DNA from: a virus
Direction: 5' to 3' (one strand)
DNA length: 64,000 nucleotides
IMG/VR virus record: IMGVR_UViG_3300019757_000164
Location: 32,001-96,000 of that record
Shown here: positions 1 to 64,000 of the stretch, piece by piece
Position numbering within the stretch: the stretch's first letter is position 1
Layout: the number at the start of each line of letters is the position of its first letter
Notes under the pieces: generated by a model
What the model saw: only the letters and a program-made list of their open reading frames with translations
Database searches by the model: none
What the model was told of the DNA's origin: nothing
Program-made: the position numbers and the translations under genes

Positions 1-331
1 ATTGTAAATCTGAATCTGTCATACAACAATCGTTTAGTTCAATTTGTTCTGGTTTTAGCGGGTTTAGCATTCTATTTCCAACAAACTCACAGCACTTATA
101 AAATCTATCATTTATCTCTATCTTGTCTTTAATTTTATTTTGTCTACTATAGATAATATCAACCAAATCACATACGTTATAGGTTTCTCCCGACCATTCT
201 ACGGCATATATACCTAGGGGACATTCGGCACACTTAAAACCTGATTCAAAAGTGCATCGAAATGACTGCATCTCTTCAATAGTTGACAGCAAATCATTTG
301 ATAATTTTATAATTTTCTCTTTGTTTCCCAC
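1..331 (-). CDS. hypothetical phage protein, partial (runs off window start)
   Basis: GTG start at 329-331 downstream of AAAGGAG RBS; open frame MGNKEKIIKLSNDLL... to the window edge; not in the ORF track. Confidence 0.55.
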   Translation of the reverse strand, partial: MGNKEKIIKLSNDLLSTIEEMQSFRCTFESGFKCAECPLGIYAVEWSGETYNVCDLVDIIYSRQNKIKDKIEINDRFYKCCEFVGNRMLNPLKPEQIELNDCCMTDSDLQ

Positions 332-2229
332 GATTAACTCCTTTCACATCATTACTACAACCATTTAAATTCAGTTTCAATCCAATTAACAAAGTCTTCT
401 AAATTTTTACAATCTGCATAAACTTGTTTTATCTCACAGTTTCTCTTATATAGCTTCCACAAGTTATCTATTTGATAGAGATTAAATATATTACAGCTTG
501 AATCATAATTTACTAAATACTCTTTTATGTTGTTTAGTTTCTCAATATCATTACTCAATTGGGTGTCTTTGTTTACGATCATGTTTGCTTTAGTATACAG
601 ATTCACAACTACCTCCATTCATAACCAAATGTATTGCCTTTTACACATAGTCTAAATTCAGATCCACCTCTATTATTTACAAGATGGATTGCTAGCCTCC
701 TTCTTGCCTCTGATGGGGTAGCGGACATTACAAAATTCCATTTTCTACATAGTTTCATTTTAATTTATCCTCCTTTATGATTATATCTATTTTACCAAAG
801 ATCTCTTCCTTATACAGTGTAGAGATATTACCACTTGTTTTCTTGCAATACTCACCGTCCCTATATCCAACTCCTGTTGAAATTAAACTTAAATTCTTAT
901 CATATCTTACAATTTTTGTTTCATAACTGCCATTAACGTAGTATTCCTCATATAGATACTTATCAAATAAATCTAGCTCTTCTTCTTTTCTTTTTACAAA
1001 CAGCACCTTTTCATCATTGTAAGCTTTTAGTAATTCAGACTCTCTTTTGGACATTGTAGAGTATATAAAGTTCATTACCTCCTCTTTGTTGTTGTTTTTG
1101 AATCTAATATTTACAGTATCATTTGCGTAAGTTATCTCATTACTGGTTATTTCTAGTATCTTTTCTATAAAATCACTCATAGTTATTCACCCAATAATCC
1201 TTTCTTTAATATTTCTTCTCTATCAGCCGATAATCTATTTAAACTAATCATCTTTTTAGCTATTATATCATCAATATTACAATCTGGTTCACCATATATA
1301 AACATCGACCTGTCGGATAGCGTGCATCTGAAATAGCTTTTCTTGAATGAATCTTGCTTAAAATATTTACATTTATTTTTTATACATTTCATAATTTGCC
1401 ATCCTTAACCTTTCTTAATCTTTTTTGTGCTAAACAACATAATTGGCAATGCTCTCATTTTTTCTGAAAATGTGTATGTTCTTTGAGGTATCCTATATGG
1501 TCTTCGTATGCTATTTATAATAATTTTTAATAAATTCATAAATTCTCCTTTAATTTGACATATTTAGATATGGTCAGGGGCTTAGGGCAATTTTCTACTG
1601 GACTCCATTGAATCGCAAACATTTGGTATCTTTTTGTTATTTCAATGTTGTAACCAAGTTGGCAGATTTTATTCATTTCATCAAAAGCCTTGCAATTATT
1701 GCAACTTTTTTTCATTTCATACCTCCTTTAAACTCTTAGTATAGTACACGTTCCACTCCAACAATCAAAGCAAACTTCTTTGAGATTTCCACAGTACAGC
1801 TTATGCTTTGGCTTCCCATCTATAACTCTACCGCATTCTGTACATACTTTAATTTTTGATTCTTCAGCAATCTTCTTTAGCTCATTTGCGATTTTCTTCA
1901 TCTCCTCAATATCAAGCAAAGACTGTTTTTCTGCTAATCTAGTTGTGTCGTGAAACACATATGGTATTGTGTGTAGACTTGAAACCTTTGTATGCCAAAT
2001 CTTTTGTATATTTTTTAAAATTAGTAATGAAGATTCATAAGATTTCCCATATTGTTCCATCAATATCTTAATAAAATCTTCAATAAGTAAGCATTTGTCG
2101 TATTCTTCCAAAACCATACATAATTCCTCGATGCCCATACCACAACAATCATCAAATGTTGCTAATTTTAACCTCAATCCTCTTGCATTTTCGATCATAA
2201 TTAATACTCCTTTTTATAAAATAATAACA

Positions 2230-2307
2230 TAGTATTTCCAATAAGTCAAGTGCATAGTGTCCATATTGCCCAATTATGCATACATGATGCTCAACCGTTG
2301 ATTATTC
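2230..2307. repeat. palindromic recombination-like site 1 (core 2256-2284, spacer TGCCCAA)
   Basis: TAGTATTTCCAA-N14-AGTGTCCATAT-TGCCCAA-TTATGCATACA-N13-TTGATTATTC; overlaps the stop of ORF 2291..2710. Confidence 0.85.
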
Positions 2308-2722
2308 GTTTTAAATTATCAATCTCTTTTTCAGACTCATCTATCATTTTTATCAATTCATCGCCACTATAAATGTAGGTCGAAGTGTAGTCATCTGTAT
2401 CACAAATATTTACCATAAACCAATTTGGGAATTTTGGATTTTTATCCCATAGATGCACTGAACCAAGGTGTCTAAAATTTGAGTTTAAAAAATTCATCAT
2501 GTTTTCTTTGGAGTCAAAATAACCAATATTATATTCGTCTCCGTCATATGACACATCTTGCCATTTATATTTTTCTTGGTTGATTAAAAGATCATCTCTG
2601 CACGTAGCTAAATACTCGCTATCCCACTCAGTTCCGTCATTAGCCACATACTTGGTTATTTCTTGCTCGACTGGAACCATCTTCTTTATTGTGATTGTTC
2701 TTGTTTTCATATTTCCCTCCTT

Positions 2723-3709
2723 TTAAAATATCTCTCTAATATCCTGCATTTTACTATTTTCCTTCATTTGTAAATAGAATTTTCTAGTTGTTGATATATC
2801 AGAGTGTCCTAATATCTTAGAAGCCATTTCTAATTCAACACCTGCATCCATGAGTCTCTCTACCAATAACTTGCGAAAGCAATGTGGAATTATTTCATTA
2901 AAACCAGTCTCTTCTCTTGCATCATTTATTAGCCTTCTGATATATGCTACACTTCTAAAGTCTCCAGAAGCCTTATATCTATCGGTTGTAAATAAATATT
3001 CGCTATTTCCTCTTCTTTCTCCTGACTCCAAGTAGTCATCTATTGCTTTTTCAACATCTTTGAATAGTGTGACTATTCTTTGCTTAGAGTCACCACGACC
3101 TTTCCCCAAAACTTTTATCAAACCCTGATCTTTATACTCTAGATAATTCTTAATTTTGAATGTAGACACTTCGTTAATCCTCAAACCTTCATAAAAAATC
3201 AACATAGCAATGGCTTTGTTTTGCTTTGGCGTGCCTCTGTCTGAGTTTTGAATTGCATCGATGACCGCTTTCCCCTCTTCTTGTGAGTAATACACTTTAT
3301 GCTTTTGTTCAAATGGATAGTCTACATTTCCACTAATTGGGTTCGTATCGATATGTCCATATTTAACTAAATATTTCATAAATGAGCCAATATTAGCAAC
3401 ATATTTTCTTAATGAAGCATTCTTATATCCATTAGGTGCTCCATCATGACCCGGTGAACTTAACCAATCAACATATTGCTGTGCAACTAGACCTTTCATT
3501 GATCTTATATTCGACACTTTCATCATTTTAATTCTATTTTTAGTCATATACCAGTTGAAAAATCTATTTATAGACTTGTTTTCTTCTTTAATAGTCGTGA
3601 TTTTACATCTTTTCTTTACTTGGTTCATTTCATAGTCTAGCATTAATTCTGCTAATTGATCACTAACTCCATCAAACTTTAATAATTCCTTCAATTCTTG
3701 CTTTTTCAT
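2723..3709 (-). CDS. tyrosine recombinase/integrase (XerC/D-like)
   Basis: Catalytic residues present: GLRINE (R), GKG (K), HCFRK (HxxR), LGHSDISTT (H), FY (Y); N-terminal core-binding-like region; 328 aa. Confidence 0.93.
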   Translation of the reverse strand: MKKQELKELLKFDGVSDQLAELMLDYEMNQVKKRCKITTIKEENKSINRFFNWYMTKNRIKMMKVSNIRSMKGLVAQQYVDWLSSPGHDGAPNGYKNASLRKYVANIGSFMKYLVKYGHIDTNPISGNVDYPFEQKHKVYYSQEEGKAVIDAIQNSDRGTPKQNKAIAMLIFYEGLRINEVSTFKIKNYLEYKDQGLIKVLGKGRGDSKQRIVTLFKDVEKAIDDYLESGERRGNSEYLFTTDRYKASGDFRSVAYIRRLINDAREETGFNEIIPHCFRKLLVERLMDAGVELEMASKILGHSDISTTRKFYLQMKENSKMQDIREIF

Positions 3710-3742
3710 TGCTGTATCTCCTTTCGTATCTCTTATTAAGTT

Positions 3743-3771
3743 AATTATAACAAAAAGAAAAGAGCATTACA
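3743..3771 (-). promoter_or_regulatory. sigmaA-type promoter of the recombinase
   Basis: Minus strand TTGTAA-N17-TATAAT with TG extension, preceded by the AATAAAAAAACTTT upstream motif. Confidence 0.6.
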
Positions 3772-4463
3772 ACCCTTTTCTCAAAGTTTTTTTATTTATT
3801 TTCCCTATTTCTATTTTCCATATTCATTGCCCATCCAAACAGTATCATTGCCGGAATAAGTAGTGGGTTTATGATCCACAATAAAACCAATGAAATAGCA
3901 TACACTATAAATACCAAAGTTTCTCTTCTCATATTTATTCCTCCTTTGTAATATCTATCATTCTTTCTTCGTTGTTTAAATCAAATAATTCATTAACATA
4001 GAATTCAGACTCAAAATAATCATATCCATATCCTTCTACATCGGCAATCATTGCTCTTGCCCTAGTCTTATTTATAGCTTTTACTACCCACTGTTTATTG
4101 CTAATTAAACATTCTACGAGATAAACTTTATTCCTCATATAGCACCCTATTCCTCCAATCTGTTTAATCCATATGAATTTATAACTTTGCTACAACTTTC
4201 AAACTTTTCGATTATATTCGTGAGTTCATGCCTCAAATGATTTAGTAACTGTGATTCATTCTCATAACTATCGCATTCTGAATCCCACAAGAAAATATTA
4301 CTGCCAAAAATATGCAATCCTATGTACTGTACTGCTGTGCTATCGGTTAAATAGAAGCAGATTTCATCAGTTATTTCCCATAATTCATAATTCAATTGAT
4401 CTACAATATTTTGAATTTCCATTTTAAATCCTCCTTTTACTTTTATATATTTTCAATATCCAA

Positions 4464-4625
4464 TTACTTTCTGTACAGTTCAGATTCCCACTCTGCACCA
4501 CATTCATAACAGACATACGTGTCTCCAAATGTGAAATTAACAGTTTCGCAAAATGGACAAGTTCCATCTAATTCGGCTATTTTTCGCTCTTTACTTGCTT
4601 GTTGTGGTGTCTTTAAAATTTTCAT
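4464..4625 (-). CDS. small zinc-ribbon protein (53 aa)
   Basis: MKILKTPQQ...CPFC...CYECGAEW..., strong AGGAGG RBS; below the ORF-track cut-off. Confidence 0.7.
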   Translation of the reverse strand: MKILKTPQQASKERKIAELDGTCPFCETVNFTFGDTYVCYECGAEWESELYRK

Positions 4626-4644
4626 TTTACCTCCTTTTACTTTT

Positions 4645-4725
4645 ATATATTCTCAAAATTTCAACCTTATCTAGTTCATAATAACCCAATATGCATACAA
4701 TACGGTGAAAGTGTTTGAATTAAAC
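4645..4725. repeat. palindromic recombination-like site 2 (core 4671-4699, spacer TAACCCA)
   Basis: ATATATTCTCAA-N14-CTAGTTCATAA-TAACCCA-ATATGCATACA-N14-TTTGAATTAAAC. Confidence 0.75.
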
Positions 4726-5116
4726 AATATGTATTTTGTATCCTAGTTCTTTCTCTATTTCTATTTTTGTCATCTTTCTTGGTATATCCTTTGCATCAAC
4801 ATATTCTATAAAGCTTGAATACCTTATATCTAGAATGTCTATGACACAGTCCACATGAACTCCATTTTCTAGCATTGCAAACGTTCTATTCATCTGTGGA
4901 TTGCACCAATAATATAAAACCTTTACCCATCTAGAACTTGTATCACCTATTCTTCCTTGTTCAAGTCTGAAGTTTTTACCACCATTTTTTGGCGTCAACT
5001 TCTTTCCTTCTTTTAATGCTTTTATGATTTCATCGTGTGTCACATACGTCTTTAATTGTTCCATAATTCCTCCTTTGTATATTTATACATCCTATTTTAC
5101 CCTACTTTTTACTATT

Positions 5117-5197
5117 CTCTATTTCCAATGTATACAACTCATTGTGTGTATAATTGTATGTTATACATACATGACACTCAAACACGCATGGGTTCGT
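5117..5197. repeat. palindromic recombination-like site 3 (core 5143-5171, spacer TTGTATG)
   Basis: CTCTATTTCCAA-N14-TGTGTGTATAA-TTGTATG-TTATACATACA. Confidence 0.88.
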
Positions 5198-5746
5198 TAA
5201 TCCAATTTTCTCATCTTGTGTCTACTGATATAATTTTTCCAAGACTTGTACGTCATTTCTCCATAATATACGTAAGGAAATGTATTTCCATCATTAGCCA
5301 AAACTTCTTGTATTGTATCCTTCTTCTTGTATTCACATACTCTCTTATCAAATGCTTTTTCGTCTGACACCTGCCAAGAGATCATACTCATTTCTTCGTC
5401 AATTGAGTCTGAGTCCCACACTAAACACTCATCTACAAATGTAATAACTTTACTTCTCCATGGCTCACTTTCGCAAACATAGACTTCATCTTTATTATAT
5501 TTCATAAAACCTCCTTCTTAAAATAACTCTTCGTTTAATGATAAAACCTCGTTTGGCGATAGTAAAACGTCTCCATCTTCCTCATATGAGTCTAGCCACC
5601 GATACTTTCCGTCCGACATTTTAACTAATCTTAACGGATATCCCATACAATCATATTGAATTTTATTAGTTCTTTCAACTACTGTTGGGTCTTGTTTTTT
5701 CATCTTAAACAGATTAAAAATATTCATTTTACCTCCTTTTGTTAAT

Positions 5747-5800
5747 TAGTGTTTTCAATATATAATTCAATCCTATGCATAAATGACGATATAGCGTCTA
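5747..5800. repeat. internally deleted site 4 (spacer TTCAATC)
   Basis: Outer arm TAGTGTTTTCAA joined directly to TATATAA-TTCAATC-CTATGCATAAA; the N14 linker is missing. Confidence 0.65.
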
Positions 5801-6484
5801 TTTTTCTTTAACTCTCCAATATATACAAATGCAATTATCTACCGTAGTATCTCTAGTTTCGTATTCATATTCACCATCTTCGTTTTTAAACGGGGAGTAG
5901 TATCCATTGATTAATATATCATGCCACTTAGACATCTTTTCGTCACTTGATATACATTCATGGAATTCATCTATTGTATCACCATAATATATTCCATAAT
6001 CTCCACTTGTCATTCCAATTTCTACTGAATATTTGTACATATCCTTAACAGTATTTACTAATATTCTTTTTAGATCGTGGCTATAATTGAATCTTTTAGA
6101 GTTGTATTCAATACTTCTTCCAATATTTCCATCGTCATGTCTTTCGCTTGCACATATCCAATCAACCAGCATTTCGGTTACATCAACTAACCCCATACCT
6201 TTAATGCCGTTCTTGTGATATTCTGGATGATGTCTGTTTTCTAAGTAGTGATGCTTAAGTGCAATATTCATTTCTTTTAAATATCCTTTATATTCTTCAC
6301 TACCATATGTACAGTCTTTGAGCTTTGGTGTAAACTCATCAAATGCTTCTTTTTCTGGTGAATATAATTTGCTTTGATCATGTGTTGCGAACCTTTTACT
6401 TAATTCTTTTATTATTTTACTTCCTTTTTCTATAACGTTTTTAATGTGTTCTATTGTATCTTTTGAGCTCTCGTAATTATCCAT
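5798..6484 (-). CDS. DUF5662-like HD-type phage protein
   Basis: HDQSK...HHYLENRHHPEYH...EMLVDW motif pattern. Confidence 0.75.
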   Translation of the reverse strand: MDNYESSKDTIEHIKNVIEKGSKIIKELSKRFATHDQSKLYSPEKEAFDEFTPKLKDCTYGSEEYKGYLKEMNIALKHHYLENRHHPEYHKNGIKGMGLVDVTEMLVDWICASERHDDGNIGRSIEYNSKRFNYSHDLKRILVNTVKDMYKYSVEIGMTSGDYGIYYGDTIDEFHECISSDEKMSKWHDILINGYYSPFKNEDGEYEYETRDTTVDNCICIYWRVKEK

Positions 6485-7325
6485 TTATTCCTCCTTAATA
6501 TAGCTTTCTTCTCATCATTGATAACTTAATTTTATCATAGAAATTCTCAGTTGTAAATGTCATCTTTAAAAATACCTTTTGATAATTCATCAACTTTACC
6601 CCAAAATAATCTTCTACAAGTGCAACGGGGTTATCTTTGTAGTAATCAATTGGTTTGTATTCTTTTAACTTATTTAACATATCAAACCAAGACTCCTTAG
6701 TGTCTAAAACATAATCTTGATCTACATATTTATCATCAATTTTAATTAACTGATAATTTGCATATTTATTTTGAGATTTCAGAAAGCTAATAACTCGTCT
6801 ACCCTCTCCACCAGCCAAAACCCGTTTAAGATATATTTCGTGCTTTACTGATAATTGTATTGCTACATATAGTTTCATATATCACTCCTTAATCTAAATA
6901 TTTTATATCAAATTTAATCATATCTATTTTTTCGCCACAACCCATCTCCTCAAACTCTGGGTATTTTCTGGAAATAAACATACTCCTATTACAATCACAA
7001 GAGTGGTTATTCTCAAAAAATGCAAACCTCGCTGACTCTTCGGGGTATTCATAGCCAAAATCATACTCAATGGAGTAGACCTCACTATTATATTTAAAAT
7101 CAATAAAAGCAACGGTTCTTTTGTGCTTTAAAACCCCTTCCACCATATCTCTCATTAGTCCATACTTTTCATATTTCTTCAAAGATGCAGAAAAATGTTT
7201 TATTTCACACTCTGTATCAAAATAGTAATAATGGTCTTTGCCGTGTAGAGGGTTTCCTTCATTGAATGCTCCACCCCATATATGTAACATATATTCCTTC
7301 TTCATTTTACCTCCTTTTTACTATT

Positions 7326-7397
7326 GTGTATTACCAACATTTTAACTCTACTCTGTTTATAATTCAGTATTATACATTAATAGCGATCAAACGGCTA
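7326..7397. repeat. palindromic recombination-like site 5 (core 7352-7380, spacer TTCAGTA)
   Basis: GTGTATTACCAA-N14-TCTGTTTATAA-TTCAGTA-TTATACATTAA; stop of ORF 7395..8360 lies 15 nt beyond the core. Confidence 0.82.
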
Positions 7398-8360
7398 TTC
7401 TTCGTCAAACTCATCGTATCTACACTTTCTATAGTTGGCTAATTTTATATTTATATAACTACCATCAACCCAATCTTGCTGATCATTGTATATAGAAAAC
7501 CACGGCTGGTCTTGTATGTGCATTCCATCGAATAGTTTTCCTTGACAAATATCTGAACACATCATATTCAACCCTTTACCCTTAATAAAAGTTTTTAACT
7601 CATCTATTACATATTGATCAAGCCAATATATTGTAAAAGAAGTGTAATCATGGTTTGCCACTAAGTGCATTTTAGAATAGTCTAAATTATATTCTTTATG
7701 ATACTCAAACATTTCTCCGTTAATCCAGTAGCTTCCATTCACCACAATATGTACATCGTTTTCATCGAATGTTCTAATTATATCACTCAACATTTCTTCG
7801 CTATTTAAAAACCAATGCCATCTATCGTCATTTACGTATTCATCATACCACTCCCAATATCTATCATCATTATATCTATTTTCATAATCATATAACTTGC
7901 TATCACAAGTGCCTATCTTTAACCTGTCAGAGTGTTTCCAGTTTCTTTGTTTGTATTTGATCTTTTGACTGCCAAAATATCTCTTACCTTTTGGATTGGT
8001 TTTAGGAGTACATAGTGAGCAACTACAGAAGTTCTTTCCTTTATTTAAAGACTGTAGGGGTTTGTCATGTAAGTGCATATATCCATGTTTTCTTTTATAG
8101 ATGGCTTTAGACCAATTCTTCTTTCTTCTCTTGGCTCTAGTCATATCTTTTGAATAATCAACAACTTCATATCTGTCTCTATAGTTATCAAACCCGCTCA
8201 ATAGATAGTCCCACTCATTGTATTCTAAAGCCATTTCATAATAAGCTTCTTCTCCTCCATTATCAGGAACAATCAAACCAGTACCAAAATCAAATGGCTC
8301 ATTTTGTAGTTCTCTGTATATCTCTATTTCTTTTCTAGTGCATCCTTCATATATATACAA
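7395..8360 (-). CDS. hypothetical phage protein (321 aa), sole gene between sites 5 and 6
   Basis: Long ORF with a CSCSLC motif; no family recognised. Confidence 0.7.
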   Translation of the reverse strand: MYIYEGCTRKEIEIYRELQNEPFDFGTGLIVPDNGGEEAYYEMALEYNEWDYLLSGFDNYRDRYEVVDYSKDMTRAKRRKKNWSKAIYKRKHGYMHLHDKPLQSLNKGKNFCSCSLCTPKTNPKGKRYFGSQKIKYKQRNWKHSDRLKIGTCDSKLYDYENRYNDDRYWEWYDEYVNDDRWHWFLNSEEMLSDIIRTFDENDVHIVVNGSYWINGEMFEYHKEYNLDYSKMHLVANHDYTSFTIYWLDQYVIDELKTFIKGKGLNMMCSDICQGKLFDGMHIQDQPWFSIYNDQQDWVDGSYINIKLANYRKCRYDEFDEE

Positions 8361-8390
8361 AATTTCACCTCTTTTCTTGTTTTTACTTTA

Positions 8391-8462
8391 TACTGTTTCC
8401 AACGCTTATACGTCATTGTGCGCATAATCACCTATTACACACACATTAGCTTAAAACGGCTA
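8391..8462. repeat. palindromic recombination-like site 6 (core 8417-8445, spacer TCACCTA)
   Basis: TACTGTTTCCAA-N14-TGTGCGCATAA-TCACCTA-TTACACACACA; the left arm matches the E. coli dif XerC arm GGTGCGCATAA at 10/11. Confidence 0.88.
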
Positions 8463-10879
8463 TTTCTCAACATTGTCGTACCAACCTCCTATTATTAAAA
8501 AAAATTTAAGAAGGCTCAATCTTATATAATATATTGGCTTTAGATCGTATTTATATGTGCTAATAACCATCTTTGATCCTGAGTGAGTATTCGTTGTTTT
8601 TTGTGACACCATGCTTTCAATTGGCAATAGCATTTTAGAAAAGCATATGCCTAAATTTTTCTCATTATCACTATACTTTTGTATAAAGACTCCTTTTTTT
8701 ATTTTAATCACGTTGTACCTCCTCAATCTCATCCGCTTCCATATACCAATAGTAAGGATTATCAAATTCACACTCCCCACTTAGATCATTTTCACAGTAC
8801 TCACCATTTCGATCATTTTTAATTTCTGCTACTTCACAAATATCTGAATATCTAAACATTTCAGTTTCTTCGTAAATGTCATCGTCTTCGTATTTCCTAC
8901 ACTCTTGGCACTTTTTATATTTTGAATACTCTTCATCATATGGTTTGTTCTTTTCTGCTATGTATGACTTGGCACTTTCCTCATCTTTCACAAATCCAAT
9001 CAACGTAGATCTAGTGTCATACATATATCCATCTTCTTCATAAATTAAAAATACTTTCATTATACCTCCTTTATAATCTAAATAATTTCTTGACCAACTT
9101 CTGAGCCCTATTTAATCTCTTCTCTGGCAGATTCATTGTTGTAGTCTTCAATCCTATTCCATCTTAAACAATTCTCCATTCTTCCACCATATGATGCATA
9201 GGTAAACACTAACATACATGGAAACTCGTCGTCATCTGGTCTTATTCTTATTTTACCAAAGTAATCTTTTGGATGTGGCAACGCAAGCTCTTCGTAAATC
9301 TCATCAACGTCATAAGGCTCTATACAATCGGTCTCAAAATAAGTATGCCAAGACTCATAATCATCTCTAAAATAGCATTCTTCTGTTCCTACCATTCCAC
9401 TAACATTCATGTACCAATTGTCATGAACTAGCCTTTTTCCAAATAGTGATTTGACCAATATATCGTATTCATGTTGATTATTAGCTTGTGCCCATGATGT
9501 CATTGTCCATCTTTGGTCTAATTTCCAATTGTTTACATCGTATTTCATTTTAATCCTCCTTACCTATAGTTTAGGCTTGTTTTCTTCAGTAAGAATATCA
9601 CCGAATAATTCCTTCATTACTCTAACATTATAACATCTATCTTTTTCATTGTTTTTATGAAAATATGTTTGCTTCTTGATATTCTTATATGCTTTACTGG
9701 TATTACTTGCTTGATTTAATACTAACAATAATGGATTAAGCTCCTCCATTTCATCTTTGTAAGATCTTCTCTCTCTAAGAATTTCTTTTCTCATTATTGT
9801 AAGTTTGCACATCTGAGATGCGTTAAAGTCATATATCTCAGTTACATGATTTAGATCGAGTTCTTTCTTTCTAATAACTTCAATCTTATGTTTTAAGTAC
9901 GTGCATCTCTCTTGAATCTGATTTCTTTTATTTATCAGCTCATCCATTATCTCAACAGCATTTAATTTTTCCATCATAACCTCCTCAAGTTATATTTCCC
10001 TTATCTGTTAATTAAATTATACCATAACCAAAACCAATGTCAACACCTTTTTAAATAAAAATATAAAAATACCCAGAAAATCTGGGTTGGTCTAAGCATA
10101 TTATTAAATTAAATGTTTTTAGAGTTTATAGTACTATCGACTTTGGCTATACGACTCATCTAGCTAGTGGCTCAGTTTAATATTTTTATTTCCACGCTAG
10201 TGACAAGTCAACCTATTTGTTTCACCTTCTTATTTATATTTAACTAACCCAACCGTGTGTGGTGATCAGCCACGATTATTACAGACAAACTACATATTAT
10301 CTTCTAATTATTTTATTATTTACATCCTATGTTGGGTAGTTATTGATAAATTAAATGAACATATGTACAATCCAAGCCTCTAACCATAATACTGGTGGAA
10401 ATAAGACTTGATACATTGCCTTTTTGTCTTTTTCTTCTTCCGTTTTATCGTCGTCGTCAATTCTAAATCCTACACATGATTTCAAGAACAACCCAATACC
10501 TAATACATGAGCCATATTAATTTCTGGCATACCAATCGTAACCATAAACCAGATTGATTAATTGAATTCATACGATTCCTCCATTTCATTTTCAAATAAT
10601 TTTTCGTTAACTATACTTATGCCTCCATTCTTAAAATATACTTAAATTCTGACGGATGTTCATTTATTTTTTCTGACACTTCATGGATAAATTTGGATTC
10701 AGAATAGTCAATATTTTCACCTTGAACCCAGTTGTCATAATTTGATGTACAATCATTGCACATCTGCCAATCTTTTTCATCTACTTTATAAGTACAGTTG
10801 CTACAGTCAATGACTGATAAGATTTTTTCTTGTTTTTCTTTAATATTCATAAGCTCCTCCTTTTCTAATTTTAACTTTG

Positions 10880-10960
10880 TGCTATTACCAACGGTTTAAC
10901 GATAATGTGTGTATATTCTATTATTACACATACAATGCCATCAAACACTGTAACTTCCGT
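10880..10960. repeat. palindromic recombination-like site 7 (core 10906-10934, spacer TCTATTA)
   Basis: TGCTATTACCAA-N14-TGTGTGTATAT-TCTATTA-TTACACATACA. Confidence 0.87.
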
Positions 10961-11960
10961 CATAATGTCTACATTTATCTAACTCGAGCCCTATCTCAGA
11001 CCATGCTTTTTCTGAAGCTTTCATATCTTCATCATTCATATAGCCATGGTCAGTAAAATCCCAGTGTTTATCTTTTATAATTATTACCTGTCTGCCAAAA
11101 GCCCAATGGTCAACAAATTTTCCGCATTCTTCACATCTAGTGCATTGTTCTTCCAATCCATACTCATCATAGTAGCTTTTGTTATACATATTCTCATTCC
11201 CACAAATTGGACAAATCATATGCTCTCCCTTCTTCTTAGGTAAACATCAAAGCCTTCGAACTCTTTCTCTAAATCAACCCAATAGATTAAATCATAATTT
11301 ATAGTCATTGCATCTTCTAAATTGTTAGTGAAGCCAATTTCTCCATCCTTCTTGTACTTAAGGTACATCTTGTTTCCGTCACCTCTGCTATTCATTCGCT
11401 TAACTGCAACATACTCTATGCTTTTACCAAAGATGTAATTTTCGTATATATATGTTTTAATTAGATTGTCAATTATTTCAAAGCTAAAAGTACCATTTTT
11501 ATTTTCCGATATATTGCTGATTTCAGATATTTGTAAATCTAAATCTTCTCCGTTGATTTTGCACCACGCAGTAATATCTTCTATTAAATCTATTGATCTA
11601 TACTTTTTGTATTGTTTGTCATATATTGAATCGTGTATATCTAATGATATATCACCAATTGCGTAACAGCTCCATCCCATATTAATCCCTCCTTTATCTA
11701 GCCATGGTAAGTCATTTCAGCTACGGCATCTAGTAAATTTTCATATTCTTCAATAGTAATAGTAACAAATCTGTCACTACTGTAACCTAAAACCTTGCCA
11801 TTACCATTACTTAAATGAAGCTCTTCACTCCAGTAGTATAAATATTCAATAACCTCATCCATCGTTAGTGTATCGATTTTCAATGAATCTCTTTTTAAAA
11901 TAGAGCGTCTTATTTCTAGTGCTTTCTGTATATTCATGCTTAACTACTCCTTTTCCTTTC

Positions 11961-12041
11961 CACTATTTCCAACACTTACGGTACTATGTATGCATAATTG
12001 TAAATTATACACACAATAGACTCAAAGCGTTGATTACTTCT
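11961..12041. repeat. palindromic recombination-like site 8 (core 11987-12015, spacer TTGTAAA)
   Basis: CACTATTTCCAA-N14-TGTATGCATAA-TTGTAAA-TTATACACACA-N14-TTGATTAC. Confidence 0.9.
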
Positions 12042-12636
12042 CAATAATGATAAATTCACCATCAAGTGTATTTGAAACAATAATTGGGTAATTTACGTGT
12101 AATTCACTTTTGCAAGCCGATCTTACTGCATTGATGATAGCCTCTCTTTTATCGTCACAGTCATCATTATATTGATTCATGTATCCAATTGAATACTCCT
12201 CACCACTTCCAATACACGCAAAATCATCAACTTCTGTAACAGAACCATCAAAACACACATTGAATAGTTTGTCTTTATGTGCAAATAATACATTACTATC
12301 TAGCATATACCCATCCTGATCTTTGATTTTATTTGATGTTTGATATTCCTTTGCTACGCTGAATAGCTTTGGAACTACATTTTTCACCATATCTTTAAAG
12401 TCAAACTTTCCTTTTAATCTAGTTAACTCATTTATAAAACTATCTTGAACCTTTAAAGCATTCTGGTATTTTAGACTGCCAACGATACCGACAAGTGTAT
12501 TTGGCTCATCTTTTGGTTTCATTATTTTATAATTATTCATATTGGTTAGCGTGCTTTTATTCCACCCTCTACTTACTTGGCTATCACACGCCATCCACAC
12601 TCTATCTTCATCTTTAATTGCTACTACTACACTCAT
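12034..12636 (-). CDS. proteasome-beta/HslV-like Ntn hydrolase
   Basis: N-terminus (M)SVVVAI...MACDSQVS and CIGSGEEYS resemble the Ntn-hydrolase TT....DS and (A)IGSG motifs. Confidence 0.7.
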   Translation of the reverse strand: MSVVVAIKDEDRVWMACDSQVSRGWNKSTLTNMNNYKIMKPKDEPNTLVGIVGSLKYQNALKVQDSFINELTRLKGKFDFKDMVKNVVPKLFSVAKEYQTSNKIKDQDGYMLDSNVLFAHKDKLFNVCFDGSVTEVDDFACIGSGEEYSIGYMNQYNDDCDDKREAIINAVRSACKSELHVNYPIIVSNTLDGEFIIIEK

Positions 12637-12666
12637 ATATTCCTCCTTTTATTGATTTTGAGTTTA

Positions 12667-12744
12667 TAGTATTTCAAACCCTTACATCCCAATGTATGCA
12701 TATGACATAATTATGCATACATTTAGGTCAAATGGTGATTTTTA
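12667..12744. repeat. palindromic recombination-like site 9 (core 12693-12721, spacer GACATAA)
   Basis: TAGTATTTCAAA-N14-TGTATGCATAT-GACATAA-TTATGCATACA. Confidence 0.9.
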
Positions 12745-13142
12745 ATCTACGAATCTAACGTCGGCTGGGTACAAAGTATTGATTTCTCCATTATCAATCT
12801 CTACTATAGCAACTGACACCGCAAACCCATTTTCAAGATCTCCCGAGTCTTCCAATCCCCACTGATGGAACGTGGCTTTCACATACTTATCCTTGTAATG
12901 TGAATTAACACCCGTTTCTTTGTTGTATGGTACATATTCTCTAATGTTGACTTCTACTGCTCTCATTTTAAATCCTCCTTATTCAACCTCTTCGATTTCT
13001 ACGGTTCTGGCAAATTCCACCACATCTGTAAACAGCGCATTTAGATTCCCTTCAATATCATCCAAATATTCCTCATTAACATCCTCAAAAGTGATTACGT
13101 ATTTCTTTTCCATTTCTTCCTCCTTTCGTCAATTTAACTATA

Positions 13143-13207
13143 TATTATTTCTAACACTTTAACAGTCATGTAATCATAATTACCTCTTATGCACACAGTA
13201 GCCTCTA
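13143..13207. repeat. palindromic recombination-like site 10 (core 13169-13197, spacer TTACCTC)
   Basis: TATTATTTCTAA-N14-TGTAATCATAA-TTACCTC-TTATGCACACA. Confidence 0.85.
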
Positions 13208-14401
13208 ATCTAGTAAATCGACCAGATCACTGTGGTATATTTCAAACCACTCCATCAAATCTTGTATCTCCAAAGCTATACAATTGTGTTGTAAATTGAC
13301 ATCCTCTCCTCCTTCAGAGAAGTAATCATATCCAAGAATGTTTGTAAACTCTGATAGTTTGTAGAATGGAATCCACAATATAACCGATTGGCTTTCTTTT
13401 TCGATCCTGTATTCACAATTTGATATAAATTTAATCATTTTATATCCGCTTAAATCCATTTCACTCATGTTTACCTCCCTATAAAATTAATCTAAGTTGA
13501 TTTGATATAATTGACCCTTATAGTGATATGGTTCATATCCCAATTCTACAAGTTTTTCAAACGTGGTTTGACTTGTAATTCCAATTCTAAGATTGTTGCC
13601 TCGTGCATTTGATTTTTTTATGCAAGAAATGACATACTTTAATTCAAACCAATTATATAATTTAGAACATTTTTTTAATTTGGTTAAGTCTTCTTTTTTC
13701 ATTTTACTCTCCTTTCGTTTCCTTCATCCTTTGATATAATAATACCACCTATCAACATAGAAGTCAATAGGCGATTGAAAGTTTTTATTTATTCGGAAAT
13801 TTCTTTAAACAACAAGTACATAGCATAAAAGATCCATAGGATTATAATTTTCATACTGTCAAATATAACTTTGATTATTCCAAGTTCTTGATGTAATGCA
13901 TTCGGTAATCTAAAAAACACCAAAGCTACGAAATAAATAAGACCTATCATAAAATATCCAATTAAAAATAACATATTCACTCCTTTCTAATAGTTTGTTA
14001 TATTACGTGTATAGGTTATTAATAGATAAAATAACCATCTTTCATATCATTCCTCCATCTCTACTATATCAAAATACTCGTCAAACTTACTATCCTCTAC
14101 GCTTAAATCACCTTTTGGCAACTTAACATGGCTTTCATATTTACTTACACTGACGATGGGATAAGCATTGTCAAATTTTGATCCATACTTGGTATAACTT
14201 CTTTTGCAAACTGCTAAATATTTCATTTTTAATCCTCCTTTATGATTGTTTCCATTCAGTTAATTCAGTATACTCAGAATAATCAGATTTACATAGTTCA
14301 ACAGAGTAACCAACCATAGAAGATGTAGTTACGTCCAAAATCATATTATTGTCTTTTAATAGTTGATTAATTTCTTCCTTTACTTGATTTAATGTTTTCA
14401 T

Positions 14402-14839
14402 TTAATCCTCCTTAATAACCTCTAATACATCAATGTAATCTCCTTCACCATTGAATGCATTGTACAACTCGTACAAGGATAAGAAATTATCATTAAAGCA
14501 TCCGTTATACTTATTTCCACAACACCAATCAGTCTCATCCATTTTTGCTTGAATCAAGTTATAATCAATACCATCTTTGAATCCAATTCCAAATGAACCA
14601 CATTCAAAACAGATGTTACCATTCATTCCAAATAAGTCTACTTTGTCTCCTAGATATATTTCATCACAGTTCTTATCGTACATATTGGTGAATTGTGCGA
14701 TTGAATCTTCTTCAACTAAGTAATCATTCCAATGGTATTTAGTATACTCTCTGATTCTGTATGTGTCTTGAATCTTTATTATATCACCGTATACATATTT
14801 ATTAAAGTTCGTTGGTTTTGCTCTATATTTTCTGATCAT
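14402..14839 (-). CDS. YopX family protein
   Basis: MIRKYRAK...QFTNMYDKNCDEIYLGDKV...LEVI matches the YopX QyTG.kDknG.EIYEGDIv pattern. Confidence 0.75.
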   Translation of the reverse strand: MIRKYRAKPTNFNKYVYGDIIKIQDTYRIREYTKYHWNDYLVEEDSIAQFTNMYDKNCDEIYLGDKVDLFGMNGNICFECGSFGIGFKDGIDYNLIQAKMDETDWCCGNKYNGCFNDNFLSLYELYNAFNGEGDYIDVLEVIKED

Positions 14840-15441
14840 TTTTAATCCTCCTTTATCCTTTTTAAGCAGTTATTTCCCTATCAAAACTTTTATTACATTT
14901 ATTAAGTCTATAGTTTTTAATCTGATCATGCCTTCTTTATCACCATTTGGCATCACCCAATTATTATTTTTAATTTCTTCCATTGATTCTAATTTTTTTA
15001 TTTTTACACCGGCCTTTTTAAACCTTTCTTCTATTTTACCCATGTTATTATTTTACCTCGTTTCTTCTTTTAAATTTAGTTGGTTCGGAATCTGTTTGTG
15101 CAAAACAACTATCTAATGTATCGCATTTTCTATAGTTTTTGTATGGTTCTGAATTATGTACACATACAGAACAATATGTCTTTATGAAGTTTTTAGCACG
15201 TTCAATTGCTTCTATTTGTTCTTTAGAATATTTGATAGCATACTCTAATGCTATTTTTTCTGTTTTCCCAAAGCAATACGCTGTTCCACTACCATTTGGT
15301 TTGTCTATGATTGCATACACACCCGTTAGTGGATCATGTGTAAATTTGTCATATGTTCTTACATTATACTCAAAACCTTTGAATATTGTCAGTTTTTCTA
15401 ATTGTTTAATTAAATTTCTATTTCCCATAAATTCCTCCTTT

Positions 15442-15522
15442 TTAAATTCCCAATGGTTTCATCCTATTTAATGCATAAGGATATATTATAGTTACATTAG
15501 GTTCAAAGTATTGCAACTACAT
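15442..15522. repeat. palindromic recombination-like site 11 (core 15468-15496, spacer GGATATA)
   Basis: TTAAATTCCCAA-N14-TTAATGCATAA-GGATATA-TTATAGTTACA-N14-TTGCAACTACA. Confidence 0.85.
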
Positions 15523-17181
15523 TATTCCACAATCGGCGTTACAGTCACTTCCATTTCTAACCCAACAATTGTGTCATGGTTACATTCGAATACTAAATCT
15601 ATTTTTCTTTCTATTTTACCACATTCACCGTATCCAACACAGCTAAAATATTCATTTCTTATTGTGAACTCTTTAGATATGATTAAATCTTGGTCATTTG
15701 AATAAATATAATGTTTATCTTCGTAGTCATCCCAATTATATTTAACATTTACATTCCATTTTCTGACTTTTTCTTTATCAGATTTTGTTAATTTGTCTAA
15801 CACGTATGCATACACTCTTGATGCTTCACCGTCTGAGATAGTTACATATGTACCACACAACCCTCTCACATCTATCATTATCTATTCTCCTTTCGATTTA
15901 TCATTATCCTTTATCTCTTTTAAGATATCAGACAAGTATGTAATTATTCCAAATCCAGTTACACTAATCATCATAATAGTCCAAAATTCTCCAGTTGTAA
16001 ATCTATCACAACCGAAGTATCCGATTCCAATAAATACCATGTAAAATAAAATCATTCCTCTAAACATATCTATTCTCCTTTCAATTCTAATCCTAAGTAC
16101 TCTCTACCTTCATTCAACTCTATTCTAAATCTATCTTTCTTATAAACCTGCAATGTGTTCATCTCAGATATTAAGAATTTCACAACTCTAAGATCAAAAC
16201 TAATATCTTCTACATTTCTAAAGAAATCATATCGATTAGTCATAAAATCTCTCACCGCATTCCTTCTTTTAAAGTTTGTTTCATCGATATCCATAAGCTT
16301 CTCGTACAATCTATATAGCCAGTATGATATAGTATTATCATTTATATCATCAATATTACAGCCAATAATACGTGCTACAATCACATAAATTGATTCTACG
16401 GTAGTTTCATATTTGTAACTTCTAAAGTGTCCCTTACAAGCCAAAATCAGTGCTTGCTCGTAGTCTTTTAATTTATATACATTCATATCTATTCTCCTCT
16501 CAATAATTTACTCAATAATTTTGGTGATCTTTTAAAATACATGATCAAATCTTCGTTAAATTTAACATCATTGTCTGTTTTCTGATCCCATAGCTCGATA
16601 TAATAAACATTATTATTTTCATCATTGTTACTTACTTTGAATAAAAACTCTGGAATAGTATGATGCTCTTTACAAATGGTATAGCATTGATAAGATATTT
16701 CTCCATCATATTCATATGGAGGGTTAGTAGACAGCATCGCAATTTCTCCACTATCCTTTAAAAATACAACCAATTTGTTTGGGTATGTTGTAAACTTTTG
16801 TAAATCCTTATTTAATCTTATACTTGTAAACGTATGCAATGTATTGTTATCTTTCATCTTTAACCTCCTCAAGTCGTTTTGTTTATTTCTAATACAATAA
16901 TAACAGAAAAAACCGCCCATTGCAAGCGATTTTTAAAAGTTTTTTATTTAATTATAAAGTAAACTCATCAGAATCGATTTGTACTGCAATAAATTTCTTT
17001 TCAATGATCCATAAATAACCTTCAGATGTTTTCAATCTATGAGTCGTATTGCTATTATAGAAGTGTGTCACCCCATTAATAGTCAATTTTGATCCATCTG
17101 AGTAATGATATACTCTTGATCTCTCAATGTGTTTAAGTTTTTGTAGTTCCATAAATACCTCTCTTTCTTATTTTCACTTTA

Positions 17182-17262
17182 TAGTAATACCAACACCTTA
17201 TCTCTAGTGTGTGCATATTTATTAGTTATCAACACAATCACCTCTAACCCTTGCAAATGCTA
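17182..17262. repeat. palindromic recombination-like site 12 (core 17208-17236, spacer TTATTAG)
   Basis: TAGTAATACCAA-N14-TGTGTGCATAT-TTATTAG-TTATCAACACA-N14-TTGCAAATGCTA; both outer arms present. Confidence 0.9.
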
Positions 17263-17340
17263 GATGGTGATATTTCTTAGGTAGTGCCCTCTAATGAGAA
17301 CAAGTTTACTAAGCTAGCCCCGCAGTCCCTACGGTTAATA
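17230..17340 (-). ncRNA. putative TnpB omegaRNA (reRNA) 3' scaffold
   Basis: Overlaps the tnpB 3' end: ACCGTAGGGACTGCGGGGCTAGCTTAGTAAACTT...CTAAGAA, then a terminal hairpin ATCACC-A-TCTAGC...GTTAGA-GGTGAT (17237-17271); position is as expected for IS200/IS605 omegaRNAs; boundaries approximate. Confidence 0.55.
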
Positions 17341-18412
17341 TATTCATACTTGCGTTTAGGTCACGGTCTATAGATAGACCACATTCTTCGCAATTATAAA
17401 CCCTTTCATTTAATGTTAATTTTTCTTTTACGTTTCCACACTTACTACAGGTTTTAGATGATGGATACCACCTATCAATTATAACTAACTCTTTCTCATA
17501 CCACAAACACTTGTACTCAAGTTGTCTTCTGAACTCTCCAAAGCTTGCATCACTTATAGATTTTGCCAAACAGTGGTTCTTTTTCATGCCATCTGCGTTC
17601 AAGTCTTCTATAACAATTGCATCATAATTATTTACTAAGTAATCAGTCACTGAATGTATATATGAAAACCTACAATTAGCAATCTTTTCATGAATTCTAG
17701 CAACTTTTACACGTTGTTTCTCTCTGTTTTTTGAGCCTTTTTTCATTTTAGAGAATTTACGCTGTGCTTTAGATAATTTTTCTTCGTATTTTCTATAATA
17801 TTTTGGATTTTCAAATATAACTCCATCACTCAAAGTGGCAAATTCTTTTATTCCTAAATCTACGCCAACCTTTTTATTAGTCTTAGGCTTGGGTTTCACC
17901 TCGACCTCACAACACAGGTTGGCAAAATATTTACCACTTCTTGTCTTGACGACTGTTACATTATTTATTTTCATGTTATTAGAAAACACAAATGATTGTC
18001 TAAACTTTACATATCCCATTTTAGGCAACTGAACTCTATTATTGTTGAATTTTACTGATCTGCCACTCACCCTATAAGACCACTTTGCTCTGTGTTTTGA
18101 TTTAAACTTCGGAAATCCTCGACTGTGCTTGAAAAAGTTTTTATAAGCAATATCTAAGTCCTTCAGTGCATTTTGACATACAGCAGAATCTATGTCGTAC
18201 AACCAATTATTTTCTTTCTTGAAGTCAACCAACTCAGATGAGTCTCTGTAATAATTACTGTTCTGACCATAGTATTCATATTCTTTGATTCTTATATCTA
18301 GGAAATTATTAAATACAAATCGGCTTGCTCCAATTGATCTATTTATATTCAATTCTTGTGTCTTATTTGGGTATATTCTTAATTTATAAGTTTTGTTTAC
18401 TATGCATACCAC
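17309..18412 (-). CDS. tnpB: RNA-guided endonuclease TnpB (IS200/IS605 family), no TnpA in the window
   Basis: N-terminal YKLRIYPN HTH; RuvC-I GVDLG, RuvC-II IEDL, zinc finger CSKC..CEEC, RuvC-III DRDLNAS; catalytic D-E-D intact. Confidence 0.95.
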   Translation of the reverse strand: MVCIVNKTYKLRIYPNKTQELNINRSIGASRFVFNNFLDIRIKEYEYYGQNSNYYRDSSELVDFKKENNWLYDIDSAVCQNALKDLDIAYKNFFKHSRGFPKFKSKHRAKWSYRVSGRSVKFNNNRVQLPKMGYVKFRQSFVFSNNMKINNVTVVKTRSGKYFANLCCEVEVKPKPKTNKKVGVDLGIKEFATLSDGVIFENPKYYRKYEEKLSKAQRKFSKMKKGSKNREKQRVKVARIHEKIANCRFSYIHSVTDYLVNNYDAIVIEDLNADGMKKNHCLAKSISDASFGEFRRQLEYKCLWYEKELVIIDRWYPSSKTCSKCGNVKEKLTLNERVYNCEECGLSIDRDLNASMNILTVGTAGLA

Positions 18413-18420
18413 CTCCTTTG

Positions 18421-18480
18421 TGTTATTTCATTTCACATTGTAATCATAATGTTCTATTATACATACAATAGCTTAAACTA
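18421..18480. repeat. palindromic recombination-like site 13 (core 18439-18467, spacer TGTTCTA)
   Basis: TGTAATCATAA-TGTTCTA-TTATACATACA, immediately upstream of the tnpB RBS; outer arm degenerate. Confidence 0.8.
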
Positions 18481-18815
18481 TTCACCACCGTTATATAAGA
18501 AACATTCTTGATCTTTAAAAGATTCTAGCATATTGCAAAACGCATCTAGTAACTTTGTAGTATAGCTAGATATTAAATTGTCTGCACAGCACAGTTCTTC
18601 AACTTCATCTATTCCAGCAGTTAAAGTCCCCCATATGACACTACATTCTTCCTCATCGACATTAAATCCTTGACCTCCATTTGACCTAAGTAACTGTGTC
18701 TCAGATAGAAGCTCAGACTTTAGCTCTCCTAAACTCCATCCTTCTTGATTCCTAATAAAATTTACGATCACATCAATTGTATCATTGTTCATTTTTACAT
18801 CCATAAATATCCTCC

Positions 18816-18887
18816 TTTCCTATTTTAGCCATTTATAGGCATTTTTTGATAATCACTAATTATCGTTACAATTACTGTGTATTTTTA
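18816..18887. repeat. degenerate site 14 (core 18842-18870, spacer TCACTAA)
   Basis: TTTTTTGATAA-TCACTAA-TTATCGTTACA between a stop (18885) and an RBS (about 18811). Confidence 0.6.
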
Positions 18888-19945
18888 AAAATTATTCTTC
18901 CAATATTTAGAGATCATCCACATTATTACGTAGAAATGATATTTATTATTTACGCCAAAAGTAAAATGTGTTTTAGATTCATTATAAGATTTGAATACTC
19001 TTTCATCTTTGAATCCATACAAGAAATTCGGCACAGCCTCAATATCAAATAAATCTTTGAAATCTAGTACTATTGGTAATTTACTCTCTACAGATACATA
19101 ATACCCATAAAAGTTATTTCCAATTGTTAGAACTAGATCATCTTTCCCATCAGCATAGATTCTATACACTGGAAGATTAATGGATTTTGAACGATGGTTT
19201 CCATCAACAACACAAACTTTTCTAAATACATTTTTATATCTTTCATAATCTTCATACAAGTCACAGTTAATATTGTAGAACAAGCCTTTTGCGATATCAT
19301 CTCTAATGTAGCACACTTGATTAGAAAACGCATCTTTGTAATGCATAGTATCGTTTACATCATTAAGCCTAACCCACGTTGTTACATCTAGGATTATATT
19401 ATTTTTCTCATAATATTCTAAGAAATCTGATGTGTTCTTATTTTCCCAATATTCTTTTTTATACTCTGGATTGTAAAACTCCATATCTTTTAATTCTGCA
19501 TAGCTTATTTTATTCATAATTCCTCCTTAACCATCAAAACCCAATTACAAAATCCCACGTTGAAATGATATCGTCTAACTCGCACTTTGTAATACATTCT
19601 TCTAAAATTCTTCCAGCTTTATCAACAGCTGTCATTTCATCATGAATTAACAAAATGGTCTTCCCGTGATGATAAATTGTACCACATGGCATCTTCTTTT
19701 TTAACAACTCAATAAATTCATTGAATGGTTCATATTCTCTTACAAGTGGTTTGATGTTATTATACCCACTTAAAACACCCTTTGCATCTAGGTCACACAC
19801 CCAGTCAGACTCTTTGTCAAATGTTAGTAATGCTGGTGTTCCGTTGTATGTATCAAGTACCAATAAGTCGCCTTCATGCACTCCACCTTTATTTATCGTA
19901 TCCTTGCATCTAAATTGTACCTCATATAGTTTCATAAAGCCTCCT

Positions 19946-20025
19946 TTCAATTTTCAACGTTTATCCACACTGTATGTATAATAAAGTATTATACATTAAT
20001 GGTGCTTAAAGCGTTGCGATTACTT
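19946..20025. repeat. palindromic recombination-like site 15 (core 19971-19999, spacer TAAAGTA)
   Basis: TTCAATTTTCAA-N13-TGTATGTATAA-TAAAGTA-TTATACATTAA-N14-TTGCGATTAC. Confidence 0.87.
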
Positions 20026-20700
20026 GTTTAATATTTTTCTACACTCTTCATTTGCTTGATCGATTTTTTGCTGTGTTAAAATCTTATATGGAACCTCTTT
20101 ACTATCTTCGTCTAATTTTAAGAACCACAAGAATCTATCCGACCAATCTGCTTCTACAAATTCTCCATCTGATTCTAGTGTATATAATTTCGTGAACAGT
20201 CCTTCTCTAACATCTATGTCAAAATAATAAACTTGTGTCTCTTGATTATACCCATGAGAACACCTTACGCCGTTAAATGCTTCGTATCCATTTAATTCAG
20301 TTTTGTAGTGTCCATACAGTGATCCGGAATTAATACTTGTCATATTTGAATAACTTTGACTCCAAATAACCAAATTCTTTTCTGGATGATAATATAGTAT
20401 AACTTCTTCAGTTGATCCTTCATATTTGTTATATTCGTATACTTCTGAGTATCCTTCTTTGAATCCATGGATTTCTAGTAATGACTTAAACTGATTCCAG
20501 TCCATACCCCAATGTGTATCGCCTGTTTCTTTTAGTGCGTATCTTTTTCTTTCGTTCATCATAATTTGAAGACCAATTGATTTCATGTTTTCGTCATGAT
20601 CAAATTCAGACCAATGTTTATTTGAAATTTTCTCAACCTCATGAATAACATCTGTGTTCAATATATCTAATACTTGTTTATTTTTCATATCAATTCTCCT

Positions 20701-20734
20701 TTCATTAATTGCGGTCAAAGTGTTGGAAATACTA
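20701..20734. repeat. right half-site of the palindromic repeat
   Basis: CATTAA-N14-TTGGAAATACTA (exact reverse complement of the consensus outer arm); left half absent. Confidence 0.75.
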
Positions 20735-22779
20735 CATTACTTACTTTCCCACATCAGATGCTCACACCAATTATATTCATCTTCTTTTCCACCAACTGAC
20801 CAACTTGGATATGTATACATATCACTGAAACATTCATTTTTGTTTGTGATCAATACCTCTTTGTTATATGAGCTGATTTTTATAAGTGCATCTTCAATGA
20901 TAATCCTGTCTGACAGTCTACATATAAAATTCATAAATTCCTTAAATGTTTCTTCAAATTCTCTGTCACGTAATGAGCCGTCTACAACTAGTATATACTG
21001 GTCTTGAGTTCTCAACCATCCACCTCTTCTATTGTTGTTGCCATACCAATCTAATAGGTTGTCTGTTCTCCATCCATACTCATCGAATGATGAACTACTA
21101 TTGAATCCATCCTTCTGTATTACATATTTACTCATGTCTTTCTCACTTCCAGTAACTAGAGGTAAGTGATTTAACACAGTATCTAAGATATATCTTTTTT
21201 CAGCCTGTGTTCTGCCCATTGGCGATAATGTTATTGTTCCGTTTACATAAGTCCAAGCACTCATTTCAATTCTCCTTTCATAGTTAACTTTCTATCTAAG
21301 ACAAGTATATACTAAAATAGAGCCAATGTAAAGCCCTATTTAAAAGTTTTTTATTTAATTATATTAATTGTCATTTTTCATAACTTCTCTCCAAGTATCT
21401 CTATTTGAAAAGTATTCTTTTAAGAATTCCATGAATTCTTCTTTGTCAATTTTATCTCCATATCCTTCTACAAAATCTTCGATATCTTCAAAGAACATAG
21501 TCTCATAACTTTGCTGTTGAGCACTATTGATTTCAGATATATACACATTTTTATCATATGTGCTCTTACTTAGTTTACCATTTGTACACTCATATGCAAT
21601 GCTTGAAATTGTGTCGTGACAATTGTATAAGAAGAACGCAAGCATTAATTGTTGCTCATCTTTATCATATACCCCATAAAATTCTTCCATGTGCTCAATT
21701 TGATCGCTCAGATACTCTTTCATATCCTCTTTTGATTCTAAAAACTTATCAATTCCTTTTTTATACACGGCTTACTCCTTTCGCATACTCGCAGTATTCA
21801 TCCCATGTCATATCTAAATATTCATTAATAGGTAGACATGAATCAGATTTATGCCATTCTTCAATTTTCTTTTCGATTTCTTCATCTCTGCTGTTCAATA
21901 CTTCATTTTTATATTTTTCTAGTAAAAAACCGTTTGAAAAAGTATTCATATTTCCTCCTTTGTTTTGTATAGATTTACTTGCATAAAATTATATCCAATT
22001 TTACCATCTTGTCTTGGGCAAAGATTCTTTTTTCTAAAGTTGAAATGAATAAAATTAGTTGTAGCATCATCTATATCATGGTAATATGGACACCCTCTTG
22101 AATATATACAGAATGATAAATCACATCTAAATCTATCTTCTATATTATCAGACATCATATCTTGATAGTTTTTAGTTTCTTTCGTATAGTATTTTGGTTT
22201 AAACATATTGCCTCCATTTTTTTTATTTCAACAATCCCTCGTATCTAATCATTTAGCCCTACTTAATACAATATTAATTTAAATAACTTTGATCCTTCAA
22301 TATGTTTACTTGCCACATTTCTAATGCAATCCATTTCGATCCATCTTGTGATATAAGAATTGATTCCTCATCTTCAAACAAATGACAATCATTATCTCCA
22401 TCAATCCAAATTCCTTTTCCCTTAGAAATTGCAAATTCTACATTGTGTAGATCAATAAACTCAACAACCTCAGATGGTGTTTCATTATCTTTGTTTAAAT
22501 AACTCTCTAATTCCTCATAAGTAATAACTAAATATTTCATATAAACCTCCTTATATAATTCATTCACAATTTTCATGCCAAACTACTTGTCCACTCATAT
22601 GTGTAAAATATTCCTCTTCAGAGCCATCTTTGATCTCTTTTTGGCATCTATCACCTAGGAAAACGAATGTTTTAGTCAATACAATTTCTCCAGTTTTGTA
22701 TTCGTAGCAGTCATAAGATATGTGGTGATATATCCATTCTTTTATTTTAGAAATAAATTTAACCATATAATTCCTCCTT

Positions 22780-22851
22780 TCCAATTTTCAACGTTTCGTC
22801 TTATTGTGTGCATATTGAGGTAATCTACACACAATGACTTCAAGATGTCTA
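22780..22851. repeat. palindromic recombination-like site 16 (core 22805-22833, spacer TGAGGTA)
   Basis: TCCAATTTTCAA-N13-TGTGTGCATAT-TGAGGTA-ATCTACACACA. Confidence 0.85.
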
Positions 22852-23668
22852 TTTTACATAGTTCTTATATCTGTCATCTTCATCATTAAAACACACAAAC
22901 GCCATGCCACAAAGATCACCGAGTGGACACACATCGCAATCTCCATCTTTCATTTCTTCACAAGCTTTATTTAATATATCTAGTGCTTCTTTGATATTAT
23001 CTCTATTCATTTAACCCTCCTTTTCTTGTTTAAAGAACCTATTATGTACATCTTACCACTTATTACAAAACTCTTCTTTCTTGAAAACTAATAGCACTTC
23101 TTGTTTTTTAACTCCAATCAATTTAATATCTTTTAATTTATTGTTTGAGTAATTTGATATCGTATTGCTTGCCTCAAGAGCACTAGTTCTACCGCTTTGT
23201 ACTATTACAAATACATATTTACCAATATATTCTTTTCTACAATAATAATATAAGCTCATGTCCAAACAAGTTGCGTTATTTAATTCTTTAATAAAACTAT
23301 TGTATGAATCATCATCACCTAAAACTAATGTATAGAAGTGTGATAATTGTGGATTTCTTAGATATTTATTGCTTATCCTTAAATTTAAATACTTTAATCC
23401 TTCTATTTTCATTTATTCCTCCTTTCAAACCAGCTCCTGAGTTTTTACATTAACTAATACTTCTTCAAACATATCAATATGAAAATTGATTAAGTTTAAA
23501 TTTACACTATCTCCGGTTTTTAAATCTTTAAAATCCGCAAAAATATAAACAATTATACGACCCGTATTTAAATTTTTAAAACCCGGTCTGATGTCATTAT
23601 AAATATCTTCTGATTCAATTAATTCTGCTATTCTATTTAACACGTCTCTTAATTTCATAATTGCCTCC

Positions 23669-24661
23669 TTATACATTATTATTTGACTTATTCTTATCAT
23701 AAACCTCAATTGATTTATTGATTCTATCTGGATTAGTATGTCTTTTGTCTAGAAACTGCTCAAATGTCAACTTTTTAAACATACTTGGTTGATTACAGTA
23801 AGCTGAGTAATCTTTAATAAAATGATCATACTCGCTTCCCCAACAATTCTTGTCTCTCATTATATATGGTAAAACTTTATTCTTTCTACACCATTCTACA
23901 CGATAAATCATGTCATGTAAAGTCATAAATTCAACATTATGGTAGACGTAAAATTTCATCTTCCAGTCCTTTGCGATATGTTTTTTCATCATTGGTAATT
24001 TCTTATTTAGCATCTTTTCATATTTAATATCATCAAATGCAAATATATACTCTCCCATGTAGTTCAACTTAGATAGCAACTCCATTTTACGGTCAGTAGC
24101 TAGTCTGAAGTCTAGTCCTTGATTAAAATCAACTCTAATATTCATTTCAATCAATTCTTCAAATACTTCTTCGCATTTATCATATGCAAATATGTTGTTA
24201 TCATAGAATTTAACTTTCTTGTGCTGAATAATATCTGACAATTCATTATACTTCTTAAGTTTACCTTCGAATTTAGGAACTTTACAGAACCAGCAATTTC
24301 TAATACAACCTCTGGTAATAAACCCATGACTTGTGTTTTCATCTTCGAAGTAAAATGGCTGTAGAGCTTCTATTTCTGGATCTAATTGTAACGCTGGATT
24401 AATTGATCCTATGCCACCAATAACCACATCCAAGCATCCTGTAATCTCAAATCTGGTTTGATTAATCTCAAATAAATTACTCACATACACTTTATCATAA
24501 GCACTAGCATCTATAGATTTAAATACTTTAGATGGAAATGCTGTCATGTTTAGATCAATCATTTTAACCTCGTGGTCTTCTTTGTTTAGATAATGCTTAT
24601 ATAGTTTTCTAATTGCTATATTAAATTTACTATCTACGTTTACTAATAATATTTTTTTCAT
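23669..24661 (-). CDS. radical SAM protein
   Basis: TRGCIRNCWFCKVP (CxxxCxxC), followed by DNN and FNQGLD motifs. Confidence 0.88.
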   Translation of the reverse strand: MKKILLVNVDSKFNIAIRKLYKHYLNKEDHEVKMIDLNMTAFPSKVFKSIDASAYDKVYVSNLFEINQTRFEITGCLDVVIGGIGSINPALQLDPEIEALQPFYFEDENTSHGFITRGCIRNCWFCKVPKFEGKLKKYNELSDIIQHKKVKFYDNNIFAYDKCEEVFEELIEMNIRVDFNQGLDFRLATDRKMELLSKLNYMGEYIFAFDDIKYEKMLNKKLPMMKKHIAKDWKMKFYVYHNVEFMTLHDMIYRVEWCRKNKVLPYIMRDKNCWGSEYDHFIKDYSAYCNQPSMFKKLTFEQFLDKRHTNPDRINKSIEVYDKNKSNNNV

Positions 24662-24685
24662 AATTACCTCCTTTACTATATAATA

Positions 24686-25870
24686 TCACTTATATGCACT
24701 ACTGTCAATACCTAATCTAACTTGAGTGTCTTTGCGTCTTTTGTCTCTTAAAAACTTATATTCTTCGAGATATTCAAAAAAGTCGTTCTCTGTATTTATT
24801 GTATCCGGTAGATCATACTCTATTAGTTGCTTGTTGTAATTTTTAAAAAATATCTTTTCGGCAATTAAGCGTATTTCTAATGCATCTACAAATTCTGAGT
24901 ACTGTCCCAAGTATATCGTTTTCCCGTCTTTTTTTATTCTAGATCTATACACCGTACTCCCCTTGCTTTTATGCACCGATACGCCTGGGTGCCCGCTAGA
25001 ATTATTAGATTGAATTCTTTTGTTCATTCCATTTTGCGAAGGGGTCACCTCTCTTAAATTACATCTCCTATTGTCGGATTTATCTCCATTAATGTGATCT
25101 ACATAATTACCTCCTTCTGTGGTCAATATTATTTTGTGCAATCTAAGATTCTTCACATTGCCATCAACTCTTCTAGTAGTGTGCAAATAACCATCGTCAC
25201 CCAAAACCCAAGTAAACCCTTTTGCTTTTACATAATCTACTTTATCTATGAAAAAAGTATCGGCGTTACTTGTGTATCCCATTATAAAATCACCTTTCTC
25301 CTCATACCTGTTACCTTTTATTTCAAATAGCCCTGTTCGGCACCCACACGTCTTTATATGACCATTTTTTATCTCTGTAAGCCTAATATCTTTTTCTTTC
25401 CCACAGTCACATATACATTTTGCTACTGTACACCTGTTGTCTATATCTTTATAAACGTCTAATATTTTAAGTGCGCCATACTTGTTACCTATTTCTTCGG
25501 ATGCCTTCTTTAAATATATATCTCTGTTTTTATCGGTTCTGATCTCATTTGTCCTATACTCATTATGCCAATCACTCAAGTTGCTCGATCTTTTTTTAAT
25601 ATTTTCTGGGTCTAGTCCTGCACACCTAAGTGAGCAATATTTAGTAAAACCAAGTGTTAAGTTTTTAAAGGTTTTATCTTTCCCACAAATTTTACACCTT
25701 CCGTCATCTTTGTGGTTGATAAATTCTATATAGTATTCTTTTTTCGAAATATATGGATGAGATTTTGTAATATGTAAGGACAAGCCTTGTATCTTAGTAA
25801 ATGATTTCCCGCATATTTTACATACATATGTTACTTTGTTATCCATTCTGGCTCCTTTCTTTTCTTCCAA
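24686..25870 (-). CDS. HNH homing endonuclease with C2H2 zinc finger and AP2-like C-terminal domain
   Basis: CKICGKSF..LSLHITKSH; VDHINGDKSDNRRCNL...QNGMN; SGHPGV...YRSRI...YLGQY. Confidence 0.9.
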   Translation of the reverse strand: MEEKKGARMDNKVTYVCKICGKSFTKIQGLSLHITKSHPYISKKEYYIEFINHKDDGRCKICGKDKTFKNLTLGFTKYCSLRCAGLDPENIKKRSSNLSDWHNEYRTNEIRTDKNRDIYLKKASEEIGNKYGALKILDVYKDIDNRCTVAKCICDCGKEKDIRLTEIKNGHIKTCGCRTGLFEIKGNRYEEKGDFIMGYTSNADTFFIDKVDYVKAKGFTWVLGDDGYLHTTRRVDGNVKNLRLHKIILTTEGGNYVDHINGDKSDNRRCNLREVTPSQNGMNKRIQSNNSSGHPGVSVHKSKGSTVYRSRIKKDGKTIYLGQYSEFVDALEIRLIAEKIFFKNYNKQLIEYDLPDTINTENDFFEYLEEYKFLRDKRRKDTQVRLGIDSSAYK

Positions 25871-26295
25871 TTAAATAAATCTCTCTTATCATTGTTGTAA
25901 TACCTTCTATACGCCTCCACTGCACATTCTGATTTATACTCATCTGGCATAGCCTGTGCGTGTTTTGTTAATCCTCTAGCTGGTAAATCTGGCAATTGCA
26001 TATCAATTAATAATTCTCCAGATTTATGTTGTTTGCCATATCTATATGTATACTCATCGTATAAAGCCATAGCATGATTATATAGCCATATCCAATTATC
26101 TAATGAATACCTAGCCCATACTGTACAAGGATGGTTCTTGTGAGCTAATCTATATGTAGCTAAATGCTCTTGATCTGTATAGTAATATGCGGACTGAAGT
26201 ATTTGTACTTCTTCCAGTAGCTGTTTGACCACGTGCTTATCTACATGATATTCAGCACATTTTTTAAAATCATAGTCTAAAATAAATATATTCAT
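25831..26295 (-). CDS. pyrimidine-dimer DNA glycosylase (T4 endonuclease V-like family)
   Basis: MNIFILD...CAEYHVDKHVVK...HKNHPCTVW...EYTYRYGKQHKS...QAMPDEYK...AYRRYY family signature. Confidence 0.85.
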   Translation of the reverse strand: MNIFILDYDFKKCAEYHVDKHVVKQLLEEVQILQSAYYYTDQEHLATYRLAHKNHPCTVWARYSLDNWIWLYNHAMALYDEYTYRYGKQHKSGELLIDMQLPDLPARGLTKHAQAMPDEYKSECAVEAYRRYYNNDKRDLFNWKKRKEPEWITK

Positions 26296-26580
26296 AATTC
26301 CTCCTAGTTGATATAAGTTATTAACTAACTACATATTACACGAAAAAAGATGGCTTGTCAACCATCTAATTATTATTATCTTCATTAAATTGTAACATTG
26401 TGTAAATAAACATAACTAATGATGCTATAATAAGAATTGATGATCCTACTTTTGGAATCGAGCCACGAATATGAAAAACTTTTACTCCACACTCAGCCAA
26501 TGTTAATGTGATTAAGCACAAAATAATGTATTTTCTCCAGTTTTCTCTTACATTTTTATTAATCTTCATTTAATCCTCCT

Positions 26581-26660
26581 TTTTATTTTCAACGTTTCAA
26601 CTTATTTAATGCATAACCTTCAATTATGTATACGATGCGTTTAAGGTGTTTAAACTACTA
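26581..26660. repeat. palindromic recombination-like site 17 (core 26606-26634, spacer CCTTCAA)
   Basis: TTTTATTTTCAA-N13-TTAATGCATAA-CCTTCAA-TTATGTATACG-N14-TTTAAACTACTA. Confidence 0.85.
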
Positions 26661-27449
26661 ACATTTATACGTCTATTCTATTTTCTACTTGTATTTAATT
26701 TGGTATACCAGATAAAATTGAATACATATGCATATTATTGAAATAACAGACAACATAAAAATAGATAGCACATATAGTTTTAAAAATGCATAGATTACTG
26801 CAAATGTAAAACACATACAACTTCCTATTAGAGAAAGCAGTTTAATTGTCCTAGGCGTGTTTTTATTAATCTTCATTTAATCCTCCTTTCCAAATAGCTT
26901 AAACAACACTTCTAATTCTACCTCTGAGCGTTCATATTCAGTTACTAGTGTATTAGATACCATTTCATCTAAGACTCCGTCATAGTCTACCATAGTAGAT
27001 TTTACTATTTTACCTTTATTTAATGTATATTTATAATACATTTAATTCACCTCCTTAGAAATATGATTTTGGTATAATTAATTCAGTTATATATCCTTCT
27101 TCTATTAATTCTTGTGTATCACCTATTCTAATCTTTCCAAACTTGATAATATTTGGTGATGGTTCGACTAATATAGTATTTTTATATAATCTGTTAATAC
27201 CATCATATGAAAACTCTTTAACAACTTTGAATACTTTTATATCATGCAATTTCACTACCTCCTGTTCAAGTATATGCTTATTTTATCATAGTTGAATATT
27301 CGTGTCAATAATTATTTTACTCTTTTTTAGTTGTTTTTCTATTAGTTTTATAGCTTTTTATGCTATTTATTGATTATTTTACTGTTTTTTATCTTTTTTC
27401 TATTATAAAGGAAGAAAGTTGATTTTTTAAATTATTTTCAGAAAAAGTG

Positions 27450-27478
27450 TTGACATTGATTTTGTATGTGATATACTT
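27450..27478 (+). promoter_or_regulatory. strong sigmaA-type early promoter
   Basis: TTGACA-N17-TATACT with TG extension; near-identical layouts at about 28046 and 30488. Confidence 0.75.
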
Positions 27479-28118
27479 GTATTAACAAATGGCAAACAGC
27501 CAAACAAGATATGACTTTAGGAGGTCTAATTATGACACCGTTTATGTATCAATGTTACATTTATAATGTTAGTGATGGAAGTGATAAGTGGTTAGCTGTA
27601 AATAAGGATACAATGAGAAAAGCTAACAGAGCTTATGAAGATTTAAAGAAAGTATTAAACCAAGGATATTATATTAGCAAACCAAAGAAAGTGGGAGTAT
27701 TATAATGAAAATGAATTCAACTTACAACCAAGAAGAACAATTATTAAACAGCTATAACTATGATATGGCTCAGCTTCATCAAGATAAGAACAAGCATGAG
27801 AATCGTATTAGCAATAGAAAACGTGATCAAGTTAAAAGAGAGCTGAGAAAGAATAAGAAAAATAGAAATAAATGGAATTAATCTATAACCAAATTTAATA
27901 TGAAGGGTGGTGATATAAATGTTGATCTTATGTATTCTAGGCATAATTACATTCCCTGTGATATATGCTAGATTATATGTAATAAGATTAGAGAAGAGAG
28001 CTTAGGCTCTTTTTAACTTTTTATAAAAAAGTTTACAAAAAAGTATTGACTTATTATTTCGTTGTGATATACTTATATTAAGTTAAAGGAAATTAATAAA
28101 TGATCTGAGGAGGTCAAT

Positions 28119-28397
28119 ATGTTGGATAATAGTATCAAGAATTTAGGGTTAGGCGTAAGACAAGAGAATATGTTAATCAGAAATAACATTTATAATTACA
28201 GTGACTTGGTGATTATGATTTGCGAAGATAGATTCAACGCTTCTTATCTTAAGTATTTTAGAGAAAGAGATATTGTATTCGTAAAGGCTTTGGTTGAAGC
28301 TAGAGAGGATGAAAGTTTTGACAGCGAGAGATGCAGATTGGCTTTTAACTTGGACGTAGCTGAGAAGTTTAATATTAGGTTCAGCGATTATCAATAA
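28119..28397 (+). CDS. RNA polymerase alpha-CTD-like small protein
   Basis: SIKNLGLGVRQENMLIRNNIYNYSDLV resembles the alpha-CTD consensus IEELdLSVRsyNcLkragIntvgDLv. Confidence 0.6.
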   Translation: MLDNSIKNLGLGVRQENMLIRNNIYNYSDLVIMICEDRFNASYLKYFRERDIVFVKALVEAREDESFDSERCRLAFNLDVAEKFNIRFSDYQ

Positions 28398-28649
28398 GGA
28401 GGATTTATGTTTGAGAATATGATTAGAAATATCGAGTGTATGAATGATGATAGTATCAACAAAGCTATCGAAAATGACGTTAGCAATAGAGAACAGTATA
28501 GAGATCAATTGATTCAGCTATTATTAGATGATGGCGAATGCTTGAATGATTTCGATGTCGATTACACACTACGTAAAGTAGTTAAATATCTAAGCTGTAA
28601 CGATGGTGACTTTGAATCAGCTTATAATGACTATATGTATTAAACCAAA

Positions 28650-28673
28650 GAAGCCTTAAGCTTCTTTTTTTTA
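28650..28673 (+). terminator. intrinsic terminator
   Basis: AAGAAGC-CTTAA-GCTTCTT followed by a T run. Confidence 0.75.
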
Positions 28674-28942
28674 TTTAAATTTATTTTAAAAAGTGCTTGC
28701 AATTGGTTTTTAGGTGTGATAACTGCGTTGGCTAAAAGAAAAGAGAGGATAAAACCTCTCTAATTCTATGCATATTATCTAATTGATAATGGTTATCTAC
28801 AGTTATATCGGCTATTTCTGGCACTTTATGGCTGATATATCGGCTATTTTTTTTCTGAGCTTTCCATTGGTATTACTGGCTTTGACTGCATATTTAACCC
28901 TTCGATGTTTCTTATTCTTTATATACTATTATTAGTATTAAA

Positions 28943-29512
28943 CTAACTCTTATTATCTTTATCTAATACTTCCTGTCTATGGTCAAATATAATTTGTGTA
29001 TCATTCAATAAGTTTTGTCCATTAAAAGCATAGTATGGATTGAATAATATATTTCTATCTCTACGATTAGAAGTCCTATATATAATATTATTATCCTCTA
29101 ATTCCTTTAGAGATTTGGTCAAACTATCCCTATTTAATCCGCTCAATTTCATAAGGTCTTTATTAGTTGGCGGCTTACCTTTATATAATACTACATTCTG
29201 GGACTTCGTAAGAAGACACAGAAAGGTGAATAGCAAGGATTTTGCTTTATAAGATAATTGAATTAACCCACTACTCTTGACTTGGTACAATTTTGTGAAT
29301 CGGTGTTTGCTATTCCACTTATTATTGTACATTTCTTTCTTGGCTTGTATTTGTTCTGTAGATAACAGATCATAATATTCTTCTGCTAACTTCATATAAG
29401 ATAACACATCATCTATATTAGAAACAAGTTCGCCTGTTTCAATATGGAAAATATGTTTGTTTTCTATGAAGTACTCATGAAACGTCTGTTTCGTTATCCT
29501 GTTCTCTGTCAT
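28943..29512 (-). CDS. RepL-like replication/HTH protein
   Basis: FTKLY...wHTH (LMKLSGLNRDSLTKSLKELEDNNII)...FNPYYAFNG, as in Firmicutes RepL-type proteins. Confidence 0.65.
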   Translation of the reverse strand: MTENRITKQTFHEYFIENKHIFHIETGELVSNIDDVLSYMKLAEEYYDLLSTEQIQAKKEMYNNKWNSKHRFTKLYQVKSSGLIQLSYKAKSLLFTFLCLLTKSQNVVLYKGKPPTNKDLMKLSGLNRDSLTKSLKELEDNNIIYRTSNRRDRNILFNPYYAFNGQNLLNDTQIIFDHRQEVLDKDNKS

Positions 29513-29693
29513 TATTAATAACCTCTTTTCTATGTTGTTTAAGATATGTTTGTAATGCTATGTTGTTTTCAAAGATAAATACGGTTCTCTCTTTGTTTAT
29601 GTTGTTAGGTTCTATATCTATCACTCTGAAGCCCTGTCTGATTAATTCTCTGGCTATCCTATATGATATAATCCTTTTCTTTTTAATAGTCAT
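29475..29693 (-). CDS. DUF5659-like small protein
   Basis: IISYRIARELIRQGFRVIDIEPN....RTVFIFEN pattern. Confidence 0.6.
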   Translation of the reverse strand: MTIKKKRIISYRIARELIRQGFRVIDIEPNNINKERTVFIFENNIALQTYLKQHRKEVINNDREQDNETDVS

Positions 29694-31366
29694 TTTATTT
29701 CCTTTCTTATATAATAGTAATTGACGTAACTATATCTAATAGACTATGTTTGGTTTTCATGTTAATATATTTAGTTGTCATTTATATGTTGTCCCCCTTT
29801 CTGATGTAGCGTAGACATAGTACGTTCAACTTAATAATACCATATTTAAATAGTTATTGTCAAACATTTTACCATTCTAAATATTTATAGCTAGTATAGA
29901 ATTTATTTATGGTTGTTTTAAATTAATTAGTAAATTATGCTTGACATTATTCTATAAATAGTATATCATTATAAATGTAAAGAGGAACTAACTATTAAAG
30001 GAGATTATTATGAAGAAAATTATTAATAAAGACGGAACTATCACATTAAATTTAACTTCAAAAGAATTGGAAATGTTGGATATTGGATTAGGTAGCATGA
30101 TTGGTGATTTAGCTTATACTATTGATAGTCCGTATACTGAAGATTGTATTGCAGAAGATGCGGAGAAAGAAATGAATGATTATATCAAATTAAGAGAACA
30201 ATTATAAGAAGTTAATAAAATACAAAAGGAGTAGATATGAATAAATGGTATGTACAAGTTACAGAAATCAAACATCAGAATAGATGGGCTAAATGTATTA
30301 TAGATTCAAATAATTCTATTGTACTAGAGATAGAATTTATGGATATAAAAATAGCAAATAGTATTGTTAATACTCACAATGATTCTGTAGAACTTTCTTA
30401 TGAGATAGGAATGAAGGAAGGCGTTAAAATAACAAAAGAAGTTTATGGAGATAAATAAATATTTTTTAAAAAAGTTTTGAAAAAGTGTTGACATTAATAT
30501 CATAGTATAGTATACTTAAGATAGTTAAAGGATAGCACTTAAAAAATGACTTGGAGGTCAATATGAAAAAGTATAATGATGAATATGGATTTATTAACAC
30601 AGAAGTATCAGAAGATTACAGAATTATTGCAAGTATGATGCTAGAAGAAGAATATAATACATACATGAGTAAATGGGGCTATTTACCTAAGAGATATAGA
30701 CTTGTAGTAGATAATGGCTGTGGATTAGCTTACACTGATAAATTTGAAACAATCGAAGAATTAAGAAAAGCAGTTAATAGGATTCAATTCATAACAGATG
30801 AAGAAAAAGAATTTTTGCTAAGATTAGAAGCCTAACAGCTTCTTTTTTTTTATTGTCTATTATACCTTTTGATTGATTCGTATGAGTAGTTATATAATAT
30901 CTGATGTATTAGTACTAGATATGATTATATGAGCTTACAGGGCTATATGATGGGATTAGGGTAAAGAACTTTATAAAAGTTTATATAAAAAAAGACTATT
31001 TAACGATAGTCTCTAATTGATCTAATATAGTTATAGTATCTGGATTGAATGAAGATATTATTTCTTTCTCATGACTAAAGTCTAGCAAAGTATCTATGTA
31101 TTCGTCTAATAATTCATAACCCATTGACTCGTACATCTCACCCTCTAACAATGAGTATCTATCCATATATAGTAATATAGATTGTGTTTATGATTATATT
31201 ATATATTAAGTTAGGTGTAATGTAAAGGATAAGTTTATATAATTTTATTTTAAATAAGTGTTGACATGGATATAATGAGTGTGATACAATAAGGTGATAG
31301 GTAAATTTGATAAACAGAAAGTGTTAAATGAAAAAAAAACAATGGATTTAAAGAAGGGAGTCACAC

Positions 31367-32038
31367 ATGAAGAGAGTACCACAGAACACAGATACATACA
31401 GAACTATAAATAAAGTATACAAGAGTCTAAAAGTAAATCAGGAAATTAAAAACTATAAAGAGTTTTGCAAGTTATTAGGTTTGAGTCCATCAAGTGGAAA
31501 TAGTAGAAATGGACATATAAGAACCTTTAACTATTTCTTTGAATATGAAAGAAAAGGACATGGCTATATAATAACAAAGATATATGACAAACCAATAGAG
31601 TACAATAGATACCATAAATCAGAGTATAAAAATGAAAGATATTGTTATGGTGATATAAATGATTACCTCGACACAAAAGGTATATATGCACTAATAAACA
31701 AAAGTGATATATACATAGGCAAAAGCTTTGATCTATATACTAGACTCTCTAATCACCTAGGAGAACACAGTAGTATACCTTATACTAGAGATATGCTTAT
31801 TAACGGCGGAATGTGTTATGTATTATTTGATTTGGGTATTGATGATGATTATCTGTTAAAAGAATGTGAGTCAATAGTAATAAACCATTATATAGATAAT
31901 ACCAATTTAAATGTAGTCAATAAAAGAAAGAACGTCAATAATAAGAAACAATCATTGAATAGATATATTACAGTATCCACAGAGGATTATGAGTTAGCTG
32001 TGAGTATACTGAAAGGTAATAATATAGAAGTACTGTAA
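31367..32038 (+). CDS. GIY-YIG nuclease-domain protein
   Basis: GIYALINKSDIYIGKS.DLYTRLSNH; N-terminal domain shared with ORF 32240. Confidence 0.75.
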   Translation: MKRVPQNTDTYRTINKVYKSLKVNQEIKNYKEFCKLLGLSPSSGNSRNGHIRTFNYFFEYERKGHGYIITKIYDKPIEYNRYHKSEYKNERYCYGDINDYLDTKGIYALINKSDIYIGKSFDLYTRLSNHLGEHSSIPYTRDMLINGGMCYVLFDLGIDDDYLLKECESIVINHYIDNTNLNVVNKRKNVNNKKQSLNRYITVSTEDYELAVSILKGNNIEVL

Positions 32039-32239
32039 ACTGCAAAGGAATAGAATGCAAATTTGTATTTAAATGAAAACTTGAACAATAAAAAGGCAAT
32101 AATATAAATATAGTTATATCATCTTTTATGTTCAACTTTTAGAAAGGAGTTATATAATAATTTTTAGGTACTTTAATTTGCTTATAAGTAATATTATATA
32201 TAAGCAAAAAAAGGTACGCGAAATTGAAAGGAGAATGAT

Positions 32240-33466
32240 ATGGATAATTATAAAAACTTAAAAGATACATACACGCGACTACAAGAGGGTCAAATATTCA
32301 AGAATTATAGGTCGCTGTGTGAATTCCTTAACCAGCCAGTAAAGACAGGTAGTAAGAATAAGAAGTACCAAATAGAAGAGTTTAATAGGTATTTTGAGTT
32401 TGACAAAGCTGGCAAAGGGCATTCGTTAATTATTACAACAGTATATGATGAACCATTAGCTAAGATTAGCAAAGGAATGTATAGTAGTTTAATATCAAAA
32501 CTTATAGTAGATACAATTGTTGAAGAATTGGATCAAGGTAATCATGAGTTATTGTTATCTAATAATCAACTATTTAATATGCTAAGTATGATTAATGAAA
32601 AATATATGTATTATAAGAATGAAGAAAATCACGACCAACTGATAGAGATACTAAATGTTAAGCAACAAGATATAGATCACTTTTATTCCGTTACTAGCTT
32701 TAGGTTTCAAAGTATGGTAGAATCAGCGTTAAATCATCTTAAGAATGAATTGTTTTTATTCTATACTAAACCTATGGTTATGATTATTAATATTGGTGGA
32801 AATAGAACACAAATGCAGGTAGCCAATGAAGATGAGATACAATATATAACCAAGATAAGAAAGAAAGTATTAGAAGAAATGGGATATAGTAATATTAATC
32901 ATTTCAGAAATAACAAGAAGGATAAGTTTATATATCATAGTAAAGTGCATGAAGAATTGAATGGTAATATAGAAGAGTTAAAGAATAAGAAATCATGTAA
33001 CTATAATGGTATAGAGTTTGCATATCAAGTGTATAAGATTATATTTATAGATAGTATTGAGAAGAAACAACAACAGATCAATCAATACTTAGAAGATAAC
33101 TCTATAGAAGTTAGACAAGCATTGAATGACCTGATTGTATCTAATACAAATAGTCAGTATGAGAAAAGATATGATAAGAGTAAACAAGAGATAGGTATAT
33201 ATAACAATACTGTGTTAGCACATCTACATGATTATGAAGATTGGAAAGCATTGCATACATACAATCAGCTTAAATTTAAAGCAGGTAACACGTACGTTAA
33301 TCATGGTAGTAGATTAATAGATTACACTATTAAAACTGATATGGAAGGATACAAAGAGGAGAAAGGTGTATTAGAAGATAAGGAACACAAAGAACAAACA
33401 GAATACCAACAGGAGATTAATAAGAAGATAGATGAAACATTAGGAGTATTGGATAAGTTATATTAG
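32240..33466 (+). CDS. hypothetical DNA-binding protein, possibly replication-related (408 aa)
   Basis: Long ORF with RBS; N-terminal KNYRSLCEFL...FEFDKAGKGHSLIITTVYDEP is paralogous to ORF 31367; function is inferred only. Confidence 0.55.
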   Translation: MDNYKNLKDTYTRLQEGQIFKNYRSLCEFLNQPVKTGSKNKKYQIEEFNRYFEFDKAGKGHSLIITTVYDEPLAKISKGMYSSLISKLIVDTIVEELDQGNHELLLSNNQLFNMLSMINEKYMYYKNEENHDQLIEILNVKQQDIDHFYSVTSFRFQSMVESALNHLKNELFLFYTKPMVMIINIGGNRTQMQVANEDEIQYITKIRKKVLEEMGYSNINHFRNNKKDKFIYHSKVHEELNGNIEELKNKKSCNYNGIEFAYQVYKIIFIDSIEKKQQQINQYLEDNSIEVRQALNDLIVSNTNSQYEKRYDKSKQEIGIYNNTVLAHLHDYEDWKALHTYNQLKFKAGNTYVNHGSRLIDYTIKTDMEGYKEEKGVLEDKEHKEQTEYQQEINKKIDETLGVLDKLY

Positions 33467-34298
33467 AGAGTATTAACTCTCTTTTCTTCTATCTATATGT
33501 AGTTATGAATACTATGTGTGATGGTTATGTATAATGTGTGTTAGTAAATAAGCAAAAGAAAAGACTATCTAATGACAGTCTATAGTTTTGGTATATAATC
33601 ACCCAATAGATGATATAATGATTTGCATGAATCGGTTAATTCATTGTTGTAATAACATTCCCATTCATTAGTATCTTTATTGTATATGATCTTAAATGAG
33701 TCTGTATTGAATGATATATCTTTCTTATTGATTAGTTTACCATTGATAGTAATATAGTTATTCATGATTAAACCTCCTTAAATTCCATATTCAATATATC
33801 CAACCTTGTCATACCATCCATACTCATTGGATGCCATAATCGTGTGTTATTATTGAGTACCCACAAGTTGTTATCTATAATTCTATATGATTTTCCATCT
33901 TGTTCACATAAGTACGTTGTTTCCTTCTTAAGCTTTGTTATATTCATCTTCTCCTCCTTATATAATAGTATTGATTTATATTAATAGTATATCATATGTA
34001 GATTAGATTGCAATAGGTAATTGTAAAGTATAATAGTATACATTATAGTGTATTGTATAGTGGTATAATTGTATAGGTGTATGATTGTATACAAAAATAC
34101 AATATTGTCCATGTCCTGAAAGTTCTCCATGTTCTGTAGCGAGTAAATTTATGAAATAATAATTATTCTGTAATATCTATAAAATTGTAATCATTACAAA
34201 TAATAGCCAATAATAAGCAAATATGACCATATTTAAGCCAATAATCAGTAATAATCAGCATAAATCATCAGATCATCAATGTAGCTAAAATAAGAATA

Positions 34299-34379
34299 TA
34301 GTAATTCCAATGGTTAAAGGTCAATGTATGCATAATTATATATTATACACACAATGTACTGTAACACTGATTACTACTA
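34299..34379. repeat. isolated near-consensus palindromic site 18 (core 34325-34353, spacer TTATATA)
   Basis: TAGTAATTCCAA-N14-TGTATGCATAA-TTATATA-TTATACACACA-N14-TGATTACTACTA in an ~0.8-kb non-coding region. Confidence 0.9.
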
Positions 34380-34787
34380 GAATAGGTATAAGAAGAGTAT
34401 AAAGAAGTGAGTGTTTGCAATGGGTAGGGGGTCTTTTGAGATATTTGATACCTTTGTTTTTCAGAAATCTCCATGTGTTGGTACAATTCTCTCCATTAAA
34501 TGGATTGCACTTTACGACAGTGTGTTTTCGTAAAATAGTTAACTATATTGTATTTTCAACTGTTTAGTATTATACCGGGGGTTACTTTTAATATAAAACC
34601 ATATATTCATTATACATATAACCCCATTCTCGAATAAACCAAGTAAATATCAACGAATATCAGTTTTAAGCAGAGAAATATGAAGCGTATAACGCATATG
34701 CGGGTATAAATACACTTATCCATATTAAACTATACTTAGGCATAAAAAATCCCCAGAGTAAGCTTATTTACTACTCTGAGGTTAAAT

Positions 34788-36458
34788 TTAGTACTTATTT
34801 AATTTTTTATATAATCCTTTGTAATTATCCTTAAGATCTTCCGGAAATATGTATAATGTATCATAATGAGATAGGGTTTTGTAATCTTCCATCTTTTTAT
34901 CAGTTCTTTTAACATATTCTTTGACTCTTAAGCTTTTAATATTATTTTGATTATACATACCAAAGTATTCTATCAGTATAGGCTTGCCATCCGTAATAAC
35001 ATACCAATCAGGTTGGTGACCACATGATTTTATTCGAGTCCTATTATCACCATTATTGTATATTAGATTGCTTCCAAAATTATCTTTTAATATCTCATGG
35101 ACTGTCTGTTCTTCCATGCTGTCAAACTCATCTCTGCTCCACCATATATTAAAATCAGAGTGATCAAATATATTTGGGTAACATTCATCCACCCAATAAA
35201 ATAATTCATTTTTATAATAATTACTTAAAACAGTACTCATAGTATTGCTTATAAGCTTAATGTTTTTCTTGGTGAGATATAATGGCAATCTGTCAAATTT
35301 ACTGTAACTTAAATCTTTTTCTATTAAATATTTCAATGCCACAACTCTATTTTCTTTATTCTTCCAATAATTCACAGAGGATATATTAAACTTATACGCA
35401 GGATATTTAAATTTAGTTAACATCATAGCACTATATAAAGAATCAGACTGTAGTTTCTTATTTGACAATTTAGACTCCTTCAGTATCTCATAATAATCAA
35501 TATCATATACATCATTCTTATCAATTTTCATTTCATCTATATACAACCAGAACGCATCTCTAATCTCATCATCAGTCATATCTATAGAGCTAGCCCTAAC
35601 ACCATTATGCATCCACGGGGCTACTTTCAAATCATCACGTATAGACATTAGTATATCCTTGCCATTATTAAACATACTGTATGTAGTATTTTTAGGCATC
35701 ATATTATCTCTGAGGAATTTGGAAATGCCACTTACTGAATAATCATCAATCAAGCAGATTTTATGGCAATTGATCAAGTACTTTAGCTCATATTCTTTGT
35801 TTGCTAATTGTTTTATATATCTATATTTAACACTGAAGTCTACTAGATCCATTTTTAAATAATCCATATATGCATCTTCTCCAAACCATGTGGTTATCTT
35901 ATCACCTACAGGGTTGCAAGTTTTAAAGTGCTTATCTTGGCATTTTCTGCATATATTTCCTTTGTTGTAATAAAACTCCTTAGTGTTAGGATAATATTTT
36001 TTGCAATTAATACATAATTTGTACTCAAATTCAACATTTAAATTATCGATGCACTTTCTTTCAAATTCTGTGTAATTCTCTCTATTTACGTCATTAACAA
36101 TAATTTCCTTTTCAGATGTATGATTATTATATCCAACCATATCACACAACTTGTTATATTCTATCCTCTGTTCCTTATTTAATCTTCCAATCTTAACATT
36201 TGATAACCAAAGTTTAAACCCATCTATATTCAAGCAACTAGCTTGTTGTGGGTAATTCTGATCCGCGTAATACAATTCAATCTTCTTTAGATACTCGCCA
36301 TAACTCTTAGTTAACTTAGACCCAGTTAATTTAATTCTCCCCAATACCTTTTGATTGATATAGCTCATGGGATACCATTCAACATCCATATCGTCAGTAT
36401 AAACTGGTATCCTAATCCAATCTCCATTTTCTTTTGTTATTTCTTTGTACTCTTGCAT
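34788..36458 (-). CDS. zinc-finger protein with C-terminal PD-(D/E)xK-like nuclease domain
   Basis: CINC...CRKC; C-terminal DSMEE...PDWYV....ILIEYFG...K motif. Confidence 0.6.
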   Translation of the reverse strand: MQEYKEITKENGDWIRIPVYTDDMDVEWYPMSYINQKVLGRIKLTGSKLTKSYGEYLKKIELYYADQNYPQQASCLNIDGFKLWLSNVKIGRLNKEQRIEYNKLCDMVGYNNHTSEKEIIVNDVNRENYTEFERKCIDNLNVEFEYKLCINCKKYYPNTKEFYYNKGNICRKCQDKHFKTCNPVGDKITTWFGEDAYMDYLKMDLVDFSVKYRYIKQLANKEYELKYLINCHKICLIDDYSVSGISKFLRDNMMPKNTTYSMFNNGKDILMSIRDDLKVAPWMHNGVRASSIDMTDDEIRDAFWLYIDEMKIDKNDVYDIDYYEILKESKLSNKKLQSDSLYSAMMLTKFKYPAYKFNISSVNYWKNKENRVVALKYLIEKDLSYSKFDRLPLYLTKKNIKLISNTMSTVLSNYYKNELFYWVDECYPNIFDHSDFNIWWSRDEFDSMEEQTVHEILKDNFGSNLIYNNGDNRTRIKSCGHQPDWYVITDGKPILIEYFGMYNQNNIKSLRVKEYVKRTDKKMEDYKTLSHYDTLYIFPEDLKDNYKGLYKKLNKY

Positions 36459-37435
36459 AAATCTCCTTTCATAATTATATATAGCTCTCCTATCTATAGT
36501 ATACCACCGTTAAAAAGTAAAGTCAACACTTTATTTAAAGTTTTTTATTTCTATATTTTTAATAAATACACTTGCAAAGCCAAAACAATTATGTTATTAT
36601 TAAGTGAACAGCTTTAGAAAAGCTTGCAAATTAGATTAAGGAGGAATAAAATGTCAACAAAACTAAAGCAATTAAGAAAAGATGTAAGATATATACAGGG
36701 TAATTATGGAGAGATTTATGATTATTGTGGAGGATGGTGCAATAACGAAAGGTTTGATTGGCTGTTATTTAGAGATAATTCAGACAGTGCAGTAGAATAT
36801 CTATTAGAGTCATTGATAGATTTATACTTTACAAAAGGTTATGTTTCAAGCACCGGGTTTACAGTTTTGTTTAATGAAGGAGACAAGAAAGATAAAATAC
36901 TAATAAAAATAGCAGATAGATATGGATACGAGATATAATTAAGGAGGAAATAATGAATTACAAATTGTATATGAGGTATAGATTAGTAGATTTAAGCAAA
37001 GTTAGTGTAGCATCTATCGTAAGTATATTATTACACAATAAACACCAGATAGATCTATTTTATGAGATGCTTCCAACAAAAGAAGAGGCTATATGCTCAA
37101 TGATTAGAGAGTATGTTATATCGGATCGTGAGTCAATCAAGCTAATATCTGAATTCGAGTCAGATTTTAATATTAATAAAGGTGACACATACGATGGTAA
37201 AGAAATAAATGAGATAAAAGTAAATAAAGATGGTAAATCTGTAAATTTATATTGGGATTCGGGGCATACTGAAGTAATAAATCCAGATAGTGACGACATT
37301 GAACGAATCATTGATGAAGTTGAAAAGAATAGATATAAACCCAATTTTACTGTCGAAACACATAGACTTTTTAAAAAAGAAAAGAAATCATTGATTAAAA
37401 AGGTATTAGATAAAGTAAAGTAAAAGGAGGATTAA

Positions 37436-37936
37436 ATGAACTTAGAAGAAATTAAATTTAGAGCAAAGGTAAAATGGAATGGTAATCACAGATTTGCTGG
37501 AGATTGGATTTACGGGAACCTTATTAAGATCCCAGTATACAAAAAATATAATAGCCAAAGACTTGTTGGTGATATTTATAATCATAAAACAATCGTAGAC
37601 AAGTGGGTATGGGCTATTCAAGAGCATTGTCCAAATAATGGATTAAAGTATAGATATGAACCTATAGAGATTGATCCAGATACTATTGGTCAATTTACCG
37701 GAAGATATAGTGAAAAAGGAAAAGAAATATATCACGGTGATATTTTGGATGGAAGTACAGTTGGTATATTTGGTAAATCCAACGGTACTAGATATCAGGT
37801 AAAATACAACAGATCATGTTTTAAATTGGTTGCACATTATAGGAACGGAAATAAATCTAACATAAACGGAAGTGGAGATGTGTTTGATGTAATAAAGCCA
37901 ACTATTGTAGGAAATATATATGAAAAAGTAGACTAG
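37436..37936 (+). CDS. YopX family protein
   Basis: EIKFRAK...WIYGNL...IDPDTIGQFTG....GKEIYHGDIL...IVGNIYE. Confidence 0.88.
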   Translation: MNLEEIKFRAKVKWNGNHRFAGDWIYGNLIKIPVYKKYNSQRLVGDIYNHKTIVDKWVWAIQEHCPNNGLKYRYEPIEIDPDTIGQFTGRYSEKGKEIYHGDILDGSTVGIFGKSNGTRYQVKYNRSCFKLVAHYRNGNKSNINGSGDVFDVIKPTIVGNIYEKVD

Positions 37937-38589
37937 TTAATTCTAGTCTTTTTTCTTTGTAAATTTTCTAAAGTTAAAAAAACTGCCGTTAAGCAGTCTT
38001 AATATTAAATCATATTATTCTTAACATCTTTAATCAATCCATCAAATCTATCAATAGCATTTGTTTTCCCAACATTTAACTCGTTAATAGCTAATTCACA
38101 CTGTTTATTATATTTCTCAATACATTCTTCCATGTTGTCATAAATATTCACGCATCCGCCAGTTCTGTATCTGTAGCCAGTATTATCAAATGGTGCTATG
38201 ATCTTATTAGATACTTTGCCGGTTTTAGTAAATGGTCTAAAATGTGTTTCAGAATAATATACCGTTTTGTTTTTAGGTAATTCTGAATTATCTACCACCA
38301 TCACCTTAGTTGGCTTTACGTGCCTAATTGGTTTGTTATTGATATCTATGAATCTATAATCGCAAATATACACCACCTGTCCTGCTTTCAATAAATTGTT
38401 TGCTAATTCCATATCAATTCCTCCTTATACATCCTCAACTTCAACATCTATCATATGTTGTAATTCATCAACTAATTCATACAGCCCTTTTATGTGTTCG
38501 TACACTTGTAGAGTAGTTTCTGGATTAATATTATCTATTAGTTCTACTATCTTATTTTTAATTGCATATTTTAAAAGCATATTTCCTCC

Positions 38590-39219
38590 TTATTTAATCC
38601 CATATTTAATCTTATCCTCTTCTAAGAATCCAGTATCTTTAATTGTCATAGCTGAAACCATCATAGCACTATCTATCAATCCTAATTCCCACTCCAGACT
38701 CACTCTAGATCTTTGCTTTAGTTTAATCTCATCATAATTACTCAAATAGAACTCAATTGCAGTATCTCCAAATTTAACTCCCATAGCTTCCCAATCGCAT
38801 ATCATCTGTTTAATATACTTAACTGGCATCTCAAGATTTCTTTCACTCCAATAGTTCCAGTGGTGTTTATTATTATCTTTGTGATGTTGCCAAGCTCTAT
38901 CAAAATTTTCTCTTAGGCGATTATGTTCTTCTTTGATAAAATCAAAACCACCATTTAAACCCAATGCTTCTACTAGATGTTTATACCTAGATCCAGATAG
39001 TTCAACTATTTCAGAATCTGTTTTGTTTTTTATTTTAACTCCAAACGGAGAATTAAACCATTCAGCATACGTCTTGAATTCTTTTGGGTTAAACTTGCTC
39101 AAGTCATGCATAAGTGCGTGCAAATACATTTTTTTATGCCAACAAACCTTAAATACATTCTTCTTGTGCTCCAATACATACTTTAAATATTCTTTATAAT
39201 AATTCATATCTTTTTCCAA
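38590..39219 (-). CDS. DUF5662-like HD-type phage protein
   Basis: HDLSKF...AWQHHKDNNKHHWNYW...QMICDW; paralogue-like to 5798..6484. Confidence 0.75.
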   Translation of the reverse strand: MEKDMNYYKEYLKYVLEHKKNVFKVCWHKKMYLHALMHDLSKFNPKEFKTYAEWFNSPFGVKIKNKTDSEIVELSGSRYKHLVEALGLNGGFDFIKEEHNRLRENFDRAWQHHKDNNKHHWNYWSERNLEMPVKYIKQMICDWEAMGVKFGDTAIEFYLSNYDEIKLKQRSRVSLEWELGLIDSAMMVSAMTIKDTGFLEEDKIKYGIK

Positions 39220-42200
39220 ATTATTCGTCCTCCTTAAAAATTAATATCTCATATTAGGTTCATCAGTTTAATCTAACTTAACACTATTCTTATCAAATCT
39301 AGTTATTTCTTGATTGTAGCACTTGTATGTACATCCGACAATAGCACCGTATTGATCATTATTAAGTTTATCATATTCCACTACAACCTCATCGTAATAC
39401 TTATCAAGAAACCCTTCAATAGTCGAGTCTTGGACATTTGATTTAATTTCGTTTACTAAAACTTTCATATTTCCTCCTTAATTTTAAATACTCTGTTTTT
39501 AACCCACTCTAACTCAACACTACTAAGTCTTAATTCACCTAGATTAATAAATGCTTCGTGTGATATGTCTACGCAATCATCTAAACTCATCTTAGTCAAA
39601 TGAGATACTTTTAATAATTCAACAGCATCATCTACTATTTTTATAAGTGACTGTGTTCTTCCTTTAAAATATTCCTCATATTCTTCTTGTGTACAATTAG
39701 ACCTATTTAAGTCTATTTCATCATACCATTCTCCAATTTCTACTTCCTGAGTATTAAATAATTTATAAAATACCCAATCTTTAGAGTCTAACAAATTCTC
39801 TAGTTCTTGATACGGATTATCACTTTCATGACTATAATAATATATCGTTGCTCTAGCTAATTTCATATTTTCCCTCCTCTTCTTGTCTACATTAACCTTT
39901 CACTTTATTATACAAGTTTATCTAATCAAAGTCAACACTTTTTATAAACTTTTTTATTTTTATTTTTTATACTTTATGCTTGCATATACTAATTAATTAT
40001 GTTATTATTAAGTATATAGGATAGCTTTAGAAAGGCTTGCAGAGTATAAAGGAGGTAATATGAGATTAAAAGTTTACGAGATTAAGAAAGAATATCAATT
40101 AGAATCAGAAAAAGTTAAAGAGTGGTTTGTAGCTCAAACTAAATATCAAGATAATTGGTGGAACACAAAATTGGTAGTTGCAAATTCAAAAGATGATGCA
40201 CTGTCAATCTACAAAGAAAGATATAAAATTTCATCAATTGGTGAATTATTTAGTGATGGATATTATTTTAGAGAAGTATACTCAAGAAAGAAAGCATATG
40301 TCATAGATGTTGATTTAAAAGTAAAAGAAGTTAATTATTCTATTGATGTACTCAAAGAGAGATTGCAAGCTGATGACTTTATGAAGTATTTTATAGCAAG
40401 AAATATTGAGTATACAGAGTTATTTGGAAAATAAGGAGGTATAAATGCAAAAAATGGAAATAATAAAATCATTGGTAGAAGATGACTTTTATAAACAAAT
40501 AAAAACTATTGTAGAGAATGAGAAAAAAGATATAATATCAATTTCTCATTGTATATCGATTTTTAATAATATCGGTGTGACATATTACAATGCGATTATA
40601 ATTTATAAGGAGATATAAATGAAGAGAGTAGTGGTAACTAAGTTTTTTAATAGTTTCAGAGATACAATTGGATTAACAGGCGTGATAACCATAGTAGATG
40701 AAAAGGAATTGATTAAGCTTGACACTTATCCAAACAGTGGTTATTTTCGGATAAGCCCAGACTGCTATGAAATAATAGAGATTAAGGATGCAATATGAAT
40801 AGAGAAATAGACTATGCAAATATATGTAAGTATGATAAAAAATATTATTCACATGGAATAAAATTAGAATCACCCTGTAGAATTGATATTATGTCTGAGG
40901 AAAGCATGACGAATTTTAAGTTTTGGACTGGTAGCATAGATAAAATATTTGATATATCAATAGAAGAACCACTCCCAACCGCTAAAAATCGTGGAGTGAT
41001 GTATGTAGTATTTTTAGATAAACACAAATTAAAAGATAGTGAAAATACTCAATGGATACAAATTTAACTGGTTAACGCCAGTTTTTTTATTGCAACAATT
41101 ACATTTTCTATAACATTACAAATGTTAAGGCAAATCTAAAGTATCAGGCTATATTAAACGAACCATTAAAGCGGGTACTTATAAATTTATGGTACTAATC
41201 TATAATGTGCATATTTTACACATATTAATATGCAGTTAAATAAAAAAGAGTGAAATTAATCACTCATTACTCTACATATTCAACTTTGACTTCCATACAT
41301 TCTCCACTTCCATCCAAGAAATTAACCCACAATTCTTCAAATTGACCTTTATATACTCTATCCATGTTGCACTCATAGTTTCTAATCAAGTATTTCTTTA
41401 ATTCTTCAACGGTATCAAATGTCTTGCTATCAACAATTAAGTCCTCATTCCACCCATTATCATCAACAATTGATAGTCTGAAGCCCGGAGATTTAAATCC
41501 GCATAGGTCATATAGCATTTTACAATTTTGATCATCTAAATTATTCATCAATAATTCTTTGATGCATTTTATATTGTCACTGTTTCTTTCGCCAAATTTT
41601 ATCAAATCATCTTTGTCATAGTCATTTAATTGTTCAAGCAATTCTGTAATCAAATCAAACATTCTATTTTTTAGTAAGAAAATAATAGTCTGCTCTGAAG
41701 TATAGTCGCTGTACAATTTAATAAACCCTTTTTCATACGCTTCTCTATAGTATTTCGTCTTGTACTCATCAACTTTATAGGTAGAACTAGATTCATACCC
41801 TTTATCTTTTGAGTGTTGAATTATATCACAAAATACAGGTCTGTCATCAATGTAGTTTTCTATAACGTATTCCATGAATTCATTTCTCATGGCAACATAA
41901 TTCTCATTCCCATAGCATAAGTCTAAGAATTTGTTTAGAATATAGTCTTTTACTATTCGATCTTTTTTGAGTGATTTCATTAAAGATTCTTCATTGTAAA
42001 ATATCTGATCAACATTAAAAGAGTATAGTTCATATTTATCTCTTCCGTAATTTTGCCAAGCTTTGTGCATACATACGGGATCGATTTTTAATACATACTC
42101 ATAATCAAAATCAATCTTGCCTTTTCTTGTGAAATCACTTACAGTCTCTTTGCTGGCATATAGATTAACCTCATCTCCACTATTAAGTTTCTGATGTAAA

Positions 42201-42826
42201 TTATTTGCAGTTTCTATATATTCCTTGTACTGCTTTCTACTTTTTACCGATTCTTTGTCTTTTTTACCTTTAATCTCATCTAACCCGTCTTGATTTCTCT
42301 TTCCATTTCCAACAGTCAGATATAAAAATTTCTTTGGTATATCCTTGTCTAATCTTGGTTTAATATTCATTTCTCCTCCTTATTATCTAGTTAACTTCCA
42401 TTTATTTTAGTATAACATAGTATAAATAACATTGCAATAGTTTTGTGTAGCTATTTTAAAAAAACTCCAATTAAGGAGTTAAATAATTATTCCGCTATCT
42501 TTGATATGCATATTGATTTTCTCTTCTCTTAAGTACATCCTATATTCTTTTCTGAATTCATTAACAATTACGTGTATGCTGGAATGATCTGAAAAACTAT
42601 TTTTTGCTTCGTATATCATCAACCTTTGGGATTCAGAAATTGCATATAGTCTAGGTCTAATTCTAGTCACTTCTCCGAACATTCCGTATCCATCCTCTTT
42701 AAATAATTCAAGATAGTAAGTATTCTCATCAATTTTTACCGTAATGCATATATTTTTAAATTTTTCATTCTCTTTTATTTTGTTTTTTCTTATTATTTCT
42801 TTTATTTTGTTAAACATAAATCCTCC

Positions 42827-43144
42827 TTAAATATAATACACCATTAATATAGTTACTAGATGTAATATCTGATCTAAATATAAATCTCTAGTCAGTGCAT
42901 ATGTTTTATCTTCTATTTGGCATTTCATTTTATCAATAATCATGTGTGTGATTACCAGATATAACACGGCAATAATACCTAATTCAATACCTATCACATA
43001 GAATCCAATAGCCACAGCCAATGTCCATAATGCAGAATGAACGAATAGTATAAATGAATTACCGCCTTTATTCGTAGCCAAGAAATCATTTTGTAGCACA
43101 TAGTCTCCCACTAGATGACTAGCAATTAATATTAAAATATCCAC
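42827..43144 (-). CDS. DUF3307-like membrane protein
   Basis: SHLVGDYVLQ...H...THMIID...DQILH motif with hydrophobic helices. Confidence 0.75.
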   Translation of the reverse strand: MDILILIASHLVGDYVLQNDFLATNKGGNSFILFVHSALWTLAVAIGFYVIGIELGIIAVLYLVITHMIIDKMKCQIEDKTYALTRDLYLDQILHLVTILMVYYI

Positions 43145-43340
43145 AGTGCCTCCTTAAATAATTTCACTTTTATATCCGAGCTGATTTAACAATTCAAATA
43201 TAAATTCTTTGCCACTATGTTCAAAATTGAACTTTCTTTCATAATCTTTAATATCATTTACCCATATTTCATCATCTTCTATACAAATATTGAATCTATT
43301 TGACCACTTTTTAACTTGTCTTAACCATTTAACTTCATCT

Positions 43341-43625
43341 TTAGTCATCATTTTCCTCCTTATTTAATTTAGCAATTTCTTTGCTAATATCTCTTACCGA
43401 TTTGGTTGTACTTTCTAATCCAATTAATGCACTGTTTATAATATCTCCTGTTTTTGATAACGCTCTAGCATCAGGAATGTCTCCAAGTCTTGCAGTAGCA
43501 ATTTTTACATTCATTATTATTAATTCTAATCTTTTTAATTCTTCAAAAGCTTTGGTAGATCCGTCGAATAATTGTTTTGTTAATTCATCAATTCTATTGT
43601 TCAATATTTTCCTCCTGTTCTTCAA
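43341..43625 (-). CDS. small coiled-coil protein resembling the methyl-accepting chemotaxis signalling hairpin
   Basis: LELIIMNVKIATARLGD resembles TNLLALNAAIEAARAGE. Confidence 0.45.
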   Translation of the reverse strand: MKNRRKILNNRIDELTKQLFDGSTKAFEELKRLELIIMNVKIATARLGDIPDARALSKTGDIINSALIGLESTTKSVRDISKEIAKLNKEENDD

Positions 43626-46327
43626 TCCATTCAGCTACCGAATTCATTATAGTTTGTTTTGTATATCCTTGACTTATTAGCGAATTAATTAAAAACTCAA
43701 TCTGACAATTCACTGAATTAAAAGTACAAATACAATCTTTTTCCATTTTGTGTCTTTCTGGAACACCTTCGCAATCAGTTGTAAATACTTCGTAAGATAA
43801 ATTAATGATATTTGGCTCATATTTACTATTCATGATTGACTCTATATCTACTATTTAGTGTATCAGTTTCATAATCATGATCTGATTTTACTTGTTTCAT
43901 TCTTCTTTTTAAATTTTTATATAATTTATTATATTCCTTGATAATGGATATCACTTCCAATTCAACACTTTTTGGCTTAGAGTGAATGAATTGCCACTCA
44001 TTAAATGATGTATCACACTCAAATACTAAAATTTCATCAATAAAAATATTAATCTCAGAATCGTCTATTTCTACACTTATACCATATTTTAAGTTTGAAT
44101 CATATAAATTACTATATAATTTCTTGTAACTATTGAATTTATCGTTTTCCATAGTGTAACTTGTTTGTATTTTATCTAGTAATACGCCTATTTTACAAGT
44201 ATTCCTACACATTTTTAAAATTCTGCAATAATCATACCATTTAACCATGTTTACTCCTTTCTTTATACTTATCTGACTTCATAAACTCCTCTACTTCTTG
44301 GAAATATTTGTAATTTTCACTATCTAGATTATTTTTAACCCATACTTTCTTTAATTTTATTATGTGATCTTGTATATTGTCATCAAAATAGCCTTGTAAA
44401 TTAATATACTTGTCACATTTAATACAACTATCTCTCCAATCTTCTATAGAATAGCTATTTTGTTCATGTAATACAATTTCGTCATCATGATTTCTTAATG
44501 AACAGTTGTCATGTTGGCAATGAAAGCATGATATATTTAGACAACGCTGTCTTTTTCTTGCCATATTAACAACCCCATTCCATTCCATAGCCACAAATTC
44601 TATTGAAATCGTCATGTTTACTATTCTTATCTCGATATCTTTCTGATATAATTGATAAGAAATTATTGTATGTATACTTTTTACCATATTCATCAATAAT
44701 AATATAAACATCATTATTTGTAACATTATATAAACTGATGAAATCATCAATATATTCATTGGCAAATAACACAGGCTTCCAACCACTCCTCATTTCTGCC
44801 ATAAGATATGAATAATCACATTTTAAGTTGTCGGTCAAGAACTGCATTAATTCGTCAATATATTCCTTTTTAAAAGATAATTCAGTCAATAAGCAATGTA
44901 CTCTTGATAATTCTACGTTCATTTTTTCAAAATCTTCCTTTTTATAAATATAATAACTCGTCATTTAAATCTCCTTTCGATAAGTTTCGTCCTATACCTA
45001 TATAATACTATAATAGAAAGCACTTGTCAACATTAAAATCTATATTTTTTAATTATTTTTCCTTGACATTGGTGTTTTATGGTGTTACAATTATATTAAG
45101 TTTGGAAACACAAAAATAAAATATGAAAAAAGTTAAATATTTCACAAATAATGCTTGTAATGAGTTATCTAGTGTGGTATACTAAAGTTAGAAGAATACG
45201 AGAGGAGGAAATATGGACAGAAATCGAATTAGAGGGATTGTGAGACATCAAGAAAGAACTTATATTCCGGAAGAATATAGACTACTATATAATAAAGGTA
45301 GCATTAAGAAAATGTTCGAAGGAAGAAGTGATAGAGATAAATATGTTTTTATACAGATGTTGGAATCATTGGATGATATTGACAAGAAAATGATTACTTT
45401 AGGAGAATTGCAAGAGTTAGCTGAAGAATATATGGCTGATGAAATGGTAAGTTTGATTGAAAAGTTAAGTAAACATAAACGAGAATATGAATAGGAGGGA
45501 ATATGAAGAAATATGTCGGACAATACAGAGTAGACATAGAGAGAGATATTATTACAGGAGATCACTTAATTAATGGTCAAACATTTTTAAGAGTACCAAA
45601 AGCTATGAAGGAAAATGGCGGAAAGATATATAGATATAATGAAAATATATTGGTAGCATACGTACCAAATAAGACAACTGGCGCAAGATTGTATGCAAAG
45701 TCAATTGAAAAAGTGCACTTATATAAAATAGTAGAATATGATGACGGTATGGATTTATATTTTAAAGAAGAGTACATACGTGAGATGGCTAAAATTATGA
45801 TGGTTTCAACCAATGGATCAAACATTCCTCCGGAGAGTATAAAGAATCATCCTAGAAGAAAAGAGATTAGAGAGCAAAGAAAAGCTAATATGAGTGAAGA
45901 ACAGTTGGAGATTATGAGGAATCGTGGGTTAAGGTTGTTCCAGAATATTTCAAACTCTAGTGAAAATAGCTCTGTGTAAGCTAGAATAAAAGATAATGTA
46001 AATTTGGTATTATCATACCTATAAGACGTAAATACGAATGTAGTAGACAGTAAAGGAGAATAAATAGATGGGCGATAAAAGAAATATGACTAAATGGACA
46101 AGAACACCGAATGAGGAAGAATGGACGGGATACAAAAGCAGAGTGATTATTTGTCCTAAATGTGGAAGGATTCCAGAAAGTAGAGGCGGAAAATGCTTGA
46201 ATTGCGGAAGTAAAGTAGAGGAGTAGGGATGAGTGAGAGAGGGATGTATCACAAAGACTATATACATTTACCAGAAGAAGAGAAGCAATCTAAAATGGAA
46301 CATTTTCGAGATTAGGAGGTAGATAAT

Positions 46328-48958
46328 TTGGCGTTAAATAAACAAATACATCTATATGGTGTTGGGACAGACTATTTTTATAATAAAAAAGAAGAAAAGA
46401 TAAATATCAAATTAAACAAACTTAGAATAACAAAAAAATATTGGGTTGAAAAAATAATAATCATAAAAAATCTAAGCAAAAGAGCGAGGGCTAAATTATC
46501 AGAAGAAGATATTGAAAATATCGAATTAAATAATGAAATATACCGGGCTAGAGTTTCTGAATTAAATCAAATTATAAAGATTTATAAAAATAAATTAATA
46601 AACAAGCTTGATAATAATAAAAAAAGAAGAAAAATGAATACAAAAAAAATCAAAAAAAGCGATATTATATCATCTTTTGATTCAACTACTACCAGAGTAA
46701 CAGGATGTGAAATAGGCGAAGTAACAGAAGACATTATAGTGATACAAACATACTATTTTCAAATAGCGGAATCAATATGGGAAAGAGGGTTTACTTGGAA
46801 TGGCGAAGAATACATCGCATATACCGCATCCGCTGGTCAGATTAGGCTTAAAAAATTTGTAGCCATTAAAAAAAGTGTTTATGACAAACATAAATTAACA
46901 TTAACGTGTGGATTAACAGAGGATATAATAAATGAAAGAGGCGGAGTTAATACTAATAAATACTTAGCATACTTGGCTTTAAACAATAGTGCAACTGATG
47001 TATGGGAAGATTTTAATATTGATAACGCTATAGTAGTTGATGACTTTGAGACTAATGTAAAAGGATTAGTCGATTTCATAGATTATGAAACGTATAAGAT
47101 AGAATCAAAAAAAGAAATGAAAATACCGATACCACATACCGACGGCATAGGAATTTACTTATCTGATAAAAATAGAATGGTAAGACTTCCTTGGATTAAG
47201 GGTTTGATGACTCCGTTTCCGTACATAAGATTTATAAATAAATTCTTAAAACAATATCCCAATGCAAGATACGTTAAAGACATATATGGCAAGGAGTATG
47301 ACATAATAGAAGACGGAATCACTGCAATATTTACCAAGTCTCAATTCAAAATGTGGAAATATTATGACAGTTGGGATCAATACAAGGAGAATTACAAGTT
47401 ATATAATTGTCATGCATCTTATTGCAACGAGGAGGTTAAAAATCCACCGACTGCTAAAATAAATTATCAAATGCTACAAACACTTACGGATGTAAATGAT
47501 TCTGAGATAGACTCAATGGTAGAGCCGACTGTAAAGAAAATTACTAATATGGGTGAAGATGTTGGTGTAATGTTAAAGGTTTTAAAATCCGATAATAATT
47601 ATCACAGAAAAAATAGTTATCAAGAAGCTTTAAATTTATACCCAGAATTACTGCAAGATCCTCATAGCAGAGAAGTTTTAAAGGCTATTAAAAAAAGCCT
47701 AGTAAAAGATGCAAGAGGAGGAAAATTATATATAGACGGGAAGTACACTTTTATTTGTCCGGATATATATGCATTTGCAGAATGGCTATTTTTAGATATA
47801 GAACATCCGAATGGATTATTAAGTGGAAATCAAGTTAGTTGTAAATTGTATAAAAGAGCAAAAAAATTAGATGTACTTAGAAGCCCATCTTTATATAGGG
47901 AACACTTCATAGGTGAAAATACTTTTAATACAGAAATAAACAAATGGCTACCAACCAATGCTATATATATGAGTTCTCATTGTTTGGCTAGCTTATTGCT
48001 CATGTATGACGTTGATGGAGATCAAAGCCTAGTTTGTGCAGAACCAACTATAACAAAAGTTGCTGAGAGAAATATGGTTGATATAGTTCCATTGTATTAT
48101 AATATGAAAAAAGCACCATCTCAACAGTTAAACAATAAAACAATATACGAAGGATTATCATTAGCTTATAGGAATACAAGCATAGGTCTATATAGCAATA
48201 ATATAACGAAAGTATGGAATAGTGATGATCCTAACTTGGATGTAGTAAAACTATTGTGCTTAGAAAGTAACTTTTCAATAGATTCCGCAAAAACATTATT
48301 TTTCATAGAAAGACCTGAGAATGAGAATAATTTAATATCGAGATACACGAAGTCTAAAGTGCCACACTTCTTCATGTATGCAAAGGATAAACCCGAATCG
48401 AATGTTGAGCCAATAAATACAGATAGTATAATGGGCAAAATAGAGGGAAAGATACCATCGGATAGGCTTACTTTCAAAAGAAACAATCTACCAACATTTG
48501 ATTATACGATGCTTATGAAAAACAAGGGTATAAAGTTGGATGATGAAATAACCCAAGTATATAAAGAACTAAATATAAAAGTTGGACATTATTCTAATAG
48601 AAGTTCAGATGATGACAATAGCCATATGTATTACATATATAATGAGGTAAGAGATACATTATTGGATATGAGAGATGACAAACATGAGGTCGTTGACGTA
48701 TTGGTAGCGTATACCTTTGGTAATAAAGCAAAATACAAGAATACACTATGGTCATGCTTTGGAGATATAATCTTACAAAATTTAAAGGTGAATATGATCA
48801 AAAAAGGATTAGATAAAACAATATGTTGTAACAGGTGTGGCGAAAGAGTTGTAAAAAAAGCACATAATCAATTATATTGCGATCGTTGTAAAGAAAAAAT
48901 ACAACTGGAACTTCAGAGAAAAAGCATGAATAAGCATAGAAAATCACTAATTTTGTGA
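46328..48958 (+). CDS. yonO: YonO-like single-subunit (double-psi beta-barrel) DNA-dependent RNA polymerase
   Basis: 876 aa; catalytic YDVDGD (DxDGD); TASAGQIR, HTDG, RLPWIKG and LRSP motifs; located upstream of the late genes as in SPbeta. Confidence 0.88.
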   Translation: MALNKQIHLYGVGTDYFYNKKEEKINIKLNKLRITKKYWVEKIIIIKNLSKRARAKLSEEDIENIELNNEIYRARVSELNQIIKIYKNKLINKLDNNKKRRKMNTKKIKKSDIISSFDSTTTRVTGCEIGEVTEDIIVIQTYYFQIAESIWERGFTWNGEEYIAYTASAGQIRLKKFVAIKKSVYDKHKLTLTCGLTEDIINERGGVNTNKYLAYLALNNSATDVWEDFNIDNAIVVDDFETNVKGLVDFIDYETYKIESKKEMKIPIPHTDGIGIYLSDKNRMVRLPWIKGLMTPFPYIRFINKFLKQYPNARYVKDIYGKEYDIIEDGITAIFTKSQFKMWKYYDSWDQYKENYKLYNCHASYCNEEVKNPPTAKINYQMLQTLTDVNDSEIDSMVEPTVKKITNMGEDVGVMLKVLKSDNNYHRKNSYQEALNLYPELLQDPHSREVLKAIKKSLVKDARGGKLYIDGKYTFICPDIYAFAEWLFLDIEHPNGLLSGNQVSCKLYKRAKKLDVLRSPSLYREHFIGENTFNTEINKWLPTNAIYMSSHCLASLLLMYDVDGDQSLVCAEPTITKVAERNMVDIVPLYYNMKKAPSQQLNNKTIYEGLSLAYRNTSIGLYSNNITKVWNSDDPNLDVVKLLCLESNFSIDSAKTLFFIERPENENNLISRYTKSKVPHFFMYAKDKPESNVEPINTDSIMGKIEGKIPSDRLTFKRNNLPTFDYTMLMKNKGIKLDDEITQVYKELNIKVGHYSNRSSDDDNSHMYYIYNEVRDTLLDMRDDKHEVVDVLVAYTFGNKAKYKNTLWSCFGDIILQNLKVNMIKKGLDKTICCNRCGERVVKKAHNQLYCDRCKEKIQLELQRKSMNKHRKSLIL

Positions 48959-49554
48959 AGTAGCTATGGAACGTAGTATTTTCAACGCTTTCATCAGTTT
49001 TATGGTTCTTGTATAAAACTACTTAACCCTTACAACCATTGCAATTGCTATATTCTTCAATAGTGTAAACCTTTAGTAAAAAAAGATAAATGCCGATAAG
49101 GAATAACACAAGATATACAAAGTGAATTGTAAGTTCCCACAAGATATAGAAATGGGGCTGAGAATGCCCCTCTCTATAAATACAACTATTTCCATAAGAG
49201 GGAGATGATGATATGTTTAATCTACAATGTAATAACTGTTTATTTGAATGCAAAAATAAGTATAATGGTGAATGTCCATATTGCGAGCACAAAGTAGATG
49301 AAATTGAGTTACAAGATATAAACTATCAAATTAAAAGATTAAATGTAGACCTTTACAAGTTCTGCAAGAGAAATAATCTGAAATATAAAATACTAAAAGA
49401 AATGCTAAAAGGTCGTAGAGAATGGAATTATAAATATCTATATAAGATTAATAATCGCTTAAACGAGGATGATTGGATTATAGAACATTTAAATAAGTAC
49501 CCAAATGGAATTAGACCGGAGGCAGTATAGCTACATATTCTTAGGAGAGGAGAA

Positions 49555-51012
49555 TTGATGGGCAAAAGTAATATAAATATAAAATATAAATGCTTGGGAG
49601 CCGGTTCTGGTAATGTAACTGGATCGGCTCACTTGTTAGAAATAAAAGTAAACAATAAATTGACTAGTATATTGTTAGATATGGGAGCAATTCAAGACGG
49701 CAAATTTTCAACAAAGCAATTGTTCGATATGAATAGGTGCGATTCAGATATGTCTGAAATTGATCATATTATTGCTTCACATGGGCACCTTGACCATATA
49801 ATGAACTTGTGTCAAGTACAAAGATTGGATTTTGATGGAAATATTTATATGACAGATATGACATTGAAGTTGTGTGAGCATATAACAGAAGATGGAATTA
49901 AGATACATGATAAAACTGTCGAGTATTTGAGTAAATCTGTTAAAAAAGGAAATATAACTCCGTATATGAATATGAGAAGTAGAGATTATTTCTTATCAAG
50001 AGTTAGAGCTTACGGCTATGAAAAATGGATAGTTATAAATGACAATATAAAATTTAAATTTATGGCATCTGGTCATATTAGTGGGAGTTCTATGATTTAT
50101 TTAGAAGTACAAGATGGATATGAAAAGCAGACAATATTATATACTGGTGACACATCATGCAATAGAGAAATTCCATTTACAATGAAGCCATCAATCAAAG
50201 GTATGAAAATTAATCATTTAATAACTGAATCAACCTACTCTCATGTACATATAGAACAAAGAACAGAAGATGTAATTGTAGAAGATTTGCATAGACTAAT
50301 AAAATCTACTTGTATAGAGAAGAAAGGCGATTTACTAATTCCTTCTTTTGCAATGGCGAGAAGCACGAATCTGGCTTACTACTTAAAGAAAACCTATGAG
50401 AAATATCCAGAGCTAAATCCTATTCAGATTTATATGGCTAGTCCGCTAATGAATAAGTGTCACAACACACTCGGTTCAGACAGTGATTTCTATGACGAAA
50501 AGTGGAAAGATGAAATGGATTTATTTGAGTGGGGTAAGATATCACAATTATCCGAATTTAAAGATGTTATGGCAGTATCTAGAAGAAGTGAACCTAAAGT
50601 ATGGATTTCCAGTTCGGGAATGGCTGATAAAGGCATCAATTCTTACTTAGTTTCTGAGATAGTCAAGTCTAGAAAGAATACTATTGTATTTGTTGGATAT
50701 TGTGCAGAAGGAACTACAGGTAGGAAGTTAATTGAAGGCAAACAGAAAACGATTACTTCTAATATAGATGGTGAAAAGAAAACTGTAGCCATTAGAGCGA
50801 GAGTTGAAAATCTAACTGGTATGTCAAGTCATGCAAGTGGTAAAGAAATCGTTGAAACACTAGAGACCGCTGAAAAGAAAAAGTTAAAAACAGTAATAGC
50901 TGTACACGGTGATAAAGATAGAACAGAATCAATGTGTGAGCTATTTCAAAATAAATACAAGCAAAATTTAAATACATATGCTCCAAGGATTGGACAGAGT
51001 ATAAAATTATAG
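49555..51012 (+). CDS. metallo-beta-lactamase / beta-CASP family nuclease
   Basis: SHGHLDH, SGHISGS, YTGD, ESTY, PSFAMAR, SSSGM, SSHA and VHGD motifs. Confidence 0.9.
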   Translation: MMGKSNINIKYKCLGAGSGNVTGSAHLLEIKVNNKLTSILLDMGAIQDGKFSTKQLFDMNRCDSDMSEIDHIIASHGHLDHIMNLCQVQRLDFDGNIYMTDMTLKLCEHITEDGIKIHDKTVEYLSKSVKKGNITPYMNMRSRDYFLSRVRAYGYEKWIVINDNIKFKFMASGHISGSSMIYLEVQDGYEKQTILYTGDTSCNREIPFTMKPSIKGMKINHLITESTYSHVHIEQRTEDVIVEDLHRLIKSTCIEKKGDLLIPSFAMARSTNLAYYLKKTYEKYPELNPIQIYMASPLMNKCHNTLGSDSDFYDEKWKDEMDLFEWGKISQLSEFKDVMAVSRRSEPKVWISSSGMADKGINSYLVSEIVKSRKNTIVFVGYCAEGTTGRKLIEGKQKTITSNIDGEKKTVAIRARVENLTGMSSHASGKEIVETLETAEKKKLKTVIAVHGDKDRTESMCELFQNKYKQNLNTYAPRIGQSIKL

Positions 51013-51043
51013 GATGTAACATAATATTGAAGGGAGAGCAATA

Positions 51044-52339
51044 TTGAGTAATTTGGATACAAAGAAAAAGCCTAATGAGTCCTACGAGGATTACTGTGAT
51101 AGAATGTATAGGATGCAAGGAGCACTTGGTCATACAAATGATGTAATGGGCTATATAATCAATCAGAACGTTGATGAAAAAGAAGTTAAAGACGAATCTG
51201 CTCACAGAAAATCAGCAAGGATAAGGATTAAAGCATTTGACAGAGGATATGAAGAAGGTTTAAAATGTGTTAGAGATGATTATAGTGTAAGAGGACTAGA
51301 TTCTCTTATTCCAAAAACTCATCTTGAAAAAATGCAAGAAATGGTTGGAGAATATGGGATCAAGAAAAGAGATATGCAACTAGAAAGATTGGAATTGGCT
51401 AGGCTTTATAGGGAAGTTACTCCGGTTTTATTATTTGCAGAACAATACTCTTTAGTTATAAAAGAGAACCTTGAATTTGTCATACCAGAAGAATTATTCG
51501 ACATTCCTTACGAAGAAATTGTAGGAGAATCTGTTATTAAAGGTTGTCCAGCGGACTGGCATACTGGTGTATTAATTGATGAAGAATATAATTACCATAA
51601 TCATAAGAAAGCTGAAGAGAAAATAGATTATTATGCGGATAAATTGATGGAATATGCTAAAATGTTTAACGCTAAGATGATTGATATTACACACCTTGGT
51701 GATATCATAGAACATTTCGACATGAGAAATCAACAAAAGTGGAATTGTGAGTTTGCTACAGACAAGCAATTGGTTGAAGGTGAAAACCTTACGTGGAGAC
51801 TTGTAATCAGACTTATGAAAAACGGATTTAAAGTTAGACTAGGTGGAATATATGGAAACCATGATCGGATCACTGGATCTAAACATGATGCGGTAGAAAA
51901 CAACACTGCAATGTATGTTATTATTCAAAATATGAAGAATAGTGTAACTAGAGGAATAGAGCTATACGGAAAAGAACTTCATTTATTAGAATTTGCTGAC
52001 CAACCGGAAGATTACGAGCATCAAGTTGATGAAATCTATGGAAATAGAATCAGATATCAACATGGTCACAACGATGCTAAGAATGATGAGAGAAAAATTG
52101 AGAAGTACAACGGAGTCGATGATGACTCTTATGATATTTTAGTATTTGGTCACTTACATCACGGTAGAGTAATTCATAAGAATAGAAATGAAATGGAAAT
52201 CTATGGAGGAACGCTCCAAGGCTCAAATTCATATGGTAAAAATAAGGTTAAATCAACAGCAGATGCATCTCAGTTAATAATTGTATTTAGAGATAACGGT
52301 GATGTATTGCCATTTGAAGTAAATCTACAACATATTTAG
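51044..52339 (+). CDS. calcineurin-like metallophosphoesterase (YonJ-like position)
   Basis: DWH, LGD, GNHD, HGH and GHLH motifs. Confidence 0.85.
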   Translation: MSNLDTKKKPNESYEDYCDRMYRMQGALGHTNDVMGYIINQNVDEKEVKDESAHRKSARIRIKAFDRGYEEGLKCVRDDYSVRGLDSLIPKTHLEKMQEMVGEYGIKKRDMQLERLELARLYREVTPVLLFAEQYSLVIKENLEFVIPEELFDIPYEEIVGESVIKGCPADWHTGVLIDEEYNYHNHKKAEEKIDYYADKLMEYAKMFNAKMIDITHLGDIIEHFDMRNQQKWNCEFATDKQLVEGENLTWRLVIRLMKNGFKVRLGGIYGNHDRITGSKHDAVENNTAMYVIIQNMKNSVTRGIELYGKELHLLEFADQPEDYEHQVDEIYGNRIRYQHGHNDAKNDERKIEKYNGVDDDSYDILVFGHLHHGRVIHKNRNEMEIYGGTLQGSNSYGKNKVKSTADASQLIIVFRDNGDVLPFEVNLQHI

Positions 52340-52360
52340 ACACAAGAAGGGAGAGACACT

Positions 52361-52972
52361 ATGAATAATTTTACTAGAAATACTGGGACATTGGATATCA
52401 ATGAGCTTGTGTCACAATTGAAAGAATCGGCTAATCCGGTTATGTATCAATACTTTAAAAATTTAGATGAGGGAAATCTGTTAATTAGTGGTGAAATTGA
52501 TGATTTAACTATTGAATACTTCATTATGCCATTAATGCAATTGGATGCTGATCCTAATGTAGAAGAAATTACTATCTACTTGAATTCACCGGGCGGTTCT
52601 ATCTTTACGGGAATGACCCTATGTGAGGCTATTGAGAGATTAAAAACTCCTACAAAGGTAGTATTACTCTCATATGCTTATTCAATGGGAGGATATATCT
52701 TAATGTCTGGATTCAGTAATCCTAATGTTAAGAGGGTGTGTTATCCATTTAGTACAGGCTTAATTCATCAAGGTAGTACTAGATTAGGTGGAAATAGTAA
52801 TGACGTAGAAGATACATATGAGTTTTATAAGAAATACAATGAGAAAATGAATCAATATATTTTAGACCATAGCAATATTCCAAGCGATGTATTGGATAAG
52901 CACAAAAGATTCGAGTGGTATTTAACTGCTGATGAAATGCTTGAGTATGGTTTAGTAGATGAGATTATTTAA
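52361..52972 (+). CDS. clpP: ClpP-family protease subunit
   Basis: YLNSPGGS, AYSMGG (catalytic S), LIHQ (H), WYLTADE..EYGLVDEI. Confidence 0.88.
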   Translation: MNNFTRNTGTLDINELVSQLKESANPVMYQYFKNLDEGNLLISGEIDDLTIEYFIMPLMQLDADPNVEEITIYLNSPGGSIFTGMTLCEAIERLKTPTKVVLLSYAYSMGGYILMSGFSNPNVKRVCYPFSTGLIHQGSTRLGGNSNDVEDTYEFYKKYNEKMNQYILDHSNIPSDVLDKHKRFEWYLTADEMLEYGLVDEII

Positions 52973-52973
52973 A

Positions 52974-53000
52974 CGGGTAGGGATTAATTTCCCTACTTTA
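52974..53000 (+). terminator. intrinsic terminator after clpP
   Basis: GTAGGGA-TTAATT-TCCCTAC followed by a T-rich tract. Confidence 0.7.
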
Positions 53001-53200
53001 TTTATATTTTAGAACAAGTCTATCACGGACAATATGGAGAGCTTAATATCGACCTCTCCCTCGATTTAGCTTTCTTAGTGTGATAGGCTTATTTTAGGAT
53101 ATAAATTAATGTGGGATAGGGAGTGCAACCTGATAAAGTTAGACCATCCATCTAACTTTCCCACATTTTATACAATGGATATAATATCGGGAGGTATTTA

Positions 53201-54094
53201 ATGTTAGTTAGTAAAACAGTAGAAACAAAGTGGAATAGCAGAAATAAGAAAAAATTTGTTGAACTTGGATATGAATATACCAAGATGGGAGATATCTTTT
53301 ATACATCAATCGAAGATACATCAAAAACAAATAAAAATTACATAAAATATAAATGTGATTTTTGCGGAGAAATAAACAGTAAAATGTTCGGAGAATATCT
53401 ACAGCAAAGGAAGATAACTCCTATGGATTGTTGTAATGATATTGACTGCAAAAATAAAAAACTTGAAATGTCAGTGTTAAAAAAATATGGAGAAACTAAC
53501 ATAAGTAAGACTGATTATTTTAAAGAAGCATATAAAGCCAAGATGAATCAAAATTATGGAGTGGATAACTATTTTGAGTTGCTAGACCATACAGGATCTA
53601 ATAATCACGAATGGAAAGATACCAATTACACCTGCACAAATTGTGGAAAAGTGGAGCACAGAAAAGAGAGTCATATAAATAAGAATGGGAATAATTTTTG
53701 TTCTATGGAGTGTAAGGCTGAATTCTATACAGGAGAAAAAGTCGAGGATTATAAATATCCACGAAGCACGAAACTATACAGGGAGTGGAAGGATTCTGTA
53801 CACAAAAAATACCATAATAAATGTTTCATCTGTGGTTCACAAATAGATATCAGGGCACATCATTTAGAAGGGATGTCTATAAATTCTAGTCTGGCATTTT
53901 CTGTGAATAACGGAATTACGCTATGTGACAATCACCATAATCCATCAGAAAAGGGGTCTTTTCATAATTTATATGGAACATACAAAAATACAAAAGAACA
54001 ATTTATAGAATATTGCGGAAAATACCATAGTATAAACTACGAAGAAAAGATTAAGAAGTTAAAACTAGAAGGGAGAGAATATGGCAACAGCTAA
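53201..54094 (+). CDS. HNH endonuclease with zinc-binding repeats
   Basis: CFICG....RAHH......NNGITLCDNHH...FHNLYG. Confidence 0.85.
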   Translation: MLVSKTVETKWNSRNKKKFVELGYEYTKMGDIFYTSIEDTSKTNKNYIKYKCDFCGEINSKMFGEYLQQRKITPMDCCNDIDCKNKKLEMSVLKKYGETNISKTDYFKEAYKAKMNQNYGVDNYFELLDHTGSNNHEWKDTNYTCTNCGKVEHRKESHINKNGNNFCSMECKAEFYTGEKVEDYKYPRSTKLYREWKDSVHKKYHNKCFICGSQIDIRAHHLEGMSINSSLAFSVNNGITLCDNHHNPSEKGSFHNLYGTYKNTKEQFIEYCGKYHSINYEEKIKKLKLEGREYGNS

Positions 54095-55316
54095 AGAAAA
54101 ACAAGCAGACAAACAAATAGCAGAAGCTTTAGATTTTCTTTCTGAGCAAGGCTATAATATACCAAAACGAGGTAGAAAAACTGCCACAGATATTAAAAGA
54201 GAAATAAAAGCATCAAAAGCTACACTCGAAAAATATAATTACAAAGTACAAGGTGAGAATGAATACACTTGTACAGACTGTGGTAAATCGCTTAGTATTA
54301 AAGAAAACAATTTTTATATGTCACAATCAAGAATGTATAGTGGAGTGGGTCTAATCTCAGTATGTAAGAAGTGTCTAGAGAGATATTTTAATGACTATAT
54401 GATAGTTAACAATGGAGACGTAAAGTTATCATTCTATATGTTGTGCAGAGAGGTTAATGCCGTATTTGCACTATCTGCTGTAGACATGGCTATTAGTAGT
54501 AAAAACTCTACATTCAAAACATACTTTCAAAAGATAAATAGCTTGAAGCAATACCAAGGCATGAGTTTTAAAGATAGCGATCCATTTGACTCAACCACTG
54601 CTGAAGTAAAAGAACAGAGAGAGGTTGAATCTGGAAAGCTAAAATTAAGCAAAGAAGAGAGACAGGCTAAAAAAGAGGTAGTTGAAGCAATAGGAAGAGA
54701 TCCTTTTGTTGATTTGCCAGTTTCTGATCAAAAACTATTGTATCCAGAACTTCTAGAGCATATAGATGAGGATGTTCAAGAGAATCCATTTTTGGTTAGC
54801 CAGATAGTACAAGTTGTTTTAAATAACAATACTATATCCAAGCTAAATCAAATGTTGTCAAGGTTAGCAACAGATGTAACAGAGGCACATAAAAATGACG
54901 ATAAAATTAGAAATTTGATAAACAACATAAAGAATTTATCAAGCGCTACAACTTCAATAGCAAAAGAAAATGGAATCGCAAAAAAGGGTGGAGAAGGAAA
55001 GAAGCGGTCTACTTTGACGGGTATGATGTTATACTACAGAGACTTAGATTTAGACGAGATAGAAGTAGATTATTATGATCAAGTTGGCTCAATCGGCATG
55101 GAAAGAGTGCAAAAGATGTCGATGAAAGCTATATTTGACCAAGGGTTATTTAATGATAATGATTTGCAAGAAATGTTAAGTCATAGTAGAAAGTTAGTTG
55201 AATCACTTGAAAAAGAAAAAAATAAATTAGAAGAAGAAAACAGGAAACTAAAAGTTATCCTAACAAATAATAAGATAGACTATAAGGTTGGTGATGTTGA
55301 TGCATCCACAAGCTAA
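54081..55316 (+). CDS. SPbeta YonG-like protein / putative terminase small subunit
   Basis: CTDCG...FY.S......VCKKC zinc motif; overlaps the start of the large terminase gene; assignment rests on synteny. Confidence 0.55.
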   Translation: MATAKEKQADKQIAEALDFLSEQGYNIPKRGRKTATDIKREIKASKATLEKYNYKVQGENEYTCTDCGKSLSIKENNFYMSQSRMYSGVGLISVCKKCLERYFNDYMIVNNGDVKLSFYMLCREVNAVFALSAVDMAISSKNSTFKTYFQKINSLKQYQGMSFKDSDPFDSTTAEVKEQREVESGKLKLSKEERQAKKEVVEAIGRDPFVDLPVSDQKLLYPELLEHIDEDVQENPFLVSQIVQVVLNNNTISKLNQMLSRLATDVTEAHKNDDKIRNLINNIKNLSSATTSIAKENGIAKKGGEGKKRSTLTGMMLYYRDLDLDEIEVDYYDQVGSIGMERVQKMSMKAIFDQGLFNDNDLQEMLSHSRKLVESLEKEKNKLEEENRKLKVILTNNKIDYKVGDVDASTS

Positions 55317-57144
55317 TAAATTTGTAAACCAATCATCAAAAAAGAAAGTTTTTCTAACAGAAAGAAAAAGAATAGTATACAAAGGCAATGCAAAGTTCAT
55401 AAAGTTTCTCAGAAGAAATCCTGTAATAGCGTGTGAGTTGTTGCTAGGTATTAGATTAATGGATTCACAGAAATTAATTTTGCAAAAAACTTGGAACACG
55501 AAATACAATGTATGGGCGTGTACTCGTAACTTTGGGAAAAGTTTCCTATTGGATGTTATAGCAATGCTCAAAATGTTGTTGTATCCAAACCTTTCTATAT
55601 ACTTGGTTTCAAGTAAAGGTAATCAGGCAATTGAGAGCTTCCTCAAGTTGGAAGATATTGCCAAACAAAGAATAGAATCAATACCTTCTTTGAAGGATAT
55701 TTTTATGACAGAGGTTGTATCGTCATCGAATTCTGATGGATTTGTACATGATAAGGGATCACATAAGGTAGGTCTTATTAACAATTCAACTATTTATACA
55801 TTAAACTCAGTTCCAGATAACGTCAGGGGTAAAAGAAGCCAACTTGTCCTCATTGATGAGGCGGGGTTTACGGACGAAGAACTGATAAACGTTGTAATTC
55901 CATTTATATCACAAAAGACTGACTTCAAATTATCAACAGAAGAAAGCTTTGACCAAGAGTTACTCAGAAAACAAGTTCCATCTCAAATAATATTTTCTTC
56001 ATCAGCATCGGAAGTTGATCATAAGTTTGCAAGAACCTACAAGGAGTATGCAATAAAGATGATAGCAGGAGATAGCAATTATGCTGTATTTGATATACCA
56101 TGTGATGTACCATTAGCGCCTATGGTTGATAGCAAGCCAGCACCGCCACTACTTGAACAAGGTGAAATAGACGATATGCTTAAAATGAACTATGATAAAG
56201 CCATGCGCGAGTACTTCAATAAATTTCAAAAATCAGGCGGAATAGAACAAATGATAAAACTTAGTCAAGTAAGAAAGGCTGAGAAGTTTGTTAGACCAAT
56301 GTTATTCTCAAACTCAAAAGGGGAACGGTTCATAATTGCAATGGATTCTGCACTACAAAGTGATAATTCAATCATAATGGTTATGCAAATTCTTTATGAT
56401 GAAATGAGAGGGTATTACGGAAGAATAGTTAACTGTATCAATTTGAATGACACGGAGAAAAAAGGTAATATACAATTAAACTCAGAAGTACAGATGAAGA
56501 GACTAAAACAAACGATACTAGATTATAATATAGATGAAAAAGACTATGAAAAAATTGATCGTCTAATGGTTGATATTGGTCACGCTGGTATGCAGGTTTT
56601 CTTAGACTTGATGCTTGCTGACTGGTATGATGATGATGGAATAAAACATAAGGGATTTATTGACTCCACTCATCCAAGATGGGAAACTGAGAAAAGAAAT
56701 CATCCTAATGCGTGGGATAACGTCGATGCAGTTAGTCCATCTAAATATAAAAGGAGTATGTGTGAAGACTTATTTGAGCTAATGAGAATGAATTTGATTG
56801 AGTTTCCTCAAGAATATGATCACAAAGGTCATATATTTGATGAGATAGATGGCGAAGTTAAAAGAATAGAGCTAACACAAGAAGAAGAACTTGCTTTGGC
56901 GAATATAGATATACTAAAAACAGAAATGACATCAATTCATAAACTAGGAACTAGAGATAACCCTAAATATGAATTGCCGAAAAATAAAGTTAGACGTATA
57001 CACGATGATAGATTCTACTGTCTCATAATGTTGGCTAAGAGATTGGCTGAAATAAGAAGAAAAGATGAATTATCAAAATCAAGATCAAAGAAAAAATTCA
57101 ACATAAACAACGCACAATCATGTGTTACATCGATATCACTCTAA
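55288..57144 (+). CDS. terL: terminase large subunit
   Basis: Walker A TRNFGKS, RGKR, Walker B LIDEAG; RNase H-like AMDSA and HDDRFY. Confidence 0.92.
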   Translation: MVMLMHPQANKFVNQSSKKKVFLTERKRIVYKGNAKFIKFLRRNPVIACELLLGIRLMDSQKLILQKTWNTKYNVWACTRNFGKSFLLDVIAMLKMLLYPNLSIYLVSSKGNQAIESFLKLEDIAKQRIESIPSLKDIFMTEVVSSSNSDGFVHDKGSHKVGLINNSTIYTLNSVPDNVRGKRSQLVLIDEAGFTDEELINVVIPFISQKTDFKLSTEESFDQELLRKQVPSQIIFSSSASEVDHKFARTYKEYAIKMIAGDSNYAVFDIPCDVPLAPMVDSKPAPPLLEQGEIDDMLKMNYDKAMREYFNKFQKSGGIEQMIKLSQVRKAEKFVRPMLFSNSKGERFIIAMDSALQSDNSIIMVMQILYDEMRGYYGRIVNCINLNDTEKKGNIQLNSEVQMKRLKQTILDYNIDEKDYEKIDRLMVDIGHAGMQVFLDLMLADWYDDDGIKHKGFIDSTHPRWETEKRNHPNAWDNVDAVSPSKYKRSMCEDLFELMRMNLIEFPQEYDHKGHIFDEIDGEVKRIELTQEEELALANIDILKTEMTSIHKLGTRDNPKYELPKNKVRRIHDDRFYCLIMLAKRLAEIRRKDELSKSRSKKKFNINNAQSCVTSISL

Positions 57145-57159
57145 AGAAAGGAGGTAGAA

Positions 57160-58836
57160 ATGACAAAGAAGACTACGGTAAATGAGAATGAAGAATTCAT
57201 TGTTGAAGTTGTTGATGAAGGAGAATCTGATGAAGCTTTAGTTGTAACAAGTACGAAAGACTTTACACAAGATCTGCTAAAGAAAGCAATGTCATCTTAT
57301 GCTGGAAGCGAGAAAACATATTCTCAACAAGTAGATGAACGAGCTTTTATGAAGACATCTTTAACTGAAGCCAAGATAGAAGAACTCGCGTTTTTACCAC
57401 AGGACAATATCGAAAAAGTCCAGCAAATTAATAGTTATATTGACCTTTATCTAAACAAAGATGATATCATAGGTAGGGTATATGAAATCATAGAAGCAAA
57501 TACAAATGCAGATTTCCAGCTATCCTATCCAAAAGTAGAAGGTAGAAATAAAGAAATAAAACTAAAGAAAGTAAAAGATATAATAGATGAATTCAACAAG
57601 CAAATTGAGTTGGAAGAATTAATCATAGAGACTATACCATATGCATATGCAAACGGAAATAGAATGTTATATCTAAGAAAAACAAAATACGGTACATATC
57701 AAGTAGATAGATATCCACTAGGAATGGTTCAGTATTCATCTTATAAGGTAAATAATGAACCAGTTGTAGTATTTAGTTTGCCAGATTTGCTAGGTAGGAT
57801 GACCGGACAAACATTAATTAGTCCATTTTCAACGAATTCACTAACGACTTTCGATCTTAGAATGTTTCCTGATATGGAAGATGAAATAAGAGAAAATTTT
57901 TCAACTGAAATTTATAGAGCTTATCTGGAAAGAAAGCCAACAGTTACATTAAACACTGACTTAACCGCTGTAATAAGAACAAACAATCGCGGAAAAAGAT
58001 ATGGAGTGTCTCCAATTTTCAAAGCATTAAATCCAGCACTTAAACTAGAAGTACAAGAGAAAAGTGATACAATGGACTCAAAAGCTAGAGGAAAGAAGAT
58101 TATATTCCAGAGAATATCAGATAAATTATTAGGAGAAAATGGTGAAGATATAGATTTATCTCCATCTATATATTCTCACAATGAATTTGTTAAAGCTTGG
58201 AAGGGTGAGATTGTAGTTTACACAGGAGCACCTTGGGTTGAAGATGTAAAATATGTTGAGCCAAAACAATCGTCAGAGCATTCAAATGCACTTAATTATT
58301 ATAGAAGTAAAGTTCTGTCTGCATTAGGAATAACTTTCTTAAATGGAGATTCAAAAACTGGTACAGCTACAGCTCAAATGTCACTTAATGAACTAATGAA
58401 AGAAATTGATAAGATAGCAAAACAATTATCAAACAATATAAATAAGTGGTATAAATATATTCTGAATGAAGCTGGGTTGCCAATTGAATATGCGCCTACA
58501 ATCGAGGTTCTCGACTCTGAAATCATGAACTTGAGTATTAGGATGCAACTTGCAGATAGTTTATTTAATAAATACGGTGCATCATATAGATCTACGTATG
58601 AATTAATGGGCATGGATTATGAATCAGAGAAAGAAAAAAGAGAATCTGAGAACGAAGAAAACTTAGATAAGGAAGTATTCTACGCTAGACAAACAGCATT
58701 TACTTTCTCTGCAAAAGGCGAGGAAGATTATGTGTATGAAGGTAATGATGGTACGGATAATAAAGATAAACAGTCGAAAACCCCTCAGCAACAAACAAAT
58801 GATGAAATTAGAAAAGAAGGTGAGACAGATGTTTAA
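57160..58836 (+). CDS. portal protein
   Basis: 558 aa directly after terL; RYGVSPI motif; SPbeta yonF-yonE synteny. Confidence 0.8.
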   Translation: MTKKTTVNENEEFIVEVVDEGESDEALVVTSTKDFTQDLLKKAMSSYAGSEKTYSQQVDERAFMKTSLTEAKIEELAFLPQDNIEKVQQINSYIDLYLNKDDIIGRVYEIIEANTNADFQLSYPKVEGRNKEIKLKKVKDIIDEFNKQIELEELIIETIPYAYANGNRMLYLRKTKYGTYQVDRYPLGMVQYSSYKVNNEPVVVFSLPDLLGRMTGQTLISPFSTNSLTTFDLRMFPDMEDEIRENFSTEIYRAYLERKPTVTLNTDLTAVIRTNNRGKRYGVSPIFKALNPALKLEVQEKSDTMDSKARGKKIIFQRISDKLLGENGEDIDLSPSIYSHNEFVKAWKGEIVVYTGAPWVEDVKYVEPKQSSEHSNALNYYRSKVLSALGITFLNGDSKTGTATAQMSLNELMKEIDKIAKQLSNNINKWYKYILNEAGLPIEYAPTIEVLDSEIMNLSIRMQLADSLFNKYGASYRSTYELMGMDYESEKEKRESENEENLDKEVFYARQTAFTFSAKGEEDYVYEGNDGTDNKDKQSKTPQQQTNDEIRKEGETDV

Positions 58837-59004
58837 ATTATTAGCAGAAAATAAAAACTCATATTCTTACTTGGTAGTAATAGAAGGAGTTAAATACACT
58901 ATAGAAGTTTCAAATAATGGTAAACTTTTAGATATATCGCCATATGTTATAAAAATGGAAGTATCTAGCAACAACAGAAGAATGGAATTTGGATAGGAGG
59001 CAAT

Positions 59005-60696
59005 ATGAAAGACAATAATATTATAGTAGCCTCTGGCAATAATGTAGAAGTATCACAGTCTGAAGATGGTTTATGTCTATATGTGACAGCTAATATGGGA
59101 TTTCTAAATAACTATAACTTAAATGGAGTAATGTTGACAAACTCAGAAAAAGCAGATGAGTCTGTAAGAACTCTTATTAACAGACCAATAAAAGGAAAAT
59201 TAAGAAAAGATTTTTTTGGAAATGAGAGATTTGGAAGCCATGAAGCATATGAAGACGAAGAAGGAAGATTGAGGTTCAACACTGAAACGATTGGAACTCA
59301 CTATAATGCTTTTATACAGGATGTGGAAGTTCAGTTGTTGCATGGAAGCAGAGAAAAGGCAATTTTGCCATGTATGTTTGGTCAAGCAATTATTTGGATT
59401 GATGAATATCCTTCCTATGCAGAAGCTATAGTAAAATTATATTCAGAAGGAAGGCTTGGAACAAGCTGGGAATTATTTGGCAATGACTTTACTGATGATG
59501 GAGGACTAGCTGAATCTTTAGGAATTGATAATCCAAGATCTTATTCTTCATGGACTATGACGGCAAATACAATAATTGGGGTTCAACCAGCATATGGGGA
59601 GAATAGCAGAATAATTCATACATCTCAAGATGAAGATGCAAATAGAATATTATCCGAGGCACTTGAAAAAGACTTTTCACAAACTACAAGAAAAGAAGAT
59701 TATGGTACTGGAAACTCAATAGAGATTGATAGATCCGTAGATTCTGCAAGCAACTCTTCTTGGGGTGACGTTAATAAAACTGATCTAAGGAATAAAGCAT
59801 TAAAAGCAAAAAATTATAAATCTTTAGTGGATTTTATTTATTTAGATGTAGAAGAAAGCTGGGAAGATGCACCTAGTCAAAAATTATCTTATCCAGTAGG
59901 TCAAATAATTGGAGATAGAGCTGTATATAATATCAATGGAATACAATCAGCATTGGCATTTTTAAGAAATCCAAATACTGAAAATAATCCAGAGGTAAAT
60001 AGAAAATTAAGAAAACTTTATGAAAAGTTTGACTTGGATACAAAAAACTTTAACTCAACCCATCATAACGATGATGAGGATGATTATAAAAACAATAGTG
60101 ATAACCAATCTCAGAATCAAACTAGCGAATCTGAGAGTAATGGAAGGAGCACAGACATGGAAGAAAGATTAAAGCAACTAGAACTTGATCTTGCTGAGGC
60201 TAACCAGAAGCTTAAAGAATATGAAGAAGCTGGTAAGGATGCTGAGATCGCACAATTAAAAGAAGAGATGGAAACTCTTAAAACTGAGAAATCAGATGCA
60301 GAGGAAAAATTAGTTAAAGCTACTGAAAGTTTAGAAACTCTAACTTCTCAAGTTGAAGAATTAAAGCCTTACAAAGAGAAAATTGAAGTTATTGAAGCTG
60401 AAAAAGCTGAGACTGAAAAACAGGTTAAAATTGCTGAGTTGACAGAAATGGTGACTAAGGGCGATTATGTAACAAAAGAAGAATTAGAAACAAGCGAAGA
60501 GTTGAAAACTATGATTTCAGAATGCAATGAAGATGCTTTAAAAGTATTCAGAGCAGAAAGAATCTTAGAAAAGCTTGACGCAGAAGAAAAGAAGGATGTT
60601 GAAACTTCACAATCTAAAGAGAAAAATACTAGAAAAGACTTCTCAGAAGATACAAAAGTTTCAAAAGATGCTATGACTGATTTTTTAAATTTATAG
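59005..60696 (+). CDS. prohead protease / scaffold fusion (YonD-like)
   Basis: N-terminal protease-like region (N.NG, H, TSWEL) and a long acidic coiled-coil C-terminus; precedes the capsid genes. Confidence 0.72.
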   Translation: MKDNNIIVASGNNVEVSQSEDGLCLYVTANMGFLNNYNLNGVMLTNSEKADESVRTLINRPIKGKLRKDFFGNERFGSHEAYEDEEGRLRFNTETIGTHYNAFIQDVEVQLLHGSREKAILPCMFGQAIIWIDEYPSYAEAIVKLYSEGRLGTSWELFGNDFTDDGGLAESLGIDNPRSYSSWTMTANTIIGVQPAYGENSRIIHTSQDEDANRILSEALEKDFSQTTRKEDYGTGNSIEIDRSVDSASNSSWGDVNKTDLRNKALKAKNYKSLVDFIYLDVEESWEDAPSQKLSYPVGQIIGDRAVYNINGIQSALAFLRNPNTENNPEVNRKLRKLYEKFDLDTKNFNSTHHNDDEDDYKNNSDNQSQNQTSESESNGRSTDMEERLKQLELDLAEANQKLKEYEEAGKDAEIAQLKEEMETLKTEKSDAEEKLVKATESLETLTSQVEELKPYKEKIEVIEAEKAETEKQVKIAELTEMVTKGDYVTKEELETSEELKTMISECNEDALKVFRAERILEKLDAEEKKDVETSQSKEKNTRKDFSEDTKVSKDAMTDFLNL

Positions 60697-60708
60697 GAGG
60701 AATAAGAT

Positions 60709-61170
60709 ATGTATAGAAGATTACAATCAAACTTTGGAAAAACAAAGAACGCAATGTTTACTGCTGGTGAAGCAATGGTTAAAGGTATGTTGGTAGTAAA
60801 AGATTACTCTGACAGTACTGTAAACTTACCAGCATCTGCAACAGCAGTTAATGTATTTATCGTAGATTTCGATCCAGAATACACTGGATTATTGTCAGTA
60901 GAGAACAATGTATCAGATTACGATGCTAGATTAAATGATATCGCATTAGGCGACAGAGTTACTTTAGAACTTTTACAAGTTGGCGAAAAATATGGTACTG
61001 ATCAATTTATCGCTACTGGTATCGCAGTAGGTGACCCATTAGAAGTAGGCACTGATGGTAAATTAGCAAAACATACAGGTACTTCACCATTTGTTGCAAC
61101 TGATATTGCATATGATGATGCAGGAAATACTTTATTAGTATTTGAAATCACTGAAACGCCATTTGCGTAA
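60709..61170 (+). CDS. head decoration/cement protein
   Basis: 153 aa, Gly/Ala/Thr-rich beta protein between scaffold and major capsid genes. Confidence 0.6.
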   Translation: MYRRLQSNFGKTKNAMFTAGEAMVKGMLVVKDYSDSTVNLPASATAVNVFIVDFDPEYTGLLSVENNVSDYDARLNDIALGDRVTLELLQVGEKYGTDQFIATGIAVGDPLEVGTDGKLAKHTGTSPFVATDIAYDDAGNTLLVFEITETPFA

Positions 61171-61198
61171 TAAATATAGAATATAGGAGGAAGTATAT

Positions 61199-62200
61199 AT
61201 GTTTGAATTATCAGAAGTTATGAAAAAAGACGGAAGAATGCTTGAGTGGGCGCAAAAGGTTAACGCAAGCGAAAAAGGTAAGAGAGTTACATTTTCAGAA
61301 GAAGATACACAAATTTCAGAAGCAGTTGACGTATGGGCAAAAGAAATTGGTGAAGGTAAGAGATCATCAAGAGAATTATCTGCTTATTTACAAAAAGTAA
61401 TCCAGCCGGAAGTTTATGATGCTCCAATGGATTTATTAAATATGTTCTTTATGGAAAATCCATCTATTGGTGAATTTGACGACTGGACTATCGATAAAGC
61501 TCCAAAGAATACATTACAAGCTTACGAATCAGCTAAAAATGGTAATGTAGATAAGTCTTATGTTGACTTTGAGAAAATCGTTCCAGTTACTAAGCATTTA
61601 CAAATTGAAACTGAATTAAAGATGATGGACTTAAGAAAAGGTGGATTTAAGTCAGTTGCTTTAATGACTGAATGGGCTATTAATGAGTTTAGAAATAGAA
61701 TGTTTTTCTATATGTTTGATACAATAGACGCTACAATCACTGGCGCAGATCAAACAGCTACAGCATCTGGCGCACCTGACAAAACAACTATGGACAAGAT
61801 GGCTAAATATGTTAGATCTGAATTAGTTTCTGGTACTCCAATGACTTTGTCTAACTCTGACAGAGCGTTTGAGATTAGTGAATTACCGGGTGCGACTTTA
61901 CTTTCAGACCCTATGAGAGATGAAATTAATACTACTGGTATTTTAGCTACTTATAGACAATTAAAGATTAACGAAATTGCGGCTTCTAGAGAAACTGGTA
62001 ATGGCGATAAATTAATCAATCCAGACAGAGTTTATGGTATCGCTGGTCAAATCGGCGAGAGAGCACTCAAGGGTCAATTGAGAGTTTTATCTGCTGAAGA
62101 TATCAACAACGAAGTTATTGAACTTAAGTTTACTGGATTTGAGTTTACTTATGCGATCACTTATCCAGAAAAAGTTTTTAAATTAACAATTACTGCATAA
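61199..62200 (+). CDS. major capsid protein
   Basis: 333 aa, strong RBS, high-expression codon usage, head-module position, followed by a terminator (62209-62229). Confidence 0.75.
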   Translation: MFELSEVMKKDGRMLEWAQKVNASEKGKRVTFSEEDTQISEAVDVWAKEIGEGKRSSRELSAYLQKVIQPEVYDAPMDLLNMFFMENPSIGEFDDWTIDKAPKNTLQAYESAKNGNVDKSYVDFEKIVPVTKHLQIETELKMMDLRKGGFKSVALMTEWAINEFRNRMFFYMFDTIDATITGADQTATASGAPDKTTMDKMAKYVRSELVSGTPMTLSNSDRAFEISELPGATLLSDPMRDEINTTGILATYRQLKINEIAASRETGNGDKLINPDRVYGIAGQIGERALKGQLRVLSAEDINNEVIELKFTGFEFTYAITYPEKVFKLTITA

Positions 62201-62259
62201 AAAGTAATGGACTGTCTTTTGGCAGTCCTTATTTTCCAAATTAGAAGGGAGAGAAAAGT

Positions 62260-62916
62260 ATGAAAGAAAAATATATCGTAAATAATTTTTATAATTTTAT
62301 CAGTTTACCAACAGAGGACATTAAAAAGCCTTTATATATTGATGCAGGAAATTTGAATTCTCTGGAGCCTAGATTTAAGAAATTGACTTTAGATGAAATT
62401 AGATATATCAATTTAATGTCTGATGTTTTTAAAACAGGAAGATTGGAATTCTTAAGAGATGATGAAGAAGAGTTGTTTGAAGAACTTGGTATTGAAAAAG
62501 AAGAAGGAACATTTTTCTATGCTGAAGACGTACTAGATACAGTAAAACATCCAACTAAAGAAAAACTAGAAAAAGTTGTCAAAATTAACAGCTTAAATAC
62601 AATTGATTTATTCAGAGGTATTGTTATTTCGTTCAGAAATTTAGGAAATGAAGACGTTTCAAATAGAGTGCTTACTGTTGTTAACAAGAGAAGAGATGAA
62701 GTTTACGCTAATCCGGGGAAAGAGACTACAATTTCTATTAAGAAAACAAGTGCTGAAGTAGAAATAGAAACAAGAGAAAAAGCTATGGAAGAAGCTATGG
62801 CAAGTGCTTTAGCAGATATGCAAGCAAAACTCAAGAAAGATTACGATAAAAAGCTTAAGAAAGAATTAGATAAAATTAAAAAAGAAGCTAAAAAAGAGGA
62901 AGATAGTAATAAATAA
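62260..62916 (+). CDS. phage protein (YonA-like position after capsid)
   Basis: ORF with RBS; assignment by synteny only. Confidence 0.5.
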   Translation: MKEKYIVNNFYNFISLPTEDIKKPLYIDAGNLNSLEPRFKKLTLDEIRYINLMSDVFKTGRLEFLRDDEEELFEELGIEKEEGTFFYAEDVLDTVKHPTKEKLEKVVKINSLNTIDLFRGIVISFRNLGNEDVSNRVLTVVNKRRDEVYANPGKETTISIKKTSAEVEIETREKAMEEAMASALADMQAKLKKDYDKKLKKELDKIKKEAKKEEDSNK

Positions 62917-62946
62917 TAAAAACATACATTAAGGGGGTGTGTTCTA

Positions 62947-64000
62947 GTGAATAAAAGTAATAAAAAAAGAACACATCATGAATTCCTTGATGAGTTGAGA
63001 ATTAAAAATAAATATGCGTATGATAATTTAGTATTTGTTGAAGAGTACATTAATTGCAAACAAAAGATTACAGCAAGAAGTAGGTATGGATTAGTCTGGG
63101 TTTATCCGGGACATCTCCTAAAAGGTGCTGTATGGACGAATAATTCAGCTTTAGATAAAACCAGCTATTTTATAGAAAAATTAAAGTATGTAAATCCTAG
63201 AATTTCAGAATCAATAATAAGATTCAACAGTGAATATATTTCAGGATATAAGAATATTCGATTCGAAACAAAATATGGTGAATGTGCTATTTCTCCAAAC
63301 AGACTACTAAATCTTAAAGATGAAATTGGCATAAAAAGTGCAGTTGACAAAACCGACTACTTCATGCGCGAGTTAAGAGATATTAATAAGAGTTGTTTTG
63401 ACAGGATATTATATTTGACAAGTGAGTATGAAGGTGCATTGAAAAAGATAAAATTCATGACTAATCACGGAGAGTGTGCAATGTCTCCCGACTCCATGAA
63501 ATCAAAAAAAGCTATGCCAACATTTGAGTCAGCACTCAATAAGACACAGTACTTAATATCAGAGGCTAGGGAAATTCATGGCGACTTATATGATTACAGT
63601 ATGTTTGAATACACAGGCAGTAGTCACACACTTTATCCAATAATATGTAAAGAACATGAAGTATTTCATCAAGACTTTGCTAGTCATAAACAAGGATTTG
63701 GGTGCAAAAAGTGTTCAGATGCTAAAAAAGATGGGTTTTATTCTGTGTATCGTGCGAACAAAAATGAGAAAGAATATAAAGCCATGAAATCGGGGGTATA
63801 TATTCTTGAGATGGCAGATGAAAATGAAAAATTTTACAAGATAGGGTTGTCAAAAAACGTAAATAAAAGAAGATCTCAAATAGAAAAAAGAAGTAATTAC
63901 TCTGTTACATTGTTATGGTCATTAGACTGCAATTTATATGATGCAATAATGATAGAGAATAAGTTACATGATATAAATAAAGAATTCAAGTACAACCCAA
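62947..64000 (+). CDS. putative homing endonuclease with repeated DNA-binding modules and C-terminal GIY-YIG/T5orf172-like domain, partial
   Basis: GTG start; repeated EY....KI...T.YGEC..SP units, HGDLYDYS...ICKEH..F.Q...SHKQGFGCKKC, then GVYILEM....FYKIGLS....KR; runs off the window end. Confidence 0.7.
   Translation, partial: MNKSNKKRTHHEFLDELRIKNKYAYDNLVFVEEYINCKQKITARSRYGLVWVYPGHLLKGAVWTNNSALDKTSYFIEKLKYVNPRISESIIRFNSEYISGYKNIRFETKYGECAISPNRLLNLKDEIGIKSAVDKTDYFMRELRDINKSCFDRILYLTSEYEGALKKIKFMTNHGECAMSPDSMKSKKAMPTFESALNKTQYLISEAREIHGDLYDYSMFEYTGSSHTLYPIICKEHEVFHQDFASHKQGFGCKKCSDAKKDGFYSVYRANKNEKEYKAMKSGVYILEMADENEKFYKIGLSKNVNKRRSQIEKRSNYSVTLLWSLDCNLYDAIMIENKLHDINKEFKYNP

Follow-up and report, generated by a model that had tools for sequence, protein, structure and literature searches.

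A dif-like palindrome repeated at gene junctions in the early region of an SPbeta-related provirus: a possible array of recombinase-binding sites

The window analysed here is a stretch of 64,000 nucleotides (positions 32,001 to 96,000 of IMG/VR record IMGVR_UViG_3300019757_000164) from a 124,854-bp (124.9 kb) provirus that is distantly related to Bacillus phage SPbeta. The genome is laid out as in SPbeta: the early genes share one strand, while YonO and the late genes occupy the opposite one. A palindrome with a dif-like core recurs between its early genes, and the gene for a tyrosine recombinase, P0001, lies among the copies. All 17 positions listed in the first-pass annotation carry the element and are recovered by a profile trained on them. 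Searching the whole 124,854-bp genome with this profile gives 21 full copies, four of them outside the training set, plus one half-site. The features are listed below in window coordinates unless stated otherwise.

2230..2310, minus strand: element copy, centre 2270, after the stop of the 139-aa ORF (E 1.9e-11)
2291..2710, minus strand: 139-aa ORF immediately downstream of P0001, no secure family (from sequence)
2723..3709, minus strand: P0001, Xer-like tyrosine recombinase, 328 aa (Pfam PF00589 at 3.6e-19)
3744..3782, minus strand: terminator-like hairpin overlapping a sigma-A-type promoter, directly upstream of P0001 (from sequence)
4645..4725, minus strand: element copy, centre 4685 (E 4.7e-9)
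5117..5197, minus strand: element copy, centre 5157 (E 3.5e-11)
5745..5825, minus strand: degenerate copy, centre 5785, diverged left arm (E 0.0018)
7326..7406, minus strand: element copy, centre 7366 (E 1.2e-9)
8391..8471, minus strand: element copy, centre 8431, dif arm match 10/11 (E 1.9e-13)
10880..10960, minus strand: element copy, centre 10920 (E 3.1e-12)
11961..12041, minus strand: element copy, centre 12001, joined to the 34339 copy in a contig of run X15 (E 2e-12)
12667..12747, minus strand: element copy, centre 12707 (E 2.9e-12)
13143..13223, minus strand: element copy, centre 13183 (E 1.2e-9)
15442..15522, minus strand: copy, centre 15482, short 3' flank with the ribosome-binding site immediately next (E 2.7e-10)
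17182..17262, minus strand: copy, centre 17222, downstream of a transposase gene (E 4.1e-9)
18413..18493, minus strand: truncated copy, centre 18453, inner arms kept, flank on the transposase-start side absent (E 5.9e-6)
18816..18896, minus strand: degenerate copy, centre 18856 (E 0.0061)
19945..20025, minus strand: copy, centre 19985, where an X15 contig match ends at 19980 (E 2.5e-9)
20703..20733, minus strand: half-site with outer arm and TTTGA box, no core, abutting the ribosome-binding site of 20020..20718 (profile)
22779..22859, minus strand: element copy, centre 22819 (E 1.2e-10)
26580..26660, minus strand: element copy, centre 26620 (E 5.5e-9)
34299..34379, minus strand: additional copy, centre 34339 (E 5.9e-11, profile match 34300-34365)
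genome 6465-6531, minus strand: additional copy left of the window (E 4.3e-9)
genome 25870-25935, minus strand: additional copy left of the window (E 8e-13)
genome 28310-28371, minus strand: additional copy left of the window (E 1.9e-7)

The array occupies only 6.4-66.4 kb of the genome, the leftward early region, and every copy has the gene-strand orientation: the minus-strand profile score exceeds the plus-strand score in 21/21, which bears out the shared polarity claimed earlier. The sites crowd the region of small genes (17 in 24 kb), and their density does not track transcript length. The earlier description of them as separating accessory genes does not hold throughout, as a 19.4-kb block with replication genes forms a single interval bracketed by sites. 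In 18 of the 21 copies the stop codon of the preceding gene ends 13-48 nt from the site centre on its 5' side, and in 19 the following gene starts 50-93 nt from the centre on the 3' side, with a strong Shine-Dalgarno sequence ahead of its start codon. Placement at gene junctions is thereby confirmed, as are the single-gene intervals at 4720, 7395, 12034, 17309, 18478 and 20020. The 34339 copy, the most upstream in the leftward early region, has no gene start within 200 nt. With up to three mismatches allowed, the core pattern has 11 matches in the window and none in 100 shuffles. The profile scan of related phages proposed in the first-pass annotation added the four copies in the phage's own genome but gave no match below E 8.5 in SPBc2. 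No match at E<0.01 was found in 133 other loci, the core pattern is absent from every other IMG/VR contig, and the provirus sequence was found in none of the RNA runs.

The core consists of two inverted 11-bp arms around 7 bp, and most copies align without indels from offset -25 to +37. The 14-nt inner arms are the best conserved part, symmetric boxes at ±21-25 and ±28-31 are less so, and a conserved flank at offsets +26 to +50 extends to the ribosome-binding site. Of the geometry described earlier, the 11-7-11 core stands, while the ‘outer arm’ is present with less symmetry than claimed. Among the 17 listed copies, those at 5747 (E 0.0018) and 18816 (E 0.0061) are weak, and the one at 18421 lacks the flank nearest the next gene. 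The 7-bp centres differ in all 21 copies, for which chance expectation suffices (P = 0.56). Measured against one arm of E. coli dif (sequence from the MG1655 record), the 42 site arms match at a median of 7/11 positions. The best match, 10/11, is the one reported previously and comes from the copy with centre 8431 (right arm); we take the dif arm in question to be the XerC-side arm. Layout and arm likeness thus agree with the tyrosine-recombinase core site recognized at first. Since both arms resemble the same dif arm, a homodimer would be implied rather than XerC plus XerD. Watson-Crick pairs between the arms number 189/294, compared with 191.7 ± 5.1 in column shuffles (206 and 209.3 with G-U pairs included), and positions in the 14-bp arms where both sides depart from the consensus almost never pair. 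Without co-variation, each half-site appears to fit the consensus independently, as expected of a dimeric DNA binder, which argues for a double-stranded site for a protein dimer instead of an RNA or attC-like fold; the initial judgement that the sites are not attC-like agrees with this.

P0001 has all seven catalytic residues (R177, E180, K203/K209, H276, R279, H302 and Y312), and they are invariant in 5/5 members of its family (35-100% identity), so the tyrosine recombinase proposed at the array is upheld. It is the only PF00589 match in the whole genome, where no second recombinase domain and no HTH_3 (Cro/CI-type) domain were found. The nearest solved structures are XerA, XerC-like, XerD and XerH; MrpR ranks 31 among the structural matches at 11% identity, and no sequence similarity to YopR/MrpR is detectable. 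The P0001 promoter reads TTGTAA, 17 nt, TATAAT, with TG one base upstream (extended -10). With its own extended -10 promoter behind a terminator-like hairpin, P0001 would be insulated from the early operon, as expected of a lysogen-expressed gene.

Contrary to the earlier statement that nothing of the kind was described in SPbeta-like phages, the available parts of PMC10516654 and bioRxiv 10.1101/2025.11.27.690993 report a master repressor of SPbeta and phi3T with a tyrosine-recombinase fold, MrpR (YopR, SroF), that binds a repeated element, SPBRE, at about ten early promoters. Given this precedent, regulation is no less likely a role than shuffling. The two systems share a repeated element at many intergenic places in the early region of a large YonO-encoding phage. 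They are not homologous, however, as the element profile is silent in SPBc2 and P0001 lacks YopR similarity. In the text available from these sources, MrpR retains three of the seven catalytic residues (PMC10516654) whereas P0001 retains every one, and SroF is a monomer on an asymmetric 26-bp box (bioRxiv 10.1101/2025.11.27.690993) in contrast to the 11-7-11 palindrome within an element of about 80 bp here. The SPBRE copies that we extracted carry a near-consensus promoter (TAGACA, 17 nt, TATAAT), and this element contains none.

The inverted 11-bp arms, their inner ends (...CATAA / TTATG...) and the presence of an Xer-family recombinase are shared with Xer/dif. Unlike E. coli dif, which has a 6-bp centre, these sites have 7 bp, and their two arms resemble one and the same dif arm; additional symmetric boxes on the outside lengthen each site to about 80 bp, and the recombinase is encoded by the phage and not the host. 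The alternating C/D-D/C orientation of pdif sites has no counterpart in this array. As in the pdif arrays of Acinetobacter plasmids, many sites lie between small gene modules (available parts of PMC6449649 and PMC7399989). Integron attC sites are similar in being imperfect palindromes after gene stops, with one polarity and an adjacent tyrosine recombinase gene. What is conserved in attC is the folded single-strand structure, not the sequence, whereas here the sequence is conserved and the pairing shows no co-variation. Stoperators of cluster A mycobacteriophages sit in small gaps between genes, all oriented the same way with respect to transcription. In L5 and TipsytheTRex they amount to some two dozen genome-spread sites, a number like that found here, and the bound repressor also stops transcription elongation, according to the accessible text of PMC9283540; those sites are 13 bp, asymmetric and bound by a monomeric two-domain helix-turn-helix repressor, while ours are long palindromes with a recombinase as candidate binder. 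PeSLs of T4-type phages, as far as the accessible text of PMC2839356 describes them, are likewise conserved motifs repeated within a variable region, placed between small genes of mostly unknown function, and recombination between copies shuffles modules and yields mini-circles. They differ in having a strong sigma-70 promoter and a terminator stem-loop, neither of which is seen here, and in recombining by homology, whereas this array contains a dedicated recombinase.

That the elements are true recombination sites of an active P0001, with the intervening genes as modules to be excised, exchanged or captured in a dif-module or integron-like manner, is a serious alternative that we nevertheless consider unlikely. 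The invariant catalytic residues, the dif-like core and the six single-gene intervals would fit it, the half-site at 20703 and the truncated site at 18453 can be read as rearrangement scars, and the recombinase module is mosaic, as window 3631-3802 (172 bp) is 89% identical in metagenome locus L128 with flanks that are unrelated or 30-59% identical (aa). In one environmental contig, from run X15, window 12017 is fused in register to 34356, so that two different sites meet where their identical 14-nt arms end; exact runs common to any two sites are at most 16 nt long, which excludes 31-mer assembly as the source of this join. A second X15 contig matches the window to 19980, the inner end of an arm, and then switches to a different site half. 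However, the site-to-site join comes from one contig in 1/4 runs, and the joined sites (12001 and 34339) are the most similar of all 210 pairs (30/33), the pair that homology-driven recombination or an amplification chimera would also favour. Contig loose ends fall in sites in 2 of the 24 listed (of 90), against about 1.3 expected, none of the five listed joints is at a site, and the recurrent break points at 9070, 10071 and ~15005 are all elsewhere. Neither a module in a second context nor a circle junction was seen among the contigs. The chance-level diversity of centres, the bracketing of essential replication genes and the restriction of the core pattern to this contig within IMG/VR also speak against it. 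The integron- or pdif-like system first proposed thus retains its core layout, its Xer-like recombinase and one in-register join, but the break points listed fall at sites about as often as by chance. If it were correct, the differing centres would confine productive exchange mostly to the same site on two genomes; co-infecting relatives would then cross over at set gene boundaries, or replicated genomes would be circularised or resolved.

It is fairly improbable, in our estimate, that the elements are PeSL-like regulatory cassettes recognised by the transcription or translation apparatus or by some other factor (a MarR-like protein, the sigma-A-like factor of the phage itself or a protein of the host), with P0001 unrelated to them, for example as an enzyme of dimer resolution or integration whose only site lies elsewhere. 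Rearrangement would then be ordinary homologous recombination between repeats, in keeping with the similarity of the joined pair and with PeSLs that border small genes in variable regions and recombine mutually (PMC2839356, in the text available). The flank reaching the ribosome-binding site at a near-fixed distance to the start codon, -10-like hexamers in both arms, and genes for a 279-aa sigma-A-like factor and the MarR-like protein also agree with cassettes. Yet the aligned copies have no position-consistent -35/-10 pair, promoter-like matches in the region are not enriched (121 against 115 ± 11.7 expected), the sites have no terminator-like T run, and the consensus promoters of this phage are canonical and away from the sites (10043-10016 and 3772-3744). 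A promoter would not need symmetric conservation of both arms, and dif-like arms with a 7-bp centre point to an Xer-type binder. It is very improbable that the palindrome works as a folded structure of RNA or single-stranded DNA, such as an attenuator, an attC-like recombination site or a processing hairpin of the RNase III type: the position is intercistronic, on the transcribed strand, a 14-bp hairpin could form and T7 RNase III sites are a precedent, but pairing is no better than in shuffles, doubly non-consensus positions almost never pair, and Rfam has no match in window 1-36000. We give hardly any credence to promoters for a YonO-like single-subunit RNA polymerase, since the sites are confined to the early region, which has the opposite orientation, even though a YonO homologue (46328..48958, 48% identical to SPbeta YonO) is present.

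Our preferred reading, held tentatively and at a little below even confidence, is that the sites form an array bound by the recombinase, with control of early transcription as its main role and recombination still possible. The 21 elements are predicted to be bound, as double-stranded DNA, by a dimer of a phage protein, most likely P0001; its identity as the binder, silencing as the effect of binding and the secondary place of recombination are our inferences. The tight packing between stop codon and ribosome-binding site, the confinement to the leftward early region and the uniform orientation count in favor of this regulatory array. The dif-like core in a genome with a sole Xer-like recombinase and no HTH_3 domain suggests the same binder, and MrpR/SroF, from the same phage supergroup, offers a published precedent. 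Counting against it, P0001 is distant from YopR/MrpR in sequence and structural rank, SroF is a monomer on an asymmetric box where this site is a palindrome, the element lacks the promoter of SPBRE, and site density follows small genes and not transcript length. Retention of all seven catalytic residues in P0001 and four relatives speaks for selection on catalysis, not on binding alone, and the MarR-like protein (28943..29512) is an alternative binder. Under the regulatory reading, a P0001 dimer would occupy the gaps between a stop codon and the next ribosome-binding site, and its presence at many such places between cistrons would keep the early operons of the lysogen blocked or silent. Because the active site of P0001 is complete, cleavage and exchange at these elements probably remain possible, and the elements would then act as occasional crossover points. 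The array would thus be a functional counterpart of SPBRE with MrpR/SroF and of the stoperators of cluster A mycobacteriophages.

The dif-like imperfect palindrome found between early genes is present at all 17 positions where the first-pass annotation had listed it. A profile built from these 17 copies (named here by position or by centre) and run over the whole genome recovered every one of them, plus four further full copies outside the training set and one half-site. These features are given below with a transposase gene that lies among the copies.

Genome 6465, minus strand: further full copy (profile E-values of the four, 2e-7 to 8e-13)
Genome 25870, minus strand: further full copy
Genome 28310, minus strand: further full copy
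Window 34300, minus strand: further full copy
Window 20703-20733, minus strand: half-site, profile match
Window 17309..18412, minus strand: IS605-type transposase, 367 aa, TnpB-like (phrog_506, E 1.4e-134)

The 21 copies span 6.4-66.4 kb of the genome, occupy many intergenic regions and all lie on the early-gene strand. The minus-strand score exceeds the plus-strand score in every copy (21/21), in agreement with the single polarity originally claimed, and the proposed core geometry of 11 + 7 + 11 holds with a fixed register in all 21. Read along the gene strand, a weak AATCAACG box, TTTGA, four bases and a 14-nt arm lie 5' of five free central bases, and the inverted 14-nt arm, TYAAA, GTTGGAAATA, an A-rich stretch and a Shine-Dalgarno sequence lie 3' of them. 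Three copies, at 5747, 18421 and 18816, are degenerate or truncated. With up to three mismatches allowed, the core pattern has 11 matches in the window and none in 100 shuffles. The 7-bp centres differ in all 21 copies, which would occur by chance with P = 0.56, so that their distinctness is no evidence for selection. The half-site is a lone outer arm with a TTTGA box, directly 5' of a ribosome-binding site and without an adjacent core, and it mirrors the usual 3' flank more symmetrically than most left flanks do; its sequence suggests that a deletion took away the remainder of a site and left this scar. Profile searches of Bacillus phage SPbeta (SPBc2; no match below E 8.5) and of the other loci examined found nothing, a scan of IMG/VR with the core pattern gave 0 matches, and a palindrome-family finder located the element only in this genome, with SPBc2 and Enterocloster phage CB457P2 lacking it. 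A self-BLAST repeat finder is insensitive to the element, which it missed even in its own genome.

The record that carries these copies (124,854 bp, 31% G+C) is classed by IMG/VR as a provirus and rated 96% complete. A gene is truncated at its left end, and the integration module may thus be located beyond the record; tRNA genes and convincing end repeats were looked for in it, and neither was found. The phage is a distant relative of SPbeta. Matches to SPBc2 at E < 1e-5 were obtained for only 10 of 547 ORFs (at least 40 aa), including a YonO homologue (48% identity, window 46328..48958), DNA polymerase, a RecJ-like exonuclease and dUTPase. In the phage collection the nearest YonO homologue has 51.5% identity, and a near-identity DNA search of the same collection returned no matching record. 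Early and replication genes occupy the minus strand from roughly 1 to 66 kb, with YonO and the structural genes on the opposite strand; SPbeta likewise keeps its early and replication genes together on one strand. The sequence is present in 16 runs labelled microbial-mat metagenome, and no RNA run is among those listed for the stretch. Left of the window, a 279-aa close homologue of the primary sigma factor (G000:C1:6846-7685, minus strand; L140:991-1830) covers regions 1.2 to 4.2, with Sigma70_r2 at E 1e-26, and an element copy directly follows the gene. By our reading against sigma-A, a short Cys-rich insertion immediately precedes its recognition helix in region 4.2. Two adjacent plus-strand ORFs (window 31367-32038 and 32240-33466) share 37% identity over 73 aa, the former with a GIY-YIG nuclease domain (E 1e-4).

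The copies are closely fitted to gene boundaries. The upstream stop codon ends 13-48 nt 5' of the site centre in 18 of the 21, and in 19 the next gene starts 50-93 nt 3' of the centre, behind AGGAGG-type ribosome-binding sites. The copy at 18453 has an ATG 41 nt from its centre (sequence read by eye), and the most upstream copy, at 34339, has no nearby gene. Intervals between centres range from 403 nt to 19.4 kb. A 24-kb region of small genes holds 17 copies, and most of ten such genes scanned, the transposase gene among them, have no family or no known function; replication genes fall within the 19.4-kb interval, so the sites are not restricted to accessory genes. The transposase gene stands alone between two copies, of which the upstream one (18453) lacks the gene-proximal flank. 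A 367-aa ORF at 41267..42370 was ruled out as a second transposase copy for want of DNA similarity, and the genome has no second copy. A perfect TTGACA-16-TATAAT promoter with TG follows directly after a terminator-like hairpin (window 10016-10087, minus strand), in a 370-nt gap without an element copy.

To compare a double-stranded site with a folded strand, the 21 copies were anchored on their centres, mirror positions were compared, and right-arm letters were redistributed among copies. The 14-nt arms form 189 of 294 possible Watson-Crick pairs against a shuffle mean of 191.7 ± 5.1, and the observed count was reached in 1474 of 2000 shuffles. Where both arm partners are off consensus, the pair is almost never restored. 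The element is thus symmetric because each half fits a consensus half-site, a pattern characteristic of double-stranded DNA bound by a dimeric protein. Pairing no better than shuffled speaks against an RNA hairpin, a terminator or an attC-like folded strand, and an Rfam search of window 1-36000 gave no match. Integron attC sites conserve a folded structure with variable sequence, in contrast to the conserved sequence and shuffle-level pairing of this element, so the annotation was right to set it apart from attC. Roles of the sites at the RNA level or as YonO promoters retain only a small remainder of probability; the account of YonO in SPbeta on which we draw gives it one start, for the late operon (PMC5467207).

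For comparison with dif, the reference site was read from the E. coli MG1655 record, and both of its arms were set against all 42 arms of the 21 sites. One dif arm matches with a median of 7/11 (at least 7 in 28 of the 42, at least 8 in 14), and the second at 5-6 only. The 10/11 match reported earlier was reproduced in the right arm of the copy at 8431, the best of the 42. In the phage site, left and right arms alike resemble one and the same dif arm, which fits a homodimeric recombinase. With its 11-7-11 core the element conforms to the Xer/dif-type layout, in which inverted arms of about 11 bp flank a centre of 6-8 bp; the centre is 7 bp here and 6 bp in dif. In contrast to pdif/dif modules, which have distinct XerC and XerD arms and alternate in orientation, the phage sites show same-arm likeness and one polarity.

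The candidate binder is P0001, a 328-aa Xer-like tyrosine recombinase encoded inside the array (window 2723..3709, minus strand; Pfam Phage_integrase, 3.6e-19) and the sole PF00589 match in the whole genome. Its best solved relatives are XerA, an archaeal XerC-like protein, XerD and XerH by sequence, and XerA, Tn1549 Int, IntI, XerH and Cre by predicted fold (pLDDT 82); MrpR (8a0a), the SPbeta repressor also called YopR, ranks only 31st among the fold matches, with 11% identity. Searches of the genome and P0001 with SPbeta YopR (tblastn and phmmer) gave no significant similarity, nor did YopP with P0001, and YomM matched P0001 weakly (32% over 118 aa, E 3e-6). The active-site Arg, Glu, Lys, His-x-x-Arg, His and Tyr are visible in the XerA alignment, and R177, E180, K203/K209, H276, R279, H302 and Y312 show no variation across the five family members (35-100% identity) found among 5.8 billion proteins. 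P0001 itself is carried exactly by 12 contigs. Like the recombinases of Xer/dif systems, P0001, the presumed cognate enzyme, has a complete catalytic set. That the arms are dif-like and that P0001 is Xer-like, unique in the genome and encoded within the array together make it probable that protein and sites form a pair.

The P0001 gene has its own promoter (TTGTAA-17-TATAAT, with TG one base upstream of the -10). The promoter coincides in part with a terminator-like hairpin, an arrangement that insulates P0001 from the early operon. A 172-bp patch with this terminator, the promoter and the first 26 recombinase codons (window 3631-3802) is 89% identical to positions 641-812 of the metagenome locus L128, while the remainder of the L128 recombinase is 30-59% identical and the genes upstream in that locus are unrelated; the recombinase module is a mosaic in its own right. 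L128 is the nearer P0001 locus (39% identity); it is 1.6 kb long and contains no site. Searches of viral, genome and metagenome collections with P0001, its family alignment and two single-gene 'cassette' proteins returned nothing or remote Xer-like matches only, and no informative relatives were found for a 139-aa ORF. The gut-clostridial Enterocloster phage CB457P2 has the genome layout of our phage and a match to the YonO query (27% over 39% of the query). A gene annotated as hypothetical inside its early region (77620-78438) is P0001-like, with 23% identity over 91% of P0001, and the palindrome-family finder detected no comparable site array in that record. A MarR-type winged helix (E 6e-6) occurs in a 189-aa protein (window 28943-29512, minus strand) in the mixed-orientation region between early and late genes, and this protein is an alternative candidate regulator. 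Neither an HTH_3 domain nor a serine recombinase domain was detected anywhere in the record.

The first reading knew of no description of this system in SPbeta-like phages and missed a parallel in published work on the repeated element SPBRE and its repressor MrpR/SroF (PMC10516654; 10.1101/2025.11.27.690993). SPBRE was predicted as a repressor site in 1999, and binding by MrpR was demonstrated in 2023 with ChAP-seq, EMSA and reporter fusions; MrpR is described as a master repressor of tyrosine-recombinase fold, with 3/7 catalytic residues left and no recombination activity on att sites (PMC10516654). Under the name SroF, a 2025 preprint describes its binding as a monomer to a 26-bp asymmetric box with many genomic sites (10.1101/2025.11.27.690993). 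The SPBRE copies that we extracted upstream of 9/10 MrpR-bound genes have a common motif of about 30 nt (TAGACA, 17 nt, TATAAT), which by its sequence amounts to a promoter close to consensus that contains the operator; the motif may be given more exactly in Figure 6C and the supplementary site lists of PMC10516654 than in this extraction of our own. Like SPBRE, the window element is repeated across many intergenic regions of the early region, yet it is a palindrome of about 80 bp with no sequence relationship to SPBRE. SPBRE overlaps a sigma-A promoter that the repressor shuts off, whereas no -35/-10 pair recurs at a consistent position in the window element; the region holds about as many promoter-like matches as expected (121 versus 115 ± 11.7), and the clear consensus promoters of the phage lie away from sites (10043-10016 and 3772-3744). 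MrpR has lost the recombinase active site, whereas R, E, K, H, R, H and Y are all retained in P0001. In cluster A mycobacteriophages, the stoperators, repressor sites located within operons, can silence the prophage (PMC9283540). They are 13-bp asymmetric sites of a monomeric helix-turn-helix repressor, in contrast to the palindrome found here in a genome in which no HTH_3 domain was detected. Like the window element, stoperators occupy many intergenic positions in one orientation relative to transcription.

Evidence on recombination came from contigs of four metagenome runs compared with window 7000-26900. These are mostly near-identical, low-depth fragments, and contig depth tables and uncovered parts were set aside as evidence. 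None of five listed contig joints falls at a site; four, with a shorter side of just 20-21 letters, were set aside, and the fifth is a 146-bp indel (10069/10216), the sequence being missing from one contig of run X15. Two loose ends lie inside sites among the 24 listed of 90, compared with about 1.3 expected (sites make up 5.3% of the stretch). One X15 contig matches the window to 12017 and continues with 30 letters equal to window 34356-34385. This junction joins copies 12001 and 34339 exactly in register at the end of an identical 14-nt arm, with the crossover somewhere within 12004-12017, and has the form expected from a 22.3-kb deletion between two directly repeated sites. A 31-mer assembly cannot have made the join, since the longest exact run common to any two sites is 16 nt. 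These two copies are the most similar of the 210 site pairs (30/33), so homologous recombination or a whole-genome-amplification chimera would favour them too. A second X15 contig matches to 19980, the inner end of an arm, and then carries more than 255 nt that form a different site half followed by different downstream sequence (compared by eye), which we interpret as a natural mosaic boundary at a site centre. At 9070 and 10071, contigs from runs X13 and X15 part from the window sequence.

Our leading reading, held somewhat short of an even chance, is that the copies form an array of binding sites, most likely for P0001, whose main job would be control of early transcription, with residual recombination. 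It is favoured by precedent in this phage group, by the lack of a Cro/CI-type repressor domain in the genome, by the insulated promoter of P0001, and by sites packed tightly between stop codon and ribosome-binding site in the early region only. A true module-exchange system, which we regard as rather unlikely, would account for the fully conserved active site of P0001, the dif-like core, the in-register 12017/34356 junction, the mosaic boundary at 19980, and the half-site and truncated site, but the break points that recur in more than one run (9070, 10071 and about 15005) all lie away from sites. Regulation and recombination are compatible, not mutually exclusive. More doubtful still is a regulatory cassette read by another factor than P0001, its copies recombining by homology in the manner described for the PeSLs of T4-type phages (PMC2839356). 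Such recombination would be favoured by the likeness of copies 12001 and 34339, but a PeSL combines a strong sigma-70 promoter with a terminator stem-loop, whereas promoter-like sites are unpositioned relative to this element and no terminator was called at the sites.

These functional statements on the element and P0001 are drawn from one genome. A repeated element across a phage early region, tied to a recombinase-fold protein, is already known in kind; new is that an 80-bp palindrome with a dif-like core occurs in 21 copies together with an Xer-type protein whose active site is intact, and a limited literature search found no prior description of such a variant. To our knowledge, no phages other than the SPbeta-like group employ a protein of recombinase fold as their master repressor. 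The phage described here, distantly related to them, encodes an intact Xer-type recombinase and also carries, across its genome, an array of sites resembling recombination cores. It is conceivable, if improbable, that an active Xer-type P0001 and about 21 dif-like sites of differing centres provide programmed gene-boundary crossovers as well as silencing of the early region. This would be a phage-borne 'dif-module' system, driving module exchange between co-infecting relatives or genome rescue/circularisation, in which the same protein-site contacts serve crossover and silencing; such a system would be an extant intermediate linking a functional recombinase to the MrpR/SroF repressors of SPbeta, which are catalytically dead. 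If P0001 binds the sites, they would be, within the literature searched, the first dif-module-type array on a phage with its own recombinase, and would allow a direct test of whether repression evolved from site-specific recombination and whether one protein can serve a phage both to silence its early genes and to set the points of module exchange.

Follow-up and report, generated by a model that had tools for sequence, protein, structure and literature searches.

In phage SPbeta, the repressor MrpR (YopR), which has a recombinase fold, acts on a repeated element termed SPBRE, found in 10 promoter regions by ChAP-seq, and it retains three of the seven catalytic residues, as described by Kohm et al. 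2023 (PMC10516654). In our own reading of the SPBc2 sequence, the repeat reads ATACA-N7-TGTAT, likewise with 7 bp at its centre; at yonP and yorE it is situated between the -35 and -10 elements, at aimR just upstream of the -35 element, and at yopV, yopM and yonX it adjoins the ribosome-binding site.

Other systems place several recombinase sites or regulatory repeats on one replicon. Acinetobacter plasmids are described as carrying many Xer-type sites in their pdif/dif modules (PMC13141974, PMC6449649). The pdif site as described consists of an XerC arm (...TATAA), a 6-bp spacer and an unlike XerD arm (TTATG...), with alternating orientation and use of the host XerC/D (PMC13141974), while the centre of dif-like phage sites is described as often longer and more variable (PMC3025954). 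PeSL elements of T4-type phages are described as a strong sigma-70 promoter with a terminator stem-loop (Arbiol et al. 2010, PMC2839356). The chromosomal dif site occurs once per chromosome, against 21 sites in the record studied here, and the single-recombinase Xer systems (XerA, XerH, XerS) resemble this record in their palindromic site, as expected for one recombinase. In the shufflon, Rci acts on several sfx sites whose 7-bp centres are identical, so that segments invert freely; the present record also has several sites with 7-bp centres, but every centre is distinct. Arms with eleven contiguous informative positions and a distance of 18 bp between the arm centres are usual for recombinase cores (Cre/loxP, Xer/dif) and unusual for helix-turn-helix dimers.

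Number and anatomy of the palindromic sites

We analysed a window of 64,000 nt (positions 32,001 to 96,000 of IMG/VR record IMGVR_UViG_3300019757_000164) from a phage record of 124,854 bp. The record encodes an 876-aa protein sharing 47-51% identity with YonO homologues, by which we assign the phage to the large SPbeta type with a YonO polymerase. A half-site matrix identified 21 sites in the whole record, three of them outside the window (genome positions 6490, 25895 and 28330) and not used in building the matrix. The 18 sites in the window had been listed with their spacers in the initial annotation; all are present, 16 as strong matches and two (5755 and 18842) as weak ones. The consensus is TGTRTGYATAA-N7-TTATRCAYACA, a 29-bp palindrome, and all 18 sites have the same 11+7+11 layout with arms resembling TGTGTGCATAA and its complement.

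The sites are far more abundant than expected by chance. When the window was searched with TGTRTRYATAW-N7-WTATRYAYACA and up to three mismatches, 13 matches were found compared to a mean of 0.22 in 100 shuffles, none of which reached 13. With up to two mismatches, the whole record contained 14 sites, and the reversed control pattern gave 0. In 20 shuffled genomes the top scores ranged from 10.0 to 18.6 bits, and the scores of 5755 and 18842 are if anything flattering because both were in the training set of the matrix. The features are listed below; the first coordinate of each is its plus-strand start, and L015 is a mosaic relative of the phage.

2256..2284, minus strand, palindromic site, 23.2 bits; plus-strand spacer TGCCCAA; same-spacer ortholog in L015; TTGACT-17-TATTAT with TG immediately downstream on the minus strand
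2723..3709, minus strand, gene of a 328-aa Xer-like tyrosine recombinase (Pfam PF00589, 3.6e-19), inside the array
3744..3772, minus strand, sigma-70-type promoter-like site (TTGTAA-17-TATAAT with TG) preceding the recombinase gene; without palindrome
4671..4699, minus strand, palindromic site, 19.6 bits; one arm poor in its outer half
5143..5171, minus strand, palindromic site, 29.7 bits; exact pattern; same-spacer ortholog in L015
5755..5783, minus strand, weak site of doubtful membership, 14.3 bits, inside shuffle noise; without GTTGGAAAT box
7352..7380, minus strand, palindromic site, 17.9 bits; box at +13
8417..8445, minus strand, palindromic site, 25.8 bits; left arm TGTGCGCATAA on the plus strand
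10906..10934, minus strand, palindromic site, 25.2 bits
11987..12015, minus strand, palindromic site, 31.1 bits; exact pattern
12693..12721, minus strand, palindromic site, 30.0 bits; exact pattern
13169..13197, minus strand, palindromic site, 26.6 bits
15468..15496, minus strand, palindromic site, short form, 19.7 bits; ribosome-binding site 27 nt further on
17208..17236, minus strand, palindromic site, 25.7 bits; 72 nt downstream of the TnpB gene
18439..18467, minus strand, palindromic site, 24.7 bits; directly upstream of the TnpB gene; without downstream box
18842..18870, minus strand, weak site of doubtful membership, 11.5 bits, inside shuffle noise
19971..19999, minus strand, palindromic site, short form, 23.9 bits
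22805..22833, minus strand, palindromic site, short form, 24.4 bits
26606..26634, minus strand, palindromic site, short form, 19.6 bits
34325..34353, minus strand, palindromic site, 31.1 bits; exact pattern; stands at the head of a small group of minus-strand genes

Each arm is informative at all 11 positions, 18 bp separate the two arm centres, and the spacer is framed by ATAA and TTAT (ATAA-N7-TTAT); both this geometry and the inner ends fit Xer dif/pdif sites. The earlier view of the palindromes as tyrosine-recombinase sites thus holds for their appearance, which is that of core sites (11-bp inverted arms, 7-bp centre, ATAA/TTAT ends), and this anatomy fits a recombinase clamp better than a helix-turn-helix operator.

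The spacers had been described as all different, and this holds even for the 21 sites of the whole record, where the closest pair is at a distance of 2. However, there is no excess over chance: an identical pair arose in 12% of 5000 column shuffles that kept the observed per-position composition and in 2.8% of random 7-mer sets. Since chance alone gives all-different spacers in 88-97% of trials, their uniqueness has no statistical weight and is not supported as a signal. In gene orientation, the reported preference for a first T (15/21) and a last A (17/21) was seen again, but not as the only one: position 2 likewise prefers A (13/21), whereas T at position 6, the mirror of A2, is not favoured (4/21).

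Arms from one site resemble each other no more closely than arms taken from different sites (7.81/11 within sites compared to 7.85/11 between sites, permutation p 0.60), and arm mismatches show no G-U strand bias (17 G-U against 15 A-C, with 35 other mismatches). The arms therefore vary independently, which indicates a double-stranded site for a symmetric dimer rather than a hairpin formed by folding. The array resembles an integron (IntI/attC) in having a recombinase gene beside imperfect palindromes that lie between co-oriented genes. It differs in the absence of arm co-variation and of a variable-length fold, and in the 1 to 28 genes between sites, each with its own ribosome-binding site. 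The encoded protein matches the IntI model over its last 54 residues only (34.6 bits, cut-off 265). The proposal that the enzyme acts on folded single strands, as in integrons, was abandoned on both the site and the protein side.

Placement of the sites and nearby promoters

Every one of the 21 sites falls between two minus-strand genes, in a region of which 89% is coding, and the late-gene half of the record has none. The distance from the upstream stop codon to the palindrome is 6-33 nt at 17/21 sites, and that from the palindrome to the next start codon is 27-78 nt at 19/21 sites. The flanks are conserved and asymmetric, with TTT.A upstream of the palindromes and a GTTGGAAAT-like box (at least 7/9) 12-13 nt past the palindrome at 16/21 sites. 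Each palindrome forms the core of a conserved intergenic element of about 85 nt, in which a TTTGAG box comes first, followed after 5 nt by the palindrome, after a further 12-13 nt by the GTTGGAAAT box and finally by a ribosome-binding site; all elements point one way, in gene orientation, between minus-strand early genes.

No consistent -35/-10 register was found around the sites, where three competing registers each fit some sites only, and a consensus scan gave no excess of promoter-like sites (128 compared to 120.9 in shuffles). The sigma-70-type promoters that are strongest in the region, that of the recombinase gene among them, lack a palindrome, which argues that the palindromes cannot be the sole switch. 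The promoter-like site at 3744..3772 belongs to a second repeat family (D6). The description of PeSL elements (PMC2839356) suits this family (for example 3743-3800 and 10003-10069) and not the palindromes, although both are conserved regulatory repeats placed between small early genes of a variable region and may aid module shuffling as homology patches.

The recombinase encoded inside the array

In a six-frame search of the whole record, the 2723..3709 gene encodes the one tyrosine recombinase (the sole PF00589 match), and no serine recombinases or Cro/C1-type HTH domains were found. The protein matches the XerA, XerC and XerD models at 3e-28 to 1.8e-23 but misses all curated Xer cut-offs (99.1 bits compared to 220 for XerA), and its best matches are XerA (5hxy: sequence 4.9e-14, fold 1.6e-11) and XerH. 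R177, E180, K209, H276, R279, H302 and Y312 are invariant in 7/7 of its relatives, among which the lowest identity, relative to the first aligned sequence, is 26%. Since all seven catalytic residues are kept, in contrast to MrpR, the protein may have a real recombination job. BLASTP detected no kinship with YopR (E 0.57), and PDB 8A0A was absent from the 15 sequence matches and from the fold matches listed. Tyrosine-recombinase-like genes are present in 36/48 YonO-bearing phage records, and an insensitive scan found no similar array in two YonO phages with closer homologues of the recombinase.

Candidate binders and functions of the array

Our preferred reading, held tentatively and at slightly less than even probability, is that the palindromes are sites of the phage's own Xer-type protein and act as control points, as SPBRE does for MrpR. 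The initial annotation had named a dimeric repressor operator as the outcome that would speak against its view, and this scenario has a direct precedent in MrpR at SPBRE as described (PMC10516654). Both phages encode YonO and a recombinase-fold protein, and both carry intergenic dyad repeats with a 7-bp centre among early genes. The position of the repeats relative to promoters and ribosome-binding sites varies in both, over the same range here as in SPBc2. They differ in that no sequence kinship with YopR is detectable, in that seven of seven catalytic residues are kept here, in the site (a 29-bp dif-like palindrome compared to the 15-17-bp ATACA-N7-TGTAT of SPBRE), in number (21 sites compared to the 10 ChAP-seq peaks described for SPbeta), in the strongest promoters here being without a site, and in binding being predicted here.

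An alternative that we consider rather unlikely is that the palindromes are working recombination sites at which an intact Xer-like enzyme crosses over only between matching spacers, thereby exchanging early-gene modules between the same site on co-infecting or replicated genomes. The 21 spacers would be addresses, and deletions within a genome would be blocked. The invariant catalytic residues and the dif-like architecture are in favour of this, as is the pdif system, where crossovers are described as confined to identical or near-identical spacers, in line with the 'address' idea of the initial annotation (PMC13141974). The present array resembles pdif in its 11-bp arms ending in ATAA/TTAT and its variable centres, and differs in its symmetric arms, 7-bp centre, single orientation and phage-encoded recombinase; module exchange would be an extrapolation to it. 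In the one relative compared, L015, both orthologous sites (2256 and 5143) retain their spacers unchanged, with one of the two adjoining genes replaced. At 5143, identity falls from 341/347 (upstream gene through spacer) to 70/89 (right arm to start codon) and then to none. At 2256 the first 40/40 bases through the spacer are identical and five changes follow in the next 68, but the outer flanks are 99-100% identical on both sides, so the changed patch is no simple crossover. Further junctions with L015 coincide with the ends of genes, with an overlap at a ribosome-binding site (6874/5516) and with a stop codon that precedes a palindrome by 22 nt, and the loose ends that recur across runs (4727, 9070 and 10071, among the 24 of 145 listed) lie outside the palindrome cores. 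Moreover, 1 to 28 genes rather than one separate the sites, recombination needs neither asymmetric conserved flanks nor a fixed pre-gene placement, and the unique spacers are statistically weightless.

It is also doubtful, to a similar degree, that the palindromes are operators or activator sites of a different dimeric protein, or parts of a promoter class of the phage's RpoD-like sigma factor, with the Xer-like protein serving as integrase or dimer resolvase only. The binder could then be a MarR-like protein (28943-29512), a small phage protein that has escaped recognition or a factor of the host. The regulatory-looking placement and conserved flanks agree with this, and the phage encodes both a sigma factor scoring above the cut-off of the RpoD C-terminal model (360.1 bits against 354) and, in the MarR-like protein, a winged helix (26.4 bits, cut-off 24.6); for most of the region's small proteins no family was assigned. 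In addition, the L015 recombinase is only 38% identical, yet the arms are the same at 2/2 sites, which means that either the binding specificity outlived the divergence or another protein binds. On the other side, the arm length and the 18-bp centre spacing fit recombinase core sites, the inner ends are Xer-like, the matrix scan found no palindrome near the MarR-like gene, and the six-frame search found no Cro/C1-type HTH.

It is highly improbable that the arms are DnaA boxes of the host in inverted pairs, serving to bind or titrate its initiator. Such a box reads TTATNCACA, and the inner nine arm bases, read from the spacer outward (TTATRCAYA), fit it exactly if Y is C; however, about half of the arms have T where the box requires C, the outer CA beyond the 9-mer is conserved too, and a dyad strictly spaced by 7 bp suggests a dimer, while DnaA recognises single boxes. 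Least credible are hairpins in RNA or single-stranded DNA (attC-like, REP/IS200-type, RNase III sites or terminators), since, although every site can be folded on paper and a TnpB (IS605 OrfB) gene is flanked by two sites, the arms lack co-variation and G-U bias, the window has no Rfam match, no Y1 transposase was named in the family scans, and no T-run follows the stems.

In the preferred reading of the palindromes as control points of the phage's own protein, a symmetric dimer, most likely of the 2723-3709 recombinase, would bind the duplex 29-bp palindrome. The central 7 bp would be free to vary because the protein would read the arms, and since the enzyme seems to have kept its catalytic function, differences between spacers would also block deletion between sites. 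Once bound, the protein would control the groups of genes that follow each site, acting at an operator, as a roadblock or as a promoter-proximal regulator.

The palindromic array and its genomic setting

The initial annotation listed 18 different 7-bp spacers between conserved arms. All 18 were found, each flanked by 11-bp arms, with plus-strand starts from 2256 to 34325. With at most three mismatches allowed, the degenerate pattern TGTRTRYATAW-N7-WTATRYAYACA matched 13 times in the window compared to a mean of 0.22 in 100 dinucleotide-preserving shuffles, and none of the 100 shuffles reached 13. The window spans bases 32001-96000 of a virus record of 124,854 bp, and a half-site matrix scan of that whole record gave 21 sites sharing the 11+7+11 layout, all within genome 6490-66325; three of them (genome 6490, 25895 and 28330) lie outside the window and were excluded from matrix building. 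Since the scores of sites 5755 and 18842 (14.3 and 11.5 bits) fall within the range of the best scores in 20 shuffled genomes (10.0-18.6 bits), these two are doubtful members. The consensus is TGTRTGYATAA-N7-TTATRCAYACA, with information at every arm position and an almost invariant inner ATAA/TTAT; across 36 half-sites, arm positions 8-11 are A in 34, T in 35, A in 36 and A in 28. Taken together, these results show that the array is real. The initial annotation had also read meaning into the uniqueness of the spacers. The 21 spacers are indeed all distinct, the nearest pair being 2 positions apart. An identical pair arose in just 12% of 5000 column shuffles and in 2.8% of random 7-mer sets; all-different spacers are therefore the chance expectation, and uniqueness by itself is statistically empty.

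Genes lie on the minus strand from position 1 to about 27000, and all 21 sites are intergenic, with minus-strand genes on both sides; crude gene calls put the coding share of this region at 89%. No called ORF covers any part of eighteen of the sites, while the remaining three run into ORFs that are short or mis-started and that we judged doubtful. The palindrome starts 6-33 nt past the upstream stop codon in 17/21 sites and ends 27-78 nt ahead of the next start codon in 19/21. The flanks are conserved and all point one way, with TTT.A 6-11 nt upstream of the palindrome and a GTTGGAAAT-like box (at least 7/9) 12-13 nt downstream in 16/21 sites. At site 2256, TTGACT-17-TATTAT starts 6 nt after the palindrome, and in four short forms (15468, 19971, 22805 and 26606) the ribosome-binding site lies within 24-27 nt after it. 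About eight elements, including 11987, 2256, 12693, 34325, genome 25895 and genome 28330, carry AATCA....TTTGA directly before the palindrome; these flanks resemble the IHF consensus, WATCAANNNNTTR, and may be just the upstream stop codon followed by the TTTGAG box. In mat metagenomes, a population variant (C>G at 2261) moves the weak arm of site 2256 toward the consensus, and variants at 10901-10902 are two changes immediately beside site 10906.

Genes and sites of note in the record
12034-12636, minus strand: proteasome/HslV-like peptidase gene (Pfam Proteasome 8.3e-09), alone between 12693 and 11987, which are among the best sites
17309-18412, minus strand: TnpB/OrfB_IS605 gene with HTH, OrfB and Cas12f1-like TNB domains, flanked by two palindromic sites; family scans named no TnpA
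18439: site upstream of the TnpB gene, with the usual downstream box absent and a ribosome-binding site about 20 nt after
23669-24661, minus strand: radical-SAM-like protein, side by side with the next gene
24686-25870, minus strand: HNH endonuclease with an N-terminal C2H2 zinc finger
25831-26295, minus strand: pyrimidine-dimer-glycosylase-like DNA-binding protein, adjoining the HNH endonuclease
46328-48958, plus strand: 876-aa protein, 47-51% identical to YonO of SPbeta and relatives
49555-51012, plus strand: beta-CASP/RNase J-like metallo-hydrolase, after the YonO-type polymerase, where the late-gene block starts
genome 6846-7685, minus strand: RpoD-like sigma factor of 279 aa (360.1 bits against an RpoD C-terminal cut-off of 354), in a long replication operon headed by site genome 25895; outside the window

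YonO is described as an RNA polymerase made of a single chain, by which the late genes of SPbeta are transcribed as one operon (PMC5467207). Replication genes, a terminase, a Clp-type protease and tail genes are further parts of the record. A six-frame search of the whole record gave a single tyrosine recombinase domain and no serine recombinase or Cro/C1-type HTH, and no terminal or att-like repeats were found at the record ends.

The array is lineage-specific. It was absent from 48 other YonO-bearing virus records, one of which had two AT-only matches; 36 of the 48 encode a tyrosine-recombinase-like protein. A de novo palindrome-family scan of G041 and G028, two YonO phages whose recombinases are closer homologues, gave nothing clear, by a method that barely recovers the window's own motif. 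Megablast of 2000-22000 against phage records gave no match, nor did a search of viral contigs for the HslV-like neighbour gene. The exact site pattern occurred once in each of two unrelated viral contig records, neither of which matched the recombinase.

The Xer-like recombinase and its candidate sites

The only tyrosine recombinase domain of the record is encoded inside the array.

2723-3709, minus strand: Xer-like tyrosine recombinase, 328 aa, behind a sigma-70-type promoter

The protein scored below the curated cut-offs of the family models XerA (99.1 bits against 220), XerC (98.4 against 335), XerD (83.3 against 330), XerS and XerH; it is Xer-like and not an equivalog. XerA, XerC and XerD gave its best matches, XerA 5hxy was matched among PDB sequences (4.9e-14), and its predicted structure (mean pLDDT 83.5) matched, among others, XerA, IntI4, Tn1549 Int, XerH, lambda Int and Cre. 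Residues R177, E180, K209, H276, R279, H302 and Y312 are invariant in 7/7 aligned sequences, and in the alignment to XerA 5hxy these seven catalytic residues fall in known boxes. With all seven invariant, the enzyme looks catalytically competent. A search of 5.8 billion proteins (E up to 1e-10) brought up just six more relatives, genome contigs gave one archaeal match (23% identical), and neither viral contigs nor metagenome contigs, the latter searched with alignment A2, gave a match.

The initial annotation took the sites to be of tyrosine-recombinase type, which site anatomy and the neighbouring recombinase gene support. Xer-type core sites have two inverted arms of about 11 bp around a centre of 6-8 bp, and the 11+7+11 layout fits this. 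The sites resemble dif and pdif in their 11-bp inverted arms, short centre and inner ends ATAA/TTAT. In a published pdif table, spacers of 6 bp separate XerC arms, for example ATTTCGTATAA, from XerD arms, for example TTATGTTAAAT (PMC13141974), and dif-like sites in phages are described as often having a longer, more variable centre (PMC3025954). In pdif/dif modules, the XerC and XerD arms are unlike and site orientation alternates, whereas here the arm compositions are alike and the elements co-directional; the arm symmetry fits a single recombinase. Resemblance and proximity make the 328-aa protein the candidate binder of the sites. This link is weakened by L015, a 9.7-kb metagenome contig and the sole mosaic relative found, because it has the same arms although its recombinase shares just 38% identity.

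Comparison with the MrpR/SPBRE system

The nearest precedent comes from the same group of phages. MrpR (YopR), the master repressor of SPbeta, is described as a protein of tyrosine-recombinase fold that keeps 3/7 catalytic residues and binds a repeated element, SPBRE, in ten promoter regions of SPbeta (PMC10516654). In our own reading of the SPBc2 record NC_001884, with promoter hexamers assigned by eye, SPBRE is ATACA-N7-TGTAT, likewise with a 7-bp centre. It lies between the -35 and the -10 at yonP and yorE, immediately upstream of the -35 at aimR, and directly ahead of the ribosome-binding site at yopV, yopM and yonX. The palindromes studied here are also a repeated dyad in intergenic early-gene regions of an SPbeta-type phage, although their sequence differs from SPBRE. 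They vary in position as SPBRE does, with a promoter-like sequence after the palindrome at 2256 and the ribosome-binding site close by in the short forms. By analogy, this shared spread of positions leads us to rank a regulatory role first, and an MrpR/SPBRE-like control system, in which dif-like sites are paired with an Xer-like enzyme that is still intact, is the best-supported reading. In the same source, Kohm et al. (2023) consider that tyrosine recombinases recruited as transcription factors may be commoner than thought (PMC10516654).

Four points argue against a regulatory role. There is no detectable relationship to MrpR, since BLASTP of the recombinase against YopR gave an E of 0.57 and 8A0A was absent from the PDB sequence matches at E up to 1. 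The recombinase appears catalytically intact, with all seven catalytic residues compared to 3/7 in MrpR. The strongest promoters carry no site. Finally, a single consistent promoter register around the sites was not found and could not be defined, as scoring led to three competing registers. A consensus promoter scan gave 128 promoter-like sites compared to 120.9 in shuffles, which is no excess.

A second repeat family, unrelated to the palindromes, consists of near-consensus sigma-70-type promoters with an A/T-rich stretch before them, several of which overlap a terminator-like stem. The palindrome is absent from the examples at 3743-3800, 10003-10069, 13742-13786 and 16896-16953 on the minus strand and at 27424, 28019, 30462 and 31235 on the plus strand. 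TTGACA-16-TATAAT at 10043-10016 is one of these minus-strand promoters. In its compact joining of terminator and promoter, the module is similar to the PeSL cassettes known from T4-type phages. A SigF/SigG-type promoter was dropped because the phage sigma factor is RpoD-like.

Members of the second repeat family
3743-3800, minus strand
10003-10069, minus strand
13742-13786, minus strand
16896-16953, minus strand
21303-21360, minus strand
36490-36559, minus strand
39903-39968, minus strand
27423-27485, plus strand
28019-28081, plus strand
30462-30498, plus strand
31235-31271, plus strand

Module exchange and folded-strand alternatives

Spacers acting as addresses for cassette exchange were the first proposal of the initial annotation, and the mosaic contig L015 bears on it. 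Both of its sites, orthologous to 5143 and 2256, keep identical spacers beside replaced genes (2/2); several junctions lie elsewhere, at a ribosome-binding-site overlap and at gene ends.

Identity between L015 and the window around two orthologous sites
Site 5143, upstream gene through spacer: 341/347 identical
Site 5143, right arm to start codon: 70/89 identical
Site 5143, past start codon: no identity
Site 2256, first 40 bases, through spacer: 40/40 identical
Site 2256, next 68 bases: 63/68 identical
Site 2256, downstream coding region: 1943/1956 identical

Identity drops from 341/347 to 70/89 at 5143 and from 40/40 to 63/68 at 2256, and therefore the change starts at the promoter-proximal arm in both cases. 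At 2256, homology starts 22 nt before the palindrome, at the stop codon of the upstream gene. This pattern would fit exchange at the site centre, and would fit patchy conversion among repeated elements just as well. L015 has the same C>G change at the position matching 2261. In addition, the last 114 nt of its recombinase gene (4808-4921) are repeated at 5688-5801 with 80% identity; the second copy follows a 249-aa ORF inserted directly downstream of the recombinase gene and resembles the C-terminus of P0005, a member of the recombinase family. The repeat has the look of an insertion event in which the end of the recombinase gene was duplicated or replaced.

Among 16 runs listed, none was of RNA. 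Contigs from four metagenome DNA runs on 2100-22000 were fragmentary. They gave the joints 10069>10216, 10344>10856, 13761>17739 (with just 21 letters on its shorter side) and 14220>14396, and 24 of 145 loose ends were listed. The loose end 12017 was rejected as a recombinant: a contig of the 34325 locus had been placed on the look-alike site 11987.

Exchange of modules by spacer address, of the pdif kind, may occur. That the phage runs an Xer/dif-module system of its own, with an active single Xer-like recombinase, about 20 dif-like sites and private 7-bp addresses, we consider unlikely. If such a system were present, a site could cross over with nothing but its own counterpart on a related genome, giving precise, frame-safe swaps of early-gene modules between co-infecting relatives with within-genome deletions barred; the bound protein could also regulate, as a living intermediate toward the catalytically dead repressor MrpR. 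If the sites recombine, no earlier spacer-addressed system for module exchange would have been phage-encoded, and the mosaicism that large temperate phages show at gene boundaries would gain a mechanism.

Folded single strands, as used by integron IntI, entered the second proposal of the initial annotation. Arm identity was 7.81/11 within sites and 7.85/11 between sites (permutation p 0.60), left-arm and right-arm compositions are similar, and of the mismatched arm positions 17 would form G-U pairs on the gene-sense strand, 15 would do so on the opposite strand and 35 on neither. With no co-variation of the arms and no strand bias, there is therefore no selection for an RNA or single-stranded DNA hairpin. 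Each arm approaches one half-site independently, which fits expectation for a symmetric dimer on duplex DNA. The lack of paired changes led us to reject integron-like folding, with attC-type sites kept as folded single strands. An IntI-type integrase was likewise rejected, since the TIGR02249 match is confined to residues 257-310 and scores 34.6 bits where the cut-off is 265, as was an integron with one promoterless gene per cassette: consecutive sites are separated by 1 to 28 genes, with a single gene in 5/20 intervals. REP or IS200-IS605 hairpin repeats were dismissed, as family scans gave the TnpB/OrfB gene only and no Y1 transposase (TnpA or RAYT), and the arms lack the co-variation of structure-conserved hairpins. 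An Rfam search of the window gave no match.

If the MrpR/SPBRE-like reading holds, this phage would provide a second, independent case of a recombinase used as a regulator in the same phage group. Unlike in MrpR, the site would still be dif-type in look and the enzyme still active-looking, and the pair could illustrate the path from a recombinase acting on its site to a repressor bound at an operator. Under either regulation or exchange, one 328-aa protein and one 29-bp site would form a compact, testable pair.

Follow-up and report, generated by a model that had tools for sequence, protein, structure and literature searches.

TnpB is understood as the helper of its own transposon; CRISPR-Cas12 and nuclease-dead regulators are the exaptations known for it. 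The guides of TnpB derive from DNA just past the right end of the element. For IS200/IS605 elements, two reports describe homing that TnpB drives at the donor site once it is vacated (PMC10055086, PMC10690162). Xer recombination sites consist of half-sites of 11 bp around a centre of 6-8 bp (PMC5357621). We compared with these systems a tnpB locus of a 124.9-kb phage record (IMGVR_UViG_3300019757_000164). The window analyzed was 64,000 nt long, positions 32,001 to 96,000 of the record, and tnpB lies in it between copies 12 and 13 of a phage repeat:

16952..17152, minus strand: downstream 66-aa gene, transcribed in the same direction; a terminator-like hairpin follows it at 16908-16934
17153..17207, minus strand: proximal part of repeat copy 12, with a GTTGG..TATAAAGT motif and a Shine-Dalgarno sequence, then the next gene
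17208..17236, no strand assigned: core of repeat copy 12, with tnpB-side arm TGTGTTGATAA
17309..18412, minus strand: tnpB, 367 codons (367 aa), RuvC triad and zinc finger intact
18413..18438, minus strand: proximal part of repeat copy 13, with Shine-Dalgarno sequence AAAGGAGG; left junction of the tnpB module, without a transposon left end
18439..18467, no strand assigned: core of repeat copy 13, an 11-7-11 imperfect palindrome directly upstream of tnpB

Like the IS200/IS605 TnpBs, including the tnpB-only IS1341 type (PMC10055086, PMC10690162), the phage protein belongs to the same family, has the same domain order and keeps its RuvC triad; its putative omegaRNA 3' module would overlap the gene end, and the guide would lie just past the scaffold. 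Unlike them, the phage tnpB lacks TnpA, a left end and the canonical right-end terminus, is a single copy, and has a phage repeat on both sides. Its guide would be fixed within a repeat, in place of an insertion-site flank separated from the target motif.

The protein showed the Pfam domain order HTH_OrfB_IS605, OrfB_IS605 and Cas12f1-like_TNB (E-values 7.7e-32, 2e-25 and 6.6e-14). It scored 368 bits against NCBIfam guided_TnpB (cut-off 100) and 414.4 bits against IS200_TnpB, slightly under the cut-off of 425. An earlier note on this DNA had described tnpB as the only gene between sites 12 and 13, with intact RuvC residues, no tnpA and no left end, and these observations were confirmed. No other sizeable minus-strand ORF lies between the two copies, whose numbering agrees with that of the note (cores at 17208-17236 and 18439-18467). 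RuvC residues D185, E269 and D351 and zinc-finger residues C322, C325, C341 and C344 were invariant both when 19 and when 9 sequences were aligned. Because the RuvC triad is conserved, we rejected a domesticated, nuclease-dead TnpB of the TldR type. An identical TnpB protein was found on 12 + 11 contigs, with the neighboring genes on 13-15, and the locus is stable in the population.

The relatives that we retrieved (39-50% identity) were ordinary IS605/IS1341 elements. They have a target motif of the TTGAT type, a left end of at least 150 nt (or tnpA), and an omegaRNA 3' module of 91 nt that ends in GGTTCA(A/G). The 200 nt upstream of tnpB in these elements (20 read, 155 extracted) contained the tnpA 3' end or non-coding DNA resembling a left end. 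Left-end boundaries were fixed in multi-copy groups only: in groups A-D and G similarity starts at TTGAT, TTGAA or TTTAT, followed by the left-end hairpin, and in groups B, C and G TTGAT stands left of the left end. Right ends, also defined from multi-copy groups, lie 8 nt beyond the terminal hairpin. Closer TnpB relatives exist at 82, 72, 71 and about 60% identity, and the comparison of ends rests on the 39-50% relatives. The best tnpB relative in viral contigs had 50% identity, and metagenome and genome scans gave 49% as the best among the matches listed. In 50,697 phage records, Megablast and blastn detected nothing close to the locus, only weak tnpB similarity (60-80%). The phage repeat was present at 0 of 317 relative tnpB loci (2.0 Mb). 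For these loci, the search that the earlier note had suggested, for other tnpB genes flanked by this repeat, was empty, and we rejected the idea that the repeat travels with tnpB.

Given that every relative retrieved is an ordinary element, the locus could be an IS605/IS1341 insertion with canonical ends that landed between two repeats by chance; TTGAT, which may serve as an insertion target, is present in some repeat flanks, and the scaffold match gains about 9 bits from a tail-like AAGGGTTAG at 17252-17244. We consider such an insertion very improbable, and the missing left end largely refutes it. No left end (the target motif and, after it, a subterminal hairpin) was found between the copy-13 core and the tnpB start, which are separated by only 26 nt, most of them Shine-Dalgarno sequence. 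The canonical terminal hairpin and GGTTCA end are absent as well: neither GGTTCA(A/G) nor GTGTCAA, 8 nt after a terminal hairpin, occurred downstream of the tnpB stop, and AAGGGTTAG is the sole trace of the canonical terminus. Moreover, complete repeat copies flank tnpB on either side, and not one split copy. A six-frame search of the whole record for Y1 TnpA (PF01797) gave 0 matches (the control was matched in 6 of 14 genomes), and no Y1 family member was found among 118 + 89 scanned ORFs, a scan that did not include 4 ORFs crossing block borders. As evidence against its own account the earlier note had named relatives with ordinary IS605-type insertions whose ends are independent of the repeat; the 39-50% relatives are of this kind, but the locus itself has no such ends.

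We favor, with confidence that stands about even, the view that an IS200/IS605-family tnpB and most of its omegaRNA scaffold were captured and immobilised as a single-gene module of the phage's repeat-punctuated early region. The gene sits like any other module of the repeat array. The copy-13 core begins 10 nt past the stop of the upstream gene and lies 26 nt ahead of the tnpB start, its proximal part has the same short layout as in copies 14-16, and tnpB takes its Shine-Dalgarno sequence from this copy. At the other side, the copy-12 distal flank takes the place of the final ~29 nt of the canonical right end or is fused with them. Both junctions would fall at short similarities between transposon and repeat (left, GAGGTG and AGGAGG; right, GGTTCAG and GTTTGAG), suggesting capture by recombination in or near the repeats and not peel-and-paste insertion. 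Several findings given below count against this view: the non-canonical tnpB start, the missing GTTCA tail, the self-target that a 9-nt scaffold tail would create, a hairpin that may be ordinary for the subfamily or fortuitous, and the failure to find a target beyond the locus.

The right junction was examined through the omegaRNA scaffold:

17272..17335, minus strand: conserved part of the omegaRNA 3' module, with helix 1 and with helix 2 enclosing helix 3
17237..17271, minus strand: terminal hairpin, 12 bp with one bulge

In the relatives, the module has 25 pairs, 21 of them with compensatory changes, and a complementary helix-1 loop accompanied the GTTCA tail in 30 of the 36 distinct right ends having that tail (the other loop type, 0). 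Covariance model R1, built from 21 relatives, matched the tnpB locus with 53.4 bits (E 4e-11), its only match in the 64 kb, and 44.3 bits remained with the locus cut at 17270. Rfam gave no match in the window at the gathering threshold; at the E-value threshold the only match was Ref70, with 24.4 bits against a gathering score of 115. The conserved part overlaps the final 9 codons of tnpB, and the minimum-energy fold gave helices 1-3 as in the relatives, with all pairs kept. The first three helices are intact, but the module departs from the canonical form over its final ~29 nt. In the covariance-model register these do not fold into the canonical terminal hairpin, and the canonical GTTCA tail is absent, with GTT alone kept in either register.

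In place of the canonical end, the scaffold, conserved to about 17272, runs into the hairpin at 17237-17271, as the earlier note had described. The 5' arm of this hairpin is tnpB-side sequence, and its 3' arm is the repeat's own distal flank motif (in copy 12 GTTAGA, 6 nt from the core, like GTTTGA in other copies). The core quoted by the note follows on the minus strand in exactly that sequence. The hairpin (−12.9 kcal/mol, z = −3.99, matched by 0 of 200 shuffles) occupies the position of the fourth helix, ends flush with the copy-12 core, and is followed by a TGTGTTGA-like tail. Judged from the letters, it appears to restore the canonical layout of a fourth helix plus an 8-nt tail. It may also be the normal right end of the 60-82% subfamily, or chance. 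When the 37 nt upstream of all 20 cores were compared, the copy-12 hairpin was the strongest (next −9.2 and −8.8), and on this comparison we rejected the presence of such a hairpin at every repeat copy.

These features bear on whether the module is simply an inert relic, that is, a recently stranded transposon fragment in decay, with an omegaRNA that has no working 3' end, a barely translated protein and a fortuitous hairpin. We regard this as rather unlikely, while giving it real weight. The left end and TnpA are gone, the module's end is non-canonical with its terminal hairpin unformed in the covariance-model register, the match between loop and tail is weakened, and tnpB is a single copy. 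The start codon is damaged or unusual: a GTG directly adjoins the Shine-Dalgarno sequence, with an in-frame ATA 6 nt after it, the sole ATG is out of frame, and no canonical start codon was found at a workable distance. Against decay, the frame of 367 codons stays open despite the AT-rich genome, and helices 1-3 retain every pair. A hairpin of −12.9 kcal/mol (z −4) stands exactly at the place of the fourth helix, flush with the core. TnpB also lacks private substitutions of the sort that several relatives have at columns otherwise invariant: there were none where the other 18 members of the 19-member alignment agree. The 9-member alignment gave two, S to N and K to R, both conservative, and fewer than in most relatives.

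If the captured module still makes an omegaRNA, its guide would lie inside repeat 12, in one of two registers:

17244..17252, minus strand: what may instead remain of the canonical scaffold tail (AAGGGTTAG, compared with GAGGTTCAA/G), in the hairpin loop and 3' arm
17224..17243, minus strand: predicted 20-nt guide, register i; the scaffold ends at 17244, and the guide takes in 7 nt of the flank, then the proximal arm and 2 nt of the spacer
17209..17228, minus strand: predicted 20-nt guide, register ii; the guide takes in the final 3 nt of the proximal arm, then the 7-nt spacer and the distal arm

Register i starts at 17243 because the covariance model aligns the canonical tail to 17252-17244, an alignment that adds about 9 of the 53 bits (53.4 versus 44.3). 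Register ii starts at 17228 because the scaffold of the relatives ends 8 nt past the terminal hairpin. A guide start at either position is plausible, and repeat 12 would contain the predicted guide in both registers. Since two registers remain, the spacer is not certainly part of the guide. The guide of 7-bp spacer plus distal arm that the earlier note had proposed thus survives in register ii (start 17228) but not in register i, which would read flank and proximal arm. For both predicted guides the only exact match in the genome was the tnpB locus itself, and no matching target outside that locus was found in the genome, the 50,697 phage records or the viral contigs. The exact 29-nt core of copy 12 occurred once in the window (0 expected) and had 0 matches among viral contigs. 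Its tnpB-side arm, TGTGTTGATAA, departs from the family consensus at two positions and includes TTGAT. With a scaffold tail of 9 nt instead of 8 nt, the locus would read TTGAT plus a perfect target, and the phage would therefore cut itself.

We accepted 20 repeat copies out of 33 pattern matches with at most 6 substitutions, 17 of the 20 inside the window; the other 13 matches were discarded by eye as lacking the flanking motifs. All 20 copies share a single orientation. Their cores are 11-7-11 imperfect palindromes whose arms pair at 5-10 of 11 Watson-Crick positions, and they have the Xer-site layout of a pair of 11-bp half-sites that show partial dyad symmetry around a centre of 6-8 bp. The distal arm is near-identical throughout, the 7-nt spacer is different in every copy, and a conserved one-sided flank of ~45 nt adjoins the ribosome-binding site. 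The copy-12 proximal part matched the repeat profile with 39.8 bits over profile positions 9-113, and the copy-13 core matched the pattern with 2 substitutions and scored 22.6 bits against a profile of 17 other copies. We rejected a function of the core as an RNA or single-strand hairpin, because pairing was equal on both strands (171 versus 174 of 220). The array also contains a recombinase gene:

2723..3709, minus strand: Xer-like tyrosine recombinase gene (Pfam Phage_integrase, 3.6e-19), within the repeat array

The recombinase matched NCBIfam XerA and XerC (3e-28 and 5e-28), with scores far below the equivalog cut-offs. Its closest solved structures were XerA, XerC-like, XerD and XerH, and no relatives of it were found in viral contigs. 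The 11-7-11 layout and this gene speak for the repeats as recombinase sites. The unique spacers, the one-sided flank and a phage sigma factor allow them to be regulatory, PeSL-like elements instead. A scan for sigma-70 promoters found 122 (116.3 ± 11.8 expected), which is no enrichment, and did not single out the repeats. The phage encodes its own sigma factor.

Crossover by a tyrosine recombinase requires matching spacers. This requirement weighs on the full model of the earlier note, in which the repeats are sites of an Xer-like recombinase, tnpB is a cassette moved by it, the guide, which takes in the distal arm and the unique spacer, is reprogrammed by recombination, and TnpB homes by cutting empty sites. 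The model seems to us improbable as a whole. In its favor, the 11-7-11 layout of the repeats fits Xer sites (PMC5357621), their inner arm bases GCATAA/TTATGC are identical to those of Acinetobacter Xer-site oligonucleotides (PMC7399989, Table 1), an Xer-like recombinase gene lies within the array, and register ii would yield the proposed guide. However, no two of the 20 spacers are alike, and recombination between copies 12 and 13 is therefore not expected. Reprogramming was not supported, because a crossover between equal spacers leaves the spacer as it is, and the distal arm hardly varies among the copies. Nor was the cutting of empty-site alleles, since the hybrid empty site would have ATGTA or ATGCA at the target-motif position, where groups B, C and G have TTGAT. 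As for homing, no joint across tnpB and no empty allele appeared in any of four DNA runs (0/4), whose low-depth contigs leave parts without cover and drop rare variants, and the tnpB start is non-canonical. Of 16 sequencing runs found, none was listed as RNA. In addition, register i would still be a candidate, and the conserved ~45-nt one-sided flank beside the ribosome-binding site suggests regulation, in a phage with its own sigma factor.

The capture reading that we favor leads to a conditional mechanism. Transcription from upstream would pass through tnpB and copy 12, because no terminator lies before 16934. TnpB would excise its own scaffold from the read-through transcript, and the 16-20 nt after the scaffold, inside repeat 12 in both registers (17243-17209), would become a fixed guide, set by position and not reprogrammed by a recombinase. 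If active, the complex would be a free-standing RNA-guided nuclease against genomes that carry the copy-12 sequence beside a suitable target motif. Its victims would be related co-infecting phages, and the result homing or exclusion, as with classical phage homing endonucleases. We hold it improbable that the locus goes this far, namely that an active, transposase-less TnpB serves as a free-standing homing or exclusion nuclease with a guide templated by an Xer-like site core. Recombinase and nuclease would then both read the arm-spacer-arm of site 12, and the last scaffold helix, rebuilt from the site flank, would tie the nuclease to its address.

A catalytically intact tnpB that has lost all means of transposition and is perfectly conserved in a phage module would differ from the known exaptations. 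With a guide frozen on an intergenic repeat specific to the phage, such a module would be a natural intermediate: on one side stands the nuclease of a selfish transposon, on the other a weapon or homing gene owned by the phage. The locus, of about 1.3 kb, could show how much of an omegaRNA 3' end foreign sequence can replace. Even if it is only a relic, it documents the uptake of a foreign gene by phage repeat arrays.

Several described systems resemble parts of this arrangement. TnpBs that accompany tyrosine recombinases resembling phage integrases (Altae-Tran et al. 2023, PMC10691335) have attachment-like inverted repeats, with the recombinase gene nearby or absent. Compared with these, the phage TnpB has conserved catalytic residues, its closest retrieved relatives include elements with tnpA directly upstream, and the recombinase gene is 13.6 kb away. 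Free-standing phage homing endonuclease genes, known for intronless homing and marker exclusion (PMC13565253), are likewise lone nuclease genes between conserved phage genes, and TnpB could similarly cut the allele of a co-infecting relative. In TnpB, however, RNA and not protein would choose the target, and no recipient allele was found in the four low-depth runs. The same genome encodes HNH and GIY-YIG genes. The PeSL promoter/stem-loop cassettes of T4-type phages (PMC2839356, PMC4122927) are intergenic repeats that flank single genes or small groups in a variable region and are thought to mediate module shuffling. Unlike PeSLs, the phage repeat has a dif-like 11-7-11 core, is accompanied by an encoded Xer-like recombinase, and coincides with no sigma-70-type promoter signal. 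The pdif modules of Acinetobacter plasmids (PMC7399989) also have Xer-type sites on both sides of their genes, and these sites share their inner arm bases with the phage repeat. In contrast to pdif sites, the repeats described here have a centre of 7 bp and not 6, a single orientation, unique spacers and a long one-sided flank, and their carrier is a phage and not a plasmid.

The open reading frame at 17309-18412 (-) was identified as TnpB by both Pfam and NCBIfam; it retains a conserved RuvC triad and zinc finger, and the gene is single-copy in the record. The earlier note's observation of an intact tnpB as the sole gene between copies 12 and 13 of an intergenic phage repeat was confirmed. 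The phage TnpB had no private substitutions at columns where the other 18 members of a 19-member alignment agree, and two, both conservative, in a 9-member alignment where several relatives have more; thus, the protein is without sign of decay. The start of the gene is odd. The first in-frame start codon is a GTG directly against the Shine-Dalgarno sequence; 6 nt past that sequence, at the position of the relatives' start, there is an in-frame ATA, and the sole ATG is out of frame and begins a 7-codon ORF. Contig counts were similar, at 12 + 11 for the exact TnpB protein and 13-15 for neighbouring proteins.

The virus record (124,854 bp, 96% complete by CheckV), of which bases 32001-96000 make up the window, has the gene content of a large tailed phage and occurs in sequencing runs of microbial-mat metagenomes. 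Its sigma-70-family sigma factor is full-length (regions 1.2, 2, 3, 4) and is encoded 24.3 kb before the window begins, at 6846-7685 (-) of record G000 (L319:6846-7685). Candidates for classical free-standing homing endonucleases are also present, as HNH (with C2H2 fingers), GIY-YIG and HNH-repeat genes. A terminator-like element, consisting of a hairpin and T-run, recurs and ends some modules. Where gene strands alternate, a second repeat occurs that is laid out like a near-consensus promoter (TTGACA ... TATACT); its copies are likely early promoters for host RNA polymerase, separate from the dif-like units.

Features of the phage genome (window positions; L321 is a locus handle)
Minus strand: long gene block with Pol III alpha, DnaB, RecJ-like, NrdD, the full-length sigma factor and many small ORFs
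Plus strand: second gene block with terminase, ClpP-like protease and structural genes
12034-12636 (-): proteasome-subunit-like gene
49555-51012 (+): beta-CASP/RNase J-like gene
52361-52972 (+): ClpP-like protease gene
24686-25870 (-), 31367-32038 (+), L321:14838-15836: homing endonuclease candidates
27423-27485, 28019-28081, 30462-30498, 31235-31271: TTGACA ... TATACT repeat
3743-3800, 16896-16953, 21325-21365, 36494-36559, 39903-39968: hairpin and T-run element (16908-16934 scored by scan)

A core search with a degenerate pattern (up to 6 substitutions) gave 33 matches; 20 with common flanking motifs were kept and 13 were removed by eye. All 20 copies point the same way and fall within 6,490-66,325 of the genome. 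The 17 in the window have cores spanning 2256 to 34353, each bounding a module that holds a single gene or several, and this count reproduced the earlier numbering of sites 12 and 13 (cores 17208-17236 and 18439-18467). Read on the minus (gene) strand, a unit runs from the end of the upstream gene through a weak GTTTGA and 5-6 nt to an 11-nt arm, a 7-nt spacer and a second 11-nt arm, followed by about 12 nt, GTTGGAAATA..TATAAAGT in the long form (copies 13-16 have a shorter form in its place), AGGAGG and the start codon. In 17 of the 20 copies, 6-33 nt separate the core from the upstream gene's stop; at copy 12 the gap is 72 nt. No two copies have the same spacer.

Arm pairing was near-equal between the strands (171 vs 174 of 220 possible pairs), so the core looks like a protein-binding site and unlike an RNA hairpin. 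Its 11-7-11 layout is compatible with that of Xer-type sites, in which half-sites of 11 bp enclose a centre of 6-8 bp (PMC5357621), and its inner bases GCATAA/TTATGC are the same as in Acinetobacter Xer-site oligonucleotides (Table 1 of PMC7399989). An Xer-like tyrosine recombinase gene (2723-3709, -) lies within the array of about 20 same-orientation dif-like cores; no relatives of this recombinase were found in viral contigs. The unique spacers, the long one-sided conserved flank and the phage's own sigma factor, which could read the conserved gene-side motif, also allow a regulatory, PeSL-like reading (PMC2839356, PMC4122927). A sigma-70 consensus scan was without enrichment and did not single out the units. 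We consider the recombination site and the regulatory element about equally probable.

One contig of run X14 covers 16604-16925 at about 86% identity with the window (322 nt, 45 differences). Other contigs of the run follow the window as far as 16953 and 16956, beyond which their sequence is unrelated, and a further one shares 41 nt alone (19940-19980), namely the proximal flank and one arm of copy 14, before a different spacer and arm. These contigs hint at mosaic relatives of the phage in the same mats.

The closest TnpB relatives found by protein search (82, 72, 71 and ~60% identity) are on short metagenome contigs and were compared as protein only. Relative loci with DNA numbered at least 317; these are ordinary elements, 31-50% identical to the phage TnpB, and the phage repeat was absent from 317 of them (2.0 Mb; profile E ≤ 0.01, core pattern ≤ 3 mismatches). 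Upstream of tnpB, the 20 loci read (of 155 with the upstream 200 nt extracted) had either the 3' end of a tnpA or non-coding DNA resembling a left end. Element ends were fixed from multi-copy groups: similarity begins at TTGAT in groups B, C and G, at TTGAA in D and at TTTAT in A, and the right end terminates directly after GGTTCA(A/G). Copy 12 has TTGAT, 13 nt and GCACAC at 17232-17195 (-), resembling the relatives' left-end start (TTGAT, 11-12 nt, GCACACTCG and a hairpin); this is probably coincidence, because the hairpin is missing and GCACAC is part of the repeat consensus.

In the relatives, four helices make up the 91-nt module at the 3' end: helix 1, then helix 2 with helix 3 inside it, and finally the terminal hairpin, of 8 bp and with an 8-nt tail. 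Compensatory changes occur in 21 of the module's 25 pairs. Among 36 distinct right ends with tail GTTCA, helix 1 has a GRAC loop in 30 and a GACAC loop in none; with tail TGTCA, GACAC occurs in 18 of 31, one of which also has GRAC. The co-occurrence fits a predicted pairing of the helix 1 loop with the tail in the omegaRNA.

A covariance model of this 3' module, built from 21 relatives, had one match in the window (17335-17244, -; 53.4 bits). Helices 1-3 aligned confidently to about 17272, and 44.3 bits remained when the target was cut at 17270, so the distal part contributes about 9 bits. The model aligned the canonical tail to AAGGGTTAG (17252-17244) and left unpaired the 19 nt expected as the terminal hairpin. 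Independently, the minimum-energy fold of 17336-17229 recovered the canonical layout, with a 12-bp hairpin (17271-17237) in the terminal position, then 8 unpaired nt. This hairpin (-12.9 kcal/mol, z = -3.99, matched by 0 of 200 shuffles) is the strongest structure among the 37-nt stretches upstream of the 20 cores, and its 3' arm is the unit flank motif in its usual register, reading GTTAGA at 6 nt from the core in place of the GTTTGA of other copies. The Rfam family Ref70 ('Enterococcus sRNA 70') matched weakly at 17217-17340 (-) (24.4 bits, E 0.05; gathering score 115); its consensus has helix 1 and junction motifs in common with the phage module, and the sRNAs of that family may themselves be omegaRNAs of TnpB.

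Two predicted registers remain. In register i the scaffold would end at 17244, and the guide (17243-17224) would take in the flank, the proximal arm and two spacer nucleotides; in register ii it would end at 17229, and the guide (17228-17209) would consist of arm end, spacer and distal arm. Structural grounds favour register ii, though not strongly. The earlier note's guide of spacer plus distal arm is that of register ii and not of register i. Under either register unit 12 is the guide template and the canonical GTTCA is cut down to GTT.

Support was obtained for the cassette position and for a guide taken from the site, its exact bounds uncertain between two registers, but not for the proposed reprogramming and empty-site homing. 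Crossover by tyrosine recombinases requires matching spacers, so it would leave the spacer as it is, and the near-constant distal arm leaves little for reprogramming by recombination to act on. That is, the guide would be fixed. Were TTGAT the target motif, as in relative groups B, C and G, a hybrid empty site made of the copy-13 arm plus the spacer and arm of copy 12 would escape cutting, since it reads ATGTA at that place. TTGAT in the proximal arm is found in copy 12 alone among the 20, offset one base from the register ii guide; with a 9-nt scaffold tail, the phage would target its own locus. Exact matches to either predicted guide in the record were at the locus itself only, and no match was found in public collections of phage records or viral contigs. 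Four DNA runs gave no joint across tnpB, only the tnpB allele (low-depth contigs).

Both tnpB junctions lie at short transposon/unit similarities, the relatives' Shine-Dalgarno GAGGTG against the units' AGGAGG on the left and their tail GGTTCAG against GTTTGAG on the right, and intact units flank on either side. Peel-and-paste insertion does not account for these features. For the same reasons we favour module replacement, in which a resident module would have been swapped for tnpB by recombination in or near the units.

Keyword searches of open-access text listed no description of a tnpB that is intact, has no transposon ends and relies on a phage repeat to complete its scaffold. TnpB beside phage-type tyrosine recombinases and att-like inverted repeats is known, always inactivated in the cases covered by the available text of PMC10691335, whereas the phage TnpB conserves the RuvC triad. 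TnpB-driven homing at vacated donor sites is described for intact IS605 elements in the portions available of PMC10055086 and PMC10690162. The functional analogue of the phage tnpB would be the free-standing phage homing endonucleases (PMC13565253).
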